A stretch of DNA of 64,000 nucleotides from Nannocystis bainbridge. Lineage in GTDB: Bacteria; Myxococcota_A; Polyangia; Nannocystales; Nannocystaceae. Positions 1 through 64,000 of this stretch are shown here, in pieces (positions within the stretch are counted from its first letter, which is position 1; each line of letters starts with the position of its first letter). The notes beneath the pieces are model-generated. The model had not been told where the DNA came from and made no database searches. It saw nothing but the letters and a program-made list of their open reading frames with translations. A program made the translations under genes and the position numbers. The DNA is taken from positions 576,001 through 640,000 of the forward strand of contig NZ_JAQNDL010000003.1 in NCBI RefSeq assembly GCF_028368995.1. The letters run 5' to 3'.

Positions 1-68
1 CTCCTGGCCCGCTCTCCCTCGCCGCCCGCGGCGTAAGCCTGCCCGCGGCGGCGGCGTTTCGCAGGCCG

Positions 69-1271
69 ATGTCCGCCCCTCGCTCGGTGCCCCGCGTCCT
101 CGGCCTCGGTCTCCTCCTGTGCGACCTCCTCGCCTGCGCTCCGACGATCCGGACCCCGCTCAAGCAGGCCCTCCCCTCGGTCACCGGCGACTCGAGCACC
201 GCCACCGGCCCCTGCCTCGGCGAACCCGCGCGCATCGATCTGGGCGGTCCGGCCGTCGGGGGTGCGCTCGCCGACCTCGACGGCGACGGCGTCAAGGACC
301 TCGCGCTCGCGGCCCTGGGCCCCGGCGGCGGCGCGGCGGTGTTCTTCCGCCACGACGGCCAGGGCGGCCTCGAGCCGTCGATGCGCGTCCCGATCCCGCA
401 GACGCCCACGGCGATCGTCGCGGGTGACTTCAACAACGACGGCCTCGACGACCTGGTGATCGGGGCCGCCGATCCGCCGGCGCTGCACGTGCTGCTGGCC
501 CGCGGCCGCGGCGAGTTCATCGCCGGCGCGACGCCGCTGCGCGTCGCCCCCGAGGCGCTGTGGGTGGCCCGCGTCGACGGCGACGAGAGCCTCGATCTGC
601 TGGCGCTCGACGCCGGCGGCAAGGCGGTCCGCACCCTGCTCGGCGACGGCCACGGCGAGTGGAAGGAGGGCAAGCGCAGCGCCCTGCCGGCCCGCGTGCA
701 GCCGGCCGCGCTGACCCTGGTCGACGCCGACCGCGACCAGATCCTCGACCTGGCTGTCCTCGGGGACAGCCGCAGCGACGCCGTCGTCACCCTCGTCCGC
801 GGCGACGGTCGCGGCGAGTTCGGCAAGACGCTGCAGCGACGGGTGGTCGGTCGCGGCGCGCGGGCCCTGCTCGGCGCGCCGCTGGCCGGCGACGACGGCC
901 ACGACCTGCTCGCCCTCGTCGACGCCGCGGGCCCCGGCGCGGGCAGCCCGGTCGCCGCCGTGCTGGTCCACAACGGCCCGCTCGAGTACGCGGCCGTCGG
1001 CTACTTCGTGCCCGGCCCGCTCGGCGACGCGACCCTGTCCGACCTGGACCGCGACGGCGACCTCGACCTCGTCAGCGCGGCCGCCGACGGCAGCGCCGTG
1101 CACGTCGTGCCCGGCGACGGCCGCGGCGGCTTCGCCCAGGCCCAGTCCCGCCGCGCCACCGGCCTCGGCGCCGCGGTCCTGGTGCTCGACGGCAACCGCC
1201 CCACGGTCCTCGCCTTCGGCCCCGGCTCGCAGCAGCTGCACGTGTTCCCGGTCACCCGCTGCGGCGGCTGA
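69..1271 (+). CDS. FG-GAP/VCBS repeat beta-propeller lipoprotein
   Basis: Repeated DxDGDGxxDL motifs (ADLDGDGVKDL, GDFNNDGLDDL, SDLDRDGDLDL); hydrophobic N-terminus ending LACA. Confidence 0.85.
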   Translation: MSAPRSVPRVLGLGLLLCDLLACAPTIRTPLKQALPSVTGDSSTATGPCLGEPARIDLGGPAVGGALADLDGDGVKDLALAALGPGGGAAVFFRHDGQGGLEPSMRVPIPQTPTAIVAGDFNNDGLDDLVIGAADPPALHVLLARGRGEFIAGATPLRVAPEALWVARVDGDESLDLLALDAGGKAVRTLLGDGHGEWKEGKRSALPARVQPAALTLVDADRDQILDLAVLGDSRSDAVVTLVRGDGRGEFGKTLQRRVVGRGARALLGAPLAGDDGHDLLALVDAAGPGAGSPVAAVLVHNGPLEYAAVGYFVPGPLGDATLSDLDRDGDLDLVSAAADGSAVHVVPGDGRGGFAQAQSRRATGLGAAVLVLDGNRPTVLAFGPGSQQLHVFPVTRCGG

Positions 1272-1390
1272 GCCTCCTCCGAGGTCGCCCGCGCGGACCG
1301 CAGCCGTCGCGGAGCCTCCGCACATGCCCCAAGGAACCTTCCTGAAGGTCATGCTGCGGACGAGCACCCGAATTCGCCGCCTCGATGTTC

Positions 1391-1460
1391 GAACATGCTC
1401 CTTCGAGCATGCTCCTTCGAGCATGTCGAAACGAACATGCTCTCTTGAACATGTCTTCGA
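1391..1460. repeat. 14-bp-phased CATG-centred palindrome array (5 units)
   Basis: gaacatgctccttc/gagcatgctccttc/gagcatgtcgaaac/gaacatgctctctt/gaacatgtc; units start at 1391, 1405, 1419, 1433, 1447. Confidence 0.9.
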
Positions 1461-2318
1461 GTGAAGTACGGCGAGAAGCGATACGCGGTGAGACGACCTG
1501 ACCCTTCGAGCAGGCGGTCCTCGCCCGACGTCGTCCGCTCCTGAAGAAGGCCCCGCCGCGGATTCGGGGACCGCGCAGATCGTCTCGAGCGCGCAGCCGC
1601 TGCGACGATCGGGCTGGTTCTCGCGCGAGGGCCAGGCGCGCGATGGCCCCTCACGCGCAGATCCGTGCCCTCCGTGCGCGTCGAGCACGTCGGGATCGTG
1701 GCGTGCGCAGGGCTCGAGAACGCCTCCTCGCGCCGCGCCCGACCAGCTTCTCGGGTCGCGTGCGCCGACCCCCACCGTCGCCACCCGCCGCCCGGCCGGC
1801 GCGCCAGCAGGTGGGACGCGCTCGCCCGTACCGACCGGAGTTCAGTCGGTGAAGCCTCGCCTGCGACCGCGACGGCGGCGAAAGAAGAATTGCGAGGCTC
1901 GTCGCTCGCCGGTCGTTCTCGACCGTCGGCGGCGCACGCTGCCGGCGCAGCGGTCGAAAGCGCCGCGCAGTCTCGGCATCGCGCCCCACTCCAGCGATCG
2001 TCGACGACGCCGCGGGGTGCGGGATCGATCGCGCCGCACGTGCGAGCCTGCGCGACGCGTCTTGTTCGCCAGCGCGAGGTCGCGAGGCTCATGTCGCGCC
2101 GGTCGCTCGCGCGCCGCGTGCTCGTGCTCGCTGTCGCGGCGTCCGACGTCGTGGACCGCGGGAGCGAACTCGTGAACACAACAAACATCGAGAGCATGAC
2201 AACGCCGACGACGATCACGTCGAAGGGGTCATATCGCGCCCGCGCCGCCCGCAGCACCGGTTTTCGCGCATTGTTGCGTGATCACCAACAGATTCTCCGC
2301 GGCGATACAGTTTCTGCG

Positions 2319-4226
2319 ATGCGGTTCGGGCGGCTCTTGGCGAACGTGGCGGGCGGCGGCGTGGCGATCTTCGGAGCGCTCGCTTGCGGCGACGATTCGC
2401 CGGGTGCGATGACGATGCCGAACGAGAGCGCGACCGAGGTCATGGGCTCGACGTCGGCGCCCGCGCAGACCACCTCGGGCGAACCGTCGCCGACCACCAC
2501 CGACGCGCCCACCACCGATCCAGGCACCGACTCCACCGGCGGACAGATGACCACCGGCGAGGTCATCGGGACCACCGCGGACACCACCGAGGCGACCGAC
2601 GCGAGCAGCACCACGGGCCCCGGCGGGCCCCGCTGTCCCGCCGGCGAGCTCGCGTGTGACGGCGACGTCGCGCTCACCTGCGACGACGACGGCAACATCA
2701 TCGAGACCACGCCGTGCCCCGAGGTGTGTGTGCCGACCCTCGGTTGCGTGCTGTGCGTGCCGGGCACCGACGTGTGCGACGGCCCCGTCTCGAAGCACTG
2801 CCGCGCCGACGGCCTCGGCCTCGAGGAGAGCCTGTGCGACCCGCTGCAGGGCCTGCTGTGCGAGCCTGACAGCGGCCGCTGCGTCGGCGACTGTGCCAGT
2901 GACGCCCTGACCGCCAGCTACATCGGCTGCGACTACTACCCGACGGTCACGCCCAACATCGTCGCCGCCAACTTCGACTTCGCGGTCGCGGTCTCCAACA
3001 CCACCGACGAGCCGGCGCAGATCACCATCACCCGCGACGACGTGGTCGTCGACAGCTTCGAGGTCGCGGCGGGCGAGGTCGAGGTCGCCCCGCTGCCGTG
3101 GATCGCCGCGCTCAAGGAGCCCAAGGCGAGCACGATCGTCCAGGCCGGCGCCTATCGCCTGCGCTCCGACCGGCCGGTCTCGGTCTATCAATACAGCCCG
3201 CTCGAGTACGACAAGCGCGACAAGTTCTCCTACTCGAACGACGCCAGCCTGCTGCTGCCGACCAACGTGTGGGGCGCGGCGACCCGCGTGATCACCCGCA
3301 ACACCTTCGGCGCGCTGCCCGGCGCCTACGTCGTGGTCGCGCGCATCGACGGCACCCTGGTCGAGCTCACCCCGTCCAAGACCGGCGCGCCGGTGCTGCC
3401 GGGCGGCGGCGTCACGGCCGACGGCCACGGCCAGGCGCTGCTCAACGCCGGGGATGTCCTTTTGGTCATCTCGGGCGTGGCCGGCGGCACGCCCGATCAG
3501 GCCGACCTGACCGGCACCCTCGTCAGCGCCTCGGCCCCGGTGCAGGTGATCGGCGCTCACGCCTGCACCAACATCCCGTTCGACAAGCAGGCCTGCGACC
3601 ACCTCGAGGAGAGCAACCTGCCGCTGCAGAACCTCGCCAGCGGCTATTTCCTGACCACCCCGCTGGTCAAGCCGCCCAAGCAGCCGGCCGCCAAGAAGGC
3701 GCGCATGATCCGGATCGTCGCCACCGCGCCCGGCACCAGCCTCACCTACGACCCGCCGCAACCTGGCGCTCCGAGCATGCTCGAACAGCCAGGTGACTAC
3801 GCCGAGTTCACCTCGGCGCACGACCTGTGGATCGGCGCCAACCACCGGATCGCCGTCGCCGAGTACATGCTCGGCCAGGACGCCGGCGGCAACACCGGCG
3901 ACCCCGCCATGACCGTCGCCGTCCCGCCCGAGCTGTTCCGCACCACCTACGCCATCCACGCCCCCACCAACTACGAGAGCAACTACGTCAACGTGGTCGC
4001 CCCCACCGGCGTCACCGTGACCCTCGACGGCAACCCGGTCCCCGAGCCCGGATGGACGGCGATCGGCAAGACCGGCTGGTCGGTGGCCCGCCTGCCGCTC
4101 GCCAACAAGGGCGACGGTGACCACCGGCTGACCTCCGACCACCCCTTCGGCGTGCAGGTCTACGGCTACGGCCAGTACACGAGTTACTGGTACCCGGGCG
4201 GCCTCAACCTCGCGCCGCTCCCCTGA
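2319..4226 (+). CDS. IgGFc-binding-protein N-terminal-domain lipoprotein with Thr-rich linker and Cys-rich region
   Basis: Lipobox GALAC; SYIGCDY, YSNDASLLLP, CDHLEE, GDPAM, YGYGQYTSYWYPGG motifs typical of the family; start moved to ATG 2319 inside ORF 1665..4226. Confidence 0.85.
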   Translation: MRFGRLLANVAGGGVAIFGALACGDDSPGAMTMPNESATEVMGSTSAPAQTTSGEPSPTTTDAPTTDPGTDSTGGQMTTGEVIGTTADTTEATDASSTTGPGGPRCPAGELACDGDVALTCDDDGNIIETTPCPEVCVPTLGCVLCVPGTDVCDGPVSKHCRADGLGLEESLCDPLQGLLCEPDSGRCVGDCASDALTASYIGCDYYPTVTPNIVAANFDFAVAVSNTTDEPAQITITRDDVVVDSFEVAAGEVEVAPLPWIAALKEPKASTIVQAGAYRLRSDRPVSVYQYSPLEYDKRDKFSYSNDASLLLPTNVWGAATRVITRNTFGALPGAYVVVARIDGTLVELTPSKTGAPVLPGGGVTADGHGQALLNAGDVLLVISGVAGGTPDQADLTGTLVSASAPVQVIGAHACTNIPFDKQACDHLEESNLPLQNLASGYFLTTPLVKPPKQPAAKKARMIRIVATAPGTSLTYDPPQPGAPSMLEQPGDYAEFTSAHDLWIGANHRIAVAEYMLGQDAGGNTGDPAMTVAVPPELFRTTYAIHAPTNYESNYVNVVAPTGVTVTLDGNPVPEPGWTAIGKTGWSVARLPLANKGDGDHRLTSDHPFGVQVYGYGQYTSYWYPGGLNLAPLP

Positions 4227-4321
4227 CGGCCCACTCGGAGCGCAAACTTCGGACATCTCCTGGCCTGCACGGCGGTCCAGGCAGGTGAATTCATGCCCAC
4301 CAGCGAGAGGATTTCGAACTC

Positions 4322-5968
4322 TCAGCCGTCGACGAGCGCGGAGATCGTGGCGACCTCGGCGTCCGCGCGTGTGAGAGCTGCCAGCATCTCGGCGGCGCAG
4401 GCGGCACGATCGGCGGACACCGCGAGGACCGCTGGCATGAGCGTGTGGAGATCGCGGACGGTGCAGACCCGGTCGAGCGCCGGGCCGAGCAGCTCGAGGG
4501 CTTCCGGGAGATGGCCCATCGCGGCGAGCTCGACGACGATCGGCGCCACCGCTGCGGCCGCCAGCGGCTCGAAGCGCGCCAGGGCCAGCGCCGCCTCGAT
4601 CTGGTCGGTCGCCAGCCGGGCCGCGACGAGCTCCGGTTGCAGGTCTTGGATCAACGAGACCAGGCCCTCTTCGCCGACGAACGCGCGCTCCATCAAGGCG
4701 AGCGCGCCTGCCTCGTCGCCGCGCAAGCCGAGGGCCGCCGCCGCCGCGAAGATCGTCCTGCCGGGGCGCGCCTGGCGGAACCGCGCCGTCATGTCGGGCG
4801 CGTCGCGCCACTCGGCGAGCGCTCGCTCGAGGCGGCGCTGGCCCTGCGGCGTGAACCACTTGTCGTCGGCGACGAGGCCGAGCTCGCGTTGGCCGGCGGC
4901 GACTTCGACGACGAAGTTGCGTCCGTCGTCGAGCGTCGCAGCGACCTTGTCGAGGGCTTCGCGGGTGATCGCGGCGACGACCTCGCGGGCCCGCGGGCGA
5001 TCGCTGCTGGCGTGCATCGCCGCGAACTCGAGGCGAGCCTCGCGCAACTCGCCGGCGGTCAGCAGCCCTTCGCCGTACTGCTCGACCATCTCGGGCTCGG
5101 CAGCCTCGGCGCTGGCCCGCCACGAGGGCGCCCGCGCATCGTCCGGGCACGCCCGCGCGAGCCGGGCGGGCAGCCAGCGCGGCGGGTACGCCAGCGCGAG
5201 CGCGCCGTCGGGGTCGCCGCCGCGGACGAACGCGTCCACCACGTCTCGTCGCAGGGGCCCGTGGAACCGCGGAGCGACCGCGGCGAGCTCGCCTGCAGCC
5301 AGGGCCGCGGCGATCACGGCCCGCCCGGCATAAGACGGCACGCCGATGAAATCGGACGCTTGCGTGTCGAGCACGTGCTGGCGCGCCTCGGCGGCCGCGT
5401 CGGCGTCGCCGCGGCGCGCGTGGAGGATCCACAGCGCCGCGGCGATGGCACAGTGAGCCTCGCTGGCGCGATCGATCCGCGGGAACGCGCTCGTGAGGGC
5501 CTCGAGGTAGGCGGTCTCCATCTCCGGGTCGAGCTGCGCGCGCACCAGATACCACGCCAGCTCGGCCGCATGCGCCTTGTCGGGGTTGCTGGGAAGCACG
5601 CGGTGGAGCGCGATCAACGACACATTCGCGTCGTCAAGCTCGTGCTGGACCAGCAGGTCGACCACCTGATCGTCCTGGCCCGCCGGGACGCTCGTGAAGG
5701 CCTCGGCGAGCAGCTCGCGCGCCAGCTCGTCGCGGCCGCCGTCGCGCAGCGCCTGGGAGACCCGGCTGAGGGCCGCCGAGCGCGAGAACCACCGGCCCTG
5801 GACCGGGTGGGCACGCGCCCACGCGAGGGCGAGCTCGAGCTCCCCCGCCGCAACGGCTGCCTCGCCGAAGGTCCAGCCGAGCCCGAACGCGATGTCGATG
5901 ACGGCGAACCGCGGCAGCGCATGGCACCAGCGCCGGGCGCAGGCTTCGTGGGTCGCAGGCGTGGTCAC
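4322..5968 (-). CDS. hypothetical alpha-helical repeat protein
   Basis: Long ORF with protein-like composition; probable GTG start at 5968 preceded by TGCTATGGT (extended -10-like). Confidence 0.65.
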   Translation of the reverse strand: MTTPATHEACARRWCHALPRFAVIDIAFGLGWTFGEAAVAAGELELALAWARAHPVQGRWFSRSAALSRVSQALRDGGRDELARELLAEAFTSVPAGQDDQVVDLLVQHELDDANVSLIALHRVLPSNPDKAHAAELAWYLVRAQLDPEMETAYLEALTSAFPRIDRASEAHCAIAAALWILHARRGDADAAAEARQHVLDTQASDFIGVPSYAGRAVIAAALAAGELAAVAPRFHGPLRRDVVDAFVRGGDPDGALALAYPPRWLPARLARACPDDARAPSWRASAEAAEPEMVEQYGEGLLTAGELREARLEFAAMHASSDRPRAREVVAAITREALDKVAATLDDGRNFVVEVAAGQRELGLVADDKWFTPQGQRRLERALAEWRDAPDMTARFRQARPGRTIFAAAAALGLRGDEAGALALMERAFVGEEGLVSLIQDLQPELVAARLATDQIEAALALARFEPLAAAAVAPIVVELAAMGHLPEALELLGPALDRVCTVRDLHTLMPAVLAVSADRAACAAEMLAALTRADAEVATISALVDG

Positions 5969-6225
5969 GAGGGGACCATAGCAGTGACGCACGGCTCGGC
6001 GATATCCGCCACGGCTCCGGAGGTCGCGACAGTGGCAGGTCCGCCGCCGGTGTACGGCCCGGGCCGTACCTGTCACTCGGTGCCGACCTTGCTCGCCGGG
6101 GCGGGTGAGGCCCCTACGTGCTCAAGGCGTCCGCCCGCCATGCGGCCTGGCGACCGCGCTACGGGCCATTTGCCAGTACACCCGCGACGGGTACCCGGGC
6201 GGCATCGCCTCTGAAGTTTCCGAAG

Positions 6226-6305
6226 GGACATGCCCTCACGGACATGCCCCATGCGTCATGCCCCATCGGACATGCCCCATCGGACATGCCCTCGCGGACA
6301 TGCCT
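6226..6305. repeat. 14-bp-phased palindrome array (6 units) abutting the purQ stop
   Basis: ggacatgcc-type units at 6226, 6240, 6254, 6268, 6282, 6296. Confidence 0.92.
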
Positions 6306-7129
6306 TAGCGCGACGCGATCGCCCGCACGCCGCCGGCCAGCAGGTGCAGGCCGAGCCCGTGCTCCGGCAGCGTCCCGGCCTCGCGCTGGGCGATCCAGTG
6401 CGGGTGGTTCTCCGGGTACAGGTACGCCTCCGGGTGCGGCATCAGCCCGAACACGCGGCCGCTCGGGTCGCACAGGCCGGCGATCCCACCTGGCGAGCCG
6501 TCGGGGTTGTCGGGCCAGCGCTCGGTCGGCGCCCCGGTCTCGTCGGCGTAGCGGACCGGGATGAGATGCCTGTCCTCGAGGACCTGTCGCAACGGACCTG
6601 TCTCGAAGACCAGCTTGCCCTCGCCGTGGCGGCTCGGCAGCTCGATGGTCGGCGGCAGGTCGCGGGTGAACACGCACGGGCTGGCGCGGTCGACCGCCAG
6701 GCGGACCCACGCGTCCCAGTAGCCGAGGCGGTCGTTCATCACCAGCGAGACCCGCTGCTGCAGCCCGGGCTCCAGGCCCGGCAACAGGCCCAGCTTGACG
6801 ATGGTCTGAAAGCCGTTGCAGATGCCGAGCACCAGCCCGCCGGCCTCGACGTGGCGCTGCAGCCGTTCGCCCATGCGGTAGCGCAGGCGGTTGGCGAACA
6901 CCCGGCCGCTGGCGATGTGGTCGCCGAAGCTGAAGCCGCCGATGAACACCACCAGCGGGTGGCCGGCCAGCGCGTCGTCGTCGGCGATCGCGTCGGCGAC
7001 GTGGCGCGCGGTCACCCGGGCCCCGATCGTCTGCAGCGCGGCGCACGTCTCGGCCTCGCAGTTGAGGCCGTAGCCGGTCAGGACCAGCGCGCGCACCTCG
7101 GCGGCGCCCTCGATCGCCAGCGGGTTCAT
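6305..7129 (-). CDS. purQ: phosphoribosylformylglycinamidine synthase glutaminase subunit
   Basis: GYGLNCE, GGFSFGD, LGICNGFQ (catalytic Cys), NPDGS, GLMPHPE; ATG 7129 overlaps the purL stop (ATGA). Confidence 0.95.
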   Translation of the reverse strand: MNPLAIEGAAEVRALVLTGYGLNCEAETCAALQTIGARVTARHVADAIADDDALAGHPLVVFIGGFSFGDHIASGRVFANRLRYRMGERLQRHVEAGGLVLGICNGFQTIVKLGLLPGLEPGLQQRVSLVMNDRLGYWDAWVRLAVDRASPCVFTRDLPPTIELPSRHGEGKLVFETGPLRQVLEDRHLIPVRYADETGAPTERWPDNPDGSPGGIAGLCDPSGRVFGLMPHPEAYLYPENHPHWIAQREAGTLPEHGLGLHLLAGGVRAIASR

Positions 7130-10100
7130 CGCTGCACCTCCTGCGCCCGCGCCGGCAGCGGCGCCGGTGGCCCGTGCAGCGCCGCCGGGCGGAACCGTTC
7201 GCGCAGCGCCGCCGCCGTCAATTCGACGATCGTCTGGGCTCCACGGCGCACGCGGAGCCAGCCGCCGCCGTCCTCGCCCGGCGCCGCGACCTGCCCCAGC
7301 GCCTGCAGCCCGTGCCCGCCGAGCCGCGCGGTCAGCTCGCCCGCGGCCGCCGGCTTGCACGTGAAGACGATGCGCCCGGTGCTCTCGCTGAACAGGAACT
7401 CGGCTGGCGTCAAGGACATGTCCTCCGGGACCGGTCGCAAAAGCTCATCGGTGACGGCGACCTCGAGCCCGAGCTCGCCGGCCAGCGTCATGTGGGCCAG
7501 GGCGACCGCCAGGCCGCCGCGGCCGGCGACGTGGGCCGAGCGGACCAGGCCGGCGTCGCGCGCCGCGGCGAAGGCGGCGTAGCGGGCCGCCGCGGCCGCG
7601 AGGTCGGTCGTCGGCACGCCGTGCAGGACGAGCCCGCGCTGGCGCGACAGCTCGCTGCCGCCGAGGTGCCGGCCGGTCGGGCCGAGCACGAACACGAGGT
7701 CGCCAGCGGCGATCGGCGCCAGGTCGAGGGCGCGCCGCACGTCGGGCATCTGACCGATCACCGAGACCAGCAGGGTCGGCGGGATCGAGATCTTCACGCC
7801 GCCGAGGTGGGCGTCGTTCTTCATCGAGTCCTTGCCGCTGACGAGCGGGACCCCGAACGCCTCGCAGGCGGCCCGCAGGCCCTCGCAGCAGCGCACCAGC
7901 TGGGCCAGCTTGTGCTCGCCGTCGGGCGTCTTGTCGCTCTGCACCGGGTCCGGCCAGCAGAAGTTGTCGAGCGCCGCCAGCCGATCGATCCGCGCCCCCG
8001 CGCACAGCGCCCGCCGCACCGCCTCGTCGACGCACGCGCGCGCCATCGCGTCGGTGTCGAGGTCGCCGTAGTGCGGGTGCACGCCCTCGGCCAGGATCAC
8101 GCCCTCGGGACGCAGGTGACGCGCGCGCATCACCGTCGCCGTCGACGGCACGTCCTGACGGGCCCCGACCCACGGCTTGACCACCGACAGGCCCTTGACC
8201 TCGTGGTCGTAGCGGCGCCCCAGGTGCTCGTGCGAGGCCATGTTCGGCCGCACCAGCATGTCCAAGAGGTCATGGCCGATCGAACCTGGCGCATCGGCCA
8301 GGCGCTGCTCGCCGAGCACCGCGGCGACCGCTGCCGGCGCGCTCTCGGGCCGCGCCGGCGGGCTCCAACGGGCCCGCAGCGGCACCCGCGGGGTGCCCTC
8401 GTGGAGGAACTCGAGGCCCAGGTCGAGCACCGGCTTGCCGGCCCAGGTGGCGCGCAGCCGGCCGCTGCTCGTGAACTCGCCGAGCGGGGTGGCCTCGACC
8501 TCGCGCCGGCGGGCCAGCTCGAGCAAGGCCTCGAGCCTGTCCTTCGGGACAGCCAGCGTCATGCGCTCCTGAGCCTCGGAGATCAGGACCTCCCACGGCA
8601 TCAGCCCGGGGTACTTGAGCGGCGCGAGCGCGAGGTCGATGTCGGCGCCGCCGGTGAAGGTGGCCATCTCGCCGATCGACGACGAAAGGCCGCCGGCGCC
8701 GTTGTCGGTGAGGCCGCTGTAGAGCCCGAGCTCGCGCGCCTCGGTCAGGAAGTCGGCGACCATCTTCTGCGTGATCGGGTCGCCGATCTGGACCGCCTGC
8801 ACCGGCGACGACTCGTCGAGCTCGACGCTCGAGAAGGTGGCGCCGTGGATGCCGTCCTTGCCGATGCGCCCGCCGAGCATGACGACGACGTCGCCGGCGC
8901 GCACGACCTTCTCGGCGGTCGGGCGCCCGGCCGAGGTCACCGGCATGACCGCGACGGTGCCGCAATAGACCAGCGGCTTGCCGGCGTAGCGGGCGTCGAA
9001 CAGCTCCCAGCCGCGGCTGTAGGGGATGCCGGATTGATTGCCGCCGTCGATGACGCCGCGGTGCACGCCGTCGCGGATCTTCCGCGGATGCATGAGCCCG
9101 GGCGGCAGCTGGCCGGCGAAGTCGGGCTCGCCGAAGCAATAGCCCCACACGTTGGTCAGCAGGTCGGCGCCGAGGCCGGTGCCGAGGCTGTCACGATTGA
9201 CGCCGACGATGCCGGTCATGGCCCCGCCATACGGGTCGAGGGCCGACGGCGAGTTGTGCGTCTCGACCTTGTAGACGAGGTGATCGGCGTCGCTGAAGCG
9301 GACCACGCCGGCGTTGTCGTGGAACACCGAGACGAGGAACGGCGCGTCGCCGTCGTCCGCCGCCCGGGCCGCCGCGATCGCCTCGGTGGCCCCGCGGATG
9401 TACGTGCGGAACAGGCCGCGATCGATCGTCCGCGTGGCGCCGTCAGGGTCGGTGTACTCGATCGGCGCGGCGAAGATCTTGTGCTTGCAGTGCTCGCTCC
9501 ACGTCTGCGCCAGGCACTCGAGCTCGGCGTCGGTCGGGTCGCGGCCGAGATCCACGAAGTGGCGCTGAATGGCCCGCATCTCCGTGAGCGTCAGCGCGAG
9601 CATGCCCTGCGTGCTGATCCGCATCAGCGTCGCGTCGTCGGCCGCGCCCAGCGCCACGGTGGCGACCACCGCCTCGTGGACCCCGCCGGCCCGCGGCACC
9701 GCGAACGCCTGCGGCCGCGGCGAGCGCTCGAGCGTCGCCCGCTCGATCAGCGGGTTGTGCAGCTCTCGCGCCGCTCGCTCGGCGTGGGCCTCCTCGAGGC
9801 CCCAGATCGCATAGGTGGTGCCCGTATAGACCTGCCCGCGCAGGGCCCGGCCGAGGCAGTCCTCCGCGGCTCGCTTGACGCTGGTGCCGACGCTGTCGGT
9901 CACGCCGGGGCGAAAGCCGATCGTCAGCAGCCAGGGATGGCCGGCGGCCCCCGCGGGCGCGCCGAAGTCGTCGGCGAGGGCGCCGATGGCCCCGACCTCG
10001 GCGACCGGATCGGTGAGCGCCGCGAGCACCTGCCGGGCCTCGTCCGGGCTGATGTCCAGATCGAGCCAATAGACCTTGCGCGACCGCAGGCCGGTCGGGT

Positions 10101-10233
10101 GCAGACCCGCGAGCTGCGCACCGGTCGCCGTCGCCAGCGCGTCGCTCAGGTCCGGCCGTACCGCGATCTCGAGCCGATACGTGCAGAGCTCGGGGACCGT
10201 CTCATGTGGATGCTCCGCTGATCGCTGGGCCAC
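7126..10233 (-). CDS. purL: phosphoribosylformylglycinamidine synthase synthetase subunit with N-terminal PurS-like region
   Basis: QTWSEHCKHKIF, KVETHNSPSALDPYGGA, DNGAGGLSS, SEAQERM, LDNFCWPDP, SGKDSMKN, LFSES; start uncertain. Confidence 0.95.
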   Translation of the reverse strand: MAQRSAEHPHETVPELCTYRLEIAVRPDLSDALATATGAQLAGLHPTGLRSRKVYWLDLDISPDEARQVLAALTDPVAEVGAIGALADDFGAPAGAAGHPWLLTIGFRPGVTDSVGTSVKRAAEDCLGRALRGQVYTGTTYAIWGLEEAHAERAARELHNPLIERATLERSPRPQAFAVPRAGGVHEAVVATVALGAADDATLMRISTQGMLALTLTEMRAIQRHFVDLGRDPTDAELECLAQTWSEHCKHKIFAAPIEYTDPDGATRTIDRGLFRTYIRGATEAIAAARAADDGDAPFLVSVFHDNAGVVRFSDADHLVYKVETHNSPSALDPYGGAMTGIVGVNRDSLGTGLGADLLTNVWGYCFGEPDFAGQLPPGLMHPRKIRDGVHRGVIDGGNQSGIPYSRGWELFDARYAGKPLVYCGTVAVMPVTSAGRPTAEKVVRAGDVVVMLGGRIGKDGIHGATFSSVELDESSPVQAVQIGDPITQKMVADFLTEARELGLYSGLTDNGAGGLSSSIGEMATFTGGADIDLALAPLKYPGLMPWEVLISEAQERMTLAVPKDRLEALLELARRREVEATPLGEFTSSGRLRATWAGKPVLDLGLEFLHEGTPRVPLRARWSPPARPESAPAAVAAVLGEQRLADAPGSIGHDLLDMLVRPNMASHEHLGRRYDHEVKGLSVVKPWVGARQDVPSTATVMRARHLRPEGVILAEGVHPHYGDLDTDAMARACVDEAVRRALCAGARIDRLAALDNFCWPDPVQSDKTPDGEHKLAQLVRCCEGLRAACEAFGVPLVSGKDSMKNDAHLGGVKISIPPTLLVSVIGQMPDVRRALDLAPIAAGDLVFVLGPTGRHLGGSELSRQRGLVLHGVPTTDLAAAAARYAAFAAARDAGLVRSAHVAGRGGLAVALAHMTLAGELGLEVAVTDELLRPVPEDMSLTPAEFLFSESTGRIVFTCKPAAAGELTARLGGHGLQALGQVAAPGEDGGGWLRVRRGAQTIVELTAAALRERFRPAALHGPPAPLPARAQEVQR

Positions 10234-10475
10234 GGGGCCTTGCTTGGCGCAGGACCACTCCGCTGTCAATCGCGCCTCCGGCCGGCTAGAGAGGAGTTTC
10301 CGCAAGGTCGAGCCTTGACAACCGCGATCCCGTCATGCAAAAGTCCGGACGAGGCTGACGCTTGGAGTGTCTGGTCTGGCGACTTCGTCGCCGTGACGAG
10401 TCGCTCGCTCGTTGTGATTTCCGTGGCGTCGGCACGGCCCTTTACGGGCTTCGCATACCGCTCCGAGGTTCATCT

Positions 10476-11093
10476 GTGAACAATCTGCCCCCCGGCCCTG
10501 CGGGCCTTGTGGACGATCGGCAAGAGCCGGTCCGTGACGCTTGGGCCGAGTCCCTGCGCGAAGTATTCGTCGACGTCATCAAGCAGCTGCCGAGCACCGT
10601 CACGCTCGGCGAGTTGGTCGAGGTCACGCGACAGAACCCCGCCCTCGCCCCGGTGCTCGATCACTACACCGTCCAGGAGCTCATCGACCTGGTGAAGGAC
10701 CGCCCGCGCTCGGCCGACCCGCTCGGCGCCGCCGCTGCGGCCGCCGTCGCCGCCGCCGCCGCCGCCAAGGTCAGCGAGCCGCAGTTCGACGAGGACGGCA
10801 ACCCGCTGCTCGACCTCGACGCCGGCTCGGCCGTCATCCGCCGCCGCGCCGACGCGCCCGACGGCGACCTCCGCCTGCTGCGCGCCCTCCTGCGCCAGAA
10901 GACCGGCCGCCGCGAGCCCGAGCTCGTGCAGGCCACCGGCCTCGCCTCCGACCAGGTGCGCCTGATCCTCCGCAACCTGCGGACCCGCGGCTACATCCAC
11001 ATCGAAGGCACCGGCGTCAAGCGCCGCGTCAAGATCACCCGCCACGGGGCCGGCTACCTGCGCAAGCTCGACCCCACGGCCGTGATCGCCTGA
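10476..11093 (+). CDS. winged-helix DNA-binding protein with N-terminal helical domain and Ala linker
   Basis: C-terminal ELVQATGLASDQVRLILRNLRTRGYIHIEG...VKIT wHTH pattern; GTG start preceded by GAGG. Confidence 0.75.
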   Translation: MNNLPPGPAGLVDDRQEPVRDAWAESLREVFVDVIKQLPSTVTLGELVEVTRQNPALAPVLDHYTVQELIDLVKDRPRSADPLGAAAAAAVAAAAAAKVSEPQFDEDGNPLLDLDAGSAVIRRRADAPDGDLRLLRALLRQKTGRREPELVQATGLASDQVRLILRNLRTRGYIHIEGTGVKRRVKITRHGAGYLRKLDPTAVIA

Positions 11094-11111
11094 GCTGCTC
11101 GCTGTCCCGCG

Positions 11112-11163
11112 GAGCATGTCCTCCGCGCCATGCTCGTCAGGACATGTCCTGAAGCGCATGTGC
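11112..11163. repeat. 14-bp-phased palindrome array (4 units)
   Basis: Units at 11112, 11126, 11140, 11154, between convergent genes. Confidence 0.85.
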
Positions 11164-11211
11164 TCTCGGTCGTCCGCGACGCGTCCGCCCCCCTGACCTC
11201 CCCCGCGCACG

Positions 11212-11243
11212 AAAAGCCCCGCCGCGTCGCCGCGAGCGGGGCT
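11212..11243 (-). terminator. intrinsic terminator of the vWA lipoprotein gene
   Basis: Stem agccccgc...gcggggct followed on the minus strand by TTTT. Confidence 0.65.
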
Positions 11244-11285
11244 CTCGTCACGCCCAGATACGGATGGTAGGGCGGCGGCGCGGGC

Positions 11286-12770
11286 TCAGCCCGGCACTTC
11301 CAGGGTCTCGCGGAGGATGCCGGCGAGGCAGTTGATCGCGTCCGAGAAGTCGTCGTCGCAGATCGACTCGATGCAGCAGCGGACCTTGTCGTCCTCGTTC
11401 AGCGACTGGCACACGTCGATGACGCGGGTGTTGGGGATCGCCTGGCCGGTGGCGGCGTCGGTGCAGCCGGGCCCGATGCCGAAGTCGTACTCCTTCTGCG
11501 CCGGGCTGTCGGTGTCGCCGGGCAGGATGTCGCCCTGGTTCCACACGCGGTAGACGAGGTCGAGCACGCCGCCGGCGGTCGGCTCGAACGGCGGCTCCGG
11601 GTTGTGCTCGGTCACCTTCGGCACGCCGAGGATGCCGAGCATGATGACGTCCTTCTTCTTCTGCTGGACCAGGTTGGTCTTGAGGTAGCCGATGTAGCGC
11701 GACAGCGGCTGCAGCACGCCCTTGTCCTCGGACATGCAGCTCTCGTAGATGCCGTCGGCGTTGGCGTCGACGCACGACACGCCGGCGTTGAAGCACGTCG
11801 CGCTGGTCGGCTCGTCCTTGACGCCTGGCTGGCCCGGCGTGTCCTCCCAGTACTGGTTGAACATCGGGTCGCTGGCGAGCTGCGGGTCGAAGTACTTGTA
11901 GTCCTTGACCGAGCACTCTGCCTCGTCCGTCAGGACGACGATCGCCAGCACCGCGCCGTCACGCAGGAACGGCTTGTTGCCCTGGTTCCACGGCTTGTTC
12001 GGGTCGAGCGCCTGCAGCATCGTCTCGAGCGGCGCCTCCATGCCGCAGCCGTCGATGCCCTGCGGGCCGATGCACGACAGCGCCTGCGCGACCGGGTCGC
12101 CGCCGTTCGGGTCGGCGTTGAGGATGTTGTCCTGGTCGAGCTGGAAGTTGATGAACGGGTCCGACGGGACCACCGAGCCCTTGCAGCCGTTGTTGCAGGC
12201 CTGCTCGACCTGGACCGGGTTGGCGCCGAGACCAGTGAAGCGGCCGATGCGGTCGACGCACGCGGTGTTGATCGGCGCGCCCTTGGCCGGGTCGTAGTCG
12301 GGCTTCTCGAACGGCGAACACAGCGGGTGACCGAAGTCGGTCGTCGTCACCATGATGTTGATGTTCGCGTTCACCGGCTTCTCGTTCTCGTCGGTGACGT
12401 TGCGCAGCTTGTCGATCAAGTACGGGAAGTTGGCCGCGAGGTTGGTCTGCTCCTCGCCCATCGTCCCCGAGTTGTCGATCACGAACAGCACGTCGAGCAG
12501 GTTGCACGCCGAGTCGGTGCCGCAGCTGCTCGCCGACGAGTCGTCCGGCGGCAGGTCGAACTTCATGCCCCCGGTCGTCGGGTTGACCGAGGTCATGCCC
12601 TCGGTCTCGTCAGGACCGGAGGTGAGCGTCAGGCCACCGGCGATCCCCGTCATCTGATTGGTGGTGACGTTGTCGGTGTCAGCCTTGTTGTCGTCGCCGC
12701 AACCGAAGAGCGCGAGCCCGAGCACGGAGAGGACGGTGAGGCGCTGTAAGTGTGAACGCTGAATGGTCAT
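11286..12770 (-). CDS. myxobacterial vWA-domain Cys-rich lipoprotein
   Basis: Lipobox LFGC; DVLFVIDNSGTM MIDAS motif; FLRDGAVLAIVVLTDEAECS. Confidence 0.85.
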   Translation of the reverse strand: MTIQRSHLQRLTVLSVLGLALFGCGDDNKADTDNVTTNQMTGIAGGLTLTSGPDETEGMTSVNPTTGGMKFDLPPDDSSASSCGTDSACNLLDVLFVIDNSGTMGEEQTNLAANFPYLIDKLRNVTDENEKPVNANINIMVTTTDFGHPLCSPFEKPDYDPAKGAPINTACVDRIGRFTGLGANPVQVEQACNNGCKGSVVPSDPFINFQLDQDNILNADPNGGDPVAQALSCIGPQGIDGCGMEAPLETMLQALDPNKPWNQGNKPFLRDGAVLAIVVLTDEAECSVKDYKYFDPQLASDPMFNQYWEDTPGQPGVKDEPTSATCFNAGVSCVDANADGIYESCMSEDKGVLQPLSRYIGYLKTNLVQQKKKDVIMLGILGVPKVTEHNPEPPFEPTAGGVLDLVYRVWNQGDILPGDTDSPAQKEYDFGIGPGCTDAATGQAIPNTRVIDVCQSLNEDDKVRCCIESICDDDFSDAINCLAGILRETLEVPG

Positions 12771-13029
12771 GTGAGCTCCCTGGCGGGCCGTGCCGCGCGA
12801 GCAGTCCTTCGTGCCACCATCGCACATGCTCGCAGCACAGCGCCACGGAAATTCGTGGCGCTAAGCGTGAGGCATTCCGTCCCCACGTTCGCAAAGATGG
12901 GCGAGAGAACTCACGATTACGTGCGACGCCTTCGCCCTGCGATGACACGGGCGGCAGCACCGCCGGCCATGCACGCGAACTTCGTCGCGCACTGTCCGAG
13001 CGCGCGCGCTGACGCGGGCTCGCGCGCGC

Positions 13030-14499
13030 TCAGAAGGTCGCCTGCAGCTGCAAGCGCACCTGGTCCATCGCGCCAGTGAACGCCGAGCTGTAGAGGCGGA
13101 GATAGTCGAGCTGCAGCTTGAGGAAGTGACGGGCGAAGAACACGTTCACCACGCCGCCCACCTCGGTCTGATCGGGCAAGCTCGTGCCGTGGCGCGCCGC
13201 GATCCCGCGCGAGCCGCCATAGCGCACGCCCAGCTCGAGCGGCGTATACGGGATCAGGTAGCCCGCCTGCGCGAAGTAGCCGATGCCGTTGCGCGCGGCG
13301 ACGGGCGTGAGCGGCTGACCCATGAGATCGACGGCGTTGCCGGGGATCCGCCAGCCGTTCCGCCAAAAGAAGGCGCTGTCGAGCGAGAAACCGGCGATCC
13401 GGAAACTCAGATCGGCGGTCGCGTTGTGGGTGCTGGTCAAGCCGCCGTCGGCCGGGATGGCGCCGGCAAAGCCATGGGTGTCGTGCGGGTCGCGATCGAT
13501 GAAGCCGTAGGCACCGCCGATGAGCATGCGCGGCTTCATGCTGCGGTCGAGGTCCGACTCCTCGAGGTCGTCGTACTGGCCGAACGGCAGCACCTCGAAG
13601 CGGCCGAGGTACATCAGGCCAAAGTTGCTCGGGCCGTACTTGGCGATGCCGTCGCCAAGGTAGACGCCGAGGTAGTAGCGCAGCTTGCCGAGCCCGGCGA
13701 TGTCCTTCGAGCGCAGGTCGAGGCCGATGTCGCGATCGAAGGTGAACTCGTTGTTGGCCAGCGAGCGATCGACGAACTGCAAGCTCGTGATCTTGTTCAT
13801 CCGCTGGTGGTTGTAAGGGACCTTGTACTGACCGACGACGAGGGTGAAGTCGCGGAAGCGGTCGAAGGTGAAGAACCAGTCGAGGATCGGCGAGCGGTGC
13901 GGGACGCCGTCCTTGAACCCGAGCTCGGCCGGCGCGAACGTGAGGGCGATGCGGTACTTGATGTTCTTGGTGAACACGTTGCCGCTCAGCCACACGCGCG
14001 CGCGCCGGAACTGCAGCGTGAGGTCGGTGTGCTCGGCGGGGCCGGGGCCCTGATCGGTGCCGGGCTGGCCGGGCACGTGCAGCACGCTCGCCTGCAGCTG
14101 CATGAAGGCGTTGAAAGCGAGCGAGAAGCGACCGCTGGCGCTGGCGACCTCGAGGCCGACGCCGGGCCGCCACTTGGTGCGGCCGTCAGCGGTGATCGGG
14201 TCCTCCGCCATGCGCGCGGCCTCCCACCGCGGCGCCCACTTCGAGGGCGGGGGCGTCGCGGGTGTGGCGGGCGTCACCTGAGCGGCGGCCCGCGGGGCCG
14301 CAGCCGGGGTCACGACCGGCGTCGCAGCCGGCGCCGGGGCAGCGACGCCCGGGCTCGTCGCGGGCGCGGGGCTCGGCGTCGCGGCCGGCGTCTCAGCGGG
14401 GGCGTCGCTCGCGGGCGGCGGCAGATCCGGCGACGGCGTCGGCTCCCACGGACCGGGAGACGCGAGGGCGACGAGCCCGCAGAGAAGCGTGACGTGCAT
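13030..14499 (-). CDS. outer-membrane porin, OprO/OprP-like
   Basis: Signal peptide, Pro/Ala linker, FRRARVWLSG, GQYKVPY, DRDIG, KLQLDY, C-terminal QLQATF. Confidence 0.8.
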   Translation of the reverse strand: MHVTLLCGLVALASPGPWEPTPSPDLPPPASDAPAETPAATPSPAPATSPGVAAPAPAATPVVTPAAAPRAAAQVTPATPATPPPSKWAPRWEAARMAEDPITADGRTKWRPGVGLEVASASGRFSLAFNAFMQLQASVLHVPGQPGTDQGPGPAEHTDLTLQFRRARVWLSGNVFTKNIKYRIALTFAPAELGFKDGVPHRSPILDWFFTFDRFRDFTLVVGQYKVPYNHQRMNKITSLQFVDRSLANNEFTFDRDIGLDLRSKDIAGLGKLRYYLGVYLGDGIAKYGPSNFGLMYLGRFEVLPFGQYDDLEESDLDRSMKPRMLIGGAYGFIDRDPHDTHGFAGAIPADGGLTSTHNATADLSFRIAGFSLDSAFFWRNGWRIPGNAVDLMGQPLTPVAARNGIGYFAQAGYLIPYTPLELGVRYGGSRGIAARHGTSLPDQTEVGGVVNVFFARHFLKLQLDYLRLYSSAFTGAMDQVRLQLQATF

Positions 14500-14555
14500 G
14501 GCGGCTATGTGCGGGAACAGCCCCCGCGCTGTCCAATGAATGTACTTTCACCGGA

Positions 14556-17192
<2,637 letters not shown>

Positions 17193-17372
17193 GGCGCGCC
17201 GCAACGCTAAGCCGAGCGCGCGCGATTGCCAAGAGAAACCCGCGGCGGCTCCGCGGAGGATCCGCCCGTCCGCGACCTCGGCGTGGACCGGTCGACTGCG
17301 GCGCGGCCCGACGGCCTCCGCGACCGGTCCGGCGACCTGCCTGACGCAGGCGCGGCCCGCCGCGACCGGCGC

Positions 17373-17882
17373 TCAGGGCTCCGGGCAGGGCCCGGAGCGG
17401 GGCGTCACGGCGATCGTCGCACCGGCCTCGACCTGGACCTTCGTCACCAGCGTGACCTCTTCCTTGCCGGGGCCGAAGCAGCGGCCGACGTAGCCGGTGT
17501 CGGTGAGCGCGCGGGCCTCGATGTGCCAGCGCCCGGCCGACCCGACGACCACCCGCATCTCCGCCGAGTTCTGGCTCGCGGGACAGGTGGCGGCGTCGCC
17601 GACCACCTCCTCGTACGGATCGACCTTGATCGTGCACGGGGCCGGCGGCGCCTGCTCGCAGCCGACCTTGGTCGCGCGCAGCGACACCGTGGTCGCGCCG
17701 TTGGTGCCGCACAGGTCGATGACGTCGACCTGCGCCACGATCTCGACCTCGCCCGGCGTCGCCCCGGGCGGGGTCGTCGTCGACCCGCTGCTGCCGCTCT
17801 CGGTGCTCGCGCCGCCGTCGTCGCCGCAGGCCATGACCAGCGCCAACGAACCTGTCCCCAGGAACCTGCTCCAAAGTCTCAT
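17373..17882 (-). CDS. hypothetical Cys-containing lipoprotein
   Basis: Lipobox VMAC-GDD; ATG at 17882. Confidence 0.75.
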   Translation of the reverse strand: MRLWSRFLGTGSLALVMACGDDGGASTESGSSGSTTTPPGATPGEVEIVAQVDVIDLCGTNGATTVSLRATKVGCEQAPPAPCTIKVDPYEEVVGDAATCPASQNSAEMRVVVGSAGRWHIEARALTDTGYVGRCFGPGKEEVTLVTKVQVEAGATIAVTPRSGPCPEP

Positions 17883-17922
17883 CAAAGCTCCGTCTCCGTG
17901 CCCGTGTCGCCGCGCATCCTGT

Positions 17923-17960
17923 TTACATGCCCCATGGGTCATGTCCCCAAGGACATGTCC
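17923..17960. repeat. 14-bp-phased palindrome array (3 units)
   Basis: Units at 17923, 17937, 17951; perfect TGTCC-CCAA-GGACA at 17942. Confidence 0.85.
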
Positions 17961-18016
17961 TGAAGCATCCTCGGCCCCCGCGCCTCGCCGACCTGTCCCG
18001 AAGTATCATCGCCGGC

Positions 18017-20146
18017 TCACTTGCCCTTGCCCTTGCCGGTGTTGGTCTTCGGCTTGCCCTGCGGCTCGACGTGCTTGTCGCCGCGCGCGCCCTTGCCGGT
18101 GGTCGCCGCGGCCCCGCCCTCGACGGCCTGCTTGCTGGCCTTGAGGACATCCTGCCACACCTTCTTGCGACCGGCCGGCAGCGCCGCGAGGCGGCCCGTC
18201 ACCTCGGCCTCGACCGCCGGCCAGGTCTTGCCCTGGGCCAGCACCGTCGCGAACGCGGCCTCGATCGCCTCCGCGTAGTGCTTCGCCACATCGACCTTCG
18301 CCACCGCGCCGGCCTCGCTGAGCAGCTTGCCGCTGGCGACGAACTTGTTCTTGCAGGCCGCGTCGACCTGGGCCCGCGCCGCCGTGGCCGCCGCGATCTC
18401 GGCGTCGACCTCGGCCAGCCCGGTGCCCGCGTCGCTCGCCGTGGCCGCCAGCGGCAGGCCCGACCACAGGTCGCGCAGCTGCACGACGAGCAGCTGCGCG
18501 TGCTTCTGGCTGGCCCGCAGCGCGTCGCCGAGGTCCGCGTTGGCGTCCGCCTGGGCCTGCGTCTTGCCGGCCGTCATCTGCGCGCACAGTGCAACCTGCG
18601 CGACCGTGAAGCGGCGCAGATCGAGCGCGAGCTGCCGGCCCGCCGCCGCCGCGTCGGCCTGTCCTTCGGGACCGGTCGCCGCCCGCCCGAGCGCCTTGAG
18701 CGGCTCGGCCCCGCGACCCTCCTGGCGCCGGCTGACCTCGAGGTCCGCCTCGACCGCGGCGGCCGTGTAGCCCGCCCCGCCGGCCGCGAGGATCTCGGCC
18801 AGCCGCGCCGGCCCGGCGCTGTAGCCCCCGGCGGCCCCGTCGACCGTCAGCGCCGGCCCCTTGTACTTGCCGGTCTTGGCCTGCAGCGGCTGCTCGGCGG
18901 CCTTGGGCGCCTTGAGCAGCGCGAACGTCACCCGCGTCGGTCCGACGTAGCTGGTCTTCACGCTCTTGCCTGCCAGCGTGAATTTGGTCTTGTCGGTCAG
19001 CTCGCGCCCGCGGATCTCGCCCTCGACGCCCTTGCCTTCGGGACCTGTCCAATAGGACATGGCCTCCACGACAGGCGTCTTGATCACCGCGACCGGCTTC
19101 TTGCTGGCGAACTCGCGGCCCTGCGAGACCGCGACCAGCGGCTGGTCGGTCGGCGCGTCGTCGGGCAGCGTCAGCGTCACCTTCGACTTGCTGGCCGGCG
19201 CCTCGGGCTGCAGACTCACCTGTCCCAAGCGCCAGGTGGTGACCGCGTCGAGGTTCTTGCCGCTGATCTTGAGCGTGCCGGGCGCGCCGACCTCCTTGGG
19301 CACCGTCGTCAGCCCCGGCGTCGGGTGGACCGTGAACGCCACCGCCGAGCCCTTCTTGCGCGCCTCGGCCTTGAGGTCGCCCGACTTGGCGCCCTTGGCG
19401 ATCGTCACCGTCGCCTTGGTCTCGCCCTGCTCGCCGGCCTTGAGCGGCTTGCTGCCGAGCTTGAACTTGGCCGCCTCGAGGTGCGCGCCGGTGAGCGCCA
19501 CGCTGTCGCCCTCGAACGCCGCCGTCGGGCTCACCGCCGTCAGCGCCGGCGCGTAGAAGATCTCGTAGTCCTTCTTCAGCGCCGCCTCGCCGCCGACGCT
19601 CGTCACCGCCAGCGGCCCGGTGGTCCCCGCCGGCGCGGTGAAGCGGAGCGACGTCGCCCCGAGCTCGTCGACCTTCACCGGCGCGCCCGCGAGCGTCAGC
19701 GTCGTCACCCGGTCGAGGTTCTTGCCCTTGAGCGTCACGACCTCGCCGGGCGCCGCGAACTTCGGCGACGCGCTCGTGAGCCCCGGCGCCTTGACGAAGC
19801 CGGTGACCGCCAGCTCGGCGACCTTCTTCTTGGCCCGCTTGAGGAGCAGCTTCTTGGCGCTCTTGGTCTTGAGCGGCACGGTCGCGGAGATCGAGCCGGC
19901 CGTGATCTTCACTTCCTCGAGCGCGATCGCGTCGAGCATGACGACGTCGCCTTCGACGAAGTCCGTGCCGGTGATCGTGATCGTGTCGCCGGCGCCGAAC
20001 TCCGCCGGAGTCACGGCCTGCAGCGTCGGCGCGGCGGAGGCCTCCGCGGGCGTCTGCTCGGCCCGCACCGGCGCCGCGGCGGCGAGCAAGATCGCGACCC
20101 CGATCGCCGCGCCGATCACGTTCGCTCCAGAACCCGACCACGTCAT
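18017..20146 (-). CDS. secreted IPT/TIG-repeat protein with C-terminal helical domain
   Basis: Signal peptide; about 5 repeats of the type PxLxxVSP...GxxVTLxGxNL. Confidence 0.8.
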   Translation of the reverse strand: MTWSGSGANVIGAAIGVAILLAAAAPVRAEQTPAEASAAPTLQAVTPAEFGAGDTITITGTDFVEGDVVMLDAIALEEVKITAGSISATVPLKTKSAKKLLLKRAKKKVAELAVTGFVKAPGLTSASPKFAAPGEVVTLKGKNLDRVTTLTLAGAPVKVDELGATSLRFTAPAGTTGPLAVTSVGGEAALKKDYEIFYAPALTAVSPTAAFEGDSVALTGAHLEAAKFKLGSKPLKAGEQGETKATVTIAKGAKSGDLKAEARKKGSAVAFTVHPTPGLTTVPKEVGAPGTLKISGKNLDAVTTWRLGQVSLQPEAPASKSKVTLTLPDDAPTDQPLVAVSQGREFASKKPVAVIKTPVVEAMSYWTGPEGKGVEGEIRGRELTDKTKFTLAGKSVKTSYVGPTRVTFALLKAPKAAEQPLQAKTGKYKGPALTVDGAAGGYSAGPARLAEILAAGGAGYTAAAVEADLEVSRRQEGRGAEPLKALGRAATGPEGQADAAAAGRQLALDLRRFTVAQVALCAQMTAGKTQAQADANADLGDALRASQKHAQLLVVQLRDLWSGLPLAATASDAGTGLAEVDAEIAAATAARAQVDAACKNKFVASGKLLSEAGAVAKVDVAKHYAEAIEAAFATVLAQGKTWPAVEAEVTGRLAALPAGRKKVWQDVLKASKQAVEGGAAATTGKGARGDKHVEPQGKPKTNTGKGKGK

Positions 20147-20211
20147 GACGCGCACCGGCGAAGATTCGCCCCGCGAGCCGGCGATCGTCAAGGTATCCTC
20201 GCCGGCGCCGT

Positions 20212-23200
20212 ATGCCATCGCGTCGACTGTCGCTGTTCTCCGCCTCGCTCGTGTCCCTCGCGATGATCCCGCTGGCCGGCGCCGCCGAGCCGACCGGCAA
20301 GCACGCTGCCGGCAACAAGACCCTCGGCAAGCCGCTCGCGCGCGTCGTCGCCGCGGATCATCCGGCCGCGCGTCCGCGGCCGCTGAGCCTCGCGCAGGCG
20401 GGCAAGGCCGCCGCCCCGGCGCCGTTCGTGCGGGCCGCGCTGATCGATCTCGCAGCGCGCTCGAGCGAGCCGGCGCGGGTCCGCCTCGATCCCGCGCACG
20501 GCACCTTGCGGCGCTTCGACGGCCGTGTCGCCAACCCGCACGGCCTCGGCGTGCGCGCGTGCGAGGCCCTGCTCGCCGAGCACCGCGACGTGCTCGGCCT
20601 CGCCGCCGCCCCGGGCGCGGCCGATCTCGTGCAGACGCGCGTCATCAATGGCGACGCCGGCGACCTCGCGCTCCACTACGACGTCCGCTTCCGCGGCCTG
20701 CCGGTGTGGGGCGCCGAGGTCCGGGCTCACTTCGACGCCAGCGGCGCCCTCACCTCGATCGCCGCGCAGAACCTCGGCCGCCTCGATCCGCCGCAGCTCG
20801 TCAAGTTCGGGGCCGACGCCGCCCGCGTCCGCGCCCGTCGTGCCAACGGCCCTGACGCCGTCGATCGCCGCGCCGTCGACCTCGGCCCCGCCGAGCTCGG
20901 CGTATGGCCGCAGAGCCACGATCGCGGCGGCGTGCTCGCCTGGCGCCTGCTTCAGACCGTCAGCCTCGCCGAAGGCGGCTATCAACACTTCGAGACCTAC
21001 GTCGACGCCGAGGCCGGCCGCGTGCTCGCTCGCCGCCCGCTCGTCGCCACCGAGACCGTCAACTCGACCACCGGCACCGCCAACGATCACTTCGGCAAGC
21101 AGGTCACCCTGCGACTCTCGCACTACCCGGGCAAGGGCGAGTACGGCCTCTACGACCGCAGCAAGGGCCTCGCCGCCGCCACCTTGCAGACCCTCGACGC
21201 CGGCAACAGCGACCTTCCGGGCAACGCCGCGCTGGCCACCAGCAAGACCAAGACCGCGTGGACGGCCGCCGAGGCGACCGCGCACGCCCACATGCAGAAG
21301 GTCATCGACTACTTCCAGGCCACCCACGCCCGCAACTCGTGGGACGGCAAGGGCGCCGCGGTCGAGCAGCTCATCCACTACGGCCAGGCCTACAACAACG
21401 CCTTTTGGGACCCGTACAACAAGCACATGGCCATCGGCGACGGCGACAAGTTGATCTTCAAGGAGTTCACGCGCTCGCTCGACGTCTCGGCCCACGAGTA
21501 CAGCCACGCCGTCATCACCGGCACCGCCAACCTCGTCTATCAGAACCAGCCGGGCGCGCTCAACGAGAGCTTCGCCGACGTCATGGCGATGATGATCGAC
21601 CGCGACGACTGGGTCCTCGGCGAGGACGTGGTCGGCCCCGGCTTCGGCGCCCCGTTCGCGCGCAGCTTCATCGATCCCAATTTGGGCGGTCAGCCCAAGC
21701 ACATGGAGAAGATCTACAAGGGCACCGACGACTACGGCGGCGTCCACATCAACAGCGGGATCCCCAACCACGCCGCCTACCGCCTCGCCATCGCCCGCAG
21801 CCGCGAGCTCGTCGAGAAGGTCTGGTACCGCACCCTCTACAAGGGCCACATCGGCAGCCAGGCCAGCTTCGTCGACATGGCCCAGGGGACAGTCGCCGCC
21901 TGCAAGGAGCTCATCGCGCTCGGCCAGGCCACCGGCGCCGACTGCACCGCCACCGCCGAGGCGTGGGTCGACGTCGGCGTGCTCGCGGCCAGCGACGTGC
22001 CGAAGGACGGCTGCCCTGACAAGTCGTCCGAGAAGGACGGCCTGTGCTACTGCGACCCCGGCTTCGTCCCCAGCGGCGACGGCACCGCCTGCGTCGCGCT
22101 CGGCGGCGTCGACTGCCCCGCCAACTCGATCGAGGCCAACGGCCTGTGTCTGTGCCAGGACGGCTTCAAGCCCAACCAGGACGGCAGCCAGTGCGTCGCC
22201 GAGCAGAACGGCTGCCCGCTCAACTCCGGCTGGGACGCCGCCAAAAAGAAGTGCGTGTGCGACCCCGGCTTCGAGGGCGCCCCCAACGCGCCTGACGGCA
22301 AGTGCGAGCCTGTCGAGAGCGACTGCCCGGCCGACGCGCACCCCGAGTGGGCCGACCCGATGGACCAGGCCGACTACACCTGCGCCTGCAACGACAACTT
22401 CGAGGACGACGGCAACGGCAACTGCGTCGTCATCGCCGGCACCTGCGGCAACGAGTCGTTCTTCGGCCGCTGCGACGGCGACACCCTCGTCTACTGCCAG
22501 CCCGGCGTGCCCGACGACGAGATCCACGGCATCGACTGCGCCGGCGAGGGCCTCGTGTGCGGCAAGTTCGACTCCGTCGTCGGCTACGACTGCCTCAACC
22601 CTGACGGCAAGGGAGCGGCCGCCACCTGCGACGCTGACGGCTATCAGGAGTGCGGCGCGGGCAACCCGTTCTGCGTGTCCGAGCAGGACGCATCCACCGG
22701 CTTCTGCTCGCACGAGTGCAAGGCCGGCGGCGACTGTGAGAGCGCCTACGACTGCTGCGCCAGCGTCTCCGACGGCACCCGCGCCTGCCTCGTCGATCCG
22801 TACTGCGCCGAGAACATCGACACCAAGGCCACCTGCAAGGACATCCCCGGCGGCAGCACCTTCCACGGCAAGTGCGTCGGCGACGTGCTCGTCTACTGCG
22901 ACGGCTCGACCGGCGTCACCCAGGAGGTCTTCTGCGTCAAGGAGGGCAAGGAGTGCGGCTTCGTCGACAAGGCGACCGGCTACAGCTGCGTCGACCCTGA
23001 CTCGGGCGCCTTGCCGGAGGCGCCGGCCGACTGGTGCCCGCACGAGAAGGACGGCAGCTGCGACGTGCCCGACCTGTGCCCCGAGGGCTCCGACGGCGCC
23101 GACTGCAACGCGTGCGGCGACATCGGCGAGGCCGGCGCCTGCGACGGCGACCTGCTCAAGTTCTGCGACCCCGACGACGGCCTCGTCACCACCGACTGCG

Positions 23201-23472
23201 CCGCCACGCCGACCACCCCGAGCTGCGGCCCGGGCGACGACGGCACGTTCGCCTGCGGCCCCGGCCCCGGCCCCGACGACCCGACCACCGGCGGCCCCGG
23301 CAGCGACAGCGAGGGCTCGGACAGCACCGGCGAGGCCCCCAGCTCCGACACCGCCACCGCCGGCGAGGTCGGCACGATCACCTGCGCCTGCCGCAGCGAC
23401 GCCCCCGTCGACTGGCGCCAGCTGCTGCTCGCCGCCCCGCTGCTGCTCCGCCGGCGCCGCAAGCATGGCTGA
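20212..23472 (+). CDS. M4 (thermolysin-like) metallopeptidase with propeptide, EGF-like/Cys-rich repeats and MYXO-CTERM-like anchor
   Basis: YNNAFWD, AHEYSH, GALNESFAD, DYGGVHINSGIPN; C-terminal CAC...LLLAAPLLLRRRR. Confidence 0.93.
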   Translation: MPSRRLSLFSASLVSLAMIPLAGAAEPTGKHAAGNKTLGKPLARVVAADHPAARPRPLSLAQAGKAAAPAPFVRAALIDLAARSSEPARVRLDPAHGTLRRFDGRVANPHGLGVRACEALLAEHRDVLGLAAAPGAADLVQTRVINGDAGDLALHYDVRFRGLPVWGAEVRAHFDASGALTSIAAQNLGRLDPPQLVKFGADAARVRARRANGPDAVDRRAVDLGPAELGVWPQSHDRGGVLAWRLLQTVSLAEGGYQHFETYVDAEAGRVLARRPLVATETVNSTTGTANDHFGKQVTLRLSHYPGKGEYGLYDRSKGLAAATLQTLDAGNSDLPGNAALATSKTKTAWTAAEATAHAHMQKVIDYFQATHARNSWDGKGAAVEQLIHYGQAYNNAFWDPYNKHMAIGDGDKLIFKEFTRSLDVSAHEYSHAVITGTANLVYQNQPGALNESFADVMAMMIDRDDWVLGEDVVGPGFGAPFARSFIDPNLGGQPKHMEKIYKGTDDYGGVHINSGIPNHAAYRLAIARSRELVEKVWYRTLYKGHIGSQASFVDMAQGTVAACKELIALGQATGADCTATAEAWVDVGVLAASDVPKDGCPDKSSEKDGLCYCDPGFVPSGDGTACVALGGVDCPANSIEANGLCLCQDGFKPNQDGSQCVAEQNGCPLNSGWDAAKKKCVCDPGFEGAPNAPDGKCEPVESDCPADAHPEWADPMDQADYTCACNDNFEDDGNGNCVVIAGTCGNESFFGRCDGDTLVYCQPGVPDDEIHGIDCAGEGLVCGKFDSVVGYDCLNPDGKGAAATCDADGYQECGAGNPFCVSEQDASTGFCSHECKAGGDCESAYDCCASVSDGTRACLVDPYCAENIDTKATCKDIPGGSTFHGKCVGDVLVYCDGSTGVTQEVFCVKEGKECGFVDKATGYSCVDPDSGALPEAPADWCPHEKDGSCDVPDLCPEGSDGADCNACGDIGEAGACDGDLLKFCDPDDGLVTTDCAATPTTPSCGPGDDGTFACGPGPGPDDPTTGGPGSDSEGSDSTGEAPSSDTATAGEVGTITCACRSDAPVDWRQLLLAAPLLLRRRRKHG

Positions 23473-23526
23473 AAGAGCATGTCTCTCCGGGCATGCCCTT
23501 CGGGGCATGTCTCCGAGGACATGTAT
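23461..23526. repeat. 14-bp-phased palindrome array (5 units) overlapping the peptidase stop
   Basis: Units at 23461, 23475, 23489, 23503, 23517. Confidence 0.9.
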
Positions 23527-23698
23527 CTCTATAAAATCTCCGAAGCGCTGGCCTGCTCCGATGGGGCTGGTCGGTATGGCTACGAGCTCGAGATTCCGTC
23601 AGCCTCGCCCGCCGAAATCATCCGAGGCCGCGAGACCGGGCCCCACGCTCGAGCCCGATGGACATCCCTGCCTTGTCCTGCTCTCCTGTGTGCTCGCC

Positions 23699-26004
23699 AT
23701 GGCTAAAAACTCGCCGACGAGACACGACCGTATGCATCGGCCCTCGCGGCCGTCCGCGCTCCCTGCTCTGCTCGCGGCCGGTTTGGTCCTCGGCCTCTCC
23801 GCCAGCGCCTCCGCGGCCTGCGTCGACGAGGCCACCTGCACCGTCAAGAAGCCGCTCCTGCTGTTCGTGCTCGACTACTCGACCTCGATGAACAGCCCGA
23901 TCTCCGGCCCGCTGACCCGCTGGCAGGCCGCGGTCGACGGCCTCGTCGATCTCCTCGCGGAGAACGACGGCCTGCTCGCCGATCAGCTGCAGATCGGCGT
24001 GCTGCGCTTCGGCCACGATCCCGCGCCCGCGATCGCCGGCACCGCGATCGCCGGCGACGCCTCCGGCCTGGTCGACGGCCAGCGCCTCGACATCGGTTTT
24101 TATGATGCGCTCGCGCCCGACCATGCCTACCTGCAATGCAACGGCGACGCCCTGACCACCGCCCTGTTCGCCGTCCCGACGCCCCTCGACGGTCAGCCTG
24201 ACGGCATCGAGTCCTGGACCGGCGGCGCCCTCGCACAGGCCAAAACCTACTTGCAGCAGACCCTCGCCGATCACCCGCTCGACCTCGGCACGCGCGACGC
24301 GGCGATCGTGCTCGTCACCGACGGCCCGTGGACCGACCCCTCCGGCGCCACCGAGCTGGCCCCACCGGACGCCGACCCCGCCCTCGTCGCCGCCGACCTT
24401 CTCAATGACATGTCCGTTCGGACATACGTGGTCGCGCTCGGCGAGGCTGCCAATCAGCCCTGGGCCGACGCGATCGGCGTCGCCGGCGGCACCGGCTCCG
24501 CGCGCCTCGGCCTGTCCTTGCAGGGCCTGAACACCTCCCTCGCGGCGAGCGCCCGCGCCGTCGCCCGGGACGTCCGTCTGCCGCGGTGCAGCCCGACCAT
24601 GGCGCGAGCGACGGTGCTGCTCGACGCCTCGTCGTCGCTGCTCAACATCAACGGCGGCACCCAGGCCGGCCCCATGGGCACCACGTCCTGGGACCAGATC
24701 CGCGACGCCCTCACCGGCACCGCCTCGCTGTTCGACCGCCCCGTCCTCGCCAGCACGCGCGAGCACTTCTCGCTCTTCGGCCTTTCCGTGTTCGGCCACG
24801 ACACGCCCGCGCCCGGCGAGCAGCAGCGCCTCGTCGACTACGGCCTGTGTCACGAGGCCCAGTTCGCCTGGGCTCTCGATCCCGAGACCTCGTGCGAGCT
24901 GCCAGGTTGCATCGATCCATGGCAGGCCCGCCCATCACCTGGACCTTCAAAAATTCCGCCGACGAGCCCGCCCTGCCGTTCGCCGGGCCCGTCGTCAGCC
25001 ACATGCCGCGCTGCGACCTCCACCCCAACAACCCCCAGGCGTGCACCGGCTCCGGCAGCTACCTCCACCTCGGCCTCGAGCTCGTGCAAGCCGACCTCGC
25101 CGCCTACAGGTCCGCCTGCCTGGCCGACGGCGCCGCCATGCCGTGCACCGCGACGACCCCGTTCGTCAACGTCCTGATCGTCGACAGCCCCTACAACTCG
25201 AGCGACGCCGCGGTCCAGGTCCCGCTCGAGGCGATGCACGCCGCCGGCGTCACCACCCGCGTGATCGGCTTCGGCGAGCTCCTCGGCCTGCCGCTGCTCA
25301 CCACCCAGCTCGACGCCATGGCCGCCTGGGGCTCGGGCGGGCTCGAGCCCCCGCTCGAAGCCAAGAACCAGCTGCAGCTCGAGGCCGCGCTGGCGAGCAT
25401 CGCCGATGGTTTGCCCGCCGATCCGTGCTGCGACACCCGCGTGTGCAGCCCGGCCAGCTCCTGCGGCGACGGCATCGTCGACTTCGGCGAAGAGTGCGAC
25501 GACGGCAACGGCCAGACCGGCGACGGCTGCAAACCCAACTGCTTCCTCGAGCCGCCCGACGAGACCACCACCGGCGACGAGACCACCACCGGCGACGCGA
25601 CCGACACCGCGACCGACACGGCCTCGACCACCGGCACCTCGACCACCGACGCGATCACCAGCACGACCTCGACCGACACGACCTCGACCACCGGCACCTC
25701 GACCACCGACGCCATCACCGGCACCACCTCGACCACCACGCTCGACCCGACGACGACGACGACCGCGACGACCTTCGTCCCCACGACCGACGGCCCGCCC
25801 ACCACGCAGGGCCCCGGCGACACCTCCGACACGACCGCCAGCAGCAGCAGCGCCACCGACTCCGCAGGCACCGGCGGCATGAACGCGAGCGACGGTTGCA
25901 ACTGCAACAGCGACCCATCCCGCGACCTCGGGCCCGCCTTCTTGTTGGCCCTCGCCGCCCTCGCCCGCCGACGCCGTGACAGGGCCGTTTCGCCCTGTCT
26001 CTGA
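23699..26004 (+). pseudogene. double-vWA surface protein with DUF4215-type Cys repeat, Thr-rich stalk and MYXO-CTERM-like tail; one frameshift near 24921 (real or sequencing error)
   Basis: VLDYSTSM and LLDASSSL MIDAS motifs in one frame; reading continues (DPW/AGPPITWTF) in another frame to CGDGIVDFGEECDDGN and GCNC...LLALAALARRRR. Confidence 0.8.
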
Positions 26005-26076
26005 AGCCATGTCTCTGCGGCACCCAGGGGTCGAGCGGGTGCTCGATCCACCGGGGCTCTCAAACAAGTTGCGCGC

Positions 26077-26661
26077 TCACGTCGACCGCGTGAACTCGTC
26101 GATCTCGCCGCGCAGCCACGCCGTGAAGTCCGCGTAGTCGTGCGCCTCGGCCGACACCCGGGCCCCGCCCTCGCGCTTGCGGGCGAACAGCGGCTCCTCG
26201 GCGTGGTGGCGGCACACCGGGTATTCTGGCCCGGGCGCGCTGGTGTCGAAGCACCACTGCCCGCCCCCCCCGGCGTCGGCGAACGCCACCAGGTGGTCGG
26301 TGACGATCGCGTACTCGCTGCCGTCGTCGTCGACCCACCGCACCCCGGGCCCGACGCGCACGTGCTCGCGCGTGTGCGCGGCCGCCTCGCGCGGCGTGTA
26401 CGCGCACAGCTCCACCACCTCGCCGGCCGCGTCGAGCACCCGCAGCGAGCCGAACGACGCCATGAACGCGCTCCAGCTCGGCGGCGGCGAGAACTCGACC
26501 TCCGGCCGCAGCGCCGCCACTAGTTCGCTCAGCACCGCCGGTGGCACCGCCCCGTAGACCGCCCCGAGGTCGCGCTCGGCCGCCACGGCGATCAGCCCGT
26601 AGACCAACTCGTCGAGGCCGCCGCTGCCCCCCTTGCCCTTCGCAACTGTCTTTCGCGCCAT
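26077..26661 (-). CDS. SMI1/KNR4 (SUKH) family protein
   Basis: PPPSWSAFM, LVAFADAGGGGQWCFD, DFTAWL pattern. Confidence 0.75.
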   Translation of the reverse strand: MARKTVAKGKGGSGGLDELVYGLIAVAAERDLGAVYGAVPPAVLSELVAALRPEVEFSPPPSWSAFMASFGSLRVLDAAGEVVELCAYTPREAAAHTREHVRVGPGVRWVDDDGSEYAIVTDHLVAFADAGGGGQWCFDTSAPGPEYPVCRHHAEEPLFARKREGGARVSAEAHDYADFTAWLRGEIDEFTRST

Positions 26662-26750
26662 GTCCTCTCCGACCTTGCCCTTCGGACCTGCCCTCTACGC
26701 CATGTCCGGATCGACCTTGCCCTTCGGACCTGTCCTCCATGACATGTCCG
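26656..26750. repeat. two 42-bp repeats, each made of three 14-bp motif units
   Basis: gccatgtcc....cgaccttgcccttcggacctg(c/t)cc repeated at a 42-bp distance. Confidence 0.8.
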
Positions 26751-26810
26751 AGAGCCCCCGGCCCCGGCCTCGCGCTTCGGACCTGTCCTTCATTCCCTGC
26801 CCCGAGCGCC

Positions 26811-27599
26811 TCAGAAGCGCAGGCGCAGCCCCGCCCCGCCGGTCCATTGCAGCCGCGTCGGCCCGAGGGCGATGCTGTCGAGCTTGCGCTTCGACTTGAC
26901 CGCCTGCACCAGTAGGCCGATGGCTGCCCCGGTCACGAACAGGCCGAAGAGCCCGCTCCAGTAGCCGCCGGCCACCAGCCCGCCCTTCGGCTTCTCCGCC
27001 TCTTTCATGGGCAGGCCGCCCATAGCGTTCCAGTCCAGCGCCTCCGCGTACTCCTTCTTGCGCTGGACATGGATCGTCAGCATCGCCGCCGCGCCCCCGA
27101 GCGCCCCGAGCCCGAGCACCAGCAGCCCGGCGCCGAGCCCGATCTGCCGCTTGTACGCGCCGGCGATCCGCACCCGCCGTCGGCCGAGCTCGTCGATGCG
27201 CTGATCGACCAGCATCTGCTCGTCGGGCGACGCGTGCGGGCGGAACGCCTGGTACTCGCTCACCGCGGTGTTGAGCTTGCCCTGCGCCTCCGCCAGCACC
27301 GCCAGGTTGAAGTGCATCGGCCGCCAGTTCGGCGCGAAGAAGGCCACCCGGCGGAACTCCGCCTCCGAACCGACGTAGTTCCCCTTATTAAAATGGTCGA
27401 CCGCCTTGAAGGCGTGCTTCTGCGCCTGAGGGTTAAGCGCCTCCGTCAGCTCCGCGCTCGCCGGCTCCGGCTGCTCCGCCTCGGCCGGCTCCCCCGCCTC
27501 GCGCGCATGGACCGTCGTGGGCGCGGCCAGCGAGGCCGCGCACGCGCAGGCCACGGCCGCGCGGCCGAGCCTTCGACATGCTGTTTCGGACATCTTCAT
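26811..27599 (-). CDS. TPR-containing exported/membrane protein (paralog 2)
   Basis: Signal peptide; VAFFAPNWRPMHFNLAVLAEAQGKL TPR; two hydrophobic segments; ends GGAGLRLRF. Confidence 0.8.
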   Translation of the reverse strand: MKMSETACRRLGRAAVACACAASLAAPTTVHAREAGEPAEAEQPEPASAELTEALNPQAQKHAFKAVDHFNKGNYVGSEAEFRRVAFFAPNWRPMHFNLAVLAEAQGKLNTAVSEYQAFRPHASPDEQMLVDQRIDELGRRRVRIAGAYKRQIGLGAGLLVLGLGALGGAAAMLTIHVQRKKEYAEALDWNAMGGLPMKEAEKPKGGLVAGGYWSGLFGLFVTGAAIGLLVQAVKSKRKLDSIALGPTRLQWTGGAGLRLRF

Positions 27600-27636
27600 G
27601 GCCGCTCGCCTCTCGGACCGGCTCTCCGGCGCCTCG

Positions 27637-27675
27637 ACACCTGTCTCGAACAACATGTCCCTCACGCCATGCCCC
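27637..27675. repeat. 14-bp-phased motif array (3 units)
   Basis: TGYC at 27642, 27656, 27670. Confidence 0.75.
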
Positions 27676-27680
27676 GAAGG

Positions 27681-28550
27681 TCAGAAGCGCAGCGTGACCC
27701 CGGCCCCGCCGTTCCACTTGAGGCGGGTCTTGCCGAGGTTGATGCCGTCGAGCTGGCGCTTCGACTTGATGGCGTTGCGCAGCGGGATGATCGAGTACGT
27801 CGTCAGCAGCAGGCCGACGATCACGACGTAGATGCCGCCGTACAGCATCAGCTTCCCGCGCCGCTCGAACTTGTCGGACTCTTCGCGGAGGCCGGCCGCA
27901 TGCTCCGCGTACTCGTTGTAACATTGGCTGCCCACGTCCGGCTGAGGACAGTTATTCCCCATCTGAACGACCGTCTCCGCCGCCGCGTCCCACTCCTTGG
28001 CCTTCTCGGTCTGCTTCGGCCCGAGGATGAACATCGCCACCGCGCCGCCGATCGCTCCGACCCCGAGCGTCATCGCCGTCGCGCTGAGCGCGATCTGCCG
28101 CTTGTACGCCCCTGCGATGTTCGTCTTCCGTCGCCCCAGCTCGTCGAGCCGCTGATCGACCACCATTTGCTCGTCGGGCGACCCGTGCGGCCGGAATTCC
28201 TTGTACTCCGACACCGCCGTCCCGAGCTTGCCCTGCGCCTCCGCCAGCACCCCCAAATTGAAGTGCAGCGGCCGCCAGCGCGGCGCGAAGAAAGCCACCC
28301 GGCGCCACTCCTCTTCCGAGTCGACGAACGCCCCATTTTTAAAATGTTCGATCGCCTTGACCGCGTGCTTTTGGGCCTGCGCGTTCAGCTCCTCCGAAGT
28401 CTCCGCCGACGACGGCGCCGGCCCCTCCGGCTCGGTCGCCGACGCCACCGACGGCGTCGCCAGCGAGGCGGCACAGATCACCGCGACCGCCGCCCGGCCC
28501 AGCTTGCGTCCTGTCCCTTCGAACATGTTCCTTGAACCTTGCAGCAGCAT
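27681..28550 (-). CDS. TPR-containing exported/membrane protein (paralog 1)
   Basis: VAFFAPRWRPLHFNLGVLAEAQGKL; ends GGAGVTLRF; start overlaps the upstream stop (alternative ATG 28526). Confidence 0.8.
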   Translation of the reverse strand: MLLQGSRNMFEGTGRKLGRAAVAVICAASLATPSVASATEPEGPAPSSAETSEELNAQAQKHAVKAIEHFKNGAFVDSEEEWRRVAFFAPRWRPLHFNLGVLAEAQGKLGTAVSEYKEFRPHGSPDEQMVVDQRLDELGRRKTNIAGAYKRQIALSATAMTLGVGAIGGAVAMFILGPKQTEKAKEWDAAAETVVQMGNNCPQPDVGSQCYNEYAEHAAGLREESDKFERRGKLMLYGGIYVVIVGLLLTTYSIIPLRNAIKSKRQLDGINLGKTRLKWNGGAGVTLRF

Positions 28551-29626
28551 CACTCGCCGTCCTTCGGCACGATCTCATAGGACTTCGTCACCCGCGACCA
28601 GCGGGAGATCGGCACCTGCGCCAGCGCCTTCTCCAGCTTGTCCGCGTAGGCCAGGCCCTCGCCGGCGTCCATCGCCGCCGGCTTGAAGCGGTCGAAGTCC
28701 TCGCGGTGGGTGAACGCGTAGACCACCAGCGTCTCGCGGGCGGGCGTGTTCGGGTCGCGCAGGCTCGCCGCGATCGCCTTCTCGTCGGGCGTCGGCAGGA
28801 CCAGGCTGGCCTTGCCCTTGATCGTCGGCAGCGGCACCGAGTCGCTCGGATACACCACCCCGCCGGCCGCGGTCTCCTCGAGCGCGATGACGATCAGGTA
28901 CGCCGTCTCGCTGGCCGAGAACTCGAAGTGGACCCGCTCGCCGTCGACGAACTTCTCCGGCATCTTGACCCAGAAGTCGAACTGCTTCTGCTGGGCCGCG
29001 CGGTCGTAGGAGAACGCGTACGCCTGCGGGTCGCCCCACTCCATCGAGTCGAGCGCCTCCGTCGCCGCCTCGCGGCCGCCCTGGACGCCGATGCCGCCCT
29101 TGCCCACGCGGCCCTTCGCCGCGCCCTCGGCCGAGCGGACCAGCTTGCGGAAGCCCGAGCCGACGCGGACCGACTTGACGATCACCTCGCCGCACGGCCC
29201 GTCGGTGTCGGCGGTCAGCGTCTTCACGTTCTGGATCTCGTACTCCGCCTCGACCGAGCGGCCGTAGCGGGCCTCGAGCTTGAGCATGTCCATGTAGCCG
29301 CCGGCGAACGCCGTCAGGTCGCCGAGGCCGACGCGGTACTTCTTCTTGTAGCTCGACGACGACTCCTTGACCCGGACCTCGCAGCCGGGCGCGCGCTCGT
29401 CCGCGATCGTCCACGCCCCCGCCGTCGTCACCCGCACCTGGCGGCCGAGCAGCGCCTCGGCGTCGCCGGTCGGCTCGAGCAGGAAGTGGGTGTCGGACGA
29501 GAACCCGCCGATCTTCTCCGCCACCTCGGAGTCGGCCTTGGGCGCGGCCAGGAAGCCTTGCTTCGTACATGCCCCGAGGGACATGCCCCCGAGGACAGCC
29601 ATCACGACCCACGCGGCGCGGCTCAT
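28550..29626 (-). CDS. lipoprotein with C-terminal DUF4384-like domain
   Basis: Lipobox LGAC; FVDGERVHFEFSASETAYLIVI...VVYP...ETLVVYA pattern; ATGA overlap with the caspase gene. Confidence 0.7.
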   Translation of the reverse strand: MSRAAWVVMAVLGGMSLGACTKQGFLAAPKADSEVAEKIGGFSSDTHFLLEPTGDAEALLGRQVRVTTAGAWTIADERAPGCEVRVKESSSSYKKKYRVGLGDLTAFAGGYMDMLKLEARYGRSVEAEYEIQNVKTLTADTDGPCGEVIVKSVRVGSGFRKLVRSAEGAAKGRVGKGGIGVQGGREAATEALDSMEWGDPQAYAFSYDRAAQQKQFDFWVKMPEKFVDGERVHFEFSASETAYLIVIALEETAAGGVVYPSDSVPLPTIKGKASLVLPTPDEKAIAASLRDPNTPARETLVVYAFTHREDFDRFKPAAMDAGEGLAYADKLEKALAQVPISRWSRVTKSYEIVPKDGE

Positions 29627-30711
29627 CGCGAGTACCCCCACGAGACGATGAACTCGTCGGCGGCGCTGAGCTTCTTGCCGAGCGTCAGGTGCGGCGTCTG
29701 CTCGCGGTTGGCCTTCTTGGCCTCGCGCTTGACCCGGGGCCCGATCCACTCCGCCAGCTCCTTGAGCGAGATCTGGCCGTCGCCGTTGATGTCGCCCTGG
29801 CCGCTGCCGATCGCCTCGATCAGGTACTTCGAGAACAGCCCGCCCGAGCCGTCGGCGGCCGGGCCCGAGATCTCGGCGCCCGACGAGGCCGACAGCATCG
29901 CCACGCGGGTCTGCGGCTTCACGTCCTCGATGCGGACCAGCGGGCGCGTCCCCGGGGCCAGGACCGAGCGGCCGCCGGCGCCGGAGAAGCACGAGTCGGC
30001 CATCGCCAGCACGTCCTTCGCCTTGGTCTTCTCGAGGTCGCCGAGCACCTCGGTCATCGGGATCGCCGTGTCCTTGAGGTACTGCGGATCGCCGTCGAAC
30101 GGCACGATGTAGCTGACGCCGGTCGTCGGCTCGGGCGCCCCGTGGCCGCTGAAATAGAAGTACACCCGGCCGCCGCTGGGCACGTTGGCCTGCAGCCAGC
30201 GCATCTGCTTGGCGATGTCGGTGCGGCTGGCGCGGTCGTCGAGCAGCACCTTGATGTTGTCCTCGGGCACGCCGAGGGTGACCCGCGCCAGCTCGGCGAA
30301 CTTCTCCGCGTCCGAGCGGGCCCCGCCGGCCGGCGTCACGTCGCGGTACTTCTCGATGCCGACGATCAGCGCGTACGCGGTCGGCTGAGGCGACGCCGAC
30401 ACCATCGACGCGCCCTTGCTGCCGCCGCCGCCGCCGCCGCCGTTGTTCTTGATCCGCGCGCTCGGCTCGTCGCCGGTGGCCCGCCAGTCGGAGCTGCCGG
30501 AGTCGCCGGAGCCGCCGACTTCGTTGCTCGCCATCCGCGAGTCGCCGCCGCCGGAGCCGAGCGAGCCGGCGTCGACGCGCAGCTCGGAGGGGATGATGAG
30601 GGGCGGGAGCTCGTCGACCGGGGTGGCGGTGGCGATCTGCTGTTGTTTGCAGGCCGGCGCCAGGAGCAGCGCGGCGAGGGGTAAAACGATGCGACGCGAC
30701 ACGGGGGACAT
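29623..30711 (-). CDS. caspase-family (peptidase C14) lipoprotein
   Basis: Lipobox LAPAC; YALIVGIEKY, FYFSGHG (His), ADSCFSG (Cys), GLFSKYL, DINGDGQISLKEL, QTP. Confidence 0.92.
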   Translation of the reverse strand: MSPVSRRIVLPLAALLLAPACKQQQIATATPVDELPPLIIPSELRVDAGSLGSGGGDSRMASNEVGGSGDSGSSDWRATGDEPSARIKNNGGGGGGGSKGASMVSASPQPTAYALIVGIEKYRDVTPAGGARSDAEKFAELARVTLGVPEDNIKVLLDDRASRTDIAKQMRWLQANVPSGGRVYFYFSGHGAPEPTTGVSYIVPFDGDPQYLKDTAIPMTEVLGDLEKTKAKDVLAMADSCFSGAGGRSVLAPGTRPLVRIEDVKPQTRVAMLSASSGAEISGPAADGSGGLFSKYLIEAIGSGQGDINGDGQISLKELAEWIGPRVKREAKKANREQTPHLTLGKKLSAADEFIVSWGYSR

Positions 30712-30751
30712 CCATATCCGTGCGCCGCTGCTACAGTCAACGCACCCCCGG

Positions 30752-31584
30752 ATGATTGAAGTCGTCGATCTCACCAAGTCCTTCCCGATCTCGCGCCAGC
30801 AACGGCGCGAGCAGGCTGCCGCGGGGCCTCCAGCACCCGGCGCCGCGCCGGCTCCTGGAGCCGCGGGCGCGTCGAGCCTCCAGGCTGTCGCCGGCGCCAG
30901 CTTCCGCTGCCTGCCCGGACGCGTATTCGCCCTCCTCGGGCCCAACGGCGCCGGCAAGACCACCGTCTTGCGCATGATCGCCACCCTGCTGCGCCCTGAC
31001 GGCGGGCGGATCTCGATCGCCGGCGTCGATGCCCTGGCCGACCCGGTCGCGGCCCGCCGCCGGCTCGGCTTCCTCACCGGCTCGACCAAGCTTTACGAGC
31101 GCCTGACCGCCGAGGAGAACGTGCGCTACGCCGCCGACCTCCACGGCGTCGGCGCCGCGGACTACAAGCGCCGCCGCGACGCCCTGTTCGCCGCGCTCGG
31201 CATCGACGCCTACGCCGGCCGCCGCGCGGGCCAGCTCTCGACCGGCATGAAGCAGAAGGTCGCAATCGCCCGCACCATCATCCACGACCCCGAGGTGGTC
31301 GTGTTCGACGAGGCCACCTCCGGGCTCGACGTCATCGCCGCGCGGGCCATCATCCAGCTGATCCAGGACTGCCGCGCCCGGGGCAAGACCGTCCTGTTCT
31401 CGACCCACATCATGAGCGAGGTGACGATGCTCGCCGACGACCTCGCGGTGGTCCATCGCGGCCGCCTGCTGGCGATGGGCGGCCTCGAGGAGGTCCTGGC
31501 CCGCGCCGTCGACGAGCGCGGCCAGCGGCGCACGCTCGAGGACGAATTCGTGCGGCTCGTCGACGCCGCCGAGGAGGTGCGGAC

Positions 31585-31588
<4 letters not shown>
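30752..31588 (+). CDS. ABC transporter ATP-binding protein, NatA-like
   Basis: GPNGAGKT, LSTGMKQK, VVFDEATSGLD, FSTH. Confidence 0.92.
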
Positions 31589-32793
<1,205 letters not shown>

Positions 32794-33311
32794 AGCAGAT
32801 CCCGCCCCCGCATCGGCGGGAGGCGGGTCGTCCGCTCCAGTCGCAGTTCACCCGGGCGCATGGCTGGGGCCGTCGTGCGCCCCCTGATAGCGGGCCGTGA
32901 AGCCCCTCGCCGCAATGATCACACATGGGCGAGCGCCCCATGAACAAAGGTACGACGGGTGGCGACGAGGTCCGGCCTGCACCCCGCCGGGCCGACCTGT
33001 TGCGGGGCATTGGCGCCCCCGAGCGCGCGCCAATGTCGTCTATCGCCCCCCGAATGATGATTGTTCGCAACTCATCATTGCGATGGGAGCGGGTCACGGA
33101 CGCCTGTCCGGCGGACAATTGACCATTCCTGCGAATCGAGCTTCTGGAGCATCACGCCAATATCGGCGGCATGCGGCTGCGCGGCGACTCTATGCATATG
33201 TAAGACACGCCCCTCCGCCGCCGCAATACCCCGCCGGCGCGGGCCGCGAAAAACCATTTCCACACCTTCACACCGCCGTGGTAGGGTGGCTGCGTGAATG
33301 GGAGGAGCGTA

Positions 33312-34520
<1,209 letters not shown>

Positions 34521-34625
34521 TCATACCTGCCCGCACGCGCACCCGGCCGTCGCCCGCGACGCGCCGGGTGTCGTCATTCGCGAATCACAGCACCCGCTCG
34601 GCGCCGGCGATCGTCGGCGCGGCGC

Positions 34626-35633
34626 TCACGACGCCCGCGCCTGGGCCCGGTAGCGCGTCGGCGTCGTGCCCGCCCAGCGCTGAAACGCGCGCGTGAACGA
34701 GTTCAGCTCCTCGAACCCGAGCAGGAACGCCACCAGGCCAGCGTCGAGCTCGGTGCGCGTCAGCAACCGCCGCGCCGCCTGCTCGCGCACCTCGTCGAGC
34801 AACTGTTGATAGTTGGTCCCGGCCGCCTCCAGGCGGCGCTGGAGCGTGCGCGGGCTGACCCGCAGGTCGCGCGCGACCTTTTCGACCGAGGGGCGCTCGC
34901 CGCACATGCAGCGGCACATCGCCAGCCGCGCCTCGTCGGCGAGCGGGCGGCGCTGCCCGTTCGCGGCGGGCTCGACTTCGAGGCCCGGCAGCAGCAGCGC
35001 CAGCAGCTCGGCCTCGTGGCGCACGAACGGCTCGGCGAGCGCGGCCGCCGGCAGCACCAGCAGATCGGTCGGCGCCTCGAACTGGACCGGGCAGCCGAAA
35101 TGCCGCACCAGCAGCGCCGCGTCGGCCCGCCGCCGCGTCAGCTCGACCCGCCGCGGCGCGATCGGCTGGCGCGTGCCGCGTCGCAACAGCGCCAGCATCG
35201 ACGCGAACGTCGCGTCGACGAGCAGCCGCGGCGGGTCGCGCTCGGCCAGCAGCCACTGGCATCGCACCCGCGCCTCGTCGTCGACGCGCGTCACCGTCAC
35301 CTCCTCGGGGCACTCGAGCTGCCTGAACCTGCCGAGCTTGGCCAGCGCGTCGCCGACGTCCGCCGCGTGCAGGGCCGCCAGCGCGGCCCTGTCGAATCGC
35401 TGCGCCAGCGCCTCGGCCCCGAGCCGCAGCCCGAGGTCGGGCGCATCGGCGAGCGCCTCGATCGCCTGCCACACCGCGAAGAACTCGGCGGTCGTGAGGC
35501 GCCCGCGCGGCGGTCCCGGCTCCGCCGACGAGACCCCGGCGCGCGCGAGGATCTGCGCGACGTCGAGGCCGAGCGCGGCCAGCCGCGCGAGCATTACCCC
35601 GGGGACGGGGACCAGGTCCGCCATCGCGCTCAT
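34626..35633 (-). CDS. AraC-family transcriptional regulator
   Basis: HFGCPVQF, VSPRTLQRRL, LLGFEELNSFTRAFQRWAGTTP. Confidence 0.92.
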   Translation of the reverse strand: MSAMADLVPVPGVMLARLAALGLDVAQILARAGVSSAEPGPPRGRLTTAEFFAVWQAIEALADAPDLGLRLGAEALAQRFDRAALAALHAADVGDALAKLGRFRQLECPEEVTVTRVDDEARVRCQWLLAERDPPRLLVDATFASMLALLRRGTRQPIAPRRVELTRRRADAALLVRHFGCPVQFEAPTDLLVLPAAALAEPFVRHEAELLALLLPGLEVEPAANGQRRPLADEARLAMCRCMCGERPSVEKVARDLRVSPRTLQRRLEAAGTNYQQLLDEVREQAARRLLTRTELDAGLVAFLLGFEELNSFTRAFQRWAGTTPTRYRAQARAS

Positions 35634-35798
35634 CGTCGCACGGCCGGCGGCATCGCCGCCACCGCTGGCGAACCCCGGGACCGCCGCGAAATCGCTCGTC
35701 CCGCGGCGCCACCTCGCTGGCCACCGAACATCGGCCGCGAGCGACCCACATCGCCTGTCGCTGTCCTCCGGCGAGCAGCGTCCGCGGCTCGCGGAGAA

Positions 35799-35853
35799 TC
35801 ACATGTCCCGATGGACATGTGCTCATGGCCATCCTCGGCTGTCCCCCAGGACA
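35799..35853. repeat. motif array containing two perfect TGTCC-N4-GGACA sites
   Basis: 35804..35817 and 35840..35853, downstream of the Coq4-family gene. Confidence 0.85.
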
Positions 35854-35873
35854 GCCAGTCTCCTGCCCGCCCG

Positions 35874-36575
35874 CTACCCCGGCGCGCACAGGTGCGCGCT
35901 CAGGACCGCCACTGGCTGGTCCCACAGCCGCTCGTAGGCCACGCTGAGCAGCTCGCGCGAGCGGCGGCCGCGGCGGTAGGCCGCGCGCAGGCGGCCGAGG
36001 TAGGCCCCGAAGCCGCGGACCCCGTCACGGCGGACCCGCAGCGCCGTCGAGAACACCAGCACCAGCGCGGCCGAGGGCACCCCGAGGTTGCCGAACACGA
36101 ACGCCTGCAGCTCCATCTCGCCGAGCTCGTCGGTGGAATAGCCGGTGATCACGTGGAACAGGTCGTGCGTCTCGCGGTAGCGCTTGCCGAGGTAGTCGAC
36201 GTCGTTTTCGACCGGGAACGAAGTCACGAACGGCTGGATGCCGTTGGCGCGGAAGTAGCGGACGAACTCGTGGCCGAGCGTGCCCTCGGGCAGGCGCGCT
36301 AGCGCGTCGAGGTCGAGCTCGCGCCCCTGCAGCGTCGGCCGATCGGCCAGCAGGCGCCGGCCCGGCTCGCTGTCGCGCCAGGCCCGGGCCAGCCCGCGGT
36401 ACACGTCGCTGTCCATGCACACGTTGAGCAGCGGCCCGTAGATCGGGTGGCCGGCGTCGTTCTTGAGCACGTTGAGCGCCCGCACCCCGAGCCGCAGCCG
36501 CGTCGCCAGCGACGCCCCCTCCGGCAGGCTCGGGATCGCGGTCGGCTCCTGCGGGCCTGGGGACGGCTGCTGCAT
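35874..36575 (-). CDS. Coq4-family protein
   Basis: LPEGTLG, RETHDLFHVITGY...GEMELQAF (HDxxH-x11-E). Confidence 0.88.
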   Translation of the reverse strand: MQQPSPGPQEPTAIPSLPEGASLATRLRLGVRALNVLKNDAGHPIYGPLLNVCMDSDVYRGLARAWRDSEPGRRLLADRPTLQGRELDLDALARLPEGTLGHEFVRYFRANGIQPFVTSFPVENDVDYLGKRYRETHDLFHVITGYSTDELGEMELQAFVFGNLGVPSAALVLVFSTALRVRRDGVRGFGAYLGRLRAAYRRGRRSRELLSVAYERLWDQPVAVLSAHLCAPG

Positions 36576-36592
36576 GTTCTTCGGCGTAGCAC

Positions 36593-36614
36593 AAGTGGAC
36601 AGTGGTGTCCATTT
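36593..36614. promoter_or_regulatory. probable TetR operator between divergent Coq4-family and TetR genes
   Basis: Inverted repeat AAGTGGACA-GTGG-TGTCCATTT. Confidence 0.6.
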
Positions 36615-36637
36615 ACGGATCGGCATACAGTCCCGCC

Positions 36638-37213
36638 GTGGCCGCCGACGCCCACGACTCGCCCCCCCGCCGCCGCGACGCCCAGGACAACCGCGAGCGC
36701 CTGGTCGCCGCCGCCCGCGAGGTGTTCGCCGAGAGCGGCTTCGAGGTCCCGCTCGACGCCATCGCCCGCCGCGCCGGCGTCGGCCGGGCCACGCTCTACC
36801 GCAACTTCCCCGACCGCTACGCCCTCGGCTCGGCGATCTTCGAGCACAACCTCGCCGCCCTCGAGGCGCTCGCCCGCGCCCACGCCCGCGACCCCGCGGC
36901 CTTCACCGCCCTGCTGTCCGCGATCATCGAGCAGCAGATCGCCAGCCACGCGCTCGTCCCCGCGCTGCTGAGCGGCCCGACCGCCCCCGACCTGCACGCG
37001 CTGCGCAGCCGCATGATCCGCCTGCTCGCCGGCCCCCTGCGGCGGGCCCAGGCCGCCGGCGCGATCCGCCCCGACCTGGTCTCCGCCGACGTCCTGGCCG
37101 TGATCGCCATGATCTCGGCCGCGGTCCTCCACGCCCCCTCGGTCGCCGCCCGCCGCCGCCGCGCCGCCCGGGCCCTCCAGCTCATGCTCGACGGCCTGGT
37201 CCCGCGCACCTGA
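36638..37213 (+). CDS. TetR/AcrR-family regulator
   Basis: RRDAQDNRERLVAAA...IARRAGVGRATLYRNFP. Confidence 0.92.
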   Translation: MAADAHDSPPRRRDAQDNRERLVAAAREVFAESGFEVPLDAIARRAGVGRATLYRNFPDRYALGSAIFEHNLAALEALARAHARDPAAFTALLSAIIEQQIASHALVPALLSGPTAPDLHALRSRMIRLLAGPLRRAQAAGAIRPDLVSADVLAVIAMISAAVLHAPSVAARRRRAARALQLMLDGLVPRT

Positions 37214-37236
37214 ATGCGCGGGCCGTGGGTCCCGAT

Positions 37237-37366
37237 CGACATGTCTGCCAGGACATGTCCCCGTGGACAGTCATCCACACGCGCTCGCTCCGAAGAACGG
37301 GCCCGACCGCCTTGACGCATCGCCTGGCGTAACATGCATGTCCTTTAAGACATGTCCTCATGACAT
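37237..37366. repeat. two short 14-bp-phased motif arrays between convergent TetR genes
   Basis: TGTC at 37242 and 37256 (perfect site 37256..37269); TGTC at 37339 and 37353. Confidence 0.8.
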
Positions 37367-37463
37367 CGCTCCGAGTCAAATTCGAGCAGGTCTCACTTGA
37401 ATCGAGCCCGCCTTCGCCTCGTTGCCCTCGGCTCGCATCGAGTCTCACGAAGACAAACAGCTG

Positions 37464-38273
37464 TCAGCGCGCCCGCCGGGGCGGCGCCGCCAGCCAGCGC
37501 GCCAGCTCCTCCGCCGCCGCCGCGAACTCGAACGCCTTGGCGTTGACCCCGAGCTGGGTCATCGCCCCCATCACGAACGACGTCACCACTCGCGCCCCCG
37601 CGGCGGGATCGAGGTCGGCGCGCAGCTCCCCGCGGGCCACCCCTTCGCGCAGCAGCTCCTCGACCATCCCGGCCCAGAACTCGTGGAGCGCGCGAAAGGC
37701 CGCCCGCGCCGACCGATCGCGCTGGCCTCGCAGCACCAGTTCCTGGAGCACTCGTCCGAGCTCGCGGTCCTCGCGGAACGACGCGCCCGCGCTCGCCAGG
37801 TGGGCCGCCAACCCCTCGCCGCCGCCGTGGCGGGCGCTCGCCGTCACGAACTTGTCGCGTACGTGGGCGATCACCGCCACTACCAGCGCCTCTTTGCTGC
37901 CGAAGTGGTAGTGCAGCGTCGAGATGTTGACCCCCGCGCGAGCCGCCACCTCGCGCGTGCGCAGGCCCTCGAGCCCGCGCTCGGCGATCGTCGCATAGGC
38001 GGCCTCGAGCAGCGCCGCTCGCCGCTCGTCCGCCCCCGGCCGCGCCCGCTCCGGCTTCGCCTTCCGCGCGCTCGCGCGAACCCCCGCGGCCTCCACCTCG
38101 ACCGCCGAACGGCGCGGCGACTTCTCAGCCCGCCGCGGCGCTGGCCCCGTCCCGGCCCGCCGCGAAGCCCTCCCCGAGGTCCCCGCCGCCGGATCGTCCG
38201 CCCCCGGCTCACGCCGCTTCGTCCCGCGCCTCGCCGTCGGCTCCCGCGCCTCCTCCTGGCCCTTCTTCGCCAT
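37464..38273 (-). CDS. TetR/AcrR-family regulator with long basic N-terminal extension
   Basis: VAARAGVNISTLHYHFGSKEAL; GELRADLDP. Confidence 0.88.
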   Translation of the reverse strand: MAKKGQEEAREPTARRGTKRREPGADDPAAGTSGRASRRAGTGPAPRRAEKSPRRSAVEVEAAGVRASARKAKPERARPGADERRAALLEAAYATIAERGLEGLRTREVAARAGVNISTLHYHFGSKEALVVAVIAHVRDKFVTASARHGGGEGLAAHLASAGASFREDRELGRVLQELVLRGQRDRSARAAFRALHEFWAGMVEELLREGVARGELRADLDPAAGARVVTSFVMGAMTQLGVNAKAFEFAAAAEELARWLAAPPRRAR

Positions 38274-38358
38274 CTCGCCGGGCGACGGTAGGCGCGGGCG
38301 CGCCCCCGGTCAAGCGCCTTGACCCGCCCGTCCGCCCGGCGTAGACGTCCAACCACAT

Positions 38359-38380
38359 GATTCAATCATTTGATTGAATC
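38359..38380. promoter_or_regulatory. probable TetR operator upstream of the VOC gene
   Basis: Perfect 10-bp inverted repeat GATTCAATCA-TT-TGATTGAATC, AT-rich, just before the GGAGG RBS. Confidence 0.8.
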
Positions 38381-38393
38381 CATCGGAGGACCC

Positions 38394-38972
38394 ATGTTGA
38401 AAGCCCTGCGCAACCGAACGATCGCCGCCGCCTTCGCCGCCTGGACCACCGCCGTGCGCGCCCGCCGGGTGCTCACGAGCCTCTTGCGCCCGCGCCTGCG
38501 CCTGCTCGATCACGTCACGATCCCCGTCGACGACCTCGCCGTCGCCCGCCGCTTCTACTGCGACGTGCTCGGCGGCGCCTTCCTGCTCGAGATCGATGCC
38601 GCCGCGCTGGCCCGGTTCGGCCGCCCGCCCGCGCCCGACGGCGGTGACGGCACCTTCCACGTCTCGGTCTACCTCGGCGGCGCCACCCGCATCGACCTGT
38701 TCCTCCAGCGCGACGGCCAGCCCGCCCCGCTGCGCGGCCACCCGCACTACGCCTTCCGCGTGACCCCGCGCGACCTGCTGCGCTTTCAGGACCGCCTCCG
38801 CGCCCACGGCGTCCCGACCGAGGGCCCGCTGCAGCTCGGCTTCCCCGGCCAGGCCTCGCTCTACTTCAACGACCCCGCCGGCAACCTGCTCGAGCTGACC
38901 TGCACCGGCTTCCCGCGGGCGATCCCCGTGCGTCCGCCCGACCTCACCGGCCTCGCCTGGACCCCCGCGTGA
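38394..38972 (+). CDS. VOC (glyoxalase/bleomycin resistance) family protein
   Basis: LDHVTIPVDDL..ARRFY, HPHYAF, YFNDPAGNLLEL. Confidence 0.9.
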   Translation: MLKALRNRTIAAAFAAWTTAVRARRVLTSLLRPRLRLLDHVTIPVDDLAVARRFYCDVLGGAFLLEIDAAALARFGRPPAPDGGDGTFHVSVYLGGATRIDLFLQRDGQPAPLRGHPHYAFRVTPRDLLRFQDRLRAHGVPTEGPLQLGFPGQASLYFNDPAGNLLELTCTGFPRAIPVRPPDLTGLAWTPA

Positions 38973-38998
38973 GCCGCCGCAGAGTCATCTATCCCTCG

Positions 38999-39052
38999 GT
39001 ACATGTCCTCTCGAACATGCCCATCGAGACATGCTCTTCAGAGCATGTCCCG
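38999..39052. repeat. 14-bp-phased palindrome array (4 units) between convergent genes
   Basis: TGY at 39004, 39018, 39032, 39046, each preceded by CA. Confidence 0.88.
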
Positions 39053-39055
39053 AAC

Positions 39056-40906
39056 TTATTTCTTGAGCCCGCGGTACTTGAAGCCGATCGTCAGCTCCTC
39101 GTCGAGCGCCAGCAACTTCTCGAAGTGGACCTCGCGGCCCTGCAGCGGCAGGCTGACCGGCACCGGCATCGCCCCGTCGCCGAGCGACCCGCCCGGGGCC
39201 GCCTGCTCCCGCGCGTTCTCCATCACCTGCGGCGTCGCCGTCTGCACGTAGTTCATGTCCTCGGCCGGGATCGGGTTCGAGAGGTAGCGGACCTTGCGGA
39301 GGTTGCCGTCGATCGACAGGCGCTTGATCTTGGCGTCGTCGGGCGCGTACACGGTCCAGGCCACGTACGTGCTCGGCGCGTCGGCCCGCGGCAGCGTCGC
39401 CGCGAATTGCCCGCGGCCGTTGCCAGCCGGCGGCGCCCCGTTCTCGACGTACACGATCTCGACCTCGAACGCCGCCAGCTCGCCGCCCGCCGCCTGCGAG
39501 CGAACCAGCGGGATCATCACCCGCTTGTCGGCCGCCAGGGCCGGCTGGACCGCGCGCCCGCCGACCGACGCGCTCCACAGCTCGCCGCCCTTCGGCAGGG
39601 CCAGGCGCAGGAATTGGCGCCGGTTGTTGCGGATCCGGTACTTCACCGAAGTAAGGCGCCGACCCTCGCGGGTCCACATCGTGCGCGCGCGCGTCTCGTC
39701 GAGCAGCGTCACCAGCACGTCGGCGTCGACGTGCTGCCACGCGCTCAGCGGGATGCTGACATCGGTGCCGAGGTACTTGTAGCCGAGCAGCACCGGCTGC
39801 CCGGTGATGCCGAGGATCGCCGCCGGCAGCGCGCGCACGTCGACCGGCGTCGCGCCCTTGACGTCGCCGGCGTCGACCTCGAGGTTGCCGCGCGACTCGA
39901 CCCCGACGAACCCGCGCGTGCGCTCGACCCCGACCGGCACCGGCACCGGCGCGGCGATGTCCTTGATGTCGCCGCGCACCACCTTCTCCATCTCGATGCG
40001 CAGCGCGTAGGCCCCCTTGGCCGCGTAGTTGAGCTGGACCGCGAGGTTGCCCTCGCCGTCGACCTTCCACTCGCGCACGCCGGCGCCGACCACGTCGAGC
40101 ACCGTCATGTCCTTGGGCACCTTGAGCGCCAGCTTGTCGACGCCGGTGAAAAGGATCGTGTACTGCGCGGTGGTGGTCGCGCGCATGAGCCCCTCGCCGA
40201 GGCTGACCAGCGTGTAGACCTCGCTCAGCACCCGGCTGGCCTGCTGCGCCGCCTTCGGCAACTCGCGCTGCCACTTGACCTCGAGCGCCCCCGTCGACGG
40301 CAGCACCGCCTCGACCACCCGCTTGTCGCCGACCACCTTGTCCGACTGCAGCTTGGCGCCCGCGACCGTGAAGTCGAGGTCCTCGCGGGCCGGCACCGAC
40401 AGCACCGCCGAAGTCGCGCCGGCCGGCGACAGCTGGAACGACACCGCCGACGAGCCCTCCGCCGTGGTCACCGCCGCCGCGAACGTCACGTCGAGGTTGA
40501 GCGCCCCGCGCTGCTGCGTCACGAGCACGTAGTGCCCGTCCTCGATGACCACCGCCGCCTCGGCGTTGCCGATCTTCGCCGACTCGAGCGCCACCGTCGC
40601 CGGCAAGAACGGCACCTTGACGAAGCCCTTGGCCCGCAGCACCTCGACCCTGAACCTGGCCTTGAAGACAGCCGCGTACGGCTCGCCGTCCTTGACCTGG
40701 ACCTCGCCCTCGTAGCGGGCCGACGACAGCGCGTAGTCGAGCGGCGCCGTCGTCTCCTCCGCCCGGGTCTTCTCGTACAGCTTGAGGAACTCGTCGAGCT
40801 TCATCACCACCCGCTCTGGGTCGTCGGGCGCGGCCGCGGCGGTGACGGGCGACAGGGACAACAAGGTGACGAGGGCGATCGCTGGGCTGCGCATGACTGG
40901 GTTCAT
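39056..40906 (-). CDS. secreted beta-rich hypothetical protein (paralog of the upstream gene)
   Basis: Signal peptide, strongly coding codon usage, ATGA overlap with the upstream gene. Confidence 0.85.
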   Translation of the reverse strand: MNPVMRSPAIALVTLLSLSPVTAAAAPDDPERVVMKLDEFLKLYEKTRAEETTAPLDYALSSARYEGEVQVKDGEPYAAVFKARFRVEVLRAKGFVKVPFLPATVALESAKIGNAEAAVVIEDGHYVLVTQQRGALNLDVTFAAAVTTAEGSSAVSFQLSPAGATSAVLSVPAREDLDFTVAGAKLQSDKVVGDKRVVEAVLPSTGALEVKWQRELPKAAQQASRVLSEVYTLVSLGEGLMRATTTAQYTILFTGVDKLALKVPKDMTVLDVVGAGVREWKVDGEGNLAVQLNYAAKGAYALRIEMEKVVRGDIKDIAAPVPVPVGVERTRGFVGVESRGNLEVDAGDVKGATPVDVRALPAAILGITGQPVLLGYKYLGTDVSIPLSAWQHVDADVLVTLLDETRARTMWTREGRRLTSVKYRIRNNRRQFLRLALPKGGELWSASVGGRAVQPALAADKRVMIPLVRSQAAGGELAAFEVEIVYVENGAPPAGNGRGQFAATLPRADAPSTYVAWTVYAPDDAKIKRLSIDGNLRKVRYLSNPIPAEDMNYVQTATPQVMENAREQAAPGGSLGDGAMPVPVSLPLQGREVHFEKLLALDEELTIGFKYRGLKK

Positions 40907-43620
40907 TCCTTGGCGATGAGCGGCTCCTTCGCCGAGATCTCGACCGCGTACGCGGCCCCGGCGGGGAGCAGGAGTCTTTGATAACGGACGGCCTCGCCGA
41001 CCGCGGGCACGACCACCGACAGCGCCGAGGCGTGGACCGTCGGCGTCGGCATGCCGGCCAGGTTGGGGCTGTCCTTCGCGCCAGGTGGCTCACGCCGCTC
41101 GCGCTCGGCCTTGAACTTGGTGTCGAGCGAATCGCGGCTCCGCACGGACCCACGACGGCTGCGCAGACCGGCCCGCCGCTGGACCACCACGACCTCGGCG
41201 GCGGTGCGTACGACGGGCATCGCAGAATCCACTGCGACCCCCGGCGCGGCCTTCAGCGGCACCACATCGACCACGGCCGTGAAGTCGCGCGCCCTCGGGG
41301 CGACCGGCGCGGGCGTGGTCGCCGACGGCGGCTCGACGCCGCCTGCGAGCTCGCCGCCCGCGACCTCCGCTTCATCGGTCGGCGCCGGCTCGGCGTTCAC
41401 CGCGACCTCGGGCGGCTTCTCGACCGCGTCGGCCGGCACCTTCGCCGCGTCCCGCACCGCGACCTCGCGCGGCGCCTCGACCTCGTCCGCGGCGGCCTTC
41501 GCATCACCGCCGTCGGGCCGCACCAGCGCCCCCGCGACGTCGTCGCTCTCGAAGTCGTAGACCGAGCTGCCCGCCGACTTCGCCATCTTCCCGGGCTTCT
41601 TGGCCCGCCGGCCGGCCCGCACCGCCGACGATTTGCTCTGGACCTGCTGGTACTCCTTCGCCAGCGCCGCATTGGTCCATTTCTGATCGACCGACTCGCT
41701 CTGCTCGAGCTGCGCCAGCTTGTCGCCGACCGCCAGCGCCTGCTGATAGCTCGACGCCGACGCCGCGTAGTCACCCCGCGCGCGCTCCTCCTCGGCCTGC
41801 TGCTTCAGCGCGACCTGGGCCTGCACGTCCGCGTACGCGCGCGCCTTGGCCTGCTCGCGCACGCGACGCTGAAGCGACATGTCCTGAGAGACAGATGATT
41901 TCCCCGCCACGACATCGAGGTTGCTCTGCAGGCGGGCGATGTTCTCGTTCTTGGCCCCCATCCCGCGCAGCGCGTCGAGCTTGTCCTGGGCCGCCCCGAA
42001 GTCGTTGCGCATCCACGCCTGGACCGCGTCCTGGAACACCATGTCGGCCTGGGCCGCCCCGACCTCGCCGACCCCGAGCCCGTAGGTGATGCCCTCGCCG
42101 CGGGTGAACGCCGCCACCACGTCGCCGTCGCCCGCGTGCTTGCGCGAGCGGTACCCGGGCGGCAGGTGCAGCGTCAGCCGCGACACCGCGACCGGGGCGT
42201 CGAGCGTCGGCAGCTGCAGCGCCCTCGTCTCGCGCCGGCGCCACGCGCCCGACTCCCCGAGCAAGATCACCTCGACCGGGAACGACAGCAGCCCCGTCAC
42301 CGTCTCGACCGAGCGCAGCAGCGGCACGATCCAGCTGCCGTCCCTGGCCCGGGCCGGCGCCGCCGTCTGCCCGCCGACGCGCACCCCGATCACCTTGAAG
42401 CCCGCTGGCGGCGTCACCCGCAGGTGCGCCGCGCGCTCGTTGCGGACCTCGTAGTGGGCCCGCACCAGCGCCCGCCCCTCGCGGCTGGTGGCGATCGTGT
42501 ACGCCGCGACGTCGACGACCACCGGCGGCCCCTCGAGCGGCACGAACCGCAGCAGGCTCAGGCTGCCCGCCGCCGCGCTGCCCTGCTGCACCAGCGCGGT
42601 CGTGGCTGTCCCTTCGACCAGGCCCTGCGCCCACGCCGGCAGCGTCGACGCGGCCACGTAGCTCCAGCCCGGCGCCTCGGGCACCGCCTCGACCTCGCCG
42701 TCGCGCGCCAGCTGCAGCGCGACCTCGCTGTGGAACACCCCGACCGGCGCGACCCTCGGCAGGTTCACCCGCGACTCGGCGGCCTTGCCGATCGGCGCCG
42801 ACCAGCGCAGCTCGAGCTCGACGCGGTCGCGCACCGGCGCCTGCAGCTCGACGCGCACGCGGTCGCCCTCGCGCACGAACCCGCGGACGTTGACGCCGAC
42901 CACCTCGAGATCGCCGCCGAGCCCCGCCGTCTCGAGCTCGAGCTTCGCCACCTCGCCCCGCCGCACCTCCCACACCGCGCGGGCCCGGCCGCGCAGCTCG
43001 GCGTCGCCGACCGTCACGCCGATCCCCACCTTCGCCACCACCATCGGCGGGCGATCGGCCGCCGGCGCCGGCGGGGTCACGAACGCCAGCGCGATCGCTC
43101 GCGCCCCGCTCCACTGCTTCTCGCCCACCGTCAGCGCCGCCGCCCCGTCGACCCGCAGCCCCGGCGTCAGCCCGGCCGGCGCGCTCGCCACGATCGTCCC
43201 GCGCACCGCCGGCAGCAGCTCGAGCGCCACCGCCTCGCGCGTCGGATCGCCGGGCACGAACGCCTCGACCACCAGCTCCACGCTGCCCGCGACCCGCCCG
43301 GCCACGATCGTCGCGCCCTCGGCGTCGACCTTGAGCGTCGCCGGGGCCGCGCCCCAGCGCGCCGACACCACCCGCAAGCCCGGCGAGCCGGCGAACAACA
43401 GGCCGCTGAACCAACCTGCCCCGAAGGACCGGATCGTCCAGCGCCCGCGCAGCTGCAGCCCGCCGTCGACTGGCCGAAAGGACAGCTCGCGCCGTTCGAC
43501 CCAGGGCGTCGGCGCAGCGACCTCGAGCGGCGGCCCTGTCAGTGCACGATGGCGCTCGCCGGCGATCTCCGCCGTCCCCGAGGTCGGGGCCACCAGGGCG
43601 AGCACGAGCGCGAGCAACAC
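40903..43620 (-). CDS. secreted beta-rich hypothetical protein with TPR-like insertion
   Basis: Signal peptide MLLALVLALVAP; shares sequence blocks with 39056..40906. Confidence 0.85.
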   Translation of the reverse strand: MLLALVLALVAPTSGTAEIAGERHRALTGPPLEVAAPTPWVERRELSFRPVDGGLQLRGRWTIRSFGAGWFSGLLFAGSPGLRVVSARWGAAPATLKVDAEGATIVAGRVAGSVELVVEAFVPGDPTREAVALELLPAVRGTIVASAPAGLTPGLRVDGAAALTVGEKQWSGARAIALAFVTPPAPAADRPPMVVAKVGIGVTVGDAELRGRARAVWEVRRGEVAKLELETAGLGGDLEVVGVNVRGFVREGDRVRVELQAPVRDRVELELRWSAPIGKAAESRVNLPRVAPVGVFHSEVALQLARDGEVEAVPEAPGWSYVAASTLPAWAQGLVEGTATTALVQQGSAAAGSLSLLRFVPLEGPPVVVDVAAYTIATSREGRALVRAHYEVRNERAAHLRVTPPAGFKVIGVRVGGQTAAPARARDGSWIVPLLRSVETVTGLLSFPVEVILLGESGAWRRRETRALQLPTLDAPVAVSRLTLHLPPGYRSRKHAGDGDVVAAFTRGEGITYGLGVGEVGAAQADMVFQDAVQAWMRNDFGAAQDKLDALRGMGAKNENIARLQSNLDVVAGKSSVSQDMSLQRRVREQAKARAYADVQAQVALKQQAEEERARGDYAASASSYQQALAVGDKLAQLEQSESVDQKWTNAALAKEYQQVQSKSSAVRAGRRAKKPGKMAKSAGSSVYDFESDDVAGALVRPDGGDAKAAADEVEAPREVAVRDAAKVPADAVEKPPEVAVNAEPAPTDEAEVAGGELAGGVEPPSATTPAPVAPRARDFTAVVDVVPLKAAPGVAVDSAMPVVRTAAEVVVVQRRAGLRSRRGSVRSRDSLDTKFKAERERREPPGAKDSPNLAGMPTPTVHASALSVVVPAVGEAVRYQRLLLPAGAAYAVEISAKEPLIAKE

Positions 43621-43685
43621 GACGCGGCGACGCTACCCGCGTGCCCGCACCCCGGCAACCGGCTGAACATCGGACGTCGCGGCGA

Positions 43686-45443
43686 CTAGCCCGGGGCGAA
43701 CATGTCCCAAAAATCACACTGCTGCGCGCGCACGCCATTGAATAGACCCGGCGGCTCGTCGAGCAGCGCGCCGTTGTCGTCCGCCGCCACGTACGGCGGC
43801 CAGGTCAGGTCCGCGCCGCCCGGATCGCCGGTGGCCGCGAAGCGGGCCCACGCCGCCTGCAGTCGCTGCGAGATCGCCAGGTCGTCCGCGTTCGGCTCGT
43901 ACATCGCCGGCTCCGGGAGCACCGCCCCCCAGGCGGCGAACACGTAGATCAGCTCGAGCCCGTGGAACGCCGCCTTGGTGGCGTTCGGCAGCGCGTCGTA
44001 GCCGTCGTAGGCGAAGTGGTAGCGGAACACCGGCGCGTCCTGGCCGGCGTCGGCCGCCCGCGCGGCCCGGCGCGCCCCGCAGATGAACTTGAGGTCCGAC
44101 GTGAGCGCGACGTAGGCCGCCTGCCCGTCGTCGCCGTAGTCGCCCGCCGGGTACTGCGCCAGCACCATCGCCGCCAGCGGCCCGAACGTCGCGTGCACCA
44201 GCCCCTCGTACTGCGCCACCGTCAGCGGCGGCACCCCCTTGGCCGTCTCGTCGGCGTTGGCCCCGAACACCAGCGGCACCGCGTTATGTGTCCCTTCGGA
44301 CATGGCCTCGAGGGCAGGTTTCGGGATCACCACCCCGTCCACGTGCGGCCCCCAGCCCTGCCCGAGCGCCGCCACGTCGGGGTAGCCGTCGGGCTGCAGC
44401 GACAGGATATCGGCGATCGCCAGGCCGCGCAGGCACGCCGCTGCATCGGGCACCTCCGCGCAGCCCGAGGCCGCGAGCCACGGCCCGGCGATGTCGGCCG
44501 CGTACTTCGCCGGCGCCCGCTCGTTGCACGAGCCGCTCTGCACGATCGCCCGCTGGAACAGCCCCGCCGCCCGCGGCGAGCCGATCAGGCTGCACGTGTT
44601 CACCGCCCCCGCCGACTCGCCGAACAGCAGCACCCGCTGCGGATCGCCGCCGAACCCGGCGATGTTGTCCTGCACCCACCGCAGCGCCAGCACCTGGTCG
44701 AGCAGCCCGTAGTTGCCCGACACCTGCTCCCGCGACTCGGCCGCCAGCGCGTCGGCGGCCAAGAAGCCGAGCGCGCCGAGCCGGTAGTTGAGCGTCACCA
44801 CCACCACGTCCTGCGCGGTCGCCAGCGCCGCCCCGTCGTACAGCGGATCGTCGCTGCCGCCGGTCGCGTTGCCGCCGCCGTGGATGAACACCAGCACCGG
44901 CCGCTGCCCATCGCCGGGCGCCGGCGTCCACACGTTGAGCGTCAGACAATCCTCGTCGCCGAGCATCGCCACGACTTGCCCCTGCCCATCCTTCTCGATC
45001 TGCGGGCAGCGCGGCCCGAGCTCGCTCGCCGGCGTCGGCCCGGCCACGCACATGCGCGGCTCCGGCGGGCGAAACCGCAGCGCGCCGACCGGCGGCTCGG
45101 CGTAGCGGACCCCGCGAAACGCCACGACCTCGGCCAGCTGCTCACCCGCGAGCGCCCCGCCCGTGGTCTTCACGATCGTCGGCCCCGGCGCGACGTCGGC
45201 CCCGCACCCGCTCGGCCCGACGCCCGTCGTGTCGGTCGACGCCTCGCCCGTCAGCGCGGTCGTCGTGCCCGCCGCGGTCGAATCACCGGAAGTCGTCGGT
45301 ACGCCCGGATCGTCGGAGCCCCCGGGCGCGCTCGCCGTCGTCGACGCGATCGCCAGCGAATCATCGGTCCCGCTGCTCGAGGCCGCCGTGCTGCACCCGA
45401 GCACCGAGGCCACCACCGCCGCCCACCCCTCGCGCCTCACCAT
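43686..45443 (-). CDS. carboxylesterase type B lipoprotein
   Basis: Lipobox VLGC; EDCLTLNVW, HGGG, NYRLG, FGESAG, AFHGLEL. Confidence 0.93.
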   Translation of the reverse strand: MVRREGWAAVVASVLGCSTAASSSGTDDSLAIASTTASAPGGSDDPGVPTTSGDSTAAGTTTALTGEASTDTTGVGPSGCGADVAPGPTIVKTTGGALAGEQLAEVVAFRGVRYAEPPVGALRFRPPEPRMCVAGPTPASELGPRCPQIEKDGQGQVVAMLGDEDCLTLNVWTPAPGDGQRPVLVFIHGGGNATGGSDDPLYDGAALATAQDVVVVTLNYRLGALGFLAADALAAESREQVSGNYGLLDQVLALRWVQDNIAGFGGDPQRVLLFGESAGAVNTCSLIGSPRAAGLFQRAIVQSGSCNERAPAKYAADIAGPWLAASGCAEVPDAAACLRGLAIADILSLQPDGYPDVAALGQGWGPHVDGVVIPKPALEAMSEGTHNAVPLVFGANADETAKGVPPLTVAQYEGLVHATFGPLAAMVLAQYPAGDYGDDGQAAYVALTSDLKFICGARRAARAADAGQDAPVFRYHFAYDGYDALPNATKAAFHGLELIYVFAAWGAVLPEPAMYEPNADDLAISQRLQAAWARFAATGDPGGADLTWPPYVAADDNGALLDEPPGLFNGVRAQQCDFWDMFAPG

Positions 45444-45519
45444 GGCCCCCAGGATGTCCGGACCCACGCGCGCACACAAGCGCCACGGACTCACCGGGTG
45501 CACGCGCGCCGAGGCCCGC

Positions 45520-45837
45520 TCACATCAACGAGCCGGCGCGCGCCGTGCAAGACCACGTGCCGAAGAACGTGTACTCGCGCTTGCACTCCGCCAGGAACGG
45601 CCCGCCCTTGGTCTGGAACTGGTACGTGCGGCCGGTGACGCCCGTCGAGTGGCCGTTCGGCTCGGCGTCGCCCTTCAGCTCGCACGCCTCCGGCGTCTGG
45701 CCGATCGCCTTGCACACCGCGTTGCGCGCGTCCCCCTGCGTCTCGCGGAAGTTCTGCGCGTTCACGTAGCCCTGATAGCCGATGAACAGCGACGCCGCGA
45801 AGATGAAGTACCAAAGGAATTGGCGCATGACGGGCAT
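45520..45837 (-). CDS. small membrane-anchored protein with 4 Cys
   Basis: N-terminal TM helix; coding-like codon usage. Confidence 0.7.
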   Translation of the reverse strand: MPVMRQFLWYFIFAASLFIGYQGYVNAQNFRETQGDARNAVCKAIGQTPEACELKGDAEPNGHSTGVTGRTYQFQTKGGPFLAECKREYTFFGTWSCTARAGSLM

Positions 45838-45897
45838 GCTCGCACATCGCCCGCGCCCGCGACAGCCCCCTGAACCGCGCTCGCCGCGGCGGCGGAC

Positions 45898-46953
45898 TCA
45901 GAAGCGGACCGTCATCCGCAGCGTGCCCAGCAGATACCCCGGCGTGAGGTTCAGCGACTTCAGCTCGCTGAAGCGGACGTTGTAGCGGAACTGGGCCCCG
46001 AAGCTGAAGTGCCGCCGCACCAGCAGATCGACGGCCAGCCCGAGGTACATCTCGCCGATGGTGGTGACCTCGCAGACCTTCGCGGCGCTGCACTTCAGGC
46101 CCACGTCGCACCCACCGTTGGCCATGCAAGCTTCGCCGCGCTGCCCCGTCACCCCGCCGGTCGGCGTCACCACCCGCAGGCCCGCCACCCCGACCTCGAT
46201 GAGCGGCAAGAACCGCCCGAGGTCGAGCGCGAACACCGGCCCGGCCCCGTACCCCATCACGTGGATCGTGCCCGGCGGCGCCGTGCGCACGACCTCCATC
46301 TCGACCTGCACCCGCTCCTCGCCGACCGGGTGCCCCGAGTACATGCCGATCGCGCGGACCCAGATCCAGCGATACGCCTGCACGTCGAACTCGGCGCTGA
46401 CGCCGGCCCCGTGGATCCGCTGCGGCTGGTTATTGACGAGCCGCCCCTGGAACGGCAGCCGCAACATCGCGTAGGCGGGCGCCAGCGTCAGCGCGAACCG
46501 CCGCCGCGCCGACCATCCCTGACGAATGTCGGGTCGCGTGCGCGGCGGGTGCGTGGCGATCTGGTTGTTCGGCGCGCGCATGAACGGCGCGTCGTTCGGA
46601 TCGCTCGGCACCGGCGGCAGCTCGTCCCCGGCCACCCGCGGACTTTTTCCAGGCGCAGCGCCAGCGTTCGCGCCACCGCGTGAAGTGCCACCATTCGCGC
46701 CCGCGTTCCCCTGCGGAGCCACCCCGTTCGCGCCCGGCGGGCCCGAGGCGCCTCCGTCCGCTGGAGCTGGCGGCTCGCTCGTCTGCGGCTTCGTTTCACT
46801 CGCGCGCGGCCCCTCGTCGGGCTTGGCTTCCTGCCTCTCGCCCTCGGTCACCGGCGGCTCCCACGGCGGCAGTTCGCTCGCCCGAGCCGCCCCGGCCGCT
46901 CCCAGCGCGAAGACCAGCGCGAGCCCGAGCTGCACGGATCCCTGTGTGCGCAC
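45898..46953 (-). CDS. putative outer-membrane beta-barrel protein with Cys-rich loop
   Basis: Signal peptide, Pro-rich linker, amphipathic strands, C-terminal MTVRF. Confidence 0.7.
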   Translation of the reverse strand: MRTQGSVQLGLALVFALGAAGAARASELPPWEPPVTEGERQEAKPDEGPRASETKPQTSEPPAPADGGASGPPGANGVAPQGNAGANGGTSRGGANAGAAPGKSPRVAGDELPPVPSDPNDAPFMRAPNNQIATHPPRTRPDIRQGWSARRRFALTLAPAYAMLRLPFQGRLVNNQPQRIHGAGVSAEFDVQAYRWIWVRAIGMYSGHPVGEERVQVEMEVVRTAPPGTIHVMGYGAGPVFALDLGRFLPLIEVGVAGLRVVTPTGGVTGQRGEACMANGGCDVGLKCSAAKVCEVTTIGEMYLGLAVDLLVRRHFSFGAQFRYNVRFSELKSLNLTPGYLLGTLRMTVRF

Positions 46954-47199
46954 GCCGGGCAATCCTGCGCCAGGCTACCACGTCGCCGCCCCACCGGTGA
47001 GTTGTCACCTTACCCACATATCACACCTTAACTTACCAAACCCGCCAAACGCCCCTGCGACCGCCTGGAGGCCCGAATCGGCAGCATCACCCCTTCATCA
47101 AACTCGCCCGCGACACCCACGGCCAGCCACGAGGCGCGACCCCCGACCCGCCCGTCGAGCGCCGAGAGTACAGTCGAAAATTACCGGCGAGATCCAAGA

Positions 47200-47280
47200 G
47201 TACATGCTCGAAAGGACATTACCTCGAGAACATGTCTATCATAACATTTCCCCAAAGACATGCCCTCGAAGACATGTCCT
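47200..47280. repeat. 14-bp-phased palindrome array (6 units)
   Basis: NRACAT units at 47200, 47214, 47228, 47242, 47256, 47270 with unrelated spacers. Confidence 0.9.
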
Positions 47281-47370
47281 TATGACCTTACCCTCTCCCG
47301 CATCGTCCACGTCGTCGGCAGCGCGCGAGCATGCCTTCATGCATCACCGGCCGACCTCGAGACGCCCCCG

Positions 47371-49581
47371 TCACCGGTCGCCCACGCACACCGCCGCCCC
47401 GTGCCACGGCGTGCAGCGCCCGTGCGCGCACGGGTTGTCCGCGTCGCACGGCGAGAAGCAGGCGTTGCTGGCGAACGCGTGCACCTGTCCTTCTGGACAC
47501 ATCGGTGCGAACAGCGGATCATGGCGCACGCACCCCAACAGCGCCTCGCACCCGTCCTTCACCTTCGCCGCCTGCCCCGCCTTGCACACGGCATACAGCG
47601 CGGGGTCGCCCCACATCGCGTCGCACGTGTCGCAGCCGCACAGCTCGTCCGGCGGCTGCGTGAACGTCAGCCGCCGCTCCGGCTCGTCCCGCAGCGCCAC
47701 CACCTCCGTCACCAGCCGCGCCCCCTGCCAGCGGATCCGCAGCTCGCCCGCCCCGTCGAGCCGGTGCAGCTTCGCGGTCAGCGGCGCGCCGATCGCCAGC
47801 GGCGTCACCAGCGTCATCCCCGTCGCCGTCGTCATCCGCATCGCCGCCGGCGAGCCGCCCTCGATCACCTCGATCTCGCGCACCGGCTCGACATCGTCGG
47901 CGGCCGACAGCCGCAGCTTGAGCCACCCGCCGAGCTGCTGCACCGTGCCCGTCGCCCACGCCGCTTCGCCGAGCTCGACCGCCTGCGCCCCGTCCCACGC
48001 CAGCTGCGTCGGCGCGTAACGCATCCCTTCGGGCAGGCCCGGCGCGGGCACCGGCGGCGGAAGTGGCCGCGCCAGCCGCTCGCCCAGCGCCTCGGCCAGC
48101 GCCGCGTGCCCGCGCGCCGTCATGTGGATGTCACGATCGAGGAACGCCCCCGGCTGGGCCGCGCGCAGGGCCGCGGTCGCGTCGAAGCTGCGGATCCGCA
48201 GGTCCTCCGCGTTCGCCACCAGGTCACCGAGCAGCACCTGCGACGGCCGCATGTCGGGCCCCTGCTCGACCCCGTACTTGGCCCACTCGCCGGCGTCGAC
48301 CTGCACGTCGAACGGCAGCGCCACCACCACCAGCTCCGCCCCGTGCGCCGCGCACAGCGCCTTGAACTCGGCCAGGTACGCCGCGAACACCGACTGCGGC
48401 CGCGACCGCGGCGCGCTGCGCTCCAGCTCGGCCAGCACCGCCTCGCGCGAGTCGACCAGCGTCGCCGCGGCCGCCTGCAGCTCGCGCAGCCGGGCCGCCT
48501 GCTGTTTGGCGAACTTGCGCTGCTGCTTCTTGTAGTCGTCGCGCCGCGCCACTGCCTCGCGGATCAGCTCCGCCGTCACCTCGAGCGACCGCCCGCTCTC
48601 CGCCAGCTTCTCGTTGCTGACGATGTCACCCGGCCGACCCGCCGCGATCTGCTGCCAGAACTCCGACGGCTCGGCATACAGCAACTCGTCCTCCAGCGCC
48701 CGCAGCTGGTCTCGCTGCTCGCGCAGCGGCTGACCGAGCGCGTCGACCTGCGCGCGCGAGGCCCCGCGCCGCACCTCGTGCTCCGCCGCCACCGCGGCCT
48801 GCTGCGCCTGCGTAAGCACGCTCGCGTGCACGAGGTCCTGCCAGCCGCCCTCCGACGGCGTCCCCGGATCGAGCGGCCGCCCCCCCGCGTCGTCGCTCTC
48901 GGGCGCGCCCGCCGAGCCGCGCGCGTGCAGCCACCGGCGCACCGCGTACACCGCGTGCGAGCGCGACATCAGCCATGCGCGCCCCGGGAACTGCGGCATC
49001 TCGGCGGGCGCCGTCTCGCGGCGCACCGCCCAGCCGTCCCACACCGCGTGGCGCTCGGTGTTCGGCCGCTCGAGCTCGAACGGATCGTTGACGAAGTTGA
49101 GCACCACCACCACCGTCGCCGGCTTGCGCGACGTCAGCAGCTCGCGCGCCACCTCGAGGTACTCGCGCGGCCCGTAGGTCGGCACCCCCGCGTTGATCAC
49201 CGGCCGACCTGTCCTTTCGGCCAGCCCCACCGAGAACGTCTCGTCGTCCGCGACCCCGAGCCCGAACACCTGCGAATCGCCGACCACCACGATCTCGCCC
49301 GCCTGCGGCGCCGGCCACTCGGGCCCGCGGTAACCGCTGGCATTGACGTGAATCGAGGTCCGCGGGTTGGGCGGCAGCCGGAACTCCATCGCCGCCCCCG
49401 GCTGCAGCCGCACCCCGAGCTGCGGATCGGCGACATAGAAATTCACGTGCGGAAATGCCCACTCGTCGCGCATCGCGAATGCGCACTCGGTGGCCACCAG
49501 CCCCAGCCCCAGCCCGACCGCGATCTGGCCCGCGATCACGAGCCTTCGACGACGAACAGCGGGGCGCGGATCGGTGGCCAT
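47371..49581 (-). CDS. SGNH/GDSL (AlgX/AlgJ-like) hydrolase or O-acetyltransferase with helical insertion and Cys-rich C-terminus
   Basis: N-terminal TM; NASGYRG, VVGDSQVFG, INAGVPTYG, ND, DIHMTARGH. Confidence 0.82.
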   Translation of the reverse strand: MATDPRPAVRRRRLVIAGQIAVGLGLGLVATECAFAMRDEWAFPHVNFYVADPQLGVRLQPGAAMEFRLPPNPRTSIHVNASGYRGPEWPAPQAGEIVVVGDSQVFGLGVADDETFSVGLAERTGRPVINAGVPTYGPREYLEVARELLTSRKPATVVVVLNFVNDPFELERPNTERHAVWDGWAVRRETAPAEMPQFPGRAWLMSRSHAVYAVRRWLHARGSAGAPESDDAGGRPLDPGTPSEGGWQDLVHASVLTQAQQAAVAAEHEVRRGASRAQVDALGQPLREQRDQLRALEDELLYAEPSEFWQQIAAGRPGDIVSNEKLAESGRSLEVTAELIREAVARRDDYKKQQRKFAKQQAARLRELQAAAATLVDSREAVLAELERSAPRSRPQSVFAAYLAEFKALCAAHGAELVVVALPFDVQVDAGEWAKYGVEQGPDMRPSQVLLGDLVANAEDLRIRSFDATAALRAAQPGAFLDRDIHMTARGHAALAEALGERLARPLPPPVPAPGLPEGMRYAPTQLAWDGAQAVELGEAAWATGTVQQLGGWLKLRLSAADDVEPVREIEVIEGGSPAAMRMTTATGMTLVTPLAIGAPLTAKLHRLDGAGELRIRWQGARLVTEVVALRDEPERRLTFTQPPDELCGCDTCDAMWGDPALYAVCKAGQAAKVKDGCEALLGCVRHDPLFAPMCPEGQVHAFASNACFSPCDADNPCAHGRCTPWHGAAVCVGDR

Positions 49582-49643
49582 GCGCGGCGCCAACGCCCGG
49601 CGGGGCGCGGCGGCTCACCGTAACATCGACCCGCCCGCGCCTC

Positions 49644-50663
49644 CTACGGGCAATTCATCGAAGTCACCATCTGCCCCTTCGTCGGCACCCCGCACTCGAC
49701 GAAGCTGAGCGGGATCGACTGGCATTTGCTCTGCCCGCAATTCTCCTGCCGCATCACGTGCGCGTGCCGCCCCGTCGAATAGCCGGTCGAGCCCGACAGC
49801 CCGATCGTCTGCCCGCGCTTCACCACCTGCCCGAGCGTCACCTGGACCTCGTTGAGGTGCTTGTAATAGCTCGACGTATTGTCGCCGTGCAGGATGACCA
49901 CCAGGTTGCCGTACGGCCCGCACTCCGGCCCGCCGCCGTTGTAGCAGGGGTCGCCGGGCCCGGTCTCGGCGAAGATGTGGTGGACCGTGCCGTCGGCCAT
50001 CGCCAGCAGCGGCGTGTTGAGCCCGAGCCCGAAGTCGAACGCGTAGAAGTCCTTGCCCTGGTGGCTGACCCCGCCGTCGTTGCCCTGCGTCACCTTGACC
50101 GACATCCCGCACGCCAGCGGCAAGTAGAACCCGTCCGGCGCCGCCGGCTTCTCGTCGAGCGTACAGGACACGAAGTTCGAGAACACGAAGCCGTCGGGCT
50201 CGGCGATCTGATACCAGAGCGAGTTGCCGTCGATCGTCTCGCCCGCGACCGCCGCGACCGTGTCGACCAGCGCCCCGTTCGCCAGCGTCGCCACCGCGTC
50301 CTCGGCCGTCGACGGCGACGGACGCACGTTCAGCACCTCGCCCGCCGGCACCATCACCCGCAGCCGCGGGCACTCGGCCAGCGGATCGCCGGTGGTGCCC
50401 GTCGTCGTCGTCGTCGTCGACTCGATCTCGCCGTCGCTCGTGCTCGTCGACTCGCCCGTCGCGCCCGAGGTCGGCGGTCCCGTCATCCACGCGTCGGTGA
50501 CCGGCCCCGGGCCCTCGCCGCCGCTCGTCGTGCCATCCTCGCCCGTGGTCGTCAGCGGCCCGGGGAACGTCGTCGTCGGCTGTCCGCCCGTGAAGAGGAG
50601 CTGCTGAGAATCACCGCATGCGGCGATCGTGAGGGCGAGCAACCAACGGCGTTCGAGGCGCAT
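49644..50663 (-). CDS. M23 peptidase lipoprotein with SH3b domain
   Basis: Lipobox IAAC; LNVRPSPS...WYQI; SHQG..YAFDF, YGNLVVILH, YKHL, GSTGYSTGRHAH. Confidence 0.9.
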   Translation of the reverse strand: MRLERRWLLALTIAACGDSQQLLFTGGQPTTTFPGPLTTTGEDGTTSGGEGPGPVTDAWMTGPPTSGATGESTSTSDGEIESTTTTTTGTTGDPLAECPRLRVMVPAGEVLNVRPSPSTAEDAVATLANGALVDTVAAVAGETIDGNSLWYQIAEPDGFVFSNFVSCTLDEKPAAPDGFYLPLACGMSVKVTQGNDGGVSHQGKDFYAFDFGLGLNTPLLAMADGTVHHIFAETGPGDPCYNGGGPECGPYGNLVVILHGDNTSSYYKHLNEVQVTLGQVVKRGQTIGLSGSTGYSTGRHAHVMRQENCGQSKCQSIPLSFVECGVPTKGQMVTSMNCP

Positions 50664-50787
50664 GCTCCCGGGTTACCGGATCACTCGCGCGTTTTCAAGC
50701 GTGGATGAATCCTTATCGAGTCGACGACGCGCCCGGGTCCATCGCCGCGTGCTCGCCGGGCCCCGTGTTAGGCTCCGCGGCCTCGGG

Positions 50788-51612
50788 ATGCTCGCACCAC
50801 AGCGATTTTTCATCACCGGATGTGCCAGCGGCATCGGTCGGCACGCCGCCGACGTCCTCCTCGCGGCCGGCCACACCGTATTCGCCACCGACGTCCGGCT
50901 GGAGCCGCTGCAGGACTTCGCCGCCGCCCGCGAATGGCCGGTCCAGCGGGCTCACTGTCGCGGCCTCGACGTGCGCGACCCAGTCGCCTGGGAGGCCGTG
51001 TTCGGCGAGGCCGCGCGGGTCATGGGCGGCGTCGACGTCATGCTCAACGTCGCCGGCTACCTCAAGCCCGGTTACTGCCTCGAGGCCGACCCCCTCGAGG
51101 TCGATCGCCACTTCGACATCAACACCAAGGGCGTCGTGCACGGCACCCGCATCGCCGCCCAGCACATGGTCGCGCGCGGCCGCGGCCACATCATCAACGT
51201 CGCCTCGCTCGCCAGCCTCGCCCCCGTCCCCGGCATCGCCCTCTACAGCGCCTCCAAGTACGCCGTGCGGGCCTTCTCGCTGGCCGCCGCGCAGGAGCTG
51301 CGACCCCGCGGCGTCGCCCTCACCGTCGTCTGTCCCGACGCCGTGCGCACCCCCATGCTCGACCTCCAGCTCCACTACGGCGAGGCCGAGCTGACCTTCT
51401 CCGGCTCGCGCCTCCTCACCCCCGACGACGTCGTCCGGGCGATCGTCGACGACGTCCTGCCGCGCCGCCCGCTGCTGCTGGCCCTGCCGCGCTCGCGCGC
51501 CTGGCTGGCCCGGATCGCCGACCTGTTCCCGCGCACCTCGCACTGGATCGAGCCGCTGCTGCGCAGGATCGGCCGCAACCGCCAGCGACGCATGCGCGGC
51601 GAGCCGAACTGA
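50788..51612 (+). CDS. short-chain dehydrogenase/reductase
   Basis: ITGCASGIG, NVAG, YSASK. Confidence 0.93.
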   Translation: MLAPQRFFITGCASGIGRHAADVLLAAGHTVFATDVRLEPLQDFAAAREWPVQRAHCRGLDVRDPVAWEAVFGEAARVMGGVDVMLNVAGYLKPGYCLEADPLEVDRHFDINTKGVVHGTRIAAQHMVARGRGHIINVASLASLAPVPGIALYSASKYAVRAFSLAAAQELRPRGVALTVVCPDAVRTPMLDLQLHYGEAELTFSGSRLLTPDDVVRAIVDDVLPRRPLLLALPRSRAWLARIADLFPRTSHWIEPLLRRIGRNRQRRMRGEPN

Positions 51613-51616
51613 TCAC

Positions 51617-51685
51617 CACCTGTCCCGCGAGACACCTCGACATGGCCCACGGGACAGCCCATCAAAACATGTCCCGAGAGACAGA
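51617..51685. repeat. cluster of 14-bp gapped palindromes after the SDR stop
   Basis: TGTCC-CGCG-AGACA at 51621; TGTCC-CGAG-AGACA at 51670. Confidence 0.75.
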
Positions 51686-51700
51686 TCGCGTGAGCCCGCC

Positions 51701-52180
51701 ATGACCACCGACAAGCGCAACACCCCGATCGTCGCCGCCGAGGCCGCGCCGCGCGTGCGGCCCAGCGTCTACCCGCCCGAGTTCGCCCGCCGGGTCGAGG
51801 GCCGGATCAAGCGGCCGCTCGGCGACCTGTTCGGCCTCGTCAACTTCGGCGTCAACCACACCCGCCTGTCGCCCGGCTCGTGCAGCGCGCTGCGGCACGC
51901 CCACACCCGCCAGGACGAGTTCGTCTACGTGCTCGAGGGTCGCCCGACCCTCGTCACCGACGCCGGCGAGTTCGAGCTCGAGCCTGGCATGTGCATCGGC
52001 TTCCCGGCCGGCTCCGGCGAGGCGCACCACATCCTCAACCTCACCGAGCACGACGTCGTCCTGCTCGAGGTCGGCGACCGCAGCCCCGGCGACGCCGTCA
52101 GCTATCCGACCGACGACCTCGTCGGCATCTTCGAGAACGGCCGCTGGCATTTCACCCGCAAGGACGGCTCGGCCTACTGA
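51701..52180 (+). CDS. cupin-domain protein
   Basis: SALRHAHTRQDEFVYVLEG, GFPAG..AHH, LEVGDR. Confidence 0.9.
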   Translation: MTTDKRNTPIVAAEAAPRVRPSVYPPEFARRVEGRIKRPLGDLFGLVNFGVNHTRLSPGSCSALRHAHTRQDEFVYVLEGRPTLVTDAGEFELEPGMCIGFPAGSGEAHHILNLTEHDVVLLEVGDRSPGDAVSYPTDDLVGIFENGRWHFTRKDGSAY

Positions 52181-52191
52181 GACGCCCTCGC

Positions 52192-52228
52192 CCGCATGTC
52201 CCCGAGGACATCTCCCGACGACCATGGC
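52192..52228. repeat. 14-bp-phased motif array (3 units)
   Basis: Units at 52192, 52206, 52220; perfect site 52197..52210. Confidence 0.8.
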
Positions 52229-52253
52229 CGCCACCCGCGCGCCCGAAAGCTCG

Positions 52254-52290
52254 AAGGCCGTCCGACCCGCGGAGCGGGAGGGACGGCCTC
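52254..52290. terminator. hairpin between the convergent cupin gene and tRNA-Ser
   Basis: aggccgtcc...ggacggcct stem; weak U tract. Confidence 0.5.
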
Positions 52291-52298
52291 GAATGTTG

Positions 52299-52385
52299 CG
52301 GAACGGGAGGGATTCGAACCCTCGGTAGAGTTTCCCCTACACAGGTTTAGCAAACCTGCGCCTTCAGCCACTCGGCCACCATTCC
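52299..52385 (-). tRNA. tRNA-Ser (GCT), no encoded CCA
   Basis: GGAATGG acceptor stem, CAGGT-TTGCTAA-ACCTG anticodon arm, long variable arm, GGTTCGAATCC. Confidence 0.96.
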
Positions 52386-52557
52386 ATGCGCAGTCAGGTT
52401 GTCGGACGCCGCGTCCCAGGGGGGCCCGCGGGGTCTCGGAACCTAGCCGCATCGCTCGCCGGTTGCAAGGGTCCGGGGCACCCGCCAAAATCACACCCCG
52501 ACCGACAGCACAGCGGCGCCTTGTGAGATCTGGCCGCCCCCGCCACACTCAGCGCGA

Positions 52558-53316
52558 GTGTCTCCCGCCGCCACCGATCGGATCTCGGTCATCGCCAGCG
52601 AGATCGTCACCGCGGTCGGCTGCTTCGCCGCCGGCCTGGTGCTGATCCTGGGGATCCCCGGCGTCGCCGACGGCCTGCGCGCCGCCTTCGCCGCGCTGTT
52701 CGGCCAGCCGGTGCTGCCGCCGGACCAGGCCAAGATTGCCCTGTCGATGGCGCTGACCCCGATCGCCACCCTGTGCGGCGCCTTCCTTTACGACCGCCTC
52801 GGCCGCTTGTTCGATCCCGGCCCGCTGCCCCCGCTCGTGCCGGCCGCGCAGCAGCCCCGCCTGCCCCGGGCCGCGACGATCTCCCTCGTCTACCTCTGCA
52901 CCGCCGTGGTCGGCAGCTACGCCCTCGGCTTCCTCATGCAGCTGCTGGGCGCCCCGATCGCCGAGCAGCGGCTGGTCCTCGACCTCGTCGCCGCCGGCGG
53001 CCCCGCCCTCGCCAGCCTGGTGTTCTCGGCCCTCGCGCTGGCCCCGCTCGGCGAGGAGCTGTTCTTCCGCGGCCTCGTGTTCCGCCGGATCGCTCACCGC
53101 GCCGGCATGTGGCCCGCGCTCGTCACCTCGTCCCTGCTGTTCGCCGTCTTCCACGGCAACCTCCAGGGCCTCGTCGTCTATCTCTGGCTCGGGCTGGTGT
53201 TCGCCGGGGTCTACGCGGCCACCGGGCGGCTGTCCTGCGCCGTCGCCGTGCATTTCGGCAACAACGCCATCACCTTGCTGACCCTGCTGGCCCCGCGGGG
53301 CGACGGGGCGACCTGA
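52558..53316 (+). CDS. CPBP/Abi (CAAX) intramembrane metalloprotease
   Basis: APLGEELFFRG, FAVFH, VHFGNN. Confidence 0.92.
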   Translation: MSPAATDRISVIASEIVTAVGCFAAGLVLILGIPGVADGLRAAFAALFGQPVLPPDQAKIALSMALTPIATLCGAFLYDRLGRLFDPGPLPPLVPAAQQPRLPRAATISLVYLCTAVVGSYALGFLMQLLGAPIAEQRLVLDLVAAGGPALASLVFSALALAPLGEELFFRGLVFRRIAHRAGMWPALVTSSLLFAVFHGNLQGLVVYLWLGLVFAGVYAATGRLSCAVAVHFGNNAITLLTLLAPRGDGAT

Positions 53317-53422
53317 GCCAGACTTGTGATGTAGCGCTCGTTTTAATCGCGCGGAAGTTCTTGCTCCCGGCCCGGGCCCCTGGTAGGTTTCGCCGCCCCT
53401 GCACCACACGTGCCGGGGTTTT

Positions 53423-53496
53423 GCATCCGTAGCTCAGTTGGATAGAGCGTCGGTCTACGGAACCGAAAGTCGTAGGTTCGAATCCTTCCGGATGCG
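53423..53496 (+). tRNA. tRNA-Arg (ACG), no encoded CCA
   Basis: GCATCCG..CGGATGC acceptor stem, TCGGT-CTACGGA-ACCGA anticodon arm, GGTTCGAATCC. Confidence 0.96.
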
Positions 53497-53497
53497 C

Positions 53498-53533
53498 AGC
53501 GAGAGGGGCCCCCACCGGGGCCTCTCTCGCTTT
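53498..53533 (+). terminator. intrinsic terminator of tRNA-Arg
   Basis: agcgagaggggcccc...ggggcctctctcgct followed by T residues. Confidence 0.8.
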
Positions 53534-53668
53534 CTGCGTCTGCAGATCTTCCCGCCGAGGCCGCCGCGAGGGTCGACGCCTGCTCGACGCGGCGTCGGCT
53601 CGCCGGTCGATCGTCCGCGAGCCGGCGACCTCGGCCGCGCCGGTCCGCGGCCCCCGCCTGTCGCGCCG

Positions 53669-53720
53669 GAGCATGAATCTTCGGACATGTCCCTTCAGAC
53701 ATGCCTGAAGGGTCATCCCT
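53669..53720. repeat. 14-bp-phased palindrome array (4 units)
   Basis: Units at 53669, 53683, 53697, 53711. Confidence 0.85.
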
Positions 53721-53839
53721 CTTCGCTCCAGCCCGGTCGCGATGATGTCACCTGGGGCGAGGCCCGCGCGGCCCGTGGGGGCCATTTGCCCACTGGCGCG
53801 CGTCCTTGCCCCGGTGGTAGATCGTCGCGCACACCGCCT

Positions 53840-55348
53840 ATGCTTCGTCCGCGCGCGCTCATCCCCAGTGTCACCGTCGGCCTCGTTCTCGCGGCCCTCG
53901 CCTGCAACCTCACCCCTGACGCGAGCACCACCGACTCGGGTGACAGCGACACCGACGCCAGCACCGAGGGCACCGACACGAGCAACGAGCCGACCACCGC
54001 CGGCCCGACCACCGACGAGCCGCCGACGACCAGCAGCCCCGGCACCACCGACGGGACCGAGACCGGCACCTCGACCACCACCACGGACACCGACACGACC
54101 GCGGGCCCGACCACCGAGACCGGCACCACCGGCCCCGACCCCGCCGGCGTCACCATCTACGACATCCAGGGCGGCACCATCGCCGAGAAGACCGTCGTCA
54201 CCGTCAAGGGCGTCGTCATCACCTCGCCGGTCCGCATCGACAACATGGGCAAGGGCACCATCTTCGTCCAGGACCCGCAGGGCGGCGAGCTGTCGGGCAT
54301 CGCCGTGTTCCTCTACGAAGAGGTGGCGATGAACTTCGGCGTCAAGCCGGGCGTGATCGTCGACATCACCGGCGAGTACACCGAGTTCTTCGGCGAGAGC
54401 CAGATCCAGGTCACCAGCGTCGACGCGATCGTCGAGGTCGGCCAGGGCGAGTCGCCGCCGCCGGTGGTGGTCGCCGCCGCCGACATCGCCACCGGCGGCG
54501 CCAAGGCCGAGGCCTACGAGGGCGTGCTCGTCCAGGTCGAGGACGTCACCGTCACCAACCCCGCCGTCGATCAGAGCGACTTCGAGGTCGAGGGCGGCCT
54601 GCGGATCAACGACTTCTTCCTGTTCCCGCAGATGGAGAAGCCCGTGGTCGTCAACGGCCAGGTGTTCACCACCATCGCCGGCCCGCTGCGCTACAGCTAC
54701 GACAACCACAAGATCGCCCCGCGCGCCGCCGCCGACCTCGTCTCCGGCGTCGTCCCGCCGGCCGAGGAGCAGACGATCTACGCCATCCAGGAGGGCACGC
54801 TGCCGGTGCAGACCCCGGTGCTGATCAAGGGCGCGATCGTCACCTCGCCGCTCACCTTCAAGAAGGACGGCTTCTTCATTCAGGACCCGATGGGCGGCGA
54901 GCACTCGGGCATCTACGTCTACGTCGGCAACAAGGCCGTCGACGTCAAGCCGGGCGACGTGGTCGACGTCGAGGGCATCTACGACGAGTTCTTCGAGAAC
55001 TCGCAGATCGAGGTCGCCGACGCGGCCAAGATCGTCGTCACCGGCAGCGGCGCCATCCCGGCCCCCGAGGTCGTGTCCGCGGCCGACGTGGCCACCGGCG
55101 GCCCGCTGCAGGAGGCCTACGAGGGCGTGCTCGTCACCGTCGAGAACGTCCAGGTCGCCGCGATCAACGCGATGTTCGGCGACTTCGAGCTCACCTCCGG
55201 CCTGCTCGTCGACGACATCTTCATCGCCAAGGTCGACTGGAAGCTGCCGATGGTCGCCGACATGTTCGCCTCGCTGACCGGCCCGCTGACGTTCACCTTC
55301 GAAGAGGCCCGGCTGCTCCCGCGCACGCCCGCCGACATCGTGCCCTGA
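53840..55348 (+). CDS. lipoprotein with Thr-rich linker and two tandem OB-fold-type modules
   Basis: Lipobox ALAC; duplicated TIYxIQ..KGxxxTSP..FxQDPxGGExSGI..GxYxEFF..QI..EAYEGVLV..PR..AD. Confidence 0.82.
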   Translation: MLRPRALIPSVTVGLVLAALACNLTPDASTTDSGDSDTDASTEGTDTSNEPTTAGPTTDEPPTTSSPGTTDGTETGTSTTTTDTDTTAGPTTETGTTGPDPAGVTIYDIQGGTIAEKTVVTVKGVVITSPVRIDNMGKGTIFVQDPQGGELSGIAVFLYEEVAMNFGVKPGVIVDITGEYTEFFGESQIQVTSVDAIVEVGQGESPPPVVVAAADIATGGAKAEAYEGVLVQVEDVTVTNPAVDQSDFEVEGGLRINDFFLFPQMEKPVVVNGQVFTTIAGPLRYSYDNHKIAPRAAADLVSGVVPPAEEQTIYAIQEGTLPVQTPVLIKGAIVTSPLTFKKDGFFIQDPMGGEHSGIYVYVGNKAVDVKPGDVVDVEGIYDEFFENSQIEVADAAKIVVTGSGAIPAPEVVSAADVATGGPLQEAYEGVLVTVENVQVAAINAMFGDFELTSGLLVDDIFIAKVDWKLPMVADMFASLTGPLTFTFEEARLLPRTPADIVP

Positions 55349-55360
55349 GCGGAGATCGCC

Positions 55361-55867
55361 TTGCACGATAGCGCGCAGCACGCGCTCGACCTCCGATACA
55401 TGCGCGCCGCTCTGGCGATCGCCGAAGCGGCCGCGGCCGCCGGCGACGTCCCGGTCGGCGCGCTGGTCGTGCTGGACGGCGTGATCCTCGGGGTCGGCGG
55501 CAACACCCGCGAGCAGGGCGCCGACCCGACCGGCCACGCCGAGATCGTCGCCCTGCGCGAGGCGTGCGCCGCTCGCCGGCGCTGGCGCGTCGACGGCGCG
55601 ACGCTCTACGTGACCCTGGAGCCGTGTCCGATGTGCGCCGGCGCGATCGTCAACGCCCGCGTCGCCCGCCTCGTGTACGGCGCCGCCGATCCCAAGGCCG
55701 GCGCCGTCCGCTCGCTCTTCAACCTCTGCGACGACCCGCGCCTCAACCACCGCCTGGCCGTCGTCCCCGGCGTGCTCGCCGGCGAGTCGGCCGCGCTCTT
55801 GCAAGCTTTCTTCCGCCGCGCCCGCGCCCGCGATAAAACCGGGCGGGGACCGAAGACGCGTGTCTGA
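55361..55867 (+). CDS. tadA: tRNA adenosine(34) deaminase
   Basis: DVPVGA, DPTGHAE, YVTLEPCPMC, DPKAGA, LNH, LQAFF. Confidence 0.95.
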   Translation: MHDSAQHALDLRYMRAALAIAEAAAAAGDVPVGALVVLDGVILGVGGNTREQGADPTGHAEIVALREACAARRRWRVDGATLYVTLEPCPMCAGAIVNARVARLVYGAADPKAGAVRSLFNLCDDPRLNHRLAVVPGVLAGESAALLQAFFRRARARDKTGRGPKTRV

Positions 55868-56846
55868 TCTCGCCGCCGTCCAGCAGCTCCTGGCGCACGG
55901 GCGCCTCAGCGTCGACCGCTGCGAGCGCGGCCGCACCACCTTCCTCTCGCACCTCGGCGCCGCCGCCAAGTTGGTCCCCGGCGCCTGGCTCGGCCACCGC
56001 GACCTGCTCTACGCGCTCGCGCTCGCCAACCTCAGCCCGACCCAGCGCAGCAGCCTCGCCCGCGCCGTGCTCGTCGAGCACGGCCGCGAGTTCGGCGTCG
56101 GTCGCCTGTCCCTCGTGACATGTCCTTCGGGACTCCCGCACGGCGGCAGCTCGCTCCTGCTGCGCCCGCGCGGCGGCGGCCCGACCTGCCTCTACACCTG
56201 GGCGCTCGGCCCTGGCGCCGGCCTGCCCGCCTGCGAGTGGCTGCTGCTGCGCGCCCTCCCGGGCTGGGCCCTGGACGCCCCGCCGGCCCCGCTCGCCCAC
56301 GCCGGCCTGGCCACCTTGCACGCGCTCGGCATGCACGTCGAGATCCTGTGCGCCACCGCCACCTGCGCCCGCCAGATCCAGGAGCACGCGCTCGGCGACC
56401 TCCCGTTCGGCGCCCACCCGCGGTTCGCCCCGCACCTCGACGGCGTGGTCCGCCCCGGCGGCGACGAGCCGGCCACCATCCGCCTGAGCCCGCACGACGC
56501 CTTCGACCCGCGTACTTTCGGACAGGTCGCAAAGAACAGGTCCCAAGAGCCAGCCTCCGCCATCGCCCTGGTCCTCGTCGACGCACCCCTTACCGTGCGA
56601 GCCGCCGTCGATACCTGGCTCAAAGGACAGCCGGCGCGCCGCCAGGTCGAGGTCGTCGCCGCTAGCTGCCCCGGCCGCCTCGGCCGCGACGCCCTCGCCG
56701 CCCTGTGGCGCAGCGGCGGCCAGCCGCAGGTGCTCCTGCGCGGCGACCCGGCCTGGACCGCGCCCGCGCACGCGTGGCTGCAGAGCCTCGGCGCCACGGT
56801 CGCCGCCCAGCACGACGACGGCACCCAGCTCGGCCTGTTCGGCTGA
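55860..56846 (+). CDS. hypothetical protein, possibly a degenerate metallo-beta-lactamase/beta-CASP fold, ending in QLGLF
   Basis: Overlaps the tadA stop; TFLSH, PSG...GGSSLLL, LYT in the expected order; metal ligands mostly missing. Confidence 0.55.
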   Translation: MSDLAAVQQLLAHGRLSVDRCERGRTTFLSHLGAAAKLVPGAWLGHRDLLYALALANLSPTQRSSLARAVLVEHGREFGVGRLSLVTCPSGLPHGGSSLLLRPRGGGPTCLYTWALGPGAGLPACEWLLLRALPGWALDAPPAPLAHAGLATLHALGMHVEILCATATCARQIQEHALGDLPFGAHPRFAPHLDGVVRPGGDEPATIRLSPHDAFDPRTFGQVAKNRSQEPASAIALVLVDAPLTVRAAVDTWLKGQPARRQVEVVAASCPGRLGRDALAALWRSGGQPQVLLRGDPAWTAPAHAWLQSLGATVAAQHDDGTQLGLFG

Positions 56847-57262
56847 CCTCCGCGCTCCCCGTCACCTCGCAGCGGTACGGCCGCGCTCCGAGTCGTGGCG
56901 AATCGATGTCGCCCCCGCGCTCGTGCACCGCGCCGCCCAGTCCCCGCGCGATCGACCTCGCTCCGCGCCGCCGAGTCCCCGCGAACGACCTCGCCGCCCG
57001 AGCCGCGCCGCCCGATCCCGCGAACGGCTTCGCCGCCGAGTTCCATGAACACCTCGGTCGTTGCCCGGATCTCCCGTCGCCGACGCCTCGCCTCGAGCTT
57101 TGCGATTCGGCGCCCGCGCCGGCCCATGTTGCCTCGCAGCGCCTCGGAGCGGCCTCATGACGCGCTCCGCGCCCCGGGCCCGCGTGTTTTCGCGCATACC
57201 GTCGTCGCGCCGCGGCCTGGAGGCTCGCCCGGGCTTTCTCTACAATCGCCGCCAACGCGCGA

Positions 57263-59344
57263 ATGGACAACCGACCCTTGCCGCCCTGGTTGCCGCTGCT
57301 CCTCGGGCTTCTCGCCGGAATCGCCGTCCTCGGCGGTCTCGATCCTGTCTATCCCGGCGCCATCGCCTTGCTGACCGGCGCCGCCGGTTACTACATCGGC
57401 ATGCAGGCCGACAAGCAGCTCGCGCGGGCCGGCGACGAGCGGCAGGCCCTGCGTGAGGTCGAGGCGCGCAGCCACCAGTCCGAGCGCGCCCTGCACGACG
57501 CCACCGCCCACGCGCAGAGCCTCCAGACCCAGGTCCAGGAGCTCGCCGGGCGCCTGCAGAATTGCCAGGCCCACGGTCAGGAGCTCGCCGCTCGTCTGCA
57601 GGCCGACGCCCATCAGCTGCGCAACGCCGAGCTCGAGCAGCGCAGCCTCACCGCTCGCCTGCAGGAGGTCACCGCGCGCGCCCAGGAGCAGGCCGGGCGG
57701 GCCCAGGCCGCCGAGGTGCGGCTCGCCGATCTCGAGACCCGCCTGCAGGACGCCCAGTCCGAGAACCGCGCCCTGCAGCAGAGCGTGCGCGGCGGCGTGC
57801 CCGAGCTCGACGTCCTGCGCAACGAGCTCGAGACCGTGCGCCGCGGCGCCAACGAGACCCGGCACCGCCTCACCAGCGAGCTCGAGGCCTCCCGGCGCGA
57901 GCAAGAGGCCACCGCCGCCGATCTCGGGCGGATCCAGGGCCGCCTCGCCGAGGCGCTCAACCAGCGCGACGGCGCCGTGCGCGACGCCGAGGAGCTGCGG
58001 CGCATGCTCGACGAGGGCGGCCTGAGCTCCCGGGGCATCGACGCCGAGGCCACCGCGCTCATGCAGGAGCTGTCCGAGGGGCTCGGCACCACCACCGGCG
58101 CGCTCGAGGAGACCTCGCAGGCGCTCAACAACGTCAACGGCGGCCTCAAGGGCATCGCCGACAACGTCGAGCTGCTGGCCAGCAACGCCGAGGAGAGCGC
58201 CAGCTCGATCCTCGAGATGGCCGCCGCCAACGACGAGGTCGCCGAGAGCATGTTGAACCTCGCCGCCAGCGTGCAGGAGACCGCCACCTCGATCGAGGAG
58301 ATGACCTACTCGGTCAAGGAGGTCGCCAAGAACATCGAGGCGCTGAGCTCCACCGCCGAGGAGACCTCGCTGGCGATGACCGCCATGGACACCTCGATCC
58401 AGCAGGTCGAGAACAACGCCAACGAGACCGCCGGCCTGTCCGAAGAGGTGGTGTGGGCCGCCGAGGGCGGCGTCGACGCCATCAACCAGACCATCGAGGT
58501 CATCAACCTGATCAAGACCTACTCGGCCGACGGCGTGGCCGTCATCAGCCGCCTGGGCGAGCGCATCAGCGAGATCGGCAAGATCCTCAGCGTCATCGAC
58601 GACGTGTCCGAGCAGACCAACCTGCTCGCGCTCAACGCCGCCATCATCGCCGCCCAGGCCGGCGAGCACGGCAAGGGCTTCGCCGTCGTCGCCGACGAGA
58701 TCAAGGACCTCGCCGAGCGCTCCGCCAGCAGCACCAAGGAGATCGCCGACATCATCAAGGCCGTCCAGCGCGAGAGCCGGAACGCCGTCGAGGCGGTGCA
58801 GCGCTCGAGCAAGTCGGTCGACGACGGCGTGCGCGTCAGCCACCAGGCCGAGGACGCGCTCAAGCGGATCTCCGACGCCGCCCGCCGCTCCACCGGCATG
58901 GTCCGCGAGATCGCCCGCGTCGCCGTCCAGCAGACCCAGAACTCCAAGCAGGTCACCGACGCCATCAACGTCGTCGCTACCACCGTGCAGCAGGTCGCCA
59001 CCGCCACCAGCGAGCAGGCCCGCGGCGCCGAGCAGATCATGCGCTCGGCCGAGAAGATGAAGACGATCACCCGCCACGTCGAGCGCTCGACCCAGGAGCA
59101 GACCCGCGGCTCGCGCCAGATCACCCGCGCGATCGAGACGATCAGCGAGATGGTCAGCCAGCTCAGCAAGGCCCACCGGGCCCAGACCCAGGGCGCCGAC
59201 CAGATCGTCGAGGGCCTCAAGTCGGTCAAGGAGGGCATGACCTACCAGCGCAGCCTCTACGAGCAGCTCAGCTCGAGCGTCGGCGTCACCCCGCCGCGCC
59301 GCCAGCCCTCGCGCAACAGCAAGCCCGGCCCCGCGCGCATGTGA
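57263..59344 (+). CDS. methyl-accepting chemotaxis protein with two N-terminal TM segments and a long coiled coil
   Basis: [43 protein letters not shown]. Confidence 0.95.
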
Positions 59345-59350
59345 CCTCGA

Positions 59351-59411
59351 GGGCATGTCCGCGGGGACATGCCCGTGGGGACATGCCCCTTCGCGCATGT
59401 CCCCGGGGACA
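59351..59411. repeat. 14-bp-phased palindrome array (5 units) right after the MCP stop
   Basis: Units at 59351, 59365, 59379, 59393, 59407; perfect sites at 59356 and 59398. Confidence 0.92.
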
Positions 59412-59489
59412 AGAGCCGCCTCCGTGCGGCCCCCCGCCCAGCTCTGTCCTGCCCCCCGACCCGCGCCCGCTCGCCCCGCCGCCTGCCGC

Positions 59490-60110
59490 CCGGCCCTCCG
59501 CGCGGGCCCTGTACCTCGGACCAGCTCGCCGCCCGCCGCCTGGCCCTCCGCGCGACCTGTCCCTCGGACCAGCTCGCCGCCTGCCGCTCTGGCCCTCCAC
59601 GCGGACCTGTCCCTCGGACCAGCTCGCCGCCTGCCGCCGGCCCTCTACGCGGGCCTTGGACCTCGGACCAGCTCCGCGACGCGCCGCCGGCCTTCTACGC
59701 GGGCCTTGGACCTCGGACCAGCTCCGCGACGCGCCGCCGGCCCTCTACGCGGGCCTGTCCCTCGAACCAGCTCGCCGCCTGCCGCCTGCCCCTCCGCCGG
59801 ACCCTCCGCGGACCTGTCCCTCGGACCAGCTCGCCGCCTGCCGCCTGCCTTTCTCCTCGACTCCAGCGGCCCATCGGGTAGCTGTCGCTCAGTCGCGGAC
59901 CTGTCCCTCGGACCAGCTCGCCGCCTGCCGCCTGCCTTTCTCCGCGGACCTGTCCCTCGGACCAGCTCGCCGCCTGCCTCTCTACGCGGACCTGTCCCTC
60001 CGGCCAGCCTCGCTGCCTGCTCCTCCGCGTAAACCTGTCCCTCGGACCAGCCTCACCGCCTGCCCTTCCGCGCCGACCTGTCCCTTGGACCAGCCTCGCC
60101 GCCTGCCCCT
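59490..60110. repeat. minisatellite of about 12 copies, mostly 43-50 bp apart
   Basis: Core GGACCTGTCCCTCGGACCAGCTCGCCGCCTGCC; cctcggaccagc-like core near 59514, 59562, 59612, 59661, 59711, 59760, 59819, 59906, 59954, 59997, 60040, 60083. Confidence 0.92.
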
Positions 60111-60296
60111 GACGGCTCCCTGCAGGCCGCCGGCGATCGCTCACCTGTCCGGGCGTCGCCGCGCCGGCGCGTGCGGGACGTCCCTGGCGTCCCGTGCCGG
60201 CCCGTGGAGGCCCTCGGGGCTGCCCGCGCGCTCGCCCGCGCAGACTGCGCCCCCGGCCCGCTCGCCCGCGCCGCGGGACACTGCTATGGTCTGCCG

Positions 60297-61037
60297 GTGT
60301 TCGGCATCGGCATCACCGAGATGATCCTGGTCGGGCTCGTCGCCTTGATGCTCTTCTCCCCGCGCGAGCTGCCCAGCCTGATCAAGACCCTGGCCGGCAT
60401 CTACGGCAGCATCCGCCGCACGGCCGAGCAGTTCCGGGCCCAGGTCATGGAGGCCGACGAGCTGCGCGAGCCGATCGAGGAGATCCGGGCCGCCTACCAC
60501 GGCACCAAGGCCGAGCTCGACGGGGCCCGCGACGTCGCCCGCCGCGAGCTCCAGCGCGCCCGCATGGAGGTCGTCAAGGCCCAGCAGAAGATCAACGAGA
60601 TCGCCCGCGAAGAGGCCAAGCGCCCGCCTGTCCCTGGGGACATGCTCGCCGGGACAGGTCCTTCGACGCAGGTCTCTTCGGCCAGCCAGGCCGTCGCCGC
60701 CGCCTCCGCTGCCACGGCCGCCGCCTCCGCGGCCACGGCCGCTGCCTCCGCTGCCACGGCCGCCGCTGCCGCCTCGTCCGCCGCCGCCGAGGCCCCGACC
60801 GCCACCGCCTCGACCGTCGCCGCCGAGGCTGCCCCGCGCGCCGTCCCGGCCGCCGCCACCGTCTCGACCGTCGCCGCCGAAGCCGCCCCGCGCGCCGTCC
60901 CGGTCGCCGGCACCGTCTCCTCCGCCCCGCCCGAGGCGGTCCCGCGCGCCGTCCCGGTGCCGGGCGCCGTCCCGGTCGAACCCGCCTCGCGCGTGGCCGC
61001 GCCGGGCCGCCCCGTCAACGAGCGTGACGTCGCATGA
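60297..61037 (+). CDS. tatB: twin-arginine translocase subunit TatB-like, with Ala/Pro repeat tail
   Basis: FGIGITEMILVGLVALMLFSPRELP; directly upstream of tatC with ATGA overlap. Confidence 0.85.
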   Translation: MFGIGITEMILVGLVALMLFSPRELPSLIKTLAGIYGSIRRTAEQFRAQVMEADELREPIEEIRAAYHGTKAELDGARDVARRELQRARMEVVKAQQKINEIAREEAKRPPVPGDMLAGTGPSTQVSSASQAVAAASAATAAASAATAAASAATAAAAASSAAAEAPTATASTVAAEAAPRAVPAAATVSTVAAEAAPRAVPVAGTVSSAPPEAVPRAVPVPGAVPVEPASRVAAPGRPVNERDVA

Positions 61038-61942
61038 GCGCCGCCCAGACCCCGCCCGCCTCCGCACCGCTGCCGGCCGTCGTGCCGCCGCCCTCCAACG
61101 GCCTCGACGGCCTCGCCGAGGGCCCCGAGGGCGACCAGCCGATGTCGTTCTGGGACCACATCGGCGAGCTGCGCAACCGCCTCGTCAAGGCCTTCCTCGG
61201 CCTCGTCGTCGCCTGCATCCTCTGCTTCGTCTACGCCACCGAGCTGCGCGAGTTCTTGGCCGCGCCGCTGCACACCGCCTGGGCCGCGGCCGGCATGGCC
61301 GGCAAGCCCGAGCTGCAGGTGCTGGCGATGATGGACGCCTTCATGACCGACATGCGCGTGGCGGTCGCGGCCGGCATCTTCCTCGCCGCGCCGATCGGCT
61401 TCTACCAGCTGTGGATGTTCATCGCTCCCGGCCTCTACTCGCGCGAGAAGCGGTACGTCATCCCGTTCGTGGCCACCTCGGTGCTCATGTTCGTGGCCGG
61501 CGCCGCCTTCTGCTACGTGGCAGTGCTGCCGTGGACGATCCAGTGGCTGCTCTCGTACACCCAGAGCACCAGCGGCGCCGAGACGACCGTCGCCTATCAC
61601 CTGACGCTCAACGACTACATCCGCGACGCCACCAAGATCCTGGTCGCCTTCGGCGCCGTGTTCGAGTTCCCGCTGCTGATCGCCTTCCTCAGCTTCGCCG
61701 GCGTGCTCAGCCACCGCGGCCTGCTGCGGTTCTGGAAGATCTCGGTCATCGCCATCTTCGTCATCGCCGCCGTGCTCACCCCGCCCGAGCCGGTCTCGCA
61801 GCTGATGATGGCCTTCCCGATGGTCGGGCTGTTCTTCCTCAGCGTCGGCGTCTCGTACCTGATCACGCGCAGCCGTGAACGCGCCGCCGGCCTCGTCACC
61901 CCCGAGCCGGTCCCGCCCGCGCCCGACGATCCCGAGGCCTGA
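61034..61942 (+). CDS. tatC: twin-arginine translocase subunit TatC
   Basis: MSFWDHIGELRNRL, YQLWMFIAPGLYSREK, FEFP, AAVLTPPEPVSQ. Confidence 0.96.
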   Translation: MSAAQTPPASAPLPAVVPPPSNGLDGLAEGPEGDQPMSFWDHIGELRNRLVKAFLGLVVACILCFVYATELREFLAAPLHTAWAAAGMAGKPELQVLAMMDAFMTDMRVAVAAGIFLAAPIGFYQLWMFIAPGLYSREKRYVIPFVATSVLMFVAGAAFCYVAVLPWTIQWLLSYTQSTSGAETTVAYHLTLNDYIRDATKILVAFGAVFEFPLLIAFLSFAGVLSHRGLLRFWKISVIAIFVIAAVLTPPEPVSQLMMAFPMVGLFFLSVGVSYLITRSRERAAGLVTPEPVPPAPDDPEA

Positions 61943-62358
61943 CCCTCGTCGCCTGGCCGCACCTCGCGGCGCATGCCTCGCGCCGCAACCGTAGCGGCGA
62001 ATCCGAGATCGGGTGAGCCCAGCGCGGCGCGACCGTGATGTCGACGATCGAGCCGCGCGCGAGGTCGTCGCTGACGACGCCTCGGCGGCCCGAGGTCGGC
62101 CGATCCCGCCGCTCACGTCACCACGCGTCAGGCTGCCGTCACGTCGGCGCTCCGTACGGATCGCGGATGCACGCCGCCGTCCGTCCGCCGGGCGCTGGCC
62201 TCGCCGCCTCGACCGACCTCGCGGCGCGGCCCGGCGGCGCGCTCCGGCGAGGTCGCGGGCCTTCGGGTCTGCGAGGCGAGTTTGCGCAATTTTTTGCGGT
62301 CTCCCGCGTCGGCCAAAACCTTCCCCGCGGCGCGCAACTCGCCTATTCTTTGCGCCCC

Positions 62359-63321
62359 ATGTTCCAGCTTCGCTTCTCGCCGCTCCTGGCCGTGTTCCTC
62401 GCCGTACCTGTGCTCCTGTCCGCCTGCGTGTGCGGCCCCGGGCCCAACGTGGGCGGTTACGACGACCCCTCCGGCAAAGACCCGCCGCGCTCGCTCCAGG
62501 GCGTCAAGTTCATCGAGAGCGAGAAGGGCGAGCCCGAGGTCATCGGCTGCGCCGACGGCCAGCGCGAGGGCTTCGCCGACCTCACCCGGCACAAGCGGGT
62601 CGCCGGCTGCCTCGCCACCTGGGAGGGCACCAAGAGCCTGCGCGACAAGCCGACCGGCAAGGTCTGCGGCGACGACAAGGGCGTCTGCACCTCGCCCGCC
62701 GACGCCTGCTCCAAGGGCTGGCACGTGTGCGGCTACCAGGGCAAGCACGAGGACCTCAAGCGGCACACCACCGCCAACGCCTGCAACAAAGAGGCGGGCC
62801 CCGGCAAGTTCGTCGCTGCCATGAGCCACGGTCAGACCGAGGACCTGTGCCCGCCGCCGCCGACCGCCGAGACCGTGTTCCCGTGCATGGACTCGGGCAT
62901 CTGCTCCGAGCCGGTCTGCTGCGGTGACGGCTGCGCGTTCGGCAAGTGCCGCGACGCCATCTGGCGCGGCCAGACCAAGATCTCGCTCGGCAAGGCCGAG
63001 GGCTGCGGCTCGGTCACCTCCGAGCGCAACGGCGGCATCCTGTGCTGCTACGACGGCGACGGCGACCCCGCCGCGGCCGCTGGCGGCGAGACCCCGCCCG
63101 CCGGCGCCGACCCGACCACCCCGCCCGCCGGCACCGACCCGGGCACGCCGCCGACCGGCGCCGCTCCGACCGGCACCCTGCCGACCGGCGCCCCGGCTGG
63201 CGCCGCTCCGACCGGCACCACCCCGGCCCCGTCGACCGCCACGCCCACCGACCTCACCGTCCCGACCGGCGGCCCCGCTCCGACCCCCGGCACCAGCGCC
63301 AAGAAGCCCGGCTCCAAGTAG
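62359..63321 (+). CDS. Cys-rich lipoprotein with Pro/Thr tail
   Basis: Lipobox LSAC; GCADGQREGF, CSKGWHVC, GGILCC. Confidence 0.82.
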   Translation: MFQLRFSPLLAVFLAVPVLLSACVCGPGPNVGGYDDPSGKDPPRSLQGVKFIESEKGEPEVIGCADGQREGFADLTRHKRVAGCLATWEGTKSLRDKPTGKVCGDDKGVCTSPADACSKGWHVCGYQGKHEDLKRHTTANACNKEAGPGKFVAAMSHGQTEDLCPPPPTAETVFPCMDSGICSEPVCCGDGCAFGKCRDAIWRGQTKISLGKAEGCGSVTSERNGGILCCYDGDGDPAAAAGGETPPAGADPTTPPAGTDPGTPPTGAAPTGTLPTGAPAGAAPTGTTPAPSTATPTDLTVPTGGPAPTPGTSAKKPGSK

Positions 63322-63353
63322 CCGACCTCGCGGCCTGCCGCGCCTGACTCGAG

Positions 63354-63432
63354 GGACATGCCCACCCGGGCATGTCCCTTTTCGCATGTCCTCGCGAACA
63401 TGTTCGCGAGAACATGTCCGAACCGCCATGCG
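63354..63432. repeat. 14-bp-phased palindrome array (6 units)
   Basis: Units at 63354, 63368, 63382, 63396, 63410, 63424. Confidence 0.92.
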
Positions 63433-63456
63433 CTGCAGGCCTTGAACTGCCGCCCG

Positions 63457-63589
63457 GACCTGTCCGCAGAGCCAGCCGACAACCCGAACTCCCGCCTTCG
63501 ACCTGTCCGCAGAGCCAGCCGACGCCCTCGCGCCGACCCGATGAGCCCCCGCGCCCGACCTGTCCGCAGAGCCAGCCGACGCCCTCGCG
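63457..63589. repeat. three copies of GACCTGTCCGCAGAGCCAGCCGAC
   Basis: Copies start at 63457, 63500, 63557. Confidence 0.85.
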
Positions 63590-63652
63590 TCGAGCTCGAT
63601 CCTCTGACCTGCCCCCGAGGACAGCCAGCCGCGAGATGCCCCGTGCAGCGCT

Positions 63653-63967
63653 TCAGGCCGCGATCTCGCCGCTGCGCACGCCGCTGACGTAGTGACCGAG
63701 CGCGTGCAGCTCCGGCCGCATCACCTCCATCACCGGCGACGTCGTCACGTCCGTCGCGTGCCCCCAGAACTGCAGGCGGCGCCCGATCCACTCCGCGTCC
63801 GCGCCGACCGGCGGCAGCTGGACCGCGCGCAGGCGCAGGGCCGCGTGGCATCGCAGCCACGCGCCGGTGCTGCGGTCGCGCACGCCCACGCACTCGTCGG
63901 CCCGCAGGTGATACTCCGTGTGCTTGGTCGCAAACACGCGATGACGGCGGCGGTTCTTCGGGTTCAT
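63653..63967 (-). CDS. small hypothetical protein
   Basis: RHRVFATKHTEYHL...CVGVRDR..G.W...TTSPV pattern that I recall from myxobacterial hypothetical proteins (not searched). Confidence 0.7.
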   Translation of the reverse strand: MNPKNRRRHRVFATKHTEYHLRADECVGVRDRSTGAWLRCHAALRLRAVQLPPVGADAEWIGRRLQFWGHATDVTTSPVMEVMRPELHALGHYVSGVRSGEIAA

Positions 63968-64000
63968 GCGACGGAGCGTGCCAAACCCGCCTGCCGCACC

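Follow-up and report, generated by a model that had tools for sequence, protein, structure and literature searches.

Phased 14-bp palindromes behind Nannocystis genes as candidate sites for a cooperative DNA-binding dimer

What is a short gapped palindrome, TGTCC-N4-GGACA, doing in a genome where it recurs about once per kilobase and often stands in evenly phased rows? The question is raised by a 64,000-nt stretch (the window) of Nannocystis bainbridge, a species of a soil myxobacterium genus. The window holds 14 perfect copies against 0.01 expected (100 dinucleotide shuffles, maximum 1): the 13 sites listed in a preliminary description, which had counted at least that many, and one more at 755. 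Across the 11-Mb genome the palindrome occurs 1987 times, every other gap between the arms yielding 0-32 copies except a gap of 18 (4 + 14). About 6200 units (6245) carry at most one mismatch, shifted-gap controls giving about 100-340, and the genome total, with TGTCC-N4-GGACA degenerating to TGYCY-N4-RGRCA, comes to roughly 6,000-10,000 element copies. The preliminary description had suspected a chromosome-wide system with an enrichment peak at a gap of 4 and a 14-bp autocorrelation of CATG. All of this is seen: TGYCY-Nk-RGRCA gives 4173 matches at k = 4 and 41-172 at every other k from 0 to 12, units lie on all 5 contigs at 10-108 per 100 kb, and distances between CATG positions peak at 14, 28, 42 and 56 bp (3736, 2073, 1586 and 751, neighbouring distances giving about 70-300). 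TGTCC alone occurs 12351 times and GGACA alone 11418 times, the composition estimate being about 10,000, and about 4000 of each sit within units. A DNA uptake sequence (DUS/USS), which is a single non-palindromic word, is rejected because the dyad is enriched and the word itself is near the composition estimate.

Units occur singly or abut, and the abutment junction reads RRRCATGYYY. Abutting without a linker, they build 2074 (RRRCATGYYY-N4)n arrays in strict 14-bp phase. Successive units with at most one mismatch are spaced at 14 (485), 28 (274), 42 (165) and 56 bp (58) and, genome-wide, never at 13 or 15 bp, periods that had earlier been reported as occasional. A CRISPR array was rejected directly from the sequence, which shows a 10-bp repeat and a 4-bp spacer; CRISPR repeats measure 23-47 bp and their spacers 26-72 bp. 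Within the unit, T1/A14 and G2/C13 are almost invariant and the central T3/A12 is nearly free; the most conserved bases, the outer TG/CA, lie about 11 bp apart, about one helical turn. The spacer centre is AT-rich and the arrays have 57% GC in a genome of 71.5% GC. CATG is the best-conserved core of the arrays; in the genome as a whole it is in mild excess (observed/expected 1.24), with the majority of copies outside the motif. Arrays terminate on whole 14-mers with outer cTG...CAg, and single units are mostly flanked by CTG...CAG rather than CATG. The flank consensus is R-C-(A/C) ... (T/G)-G-Y, its information content stopping at +/-3 nt; R at -3 and Y at +16 mirror each other without pairing (A-T plus G-C 161, A.C plus G.T 171).

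Neighbouring units share the same spacer in 75 of 1670 pairs (4.5%, against 1.1% of random pairs), and most arrays are therefore not recent tandem duplications, as had been proposed. The companion claim, that phase and half-sites are conserved and spacers are not, is borne out by the spacing, adjacent-spacer and cross-species comparisons. Some arrays show higher-order periods of 28 and 42 bp, and decamers tend toward asymmetry within one array. The window contains 17 CATG-phased arrays (Table 1). Most of the 18 places first described as arrays are true 14-bp arrays; the exceptions are 25996, 26661, 28512, 52192 and 51621, among which 28512 and 52192 are each essentially a single unit and 51621 is not phased, its units being irregularly spaced.

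Table 1. Motif units and arrays in the 64,000-nt window; the third column gives the starts of the 17 CATG-phased arrays, each with 2-6 cores spaced 14 or 28 bp.
Position	Element	Array start	Surroundings and related species
755..768	perfect single unit, CTGTCC...GGACAG type		intragenic
1384..1463	array, 5 CATG cores at 14 bp, variant GAGCATGCTC/GAACATGYTC	1384	downstream of + gene ending 1271
6219..6312	array, 6 CATG cores, GGACATGCCC-N4, 28-bp higher-order period	6219	
	array	8247	
8538..8551	perfect single unit		intragenic
11105..11170	array, 4 cores	11105	fills convergent gap, + gene ending 11093 and - gene ending 11286
17916..17967	array, 3 cores including perfect unit 17942	17916	between two - genes
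19046..19073	perfect unit and one degenerate unit		intragenic
23454..23533	array, 5 cores	23454	begins at stop codon of + gene ending 23472
24411..24424	perfect single unit		within 23472-24586 gap
25996..26025	two degenerate units, TGTCT-N4-AGCCA and TGTCT-N4-GGCAC		end of + gene ending 26004
26631..26750	42-bp (3 x 14) higher-order repeat, 2.9 copies, with motif units		
27644..27697	two or three degenerate units	27644	between two - genes
29558..29611	two units	29558	immediately 3' of - gene with stop at 29623
35792..35853	perfect units 35804 and 35840, one degenerate unit	35792	3' of - gene ending 35874
37228..37364	two arrays, 37228-37269 and 37327-37364	37230; 37327	convergent gap 37213-37464; orthologous arrays in 3 other species, spacers different
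38990..39057	array, 4 cores	38992	fills convergent gap 38972-39056; arrays at matching place in 3 other species
44289..44316	perfect unit		intragenic; arms intact in 4 of 5 related species that align
47193..47286	array, 4-5 units, unrelated spacers	47193	3' of - gene ending 47371
47486..47499	perfect unit		intragenic; arms identical in the 4 aligning of 9 related loci, spacer differs in each
51621..51697	three units at intervals of 22 and 27 bp		fills co-directional gap 51612 to 51701
52185..52236	perfect unit 52197	52185	12 nt past stop 52180; also downstream of - strand tRNA
53662..53713	array, 3 cores	53662	
59342..59411	array, 4 cores, two perfect units	59344	begins at stop of + gene ending 59344
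60629..60656	perfect unit and one degenerate unit		intragenic
63345..63440	array, 6 cores, unrelated spacers	63347	24 nt past stop 63321

The location of the units 3' of protein-coding genes, absent from the preliminary description, is their most informative property. Units peak 0-60 nt past stop codons and are flat relative to starts. Among gaps of 60-400 nt, the element is present in 482 of 687 convergent (70%), 430 of 1505 co-directional (29%) and 68 of 536 divergent gaps (13%), and promoter-only gaps are depleted to the point of near absence. Some arrays occupy entire convergent gaps and extend over the TGA stop codon. A unit lies within 80 nt downstream of 1608 of 6511 protein-gene ends, as counted on crude gene calls (GC3-based ORFs covering about 77% of the genome) whose stops are sound and whose starts are unreliable. 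Of 102 tRNA genes, 9 are followed by a unit within 150 nt, which would be odd for a general polymerase roadblock. About 20% of the perfect copies, at least 390 of the 1987, are intragenic, with same-frame coding signal on both flanks; the count of intragenic copies is 700, and synonymous-codon shuffling leaves 15-32. The element had been likened to cyanobacterial HIP1 or to REP. Its position directly 3' of protein genes and its depletion in promoter-only regions make REP/BIME, of the two, much the closer analogue.

High copy number is restricted to Nannocystis. An 18-mer of the motif is found in 180-369 copies in large Nannocystis genomes (six, including G000), 2-50 in five smaller genomes of the genus, most of them fragmented, and 1-43 in two sister genera, and in none of 50 genomes from 14 other genera. 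Among orthologous 3' ends, an array is present in both genomes at 21, in one only at 4 and 4, and in neither at 36 in the comparison with G005; the corresponding counts for G007 are 15, 8 and 6, and 35. In related species arrays follow the same genes with their spacers turned over, and only the arms can be aligned there. Identity of arms, flanks and spacers is 0.930, 0.896 and 0.837 inside genes, and 0.916, 0.853 and 0.755 in the alignable subset between genes. A literature search found no prior description of the motif, in line with the initial remark that it was not recognised; the motif looks conserved and undescribed.

Is the dyad recognised in DNA or in RNA? The units might act as short hairpins (5-7 bp stem, 4-nt loop) in mRNA 3' untranslated regions, serving as T-tract-less terminators or as 3' exonuclease blocks, as for REP, and working bidirectionally between convergent genes; we consider this possible, if somewhat unlikely. 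Placement right after stops, the coverage of convergent gaps, the depletion of promoter-only gaps and the preference for protein-gene ends far over tRNA genes would all follow. The genome is almost without hairpin-plus-T terminators (found in 99 of 2342 3' regions; antisense strand, 67), and something else must then end or protect transcripts. On the sense strand of co-directional 3' regions T.G exceeds C.A at the central pair (190 against 127) and over three pairs (414 against 340), the dyads are more symmetric in convergent gaps, which are read on both strands, the commonest N4 loops include TTCG, CTCG and CCGA, and real arrays fold 1.7 kcal/mol better than swapped-arm arrays. Watson-Crick pairs across N4 are in modest excess (1807 observed, 1612 expected; C-G 385 against 287), with no such compensation across CATG or to the next-but-one unit. 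However, covariation between the arms is weak, G.T has no overall preference, and the variation is mostly uncompensated: 29% of the 3736 CATG-ascertained units are non-Watson-Crick at the central pair, with T.G (470) as depleted as C.A (631), Watson-Crick frequencies in the 305 unbiased middle units equal those of independence at all 5 pairs, and of 57 pairs that changed between species, 39 lose their pairing. The conservation of the outer pairs and the freedom of the middle one also argue against a selected stem. Array RNA folds at -0.389 per nt against -0.352 for unit-free 3' regions (about 10% more stable), barely better than ordinary GC-rich 3' sequence, and the gap between sense and antisense folding energies (0.8 kcal/mol, p = 0.07, n = 543) is not significant. 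Abutment at zero nt has no obvious RNA rationale, and hairpins in mRNA tails would leave aside the intragenic copies, examples of which are conserved in orthologues. The arrays do not have the form of an intrinsic (Rho-independent) terminator, a GC-rich hairpin with a T/U tract behind it: they have 57% GC, and no T-run comes after them (n = 529; T fraction at most 0.29 beyond position 3 past the last unit).

Host function may be dispensed with altogether if the units are a selfish or mutation-driven repeat of the kind of REPINs or MITEs, spread by slippage or a mobilising enzyme and by biased conversion and surviving only at harmless 3' ends. We regard this as quite unlikely, although the lineage-specific expansion, the filling of whole convergent gaps, the arrays that are clearly recent tandem copies (by their identical spacers and longer periods) and the within-array asymmetry of decamers, as tandem copying would give, are in its favour. 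A six-frame search for the RAYT transposase (Y1, PF01797) gave 0 matches in this genome, which is 90.5% complete, and found matches in the control genomes, in agreement with the view that this is not a RAYT-type REP family; a 14-bp unit is, to our knowledge, far smaller than any mobile unit. Arms stay intact and spacers are randomised both within arrays and between species, presence is kept at orthologous gene ends, and intragenic copies are conserved, all of which is poorly explained by selfish spread, unless in a variant in which the drive renews the arms alone. Highly improbable is an origin like that supposed for HIP1, in which a CATG-centred DNA methyltransferase and very-short-patch repair drive over-representation. 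The conserved CATG core, the occurrence of copies in coding and non-coding DNA alike and a single D12-class adenine methyltransferase gene in the genome would suit it, but 69 of 73 genomes from the order carry the D12 family, so it does not track the motif. The excess of CATG is slight, single units mostly lack it in their flanks, and repair drive leaves the N4 dyad, the 14-bp phasing and the 3'-end bias unexplained.

On sequence grounds, pairing does not appear to be the conserved property, and the anatomy is that typical of an operator for a putative dimer. The reading we favour, with a probability of about 0.45, is that the units are double-stranded sites for a putative cooperative dimeric protein and mark transcription-unit ends in a REP/BIME-like manner. 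The dimer would read the unit with one monomer per TGTCC arm, its strongest contacts falling on the outer TG/CA on the same face of the helix. Where units abut, the dimers would contact one another with a rotation of about 120 degrees per unit, so that three units would span four turns and an array would seed a short filament of protein where a transcription unit ends. An oligomerising dimer had already been proposed in the preliminary description, and the conserved outer TG/CA, AT-rich centre, whole-14-mer ends and weak covariation are consistent with it; the protein itself did not emerge from the genes beside sister-genus sites, divergent-gap units or the largest array. The genes beside low-copy sites in the sister genera include no regulators; among 20 small genes beside units in 27 divergent gaps, the sole regulators are one TetR-family and one ECF sigma-factor gene, neither with any further link to the motif; and the genes around the largest array are of HflX, YbjQ and PALP type. 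The sense-strand wobble excess of co-directional regions and the stronger symmetry of convergent ones stand beside the dimer reading as a weak RNA-like signal. The most likely role of the units is a REP/BIME-like one at gene ends, where the bound protein might act as a barrier, an insulator, a supercoil-handling site or an RNA polymerase roadblock.

Known systems match the Nannocystis element in part. REP/BIME sequences of enterobacteria and pseudomonads (REPIN-RAYT) are likewise short palindromes in high copy number. They lie 3' of genes or in convergent gaps, frequently clustered at regular spacing, and are specific to lineages and passed on vertically. They differ in that REP is a 20-40 bp imperfect palindrome forming a stem-loop, that BIME units are joined by linker motifs rather than abutting in 14-bp phase, and that REP is strictly extragenic; weak stem covariation, the missing RAYT match and the very high coverage of convergent gaps further set the Nannocystis element apart. 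Abutting short symmetric boxes in variable number, each binding a dimer that touches its neighbour, with conserved half-sites and free sequence between, are known as MetJ met-boxes, Fur boxes, omega heptads and BldC repeats. These systems have a handful of promoter sites with a period of 7-8 bp, whereas the Nannocystis boxes, alike in abutting symmetrically with conserved half-sites and free spacers, number in the thousands, follow stops, are depleted in promoter-only regions and have a period of 14 bp. HIP1, also a highly iterated lineage-specific palindrome that includes coding DNA, is an ungapped octamer without arrays or 3'-end bias; the Nannocystis motif is a gapped dyad with both. According to the parts of the literature consulted, REP/BIME sequences bind several proteins and stabilise mRNA (PMC2817692, PMC3733652), and REP carries a GTAG or CGTC tag at one end (PMC3733652) that the Nannocystis flanks lack. 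In the accounts consulted, GapR of Caulobacter and gyrase at BIME-2 are linked to gene 3' ends and to positive-supercoil handling (PMC8510090), and by analogy they are possible functional counterparts of the arrays. The target of GapR is overtwisted AT-rich DNA with no defined motif, unlike the precise motif here. The nucleoid protein CdbA of Myxococcus xanthus has, in the sections consulted, hundreds of GC-rich specific sites inside and between genes, with a motif that is a direct repeat, 4 bp lying between the copies, and not a dyad, and neither arrays nor 3'-end bias are reported there (PMC7156744).

A stronger version of the dimer reading holds that most transcription-unit ends in Nannocystis are marked by a sequence-specific filament of the putative dimer on phased 14-bp dyads after stops, forming a roadblock, insulator or supercoil barrier that replaces the missing intrinsic terminators. 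We think this unlikely; if true, it would be a bacterial counterpart of termination by mTERF in mitochondria and of RNA polymerase I termination, both protein-mediated and DNA-encoded. REPs have been known for forty years and their host function is still debated. The Nannocystis case is extreme and clean, with strict phase, free spacers, conserved position and half-sites and no RAYT explanation. The form in which such repeats are read, DNA or RNA, and the way very GC-rich bacteria delimit their transcription units can be tested in one organism whose genome is almost devoid of classical terminators. The motif also offers a practical gene-end marker for the annotation of Nannocystis genomes, which are mined for natural-product gene clusters.

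The inverted repeat TGTCC-N4-GGACA is a real, abundant, positioned and constrained 14-bp element of the Nannocystis genome (11.05 Mb in 5 contigs, 71.5% GC; the window spans 576001-640000 of contig C2). The 13 perfect copies listed in the preliminary description are all recovered, and one further copy brings the number in the window to 14, against a mean of 0.01 in 100 dinucleotide shuffles. Genome-wide, the perfect form occurs 1987 times with a gap of 4, and 0-32 times at every other gap from 0 to 30 except 18, where the excess (379) arises because 18 = 4+14. The degenerate form TGYCY-Nk-RGRCA shows the same preference, with 4173 copies at k=4 against 41-172 at the remaining gaps within 0-12. 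Allowing up to one mismatch yields 6245 units, compared with 100-340 for shifted gaps, and roughly 3500 more units with two mismatches stand above background. Unit density is broadly even along every contig. The half-site by itself is not enriched, which excludes a DUS-like single word. Among tetramers of the same genome, CTAG is strongly avoided (observed/expected 0.20), and AATT (3.1) and TATA (2.2) are over-represented.

The units are polymerised in strict phase. Successive units are spaced by 14, 28, 42, 56, 70 and 84 bp in 485, 274, 165, 58, 28 and 16 cases, and for the everted form GGACA-Nk-TGTCC the maxima are at k=0 (956), 14 (638) and 28 (275). Distances between CATG cores peak at 14 (3736), 28 (2073) and 42 bp (1586), as predicted, and also at 56 bp (751), where background distances count about 70-300; the occasional period of 13 or 15 bp proposed earlier is never seen genome-wide between successive units with at most one mismatch. 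There are 2074 CATG-phased arrays of 2-16 cores each. Their outer flanks show that each end falls on a complete 14-mer with outermost bases cTG...CAg. The repeating unit is therefore the 14-mer dyad, and RRRCATGYYY arises where two of them meet. Identical spacers are found in 75 of 1670 neighbouring pairs, against 1.1% of random pairs; recent tandem copies are thus a small minority, in keeping with the original reading. A scan for CATG phase finds 17 arrays in the window. Of the 18 places where arrays had been claimed, most show the 14-bp period on direct reading and with Tandem Repeats Finder; the five exceptions are listed in the table.

Coordinates of individual features (in the window unless another contig or locus is named)
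Feature	Location	Description
Additional perfect unit	755	TGTCC-N4-GGACA
Claimed array	51621	three units out of phase
Claimed arrays	28512 and 52192	in essence single units
Claimed array	25996	pair of degenerate units
Claimed array	26661	higher-order repeat, 42 bp
TGA in first unit (examples)	23461-23475; 59342-59356	TGACA abutting TGTCC, or TGACC-N4-GGACA
Longest array	contig C3 1237916-1238185 (locus L124 3916-4185)	16 CATG cores over 270 bp, unusually AT-rich and degenerate; downstream of hflX, flanked by genes for a YbjQ-like protein and a PLP-dependent enzyme
tRNA genes	52299-52385 (-); 53423-53496 (+)
Tandem repeats with asymmetric unit	59477-60107; 63461-63623	43-50 bp, up to 6.5 copies
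In-frame coding tandem repeats, unrelated to the motif	25557-25773; 33434-33641; 60690-60978	15-60 nt; 15/45; 9-54
Sister-genus site	locus L003 3984-4003	after ddl (1); 20-mer GCATGTCCGTATGGACATGT
Sister-genus site	locus L004 3956-3975	between fabG and fabF (1); 20-mer GCATGTCCGTATGGACATGT
Sister-genera site		after 761-aa ORF without Pfam match (1)
Sister-genera site		inside another ORF (1)
Sister-genera sites		inside mltG (2, orthologous)
Sister-genera sites		low-GC regions (2, one between DUF4215 genes)

Genes were called crudely, as long ORFs with GC3 > GC1 > GC2, giving 6511 genes over about 77% of the genome with reliable stops and unreliable starts. For 814 of the 1987 perfect units a flank-based test detects coding signal on neither flank, compared with 15% of random points, and for 390 it finds the same coding frame on both flanks, compared with 53%. 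Units peak 0-60 nt past stop codons, and their profile around start codons is flat. At single-base resolution the stop-to-unit distance peaks at +2, -3, +11 and +16, and the TGA often falls inside the first unit, so that arrays start with the final codon or overlap it. The element occupies 482 of 687 convergent, 430 of 1505 co-directional and 68 of 536 divergent gaps between 60 and 400 nt long, and the largest arrays fill convergent gaps from stop to stop. Few tRNA genes have one nearby: a unit lies within 150 nt downstream of only 9 of the 102 in the genome and upstream of 3.

The positions of arrays are retained between species. In five related genomes, with coding DNA 85-95% identical, arrays stand at the same gene ends with differing spacers and unit numbers. 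Unit presence (within 160 nt) at orthologous gene ends was compared over a 330-kb stretch with 185 gene ends, and is strongly concordant: of 65 ends anchored in one related genome, 21 carry a unit in both species, 4 in the window's species only, 4 in the other only and 36 in neither; the corresponding numbers for the 64 ends anchored in a second genome are 15, 8, 6 and 35. Sequence identity is highest in the arms, at 0.930 against 0.896 in flanks and 0.837 in spacers for intragenic units (101 alignments), and 0.916, 0.853 and 0.755 for the alignable subset of intergenic units (n=50). Where alignment was possible, in 4-5 related species, the intragenic sites of the window retain every arm base or all but one, and their spacers vary. 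Perfect units within the crude coding sequences number 700, compared with 15-32 after synonymous-codon shuffling.

The main rival to DNA sites read by a protein is a role of the units as RNA hairpins, and the evidence between the two is mixed, leaning to DNA. The outer T1, G2 and C13, A14 are nearly invariant and the central T3/A12 almost free; single units show a purine at -3 and a pyrimidine at +16 that are symmetric yet unpaired. In 305 units ascertained only through both neighbours, Watson-Crick pairs are as frequent as under independence at all five positions, and of 57 pairs changed between species 39 can no longer pair, 12 have turned into wobble pairs and 5 carry a compensating change. 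Arrays have 57% GC and a per-nucleotide stability only about 10% above that of unit-free 3' regions, and the folding energies of the sense and antisense strands are 0.8 kcal/mol apart (p=0.07, n=543). The 3736 CATG-ascertained units do show modest covariation of the arms across N4 (Watson-Crick 1807 against 1612 expected; C-G 385 against 287; T-A at the C/G pairs 193 against 128 and 110 against 73); no such covariation spans CATG or links a unit to the next but one. Overall, T.G is depleted as much as C.A, which favours dyad symmetry over RNA pairing. On the sense strand of co-directional 3' regions, however, T.G exceeds C.A (190 against 127 at the central pair, 414 against 340 over three pairs), and dyad symmetry is stronger between convergent genes, as expected under the RNA model; the strand asymmetry could also stem from a mutation bias linked to transcription. 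Real arrays also fold 1.7 kcal/mol better than those with arms swapped between arrays (500/689 arrays tested).

Several known identities are rejected. The last unit of an array is not followed by a T-run (n=529), and the genome is almost without hairpin-plus-T terminators: a simple scan finds them in 99 of 2342 3' regions, against 67 when the antisense strand is read, and in 32 of 2219 5' regions. Rfam matches in the window are two tRNAs only. The unit resembles the consensuses of LexA (CTGT-N8-ACAG), PadR (ATGT-N8-ACAT) and p53 (RRRCWWGYYY), and copy number and location argue against a regulon. Repeated with short spacers, RRRCATGYYY is formally a p53 response-element half-site, and every literature match to GGACATGTCC concerns p53 or an unrelated eukaryotic subject; the likeness is taken as coincidence. 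CdbA is set aside because its motif is a direct repeat. D12 methyltransferase is near-ubiquitous in the order and does not track the motif. Phage carriage is discounted, since 14 viral contigs of unrelated GC content hold a single isolated unit each, about chance by rough estimate.

The tandem repeats of 43-50 bp in the window each hold a sequence related to the unit but asymmetric (CCTGTCC-N4-GACCAG or -AGCCAG), and similar repeats of 50-60 bp occur in the region orthologous to 35804 in three related species. TGTCC-N4-GACCA with its complement numbers 294 genome-wide, against 1-26 at other gaps. In co-directional gaps it lies 47 times in sense and 20 times in antisense, a bias for which pairing does not account.

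Across 73 genomes of the order, the 18-mer CATGTCC-N4-GGACATG is present in 23 (the reversed pattern, as control, occurs 0-1 times). It is found in 11 of 11 genomes of the window's genus (2-369 copies; 180-369 in six large genomes), in 5 of 5 (2-6) and 7 of 7 (1-43) genomes of two sister genera, and in none of the 50 genomes of the other 14 genera. Among GTDB species representatives the double unit occurs in 78 stretches, 75 of them titled Nannocystis, Nannocystaceae or Myxococcales. Eight low-copy sites in the two sister genera lie after stop codons or within genes, as in Nannocystis, and none adjoins a regulator, contrary to an operator beside its own regulator. Two of them share an identical 20-mer in different genera at non-orthologous places; this may be a coincidence or may point to mobility. 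The 20 genes shorter than 300 aa, among 54 flanking 27 unit-bearing divergent gaps, include as regulators only one TetR and one ECF sigma-factor gene, and the neighbours of the largest array are of HflX, YbjQ and PALP type. Neighbours of the sister-genera sites, divergent gaps and largest array thus offer no candidate binding protein.

REP/BIME sequences are the closest known kind, and the likeness to REPs drawn earlier holds for place, clustering and lineage specificity. It fails for unit size, tag, extragenic rule, stem covariation and RAYT association, and RAYT-driven mobility is rejected as the genome has no match to Pfam Y1_Tnp (PF01797). A selfish or drive origin, also argued for REPs, may well have supplied the copies. 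The motif had not been recognised as described, and no bacterial report of it was found in the main texts of the non-subscription literature covered, which included a genome note on N. exedens and a survey of REPs.

The dimeric, oligomerising DNA-binding protein proposed at the outset, for which the neighbour searches give no candidate, fits the anatomy of units and arrays best. The features behind this reading are a 14-bp dyad whose centre is AT-rich and whose best-conserved positions lie about one helical turn from each other, spacers that are free to vary, units that abut strictly and arrays that end with a complete unit. Such a protein would read double-stranded DNA and pack along abutting 14-bp sites, and the location of the arrays suggests that its job would lie at the ends of transcription units.

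Follow-up and report, generated by a model that had tools for sequence, protein, structure and literature searches.

Why do tandem arrays of a short palindrome gather at gene ends in the soil myxobacterium Nannocystis, and what kind of signal might they be? An earlier note on the window analysed here, a 64,000-nucleotide stretch of an 11-Mb Nannocystis genome, had proposed that such arrays mark gene 3′ ends on either strand and in convergent gaps and avoid divergent ones, and this observation as a whole proves real and genome-wide. Gene coordinates come from a codon-usage gene finder of our own, which called 8,055 genes (83% coding), rather than from curated annotation, with the purQ and M4 peptidase identities confirmed by Pfam; arrays of at least two units were called with a core PWM, which finds 2,617 in the genome and 16 in a block-shuffled version of it.

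The repeat module is a 14-bp split palindrome, TGTCC-N4-GGACA (5+4+5). The window has 14 copies of TGTCCNNNNGGACA where 0.01 are expected, and 1,987 exact copies genome-wide stand against 3 for the reversed control, an excess on the scale of at least the one to two orders of magnitude that characterizes HIP1-like palindromes; by PWM, the genome holds ~9,700 modules. Because modules abut at a 14-bp period, GGACATGTCC cores form at their junctions. The exact module is twice as frequent as this abutted core (956 copies) and other spacings yield just 3-18 copies (3-16 for N2, N3, N5 and N6), so that the unit given in the earlier note as UGUCC-N4-GGACA is the correct one; the 5-bp hairpin drawn there has to be replaced by pairing of adjacent units over 10 bp. 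The spacers are many different tetramers, among which no dominant tetraloop was found, the most conserved bases in the PWM are the outermost TG/CA, and array ends carry the proximal half-site in 23.7% of cases against 2.5% for the distal one. Outside arrays, CATG has an ordinary frequency (observed/expected 1.24).

Within the window, 36 gene 3′ ends have 28 nt or more of intergenic DNA after them, and for 16 of these an array was called no farther than ~110 nt away (Table 1). Ten stop-associated positions had been singled out previously: eight are called arrays beside a stop (6305, 23461, 11112, 37242, 39004, 51621, 59351, 63354), while 52192 reduces to a single good module with degenerate neighbours and 25996 to just two degenerate units, where no array was called. 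The stop of purQ, thought to lie inside the terminal unit at 6305, instead abuts the last unit of a confirmed array, and the peptidase TGA at 23461 does fall inside the degenerate first unit, CATGGCTGA. The array at 53681..53708 is exceptional in that it does not lie beside a protein-gene stop. No array was found in the divergent gaps 10234-10508, 20120-20250, 30703-30973, 36576-36637, 38097-38393 and 50643-50787, nor in 52386-52557 between tRNA-Ser and the gene at 52558. The six protein-gene gaps are array-free in every relative with a recovered orthologous gap (up to five), including 36576-36637, 38097-38393 and 50643-50787, the last showing single sub-array hits in two relatives.

Table 1. 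Arrays, modules and related features in the window
Feature	Coordinates	Strand	Context
Two arrays, 2 + 5 cores	1318..1458		47 nt past stop of + gene 87-1271
Six-core array	6224..6307		Abuts purQ (minus strand) stop 6305-6307
Single perfect module	8538..8551		In purL coding sequence
Three-core array	11110..11165		Convergent gap, 17 nt past stop of + gene 10509-11093
Classical GC hairpin + T run	11225..11260	-	Terminator of minus gene 11286-12725, beside array
Two-core array	17935..17962		55 nt past stop of minus gene 18017-20119
Array, degenerate first unit holds TGA stop	23461..23528		M4 peptidase gene 20251-23472; folded as RNA
Five-core array, 42-bp super-period	26654..26751		Between tandem minus genes 26811-27554 and 26077-26661
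Two-core array	27572..27599		Follows minus gene 27681-28526
Two-core array + one module	35797..35853		Follows minus gene 35874-36575
Two arrays, one by each stop	37235..37359		Convergent gap 37214-37463
Four-core array almost filling gap	38997..39052		83-bp convergent gap 38973-39055; folded as RNA
Six-core array	47198..47281		90 nt past stop of minus gene 47371-49539; folded as RNA
Two-core array	51636..51676		Follows + gene 50788-51612
Single module	52197..52210		17 nt past cupin gene stop
Two-core array	53681..53708		Tandem gap, ~185 nt past tRNA-Arg
Four-core array	59349..59404		Begins 5 nt past stop of MCP gene 57290-59344; folded as RNA
Five-core array	63352..63421		Convergent gap 63322-63652; folded as RNA
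Divergent gap without any module, six species	10234..10508		Likewise 20120-20250 and 30703-30973

The same positional rule holds across the genome. Arrays of at least two modules occupy 584 of 1,269 convergent gaps (46%), 565 of 3,650 tandem gaps (15.5%) and 79 of 1,454 divergent gaps (5.4%), and divergent gaps remain depleted after length correction, with rate ratios of 13.9 for convergent/divergent and 4.0 for tandem/divergent; equal density after such correction, which by the earlier note would refute the rule, is not what the genome shows. Among gaps of 50-100 bp, arrays are present in 145/328 convergent, 60/655 tandem and 0/146 divergent cases, and among those of 100-200 bp in 235/420, 118/938 and 4/358, respectively. 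Polarity rises with array length, the density of arrays of at least three modules being 1.32 per kb in convergent gaps, 0.26 in tandem gaps, 0.04 in divergent gaps and 0.006 in coding sequence. Arrays typically lie 0-20 nt past the stop codon, with sharp peaks at 0-15 nt in tandem gaps; 71% are closer to the stop than to the next start (medians 37 and 175 nt), and the TGA stop often supplies part of a half-site (registers TGACA and CATGA). Array-bearing convergent gaps leave ~24 and 31 nt on their two sides.

Arrays are also inherited vertically. Their presence or absence is kept at orthologous gaps across six species, and 19 of 20 array-free gaps stay so in every relative recovered; these statistics describe a single 64-kb syntenic region in six species whose pairs are non-independent. 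The 6224..6307 array is found in the same place in 4/5 relatives, and all five units of 63352..63421 can be aligned across five species, where CATG is retained and the spacers differ. Module number at 27572..27599 varies from 2 to 10 depending on the species, and the 17935..17962 array is peculiar to this genome, the relatives showing one hit only. In the closest species pair, orthologous arrays (30 of 33 alignable) are 97% identical at CATG, 89% at GGA/TCC, 78.5% in the spacer and 88-90% in the flanks, a ranking that recurs in 10/11 comparisons in which a third species was used to ascertain the units; in the remaining one, CATG identity (0.827) does no more than equal general intergenic identity (0.829). 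This pattern points to purifying selection confined to the half-sites, although the conservation alone would fit a sequence-biased neutral drive as well.

The module is, furthermore, frequent within genes: gene bodies contain 713 exact copies against 3.0 expected after codon-order shuffling (~240-fold), and 25 of the 82 window modules are intragenic. At third codon positions of these 25 coding modules, compared in five species, conservation reaches 95.9% in the arms, 87.1% in the flanks and 79.5% in the spacers (OR 3.5), which suggests that the site is selected at synonymous positions too. The purL module, the sole one traced, arose by substitution, both synonymous and non-synonymous and with rare codons included; of 25 other orthologues, 24 share the segment length of 300 nt and one has 303, and there is no indel relative to other genera.

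We tentatively read the arrays as the intergenic, multimerized form of a genus-wide word that would serve as the double-stranded DNA site of a putative dimeric protein, an interpretation to which we give slightly less than an even chance. The fixed N4 spacing, the diversity of the spacers, the probable selection at synonymous positions and a constraint that appears base-specific rather than pair-specific would all fit a protein reading duplex DNA; overall, the pattern suggests a candidate docking site more than an ordinary transcription stop signal. By analogy, the geometry would match that of MetJ met-boxes, which are gapless head-to-tail palindromic units, and of CRP/FNR-type sites, which are 5-N4-5 with the outer TG/CA most conserved; those are, however, promoter operators with few copies per genome, whereas Nannocystis has thousands of sites that avoid promoters. 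The earlier note had offered a protein roadblock or termination signal, an mRNA-stabilizing structure or a nucleoid protein site: its interpretation is partly supported, in that a DNA-bound protein fits best and the RNA and terminator readings less well.

Arrays hugging stop codons nonetheless behave as expected of an mRNA 3′-end element, which counts against a duplex-DNA site, and it is possible, if on balance unlikely, that they are REP-like RNA elements whose nested 3′ UTR hairpins stop or slow the polymerase and/or shield the mRNA from 3′ exonucleases; being built of palindromic units, they would work either way in a convergent gap. Such a role would suit arrays that closely follow stops and keep their distance from the next start, in convergent gaps that hold little else. 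Nine arrays folded as RNA give nested hairpins of -23 to -55 kcal/mol (z -3.0 to -7.1; -55.4 kcal/mol and z -5.3 for 6224..6307) that are predicted to be very stable on both strands, so that arrays, if transcribed, cannot be structurally neutral; they thereby offer the stable GC-rich hairpin of an intrinsic terminator. Classical terminators are indeed rare in the window, as previously remarked, a consensus scan of all but bases 60001-64000 returning 13 sites in 60 kb, a number not above that in shuffled sequence. Genome-wide, 470 of 724 array-bearing tandem gaps (65%) lack another terminator in a crude scan, again at odds with the duplex-DNA reading, and some loci are ordered stop, array, canonical terminator, which places the array within the 3′ UTR. 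REPs themselves have been proposed or shown to be terminators, mRNA stabilizers and protein-binding sites and act as both terminator and stabilizer in E. coli, according to the section of the preprint drawn on here (bioRxiv 10.64898/2026.03.23.713779).

Several observations nevertheless argue against an RNA element. The arms show no covariation (mutual information of paired positions 0.002-0.024 bits), and C·A mismatches number 695 against ~740 expected under independence. In tandem gaps, which are transcribed one way, the 2,794 units give 17/18 mirrored comparisons relative to transcription direction that are non-significant at p<0.01, so conservation is near strand-symmetric; the one asymmetric stem position (G 611 vs C 488, p = 2e-4; overall G·U:A·C ~1.12) is a slight bias of the kind expected from G·U tolerance. 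It is also the outermost TG/CA that is most conserved, the loops lack tetraloop bias, and the U-tract of an intrinsic terminator is absent, with TTTT within 20 nt downstream of 2.3% of 952 tandem-gap arrays and a flat base composition there. Classical terminators do serve tRNA genes: downstream sequences read by eye show a GC hairpin and T tract after many stand-alone tRNA genes, tRNA-Ser (52298-52385, minus strand), which faces the 52197..52210 module, has its own, and arrays follow just 5/102 tRNA calls. The hairpin and T run at 11225..11260 is kept in 6/6 aligned species. Where arrays occur, terminator-like sites are no scarcer (OR 1.4-1.6), and terminators would be harmful at the 713 intragenic modules.

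Rather doubtful, in our estimation, is a molecular drive without local function, in which a genome-wide process such as a DUS/USS-like uptake or recombination preference or biased repair favours the word, copies gather where constraint is weakest (convergent gaps, then tandem gaps, then promoters and genes) and arrays lengthen by slippage. Density runs opposite to the expected functional constraint, arrays reach as far as the stop codon and incorporate it into a half-site, creation of the purL module changed amino acids and went against codon preference, and arrays are scarcer after genes of atypical codon usage (23% vs 50% in convergent and 6% vs 18% in tandem gaps), all as a drive would have it. 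Recent duplications of 14, 28 and 42 bp and identical adjacent spacers (4.0% vs 1.8% by chance) likewise speak for slippage. The DUS/USS words of Neisseriaceae and Pasteurellaceae are, in the accounts drawn on here, genus-level dialects with thousands of copies in genes and gaps, some as inverted pairs at terminator positions, and the Nannocystis motif, found in one genus only, resembles them in these respects; uptake words are, however, asymmetric, without phased arrays, and to our knowledge not palindromes. Vsr-type repair is absent from the genome and from 9/10 congeners, the loci are clumped rather than even (CV 1.39, dispersion index 3.2), and independent gains leave the strict 14-bp abutment unexplained. 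Conservation of a like kind in HIP1 is, moreover, read as selection rather than biased repair in the relevant part of PMC5861425.

A mobile repeat of the REP/REPIN, BIME or MITE kind, carried by a transposase to sites that tolerate it, would explain the high copy number, the palindromy and the REP-like preference for gene 3′ ends but is very improbable, since the 90.5%-complete genome has 0 matches to the Y1/RAYT transposase (PF01797) where 6/14 control genomes were matched, the PWM lacks a GTAG or CGTC tag (the module ends in TG...CA), spacers vary from unit to unit, arrays are inherited at orthologous positions, and a 14-bp insertion breaks the frame, yet modules made by substitution stand in intact conserved genes.

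Set beside known repeats, the arrays are REP-like in position but behave more like HIP1. REP/BIME elements, of which the BIMEs bind gyrase and IHF, are likewise short palindromes in hundreds to thousands of copies and often clustered. In the portion of PMC3733652 used here, they are imperfect 20-40 bp palindromes tagged at one end with GTAG or CGTC; unidirectional and convergent gaps downstream of genes are their usual place, and divergent gaps rarely hold them, a gap preference that the Nannocystis arrays share and that would suit an RNA role. The Nannocystis module differs in its 14-bp size with untagged 5-bp arms, in a genome without a RAYT match, in units that abut at a strict period where BIMEs alternate with linkers, in stems without a G·U-rich signature, and in hundreds of substitution-made copies inside genes where REPs are essentially extragenic. 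HIP1 has in some accounts been linked to orphan DNA methyltransferases, and its distribution is quasi-periodic along the chromosome (10-90 kb). This cyanobacterial palindrome (GCGATCGC) is 15- to 300-fold over-represented and conserved within and between ORFs, a pattern attributed to selection, with no RNA or peptide role found and one in chromosome structure proposed, as far as the cited part of PMC5861425 goes. The Nannocystis module is similarly enriched in genes and, across six species in one 64-kb region, conserved both there and in gaps, but it has another sequence in another phylum, its palindrome is split by a free 4-bp centre, and its loci include abutted arrays polarized to gene 3′ ends.

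What the earlier note overlooked is that the motif also runs genome-wide within genes and is restricted to one genus. Single sites are scattered across genes and gaps, and arrays lie at transcription-unit ends, chiefly between convergent genes. On the reading as a duplex-DNA site of a putative dimeric protein, the abutted sites would hold several dimers next to one another, in a spiral that turns by 120 degrees from each site to the next. We propose that arrays are excluded from promoter gaps because a protein block there would interfere with initiation. Arrays bound in this way may act as a roadblock or insulator against read-through, as a site of topological or gyrase type at places where positive supercoils accumulate, or as a nucleoid anchor.

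The source genome (11.05 Mb in five contigs, 71.5% G+C) carries 956 copies of the 10-bp palindromic core GGACATGTCC, formed where two half-sites meet, against 2-48 for nine control palindromes of similar composition, and the flanks of these cores keep a strict 14-bp phase. A caller based on a position weight matrix (PWM) recovers 2,617 arrays of at least two cores, compared with 16 in a 300-bp-block shuffle, and their footprint amounts to 117.7 kb, or 1.07% of the genome; the arrays described in the earlier note are thus real. The unit it proposed, the 14-bp module TGTCC-N4-GGACA, is also the correct one, with 1,987 exact copies against 3-16 for the same arms at N2, N3, N5 and N6 spacings and three for the reversed control. 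Within arrays the modules abut without a gap to give a CA/TG junction, whose C-A/T-G bases reach 95-97% in the PWM, followed by the adjoining GGA/TCC at 70-77% and four nearly free spacer bases, while a proximal half-site is present at 23.7% of 5,234 array ends and a distal one at 2.5%, over a background of 1.3%. At an 11-bit cut-off, 9,686 modules fall into 6,685 loci, comprising 4,918 singles and 1,767 arrays of at least two modules (610 singles and one array in the shuffle). Arrays of two to six cores number 1,286, 273, 212, 187 and 88, with no preference for even numbers of the kind paired hairpins would give, and arrays are not long perfect palindromes either: spacer-spacer complementarity per position is at chance, and full reverse-complement spacers make up 2.6% of adjacent pairs versus 1.6% by chance, one perfect palindrome in the window being the exception (see the table of loci).

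An exact-pattern scan for two adjacent cores across the genomes of 185,579 species returned 78 loci, 75 of them in Nannocystis, Nannocystaceae or Myxococcales records. All ten other Nannocystis genomes hold modules (114-2,090, rising with assembly size; controls 1-6), as do two sister genera (161 and 87), and counts are at background in the other 12 Nannocystaceae genera and 16 genera of the class that were sampled. Abutted modules hardly occur outside Nannocystis: one genome of the genus has 206, and four sister-genus genomes have 1, 1, 0 and 0. The main-text literature on Nannocystis repeats and genomes and on REP elements in myxobacteria yielded no earlier description, and the repeat seems so far undescribed. 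The window also holds a second tandem-repeat family, whose units carry a module-like inverted repeat (CCTGTCC-N3/4-GGACC/GGACAGC) and whose copy number differs strongly among six Nannocystis genomes, and three coding tandem repeats in low-complexity protein segments, which are unrelated to the 14-bp arrays.

Loci referred to in the text (window coordinates; those prefixed G000 refer to the source genome)
Position	Feature	Repeat period
8538-8551	Module within purL	
11225-11260, minus strand	GC-rich hairpin followed by a T run	
11286-12725	Gene for which the 11225-11260 hairpin is the terminator	
25557-25773	Coding tandem repeat	18-60 bp
33496-33641	Coding tandem repeat	15 bp
53423-53708	tRNA-Arg with its own hairpin-T terminator; two-core array ~185 nt beyond	
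59477-60107 and 63454-63650	Second tandem-repeat family	~43-50 bp
60690-60978	Coding tandem repeat	9-54 bp
63380	Perfect 32-bp palindrome	
G000:C1:1508001-1522000	Region of a 20-kb module desert	
G000:C2:2556665-2559233	~30 tRNA genes in 2.6 kb of AT-richer DNA, outside the window	

The earlier note had further claimed that arrays mark gene 3' ends and avoid divergent promoter gaps, and the genome-wide distribution follows the same lines. Gene coordinates were taken from a purpose-built codon-usage gene finder (8,055 genes, 83% coding), a set we consider about 5% short because the N. exedens announcement gives 9,278 CDS in 12.1 Mb (PMC5658511). Among gaps of at least 28 bp, arrays of at least two modules occupy 584 of 1,269 convergent, 565 of 3,650 tandem and 79 of 1,454 divergent ones, at densities of 2.13, 0.61 and 0.15 per kb, respectively, and the difference between classes fades only in gaps longer than 500 bp, which probably contain unannotated genes. 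Longer arrays are more strongly biased: with at least three modules, densities are 1.32 (convergent), 0.26 (tandem), 0.04 (divergent) and 0.006 per kb (coding). The 22 divergent gaps with at least three modules, listed in a search for an autoregulated binder gene, are mostly long, and the two starts are each 100-300 nt away from the array.

Gaps with arrays, by gap length and gene orientation
Gap length	Convergent	Tandem	Divergent
50-100 bp	145/328	60/655	0/146
100-200 bp	235/420	118/938	4/358
200-300 bp	108/200	105/595	10/298

The median distance of arrays in tandem gaps is 37 nt from the upstream stop and 175 nt from the next start, and the commonest stop-to-array spacings are those that make the stop codon part of a half-site (TGACA, CATGA) or place it directly against one. 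An array lies within 120 nt of 1,425 of the 5,617 gene ends that are followed by a gap of 50 nt or more; by our own reading of the gene and array calls, the window has one at 16 of 36 eligible gene 3' ends and at none of its divergent gaps. From the lowest to the upper codon-usage quintiles array frequency climbs from 23% to 50% in convergent and from 6% to 18% in tandem gaps, a gradient that any of the models (DNA site, RNA hairpin or drive) could accommodate as accumulation with residence time. Arrays are rare at tRNA genes (5 downstream and none upstream of 102 ARAGORN calls, some of them doubtful), and the array beyond the tRNA-Arg of the window, which adjoins no protein-gene stop, is an exception to the positional rule. 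Elsewhere in the genome, a dense tRNA cluster resembles a tRNA array of mobile or phage type. A reading of module deserts as foreign DNA met with mixed results, one being conserved in relatives and another only in part; the conserved one, 20 kb long, is an internally repetitive giant-gene stretch with paralogous segments 72-91% identical, is kept at 88-90% identity in five relatives and probably represents a modular synthase cluster.

Synteny of the window extends to five other Nannocystis genomes, with long matches 87.5-94.6% identical, and the same gaps bear arrays across the species compared: 19 of 20 gaps that are array-free here are so in every relative recovered, and no recovered species has an array in any of the six divergent gaps. 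Module number is variable, one gap holding 2, 10, 2, 6 and 2 modules in five species. When orthologous arrays are aligned, CATG stays in phase and spacers change, and in the closest pair (30 of 33 arrays alignable) identity is 97% for CATG, 89% for GGA/TCC, 78.5% for spacers and 88-90% for flanks, compared with 90%, 70%, 58% and 76%, respectively, in the most distant pair. Units ascertained in a third species again rank CATG > GGA/TCC > spacer, with CATG equal to the general intergenic level in one comparison; these tests draw on about 30 arrays and 25 coding modules from a single 64-kb region, and the species comparisons are non-independent. Purifying selection, or a directional force equivalent to it, thus maintains the half-sites and leaves the spacers free. 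Adjacent spacers are identical in 4.0% of cases versus 1.8% by chance, and since this is only slightly above chance the arrays are old rather than recent slippage products; a few young duplications of 14, 28 and 42 bp are present.

Constraint on the half-sites extends into genes. Gene bodies contain 713 exact modules and 284 copies of GGACATGTCC, against 3.0 and 8.3 after codon-order shuffling, scattered along gene length and including Pfam-supported window genes (purL, a carboxylesterase and an AlgX-like gene). Third-codon identity across species is 95.9% in the arms, 87.1% in 45-nt flanks and 79.5% in spacers (25 modules, five non-independent species). The region of the purL module is colinear in 24 of 25 other family orthologues, one spanning 303 instead of 300 nt, and codon-by-codon comparison of 24 orthologues sets GCT GTC CCG AAG GAC AGG in Nannocystis against mostly GCC GTG CCG CCC GAG CAC in other genera, that is AVPKDR versus AVPPEH, with GCT and AGG being rare codons. 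Substitutions therefore created the module in this single traced example; some introduced rare codons and some altered the encoded residue, which indicates that a DNA-level force overrode codon and amino-acid preference; a 14-bp insertion could not in general be sustained in an open frame.

These observations fit best with a duplex-DNA word that is read base by base and symmetrically, as a putative site for a dimeric protein. It is also possible that arrays act as RNA hairpins, in the manner of a REP-like terminator or stabiliser, a reading favoured by their closeness to stop codons and by high fold stability: nine arrays folded as RNA give -23 to -55 kcal/mol (z -3.0 to -7.1), very stable folds if arrays are transcribed, because adjacent full cores pair over 10 bp rather than 5. 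Mutual information between pairing arm positions is just 0.002-0.024 bits; in tandem gaps, which have one message strand, mirrored base counts are equal except at one position (G 611 vs C 488), with an overall G·U:A·C ratio of about 1.12; spacers are diverse, UUCG or GNRA tetraloops not being dominant; and no U-tract follows the arrays. Tests of covariation, symmetry, tetraloops and U-tracts, which ought to reveal an RNA constraint, thus fail to do so. Many stand-alone tRNA genes use classical hairpin and T-tract terminators, and the minus-strand hairpin of the window, kept in all six species, is a textbook terminator adjoining the array downstream of the facing gene. Mutual exclusion of arrays and classical terminators is not seen, the odds ratio of 1.4-1.6 in the opposite direction coming from a crude caller that scores some arrays themselves as terminators. 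A consensus terminator scan over the first 60 kb of the window returned 13 sites, no excess over shuffles, and Rfam found two tRNAs and nothing else in the window. Public matches to window positions 5000-13000 are metagenome and metatranscriptome contigs of relatives (shares 0.05-0.16) that span the genes there at ~90-95% identity; RNA contigs, from which neither ends nor strand can be read, break off at the stop codon at 11093 or reach 65 nt beyond it.

Molecular drive without local function would predict the observed density gradient too; a Vsr-type repair drive is rejected, as PF03852 is absent from the source genome and present in one of ten congeners. Restriction or CATG avoidance is rejected as well, CATG being undepleted (observed/expected 1.24) at 39,940 copies genome-wide, 6,661 of them in arrays.

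Modules and arrays bear an apparent resemblance to DUS/USS, MetJ-type box arrays and CRP/FNR geometry. REP elements prefer the same gap classes (PMC3733652), and a terminator or stabiliser role is described for them in E. coli (bioRxiv 10.64898/2026.03.23.713779). This gap preference is common to both, whereas the Nannocystis module departs from REPs in defining tag, size, RAYT and extragenic restriction: it carries no GTAG or CGTC tag, and the genome has no RAYT or Y1 transposase. With HIP1, described in PMC5861425 as hyper-abundant and conserved within and between ORFs, the module shares both traits, but it has another sequence in another phylum, and HIP1 lacks arrays and 3'-end polarity.

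On the DNA-site reading, the word is built up into arrays where transcription units end and is excluded from promoters. We tentatively extend this to a new form of chromosome punctuation, which we hold to be rather unlikely as a whole: a putative genus-specific protein would read TGTCC-N4-GGACA and polymerise on abutted arrays at transcription-unit ends, so that arrays might serve as sequence-defined insulators between convergent genes through a roadblock and/or a supercoil barrier, and single in-gene sites might have a genome-wide structural or self-recognition role. If true, this would be a second, independent HIP1-type system with readable positional logic, and arrays acting as protein roadblocks or topological barriers would amount to a novel way for bacteria to insulate transcription units. 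The candidate reader protein could be fished directly by DNA affinity, and a natural mutational design is at hand in which sequence is separable from structure. One 14-bp word making up ~1% of an 11-Mb genome is conserved under selection throughout a genus, and it joins two classical puzzles, REP 3'-end polarity and HIP1 in-gene hyper-abundance, making both readable from one motif in one organism, where constrained half-sites stand out cleanly against free spacers. For a genus that is mined for natural products, arrays would also be of practical use in marking where transcription units end.

What the first reader, a model, noticed from the sequence alone, without database searches (positions are those of the whole stretch)
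6571..60656. The same palindrome is written into coding sequences, including housekeeping genes
Seen: three tandem degenerate units in purQ (6571-6612); sites in purL (7419, 8538), leuS (about 16364-16390, degenerate), the IPT gene (18660, 19046), the vWA gene (24411), the DUF4384-gene signal peptide (two tandem units 29570-29597), and at 41880, 44289, 47486, 56121 and tatB (60629-60656). They coincide with local bursts of A/T-ending or otherwise rare codons (ACA GGT, CGA, AGG, GCT) in a genome that is otherwise strongly GC3-biased, and give recurrent peptides such as TGPEGK/TGPEGQ and DMS. Inference: selection acts at DNA level, at roughly one site per few kb, as for uptake sequences or HIP1. 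This favours a DNA-binding role over a pure terminator role.
Basis: partly seen in the sequence, partly recalled or inferred. Interest (0 to 1): 0.75.

Follow-up and report, generated by a model that had tools for sequence, protein, structure and literature searches.

The report
Conserved palindrome motif inside Nannocystis genes
A short two-fold-symmetric DNA word that fills the gene ends of this soil myxobacterium is also written into hundreds of its protein-coding genes, where related species preserve it even at silent codon positions, so something reads it as DNA rather than as protein.

Summary

**Architecture.** The half-site GGACA/TGTCC alternates at spacings of 0 and 4. This gives the decamer GGACATGTCC and the 14-bp dyad TGTCC-N4-GGACA, which tile into 14-bp-phased arrays.

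**Excess in coding sequence.** I tested 7159 of my 8123 called genes.
- The decamer occurs 278 times against 32.6±5.7 after synonymous-codon shuffling.
- The dyad occurs 706 times against 22.5±4.2.
- All three reading frames are used.

**Conservation.** In five congeners, synonymous codons inside motif cores are 92.9% identical, against a codon-matched expectation of 74.5%. A/T-ending codons are 97.9% against 50.6%. Permuted control motifs show no such excess.

**Not RNA hairpins.** Intragenic sites fold weakly, show no stem covariation and no G·U bias.

**Intergenic arrays differ.** They sit at gene 3' ends and fold strongly.

**Distribution.** The motif is abundant in Nannocystis, weaker in two sister genera, and at background in 14 others. 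I found no RAYT or Vsr gene.

**Best reading.** A clade-specific protein recognises the motif as duplex DNA, and selection or drive maintains it. This makes it a HIP1- or uptake-sequence-like system. The binder and the function remain unknown.

The parts
755..768 (.). Exact dyad TGTCC-N4-GGACA in the FG-GAP repeat gene (+87-1271)
   Evidence: Identical in 4 of 4 aligned congeners.
3455..3468 (.). Dyad with 1 mismatch in gene +2319-4226 (family not tested)
   Evidence: Kept in 4 of 4 congeners.
6571..6612 (.). Three degenerate 14-bp units in purQ (-6305-7129), codons for ..ETGPLRQVLEDR..
   Evidence: No indel against relatives. Lies in the variable segment between SRHGEGK and VPVRYAD. The 6571 dyad is kept in 5 of 5 congeners.
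7414..7432 (.). Exact decamer plus overlapping 1-mismatch dyad near the purL C-terminus (-7126-10233), peptide PEDMS
   Evidence: Lies in a loop of variable length. One more distant congener (G009) carries a larger motif array there. Kept in 5 of 5 and 4 of 5 congeners.
8259..8272 (.). Dyad with 1 mismatch in purL; weak and possibly chance
   Evidence: Kept in only 1 of 5 congeners.
8538..8551 (.). Exact dyad in purL, codons GCT GTC CCG AAG GAC AGG (AVPKDR)
   Evidence: Kept in 5 of 5 close congeners. The left half is kept in three more distant ones.
16372..16390 (.). Degenerate decamer plus dyad in leuS (-14556-17192), peptide DRTGPEGK
   Evidence: Lineage-specific: kept in 0 of 5 and 1 of 5 congeners. 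Arose by substitutions in a variable stretch.
18136..18149 (.). Dyad with 1 mismatch in the IPT/TIG gene (-18017-20119)
   Evidence: Kept in 5 of 5 congeners.
18660..18673 (.). Dyad with 1 mismatch in the IPT/TIG gene, peptide TGPEGQ
   Evidence: Kept in 4 of 5 congeners.
19041..19064 (.). Decamer, exact dyad and decamer in the IPT/TIG gene, peptide EAMSYWTGPEGK
   Evidence: Kept in 2 of 5, 4 of 5 and 3 of 5 congeners.
21878..21891 (.). Dyad with 1 mismatch in the M4 peptidase gene (+20251-23472)
   Evidence: Kept in 2 of 5 congeners.
24406..24424 (.). Decamer (1 mismatch) plus exact dyad in the vWA gene (+ strand, about 23732-24790), peptide NDMSVRT with rare codons GTT and ACA
   Evidence: The dyad is identical in 4 of 4 congeners, while the decamer half is lost in 4 of 4.
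28512..28525 (.). Dyad with 1 mismatch at the very start of gene -27681-28526; the start codon is uncertain, so this may be intergenic
   Evidence: Kept in 1 of 5 congeners.
29570..29597 (.). Two to three tandem units in the signal peptide of gene -28550-29626 (weak DUF4384 match), peptide AVLGGMSLGAC
   Evidence: Kept in 5 of 5, 5 of 5 and 1 of 5 congeners.
41875..41893 (.). Decamer plus dyad in gene -40903-43620 (no Pfam family), peptide SVSQDMS
   Evidence: The decamer is exact in 5 of 5 congeners.
43471..43484 (.). Dyad with 1 mismatch in gene -40903-43620; probably chance
   Evidence: Kept in 0 of 5 congeners.
43698..43707 (.). Decamer with 1 mismatch at the 3' end of the carboxylesterase gene (-43686-45467)
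   Evidence: Kept in 4 of 5 congeners.
44289..44307 (.). Exact dyad plus decamer in the carboxylesterase gene, peptide EAMSEGT
   Evidence: Kept in 5 of 5 and 5 of 5 congeners.
47486..47499 (.). Exact dyad in the ALGX-domain gene (-47371-49539), peptide CPEGQ
   Evidence: Both half-sites are kept in 4 of 4 congeners while the 4-bp spacer varies.
49210..49223 (.). Dyad with 1 mismatch in the ALGX-domain gene; probably chance
   Evidence: Kept in 0 of 4 congeners.
56107..56134 (.). Dyad, decamer and dyad in gene +55860-56846 (no Pfam family), peptide LSLVTCPSGL
   Evidence: Kept in 2 of 4, 4 of 4 and 4 of 4 congeners.
60629..60661 (.). Exact dyad and degenerate decamer in the variable C-terminal tail of the tatB-like gene (+60204-61037), peptide PVPGDMLAGTGPS
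   Evidence: Kept in 2 of 3 and 0 of 3 congeners.
6217..6300 (.). Context only: intergenic array of six 14-bp units just after the purQ stop
   Evidence: As RNA in the purQ sense it folds at -57.7 kcal/mol, z -5.7.
59351..59411 (.). Context only: intergenic array after the chemoreceptor gene (+57263-59344)
   Evidence: Folds at -49.1 kcal/mol, z -4.2.
63354..63419 (.). Context only: intergenic array after gene +62359-63321; the first hairpin is followed by a run of U
   Evidence: Folds at -45.8 kcal/mol, z -8.0.

Best explanation
The intragenic sites are single copies of a clade-wide recognition motif that is read as duplex DNA. They are not read as protein, and they are mostly not read as RNA structure.

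The recognised unit is the half-site GGACA in inverted pairs. The most likely form is the 14-bp dyad TGTCC-N4-GGACA. Its half-site centres lie about 9 bp apart, which is the usual geometry for a dimeric helix-turn-helix protein (inference). Abutting dyads create the decamer GGACATGTCC and the 14-bp-phased arrays.

A force acting on the DNA keeps the half-sites in place, whether that is selection for binding or a conservative drive that depends on the same recognition.
- In genes, sites settle where the protein tolerates them. That means variable loops, linkers, tails and signal peptides, and the frames that cost the fewest rare codons.
- Once in place, they hold otherwise short-lived A/T-ending codons fixed.
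- Over time this has shifted the proteome: DMS is 3-fold over-represented.
- Outside genes the sites pile up at 3' ends, where arrays also make long hairpins that probably end or stabilise transcripts.

**Shown:** the excess over codon shuffles, use of all three frames, silent-site conservation, absence of hairpin signatures in coding sequence, the 3'-end bias, and the clade distribution.

**Inferred:** that a protein binds the motif, that it binds as a dimer, and what the binding does.
For: **Excess not explained by amino acids or codon usage.**
- Decamer: 278 against 32.6±5.7.
- Dyad: 706 against 22.5±4.2, enriched in each of the three frames.
- The excess is specific to N4 spacing. One-mismatch variants number 560 at N4, against 39, 64 and 18 at N3, N5 and N6.

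**Silent-site conservation in five congeners at about 80-95% gene identity.**
- 88 core codons in 22 clusters are 0.929 identical, against 0.745±0.033 codon-matched; 0 of 5000 resamples reach the observed value.
- 29 A/T-ending codons are 0.979 identical, against 0.506.
- By codon type: GCT 1.00 against 0.18, GGT 0.94 against 0.34.
- 29 permuted control half-sites (25 of them with coding hits), pooled: 0.893 against 0.882.
- Spacers vary while half-sites stay, for example at 47486.

**No RNA or single-strand hairpin signature in coding sequence.**
- The sixth stem pair shows no covariation (346 Watson-Crick pairs against 347.1 expected).
- Compensated double variants are not in excess (TGTCT/AGACA: 19 against 28.8).
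- G·U-type variants number 248 against 312 A·C-type on the sense strand.
- For 4 of 6 intragenic sites folded, 28 to 137 of 200 shuffles fold at least as well.

**Half-sites behave as independent modules.** The flank is A or C on the left and T or G on the right, in all four combinations.

**Clade-limited, graded abundance.** Exact dyads number 1987 in this genome and 333-1793 in three congeners. They number 67-295 in eight genomes of two sister genera and 0-20 in 29 genomes of 14 other genera. Controls give 0-10.

**Coding density tracks the local genomic background.** Over 219 windows of 50 kb, it correlates with local intergenic density (rho 0.57), with GC (0.45) and with codon nativeness (0.41). 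The largest motif-free gaps are mostly of lower GC.
Against: - No binder has been identified and no binding was tested.
- Conservation does not separate selection for a chromosomal function from a conservative drive.
- Sites are over-dispersed rather than evenly spaced. The gap CV is 1.29, against 1.08 when coding clusters are re-placed at random, and coding sites do not fill gaps between intergenic ones. This argues against a need for one site every few kb.
- The intergenic members do show hairpin traits, so an RNA or single-strand role exists for at least part of the family:
  - strong folds;
  - G·U over A·C, 586 against 423;
  - compensated doubles at 1.6-4.3x over independence;
  - a 3'-end position.
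- 13 arrays of five or more hits lie deep inside genes, and one is an exact 42-bp tandem duplication. Slippage and expansion therefore also place motif copies in genes.
- The silent-site test rests on one 64-kb region, 22 clusters and five related genomes that are not independent.
- Coding labels genome-wide come from my own gene caller.
Confidence: 0.5

Rival explanations
1. An uptake-sequence-like molecular drive. The DNA-uptake or recombination machinery of competent cells prefers fragments that carry the dyad. Sites therefore accumulate and persist in native DNA wherever they are tolerated, with no function in the resident chromosome. Pairs at gene ends are secondarily used as terminators.
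For: The pattern matches what the abstract of Findlay and Redfield 2009 (PMC2817400) reports for uptake sequences.
- A large share of copies lies in ORFs.
- Frame use follows codon preference.
- Encoded tripeptides are about doubled in frequency; here DMS is 3.15x.
- Sites sit at poorly conserved positions.
- Sites are scarce in foreign-looking DNA.

Over-dispersed spacing suits accumulation better than a spacing requirement. The graded abundance across the clade also fits.
Against: - Competence and an uptake bias are not known for Nannocystis, and I did not test for them.
- Known uptake sequences are oriented words rather than dyads tiled at 14 bp (recalled).
- Silent-site identity of 0.98 at A/T-ending codons is strong for a drive alone.
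Confidence: 0.2
2. A methylation- or repair-linked iterated palindrome, as proposed for HIP1. A methyltransferase recognises the CATG or ACATGT core, and a biased short-patch repair or a methylation-dependent process maintains the word genome-wide.
For: - The core is a palindrome containing CATG.
- HIP1 shows the same combination of hyper-abundance, presence in and between ORFs, and conservation (Xu et al. 2018, PMC5861425, abstract).
- Its link to orphan methyltransferases is discussed by Elhai 2015 (PMC4390886, search listing only).
Against: - Vsr (PF03852) was not found in any of the 12 genomes searched from the three motif-bearing genera. It was found in only 2 of 41 family genomes, both without the motif.
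- The D12 adenine methyltransferase family is present in 39 of 41 genomes regardless of motif.
- The commoner form, TGTCC-N4-GGACA, has no fixed CATG.
- C5 and other methyltransferase families were not searched.
Confidence: 0.1
3. An RNA-level element throughout. The dyad is a small stem-loop bound or cut by an RNA-binding factor in mRNAs as well as in 3' UTRs. The intragenic copies would act as processing, pausing or stability signals.
For: - The family has a 3'-end bias: 11.6 half-sites per kb in convergent gaps, 5.0 in tandem gaps and 2.6 in divergent gaps, skewed towards the upstream stop.
- Arrays fold at -46 to -58 kcal/mol with z -4 to -8.
- There is a sense-strand G·U preference in 3' flanks (p 3e-7).
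- Some intragenic sites have longer stems; 755-768 has 9 pairs and folds at -18.5 kcal/mol.
Against: In coding sequence there is no G·U preference, no covariation beyond the 5-bp half-site and no excess of compensated doubles. Most single sites fold no better than shuffles. No usable RNA data were found.
Confidence: 0.12
4. Selfish or mutational spread without function. Copies are inserted or expanded by a mobile-element enzyme or by replication slippage, as for REP/REPIN elements or the in-frame palindromic elements of Rickettsia (recalled), and survive in tolerant loops.
For: - The purL C-terminal loop differs in length among congeners, with a larger array in G009.
- 13 arrays lie deep in genes, including an exact 42-bp tandem repeat.
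- Sites are depleted in foreign-looking DNA.
Against:
- Most intragenic sites are single, and at purQ they arose without any indel.
- No Y1/RAYT transposase was found in this genome, which is 90.5% complete.
- Neutral relics would not hold rare codons fixed across five species.
Confidence: 0.08

Closest known systems
HIP1 (GCGATCGC), the highly iterated palindrome of cyanobacteria
   Same: Both are short palindromic words that are hyper-abundant against expectation and present inside and between ORFs. Both are conserved at orthologous positions, which was read as maintenance by selection. In both cases the function is unknown and a chromosome-level role is suspected (Xu, Lawrence and Durand 2018, PMC5861425, abstract read).
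   Different: - The sequence and the phylum differ.
- Here the unit is a 5-bp half-site used at two spacings, and it tiles into 14-bp-phased arrays with variable spacers.
- Here there is a strong 3'-intergenic bias and hairpin-forming arrays.
- I found no methyltransferase correlation.
- Spacing here is over-dispersed. I did not run their periodicity test.
DNA uptake sequences (USS of Pasteurellaceae, DUS of Neisseria)
   Same: Both have thousands of copies with a large share in ORFs. Frames are chosen by codon cost, encoded tripeptides are enriched, sites sit at poorly conserved residues, and sites are scarce in genes without relatives (Findlay and Redfield 2009, PMC2817400, abstract read). 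Inverted pairs at gene ends acting as terminators are also described for these sequences (recalled, not read here).
   Different: - Uptake bias is undemonstrated here.
- The motif is a dyad, not an oriented word.
- The regular 14-bp tiling is not a feature I know from USS or DUS.
REP/BIME elements and REPINs with their RAYT transposases
   Same: Both are short GC-rich palindromic repeats concentrated at gene 3' ends and in convergent gaps, often in clusters, and transcribed as stem-loops. The definition of REPs comes from passages of PMC12306157. REPINs appear in the search listing only (PMC3116915).
   Different: - REPs seldom overlap coding regions. Here about half of all clusters are intragenic (2629 of 5335).
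- No Y1 transposase was found.
- Only the 5-bp half-sites are shared here, not the whole element.
Dyad operator sites of CRP/FNR-type dimers, for example the Myxococcus xanthus MrpC site TGTYN8RAC
   Same: Both are inverted TGTY...RACA-like half-sites bound by a dimer (passages of PMC4320627). The 14-bp 5-N4-5 layout equals that of FNR boxes (recalled).
   Different: - Read the same way, the present dyad is TGTY-N6-RACA, two base pairs shorter than MrpC's site.
- It occurs thousands of times, mostly at 3' ends and in genes, and is depleted in divergent promoter regions.
- No link to any such protein was tested.

Membership tests
Highly iterated palindromes (HIP1-like) | Short palindrome many-fold over-represented genome-wide | tested here: met
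   GGACATGT occurs 3947 times against 378 expected under an order-3 Markov model, and most of the 50 most over-represented 8-mers are parts of the motif. In coding sequence the excess is 8.6x for the decamer and 31x for the dyad over codon shuffles.
Highly iterated palindromes (HIP1-like) | Sites conserved at orthologous positions beyond background, inside ORFs | tested here: met
   0.929 against 0.745±0.033, with 0 of 5000 resamples reaching the observed value. Controls give 0.893 against 0.882. The test covers one 64-kb region and five congeners.
Highly iterated palindromes (HIP1-like) | The word GCGATCGC, in cyanobacteria, with cognate orphan methyltransferases | tested here: not met
   The word and the phylum are different. 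The D12 methyltransferase family shows no correlation with the motif. This is therefore an analogue and not HIP1 itself.
Highly iterated palindromes (HIP1-like) | Periodic distribution at a scale of 10-90 kb | not tested
   Only the gap CV was computed (1.29, over-dispersed).
DNA uptake sequences | Preferential uptake of motif-bearing DNA by competent cells | not testable with these tools
   This needs an uptake or transformation assay.
DNA uptake sequences | Coding copies in codon-cheap frames and at poorly conserved residues; encoded peptides enriched | tested here: met
   Frames are used 163, 97 and 18 times. DMS is 3.15x over expectation. The purQ, purL and leuS sites lie in variable segments; only these three proteins were checked against relatives beyond the close congeners.
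REP/REPIN-RAYT | An associated Y1 (RAYT) transposase gene | tested here: not met
   PF01797 gave 0 matches in this genome, which is 90.5% complete. The control search rang in 6 of 14 known genomes.
REP/REPIN-RAYT | Extragenic location; the whole element shared between copies | tested here: not met
   2629 of 5335 clusters are intragenic by my gene calls. The spacer has no consensus.
Intrinsic terminators | A stable GC-rich hairpin at a gene's 3' end, followed by a U tract | tested here: not met
   For the intragenic sites, which are the subject of this finding: single sites fold at -7.8 to -18.5 kcal/mol, and 4 of 6 fold no better than many shuffles. Intergenic arrays do fold strongly, and one of those shown (63354-63419) has a U run.
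In-frame palindromic insertions (Rickettsia RPE-like; recalled) | The element is present as an insertion relative to orthologues lacking it | tested here: inconclusive
   purQ has no indel. The purL loop and 13 deep intragenic arrays do look like insertions or expansions.

The most novel reading that the evidence does not exclude
Nannocystis and its two sister genera carry an undescribed chromosome-wide protein-DNA system. A clade-specific dimer reads TGTCC-N4-GGACA and polymerises along abutting 14-bp sites, where three sites span four helical turns. At gene ends it forms protein-DNA blocks that work together with the hairpins to stop or insulate transcription in both directions. Single sites kept inside genes mark native DNA or set domain or pausing points. 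Selection for these sites has been strong enough to re-code silent positions and to change the proteome.
Probability: 0.2. Interest if true: 0.85.

Novelty: new variant of a known kind. Interest (0 to 1): 0.7.

Why it matters
This would be a second, independent case, in a different phylum, of a hyper-abundant palindrome kept inside genes by a force that acts on DNA. HIP1 has posed that puzzle for three decades.

This system has features that may make the problem more tractable.
- The half-site and dyad geometry are clear.
- The tiled arrays are ready-made baits for pull-down of the binder.
- Abundance is graded across three genera while 14 neighbouring genera lack the motif, which allows phylogenetic profiling for the binder.
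- There is a measurable imprint on codon choice and peptide content.

There are also practical consequences.
- The motif biases codon usage and creates low-complexity linkers that annotators and codon-optimisers will misread.
- Its density is a marker of native versus acquired DNA in these large genomes rich in natural-product genes.

Tried and rejected
- **First shuffle script:** I rewrote it with byte arrays and it ran.
- **RNA evidence:** the search for sequencing runs returned only metagenome runs holding 5-15% of the sampled words, all kept as contigs. These cannot show transcript ends, so I did not lay reads.
- **REP/RAYT:** no Y1 transposase was found.
- **Vsr-type short-patch repair:** not found in the motif-bearing genera.
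- **Dam-class methyltransferase as a correlate:** present almost everywhere, so uninformative.
- **[quoted passage not shown]:** rejected. The CV is 1.29, and coding clusters lie no farther from intergenic ones than random coding positions do (median 1684 against 1638 bp).
- **"Intragenic sites are over-called ORF starts":** rejected. Sites are spread over all deciles of gene length after the first 40 codons are cut. Within the window, 9 of the 15 site-bearing genes match a Pfam family above its cut-off.
- **Adjacent-unit covariation in arrays:** only mild. Compensated pairs number 62; I computed about 44 expected by hand from the marginals. This is not decisive.
- **MrpC/CRP site identity:** the spacing differs by 2 bp.
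- **Literature:**
  - The decamer appears in 47 papers. The 15 listed concern p53 response elements or other eukaryotic or viral subjects, none bacterial.
  - Searches combining Nannocystis or myxobacteria with repeat, palindrome, REP or over-represented oligonucleotide found no description of this motif.
  - These searches cover open-access full text only. Supplements were not opened.

Full report
**What is there.**
- The window is G000:C2:576001-640000 of an 11.05-Mb genome in five contigs, 71.5% G+C.
- Its PurQ protein is 92-96% identical to PurQ of five named Nannocystis records, so the organism is a Nannocystis.
- GGACATGTCC with up to one mismatch occurs 41 times in the window, against 1.66 expected; the largest count in 100 shuffles was 7.
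- Genome-wide, most of the 50 most over-represented 8-mers under an order-3 Markov model are pieces of this word. GGACATGT occurs 3947 times against 378 expected, and AAGGGACA 678 times against 61.

**Architecture.**
- Successive GGACA words on one strand are spaced 14, 28 or 42 bp apart. This holds between genes (918, 394 and 271 pairs) and inside them (403, 97 and 102 pairs).
- The 14-bp unit is a 10-bp core, GGACATG[T/C]CC, plus four bases with no consensus. The units are therefore not copies of one another.
- Read the other way, the same arrays are abutting dyads TGTCC-N4-GGACA.
  - The dyad is the commoner form: 1987 exact copies (1188 intergenic, 799 coding by my gene calls), against 956 exact decamers.
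  - 1696 of the 1987 dyads stand alone, without an exact flanking half-site.
- The spacing is specific. One-mismatch variants in coding sequence number 560 at N4, against 39, 64 and 18 at N3, N5 and N6.

**Check of the cited sites.**
- Scoring both forms with up to one mismatch gives 89 hits in the window, 34 of them in coding sequence.
- Pfam confirms purQ, purL, leuS and the IPT/TIG gene.
- The vWA gene is real (VWA_2, E 6.9e-7) but lies on the + strand at about 23732-24790. My gene caller had missed it.
- The tatB call is below the curated cut-off (TIGR01410, E 2.4e-11; TatA_B_E, E 0.0011), but the gene abuts tatC.
- DUF4384 is also below cut-off (E 0.011).
- Rare codons are confirmed. 27.4% of 3545 core codons end in A or T, against 5.2% elsewhere. 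ACA is 69x enriched, CAT 23x, GGA 21x, CCT 19x, TGT 19x and AGG 11.5x.
- The recurrent peptides are real. DMS occurs 385 times against 122 expected, while its five permutations run at 0.65-1.46x. GHV runs at 1.47x. TGPEG occurs 35 times against 4.5.

**Is it more than coding would give?**
- I called genes with a codon log-likelihood caller of my own (8123 genes, 84% of the genome). For the tests I kept the 7159 genes scoring 60 or more and dropped their first 40 codons, leaving 8.0 Mb.
- I then permuted synonymous codons within each gene.

| Word | Observed | Shuffled | Shuffles |
|---|---|---|---|
| Decamer GGACATGTCC | 278 | 32.6±5.7 (max 50) | 89 |
| GGACATGCCC and its complement | 119 | 41.3 | 89 |
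| GGACCTGTCC and its complement | 162 | 27.4 | 89 |
| GGACA pairs 14 bp apart | 321 | 10.5±3.1 | 89 |
| Exact dyad TGTCC-N4-GGACA | 706 | 22.5±4.2 | 40 |

- Five control palindromes stayed at 0.56-1.45x.
- With one mismatch allowed, the shuffles give about 450 decamer hits and about 400 dyad hits, against 1149 and 2239 observed. Roughly a quarter of the loose hits are therefore chance.

**Frames and position.**
- The decamer uses all three frames: 163 as xxG GAC ATG TCC, 97 as GGA CAT GTC C, and 18 as xGG ACA TGT CCx. It is spread over all deciles of gene length.
- The dyad uses the frames 57, 237 and 412 times, against 1.2, 2.1 and 19.2 in shuffles.
- The frame ranking follows codon cost, as reported for uptake sequences (PMC2817400, abstract).

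**Where in the proteins.**
- The three degenerate units in purQ lie between the conserved SRHGEGK and VPVRYAD, in a segment that varies across 32 relatives. There is no length change within the genus, so they arose by substitution.
- The C-terminal purL site lies in a loop of variable length. One more distant congener (G009) carries a much larger motif array there.
- The leuS site lies in a stretch carrying substitutions and indels among congeners and is specific to this lineage.
- The tatB-like site is in the low-complexity C-terminal tail.
- The DUF4384-gene site is in a lipoprotein-type signal peptide.
- Elsewhere in the genome, 13 arrays of five or more hits lie deep inside high-scoring genes. 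Because 14 is 2 modulo 3, they are read through all three frames in turn, giving 14-residue periodic linkers of the type GHVxEDMSxxTFP. One of them is an exact 42-bp tandem repeat. Substitution and expansion therefore both occur.

**Conservation at silent sites.**
- I fetched 80 kb of syntenic DNA from each of five close congeners and aligned 46 window genes. One gene, 4322-5968, had no counterpart, and gene identities were 76-95%.
- Third codon positions are 91.1% identical in motif cores (n=485 comparisons). They are 73.9% identical in spacers, 79.8% in the 20-bp flanks and 83.6% elsewhere.
- I then restricted the test to degenerate codons whose amino acid is unchanged.
  - Codons whose third base lies in a core keep the same codon in 93.0% of 355 comparisons, against 75.0% for the same codon types elsewhere.
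  - By codon type: GCT 1.00 against 0.18, GGT 0.94 against 0.34, GGA 0.92 against 0.50, GCA 1.00 against 0.20.
- Per codon, 88 codons in 22 clusters give 0.929, against 0.745±0.033 in 5000 codon-matched resamples; none reached the observed value. The 29 A/T-ending codons give 0.979 against 0.506±0.076.
- The same pipeline run on 29 permutations of the half-site, pooled, gives 0.893 against 0.882 over 439 codons.
- Site by site, 104 of 157 species comparisons keep the site within one mismatch. 15 of 34 hits are kept in every aligned congener. Five hits are kept in none and look lineage-specific or chance.
- At 47486 the spacer differs among species while both half-sites stay.
- The five genomes are related, and all of this comes from one region.

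**DNA or RNA?** For the intragenic sites the evidence points away from a hairpin.
- The base pair next to the half-sites shows no covariation in coding sequence (346 Watson-Crick pairs against 347.1 expected). All four combinations of A/C on the left and T/G on the right are common. Between genes there is modest covariation (666 against 555).
- Compensated double variants are not in excess in coding sequence. They are 1.6-4.3x over independence between genes, for example TGCCC/GGGCA at 124 against 48.6.
- On the sense strand, G·U-type single variants number 248 against 312 A·C-type in coding sequence. In 3' flanks they number 586 against 423 (p 3e-7).
- Six intragenic sites fold at -7.8 to -18.5 kcal/mol, and for four of them 28 to 137 of 200 shuffles fold at least as well.
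- Of the four intergenic arrays folded, three fold at -45.8 to -57.7 kcal/mol with z -4.2 to -8.0. The fourth, a short array of about two units, folds at -21.7 kcal/mol with z -2.4.

**The family as a whole.**
- Between genes the motif is a 3'-end element. Convergent gaps hold 11.6 half-sites per kb, and 59% of them have two or more. Tandem gaps hold 5.0 per kb, skewed to just after the upstream stop. Divergent gaps hold 2.6 per kb.
- The genome has 5335 clusters, one per 2.07 kb: 2578 intergenic, 2629 coding and 128 at gene edges.
- Gaps are over-dispersed (CV 1.29, against 1.08 when coding clusters are re-placed at random). Coding clusters do not sit farther from intergenic ones than chance.
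- Over 219 windows of 50 kb, coding density follows intergenic density (rho 0.57), GC (0.45) and codon nativeness (0.41). The largest motif-free gaps, 22-39 kb, are mostly of lower GC.

**Distribution.**
- The exact two-unit pattern is found in 8 of 10 other genomes of the genus. It is found in none of 8 genomes from other genera of the family and in none of 12 from other families.
- The dyad counts are as follows:

| Group | Exact dyads |
|---|---|
| This genome | 1987 |
| Three congeners | 1793, 563 and 333 |
| Genus g2 (four genomes) | 87-169 |
| Genus g4 (four genomes) | 67-295 |
| 14 other genera (29 genomes) | 0-20 |
| Reversed-pattern control | 0-10 |

- The system is therefore shared by a small clade and most amplified in Nannocystis.

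**Enzyme correlates.**
- No Y1/RAYT transposase was found in this genome.
- Vsr was found in none of the 12 genomes searched from the three motif-bearing genera.
- The D12 methyltransferase family is in 39 of 41 genomes, so it is uninformative.
- Other methyltransferase families were not searched.

**Reading.** Three things are shown.
- A force acting on the nucleotide sequence, not on the protein, places and keeps the half-sites in genes.
- In genes the half-sites behave as independent modules, not as paired strands.
- The same word forms hairpin arrays at gene ends.

My best explanation (confidence 0.5) is that a clade-specific protein recognises the dyad as duplex DNA.
- The 9-bp centre-to-centre geometry suits a dimer (inference).
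- Intragenic copies are single binding sites parked where proteins tolerate them.
- The arrays at gene ends add an RNA or single-strand hairpin role.

Whether the maintaining force is selection for a chromosomal function or a conservative drive such as uptake bias cannot be decided here. The over-dispersed spacing and the link with nativeness fit accumulation. The near-complete fixation of rare codons fits selection.

**Comparison with what is known.**
- The nearest described phenomenon is HIP1 of cyanobacteria, which shows the same triad of hyper-abundance, presence in ORFs and conservation (PMC5861425, abstract).
- Next nearest are uptake sequences (PMC2817400, abstract).
- It is not a REP/RAYT family. 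There is no RAYT gene, the copies are not extragenic, and no whole element is shared.
- The half-site resembles CRP-type TGTY...RACA sites, but the spacing is 2 bp shorter than MrpC's (passages of PMC4320627).
- I found no description of this motif in the open literature searched. Subscription journals and supplements were not covered.

**Verdict.** This is a new variant of a known kind: an iterated-palindrome or uptake-sequence-like genome word.

Noticed in passing
window 59477-60107: A second repeat family lies between the chemoreceptor gene and the tatB-like gene. It consists of tandem units of about 43-59 bp (6.5 copies at period 50, 4.9 copies at period 43), many of them carrying GGACCTGTCCCTCGGACCAGC. 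The short motif is thus embedded in a longer minisatellite.
   Followed up: partly
window about 24750-24920: The coding signal of the vWA gene (frame +1) fades near 24750, and a frame-0 signal starts near 24900 (gene 24919-26004, with a weak DUF4215 match). This could be a frameshift, a sequencing error, or two overlapping genes.
   Followed up: partly
window 4322-5968 (- strand): A 548-residue ORF with no Pfam family has no counterpart in the syntenic 80 kb of any of the five close congeners. It may be a lineage-specific insertion.
   Followed up: no
G000:C2:1217513-1217657 (outside the window): An exact 42-bp tandem repeat (about four copies) inside a 737-residue ORF encodes SSPVPADMSPVT repeats. 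Each copy carries one dyad and one decamer.
   Followed up: no
G000:C2:2106453-2131124 and C2:2193762-2224852 (outside the window): These are motif-free stretches of 25-31 kb at 66-67% GC. The first is packed with small genes and looks prophage- or island-like; the second holds two very large genes of 3037 and 2499 residues.
   Followed up: no
window 63354-63400: The first hairpin of this array is followed by a run of U. Unlike most arrays seen here, it therefore looks like a canonical intrinsic terminator.
   Followed up: no
whole motif: The degenerate consensus RGRCATGYCY is of the same form as the decamer in the p53 papers that were the main hits for this word in the literature search. I take this as coincidence.
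   Followed up: no
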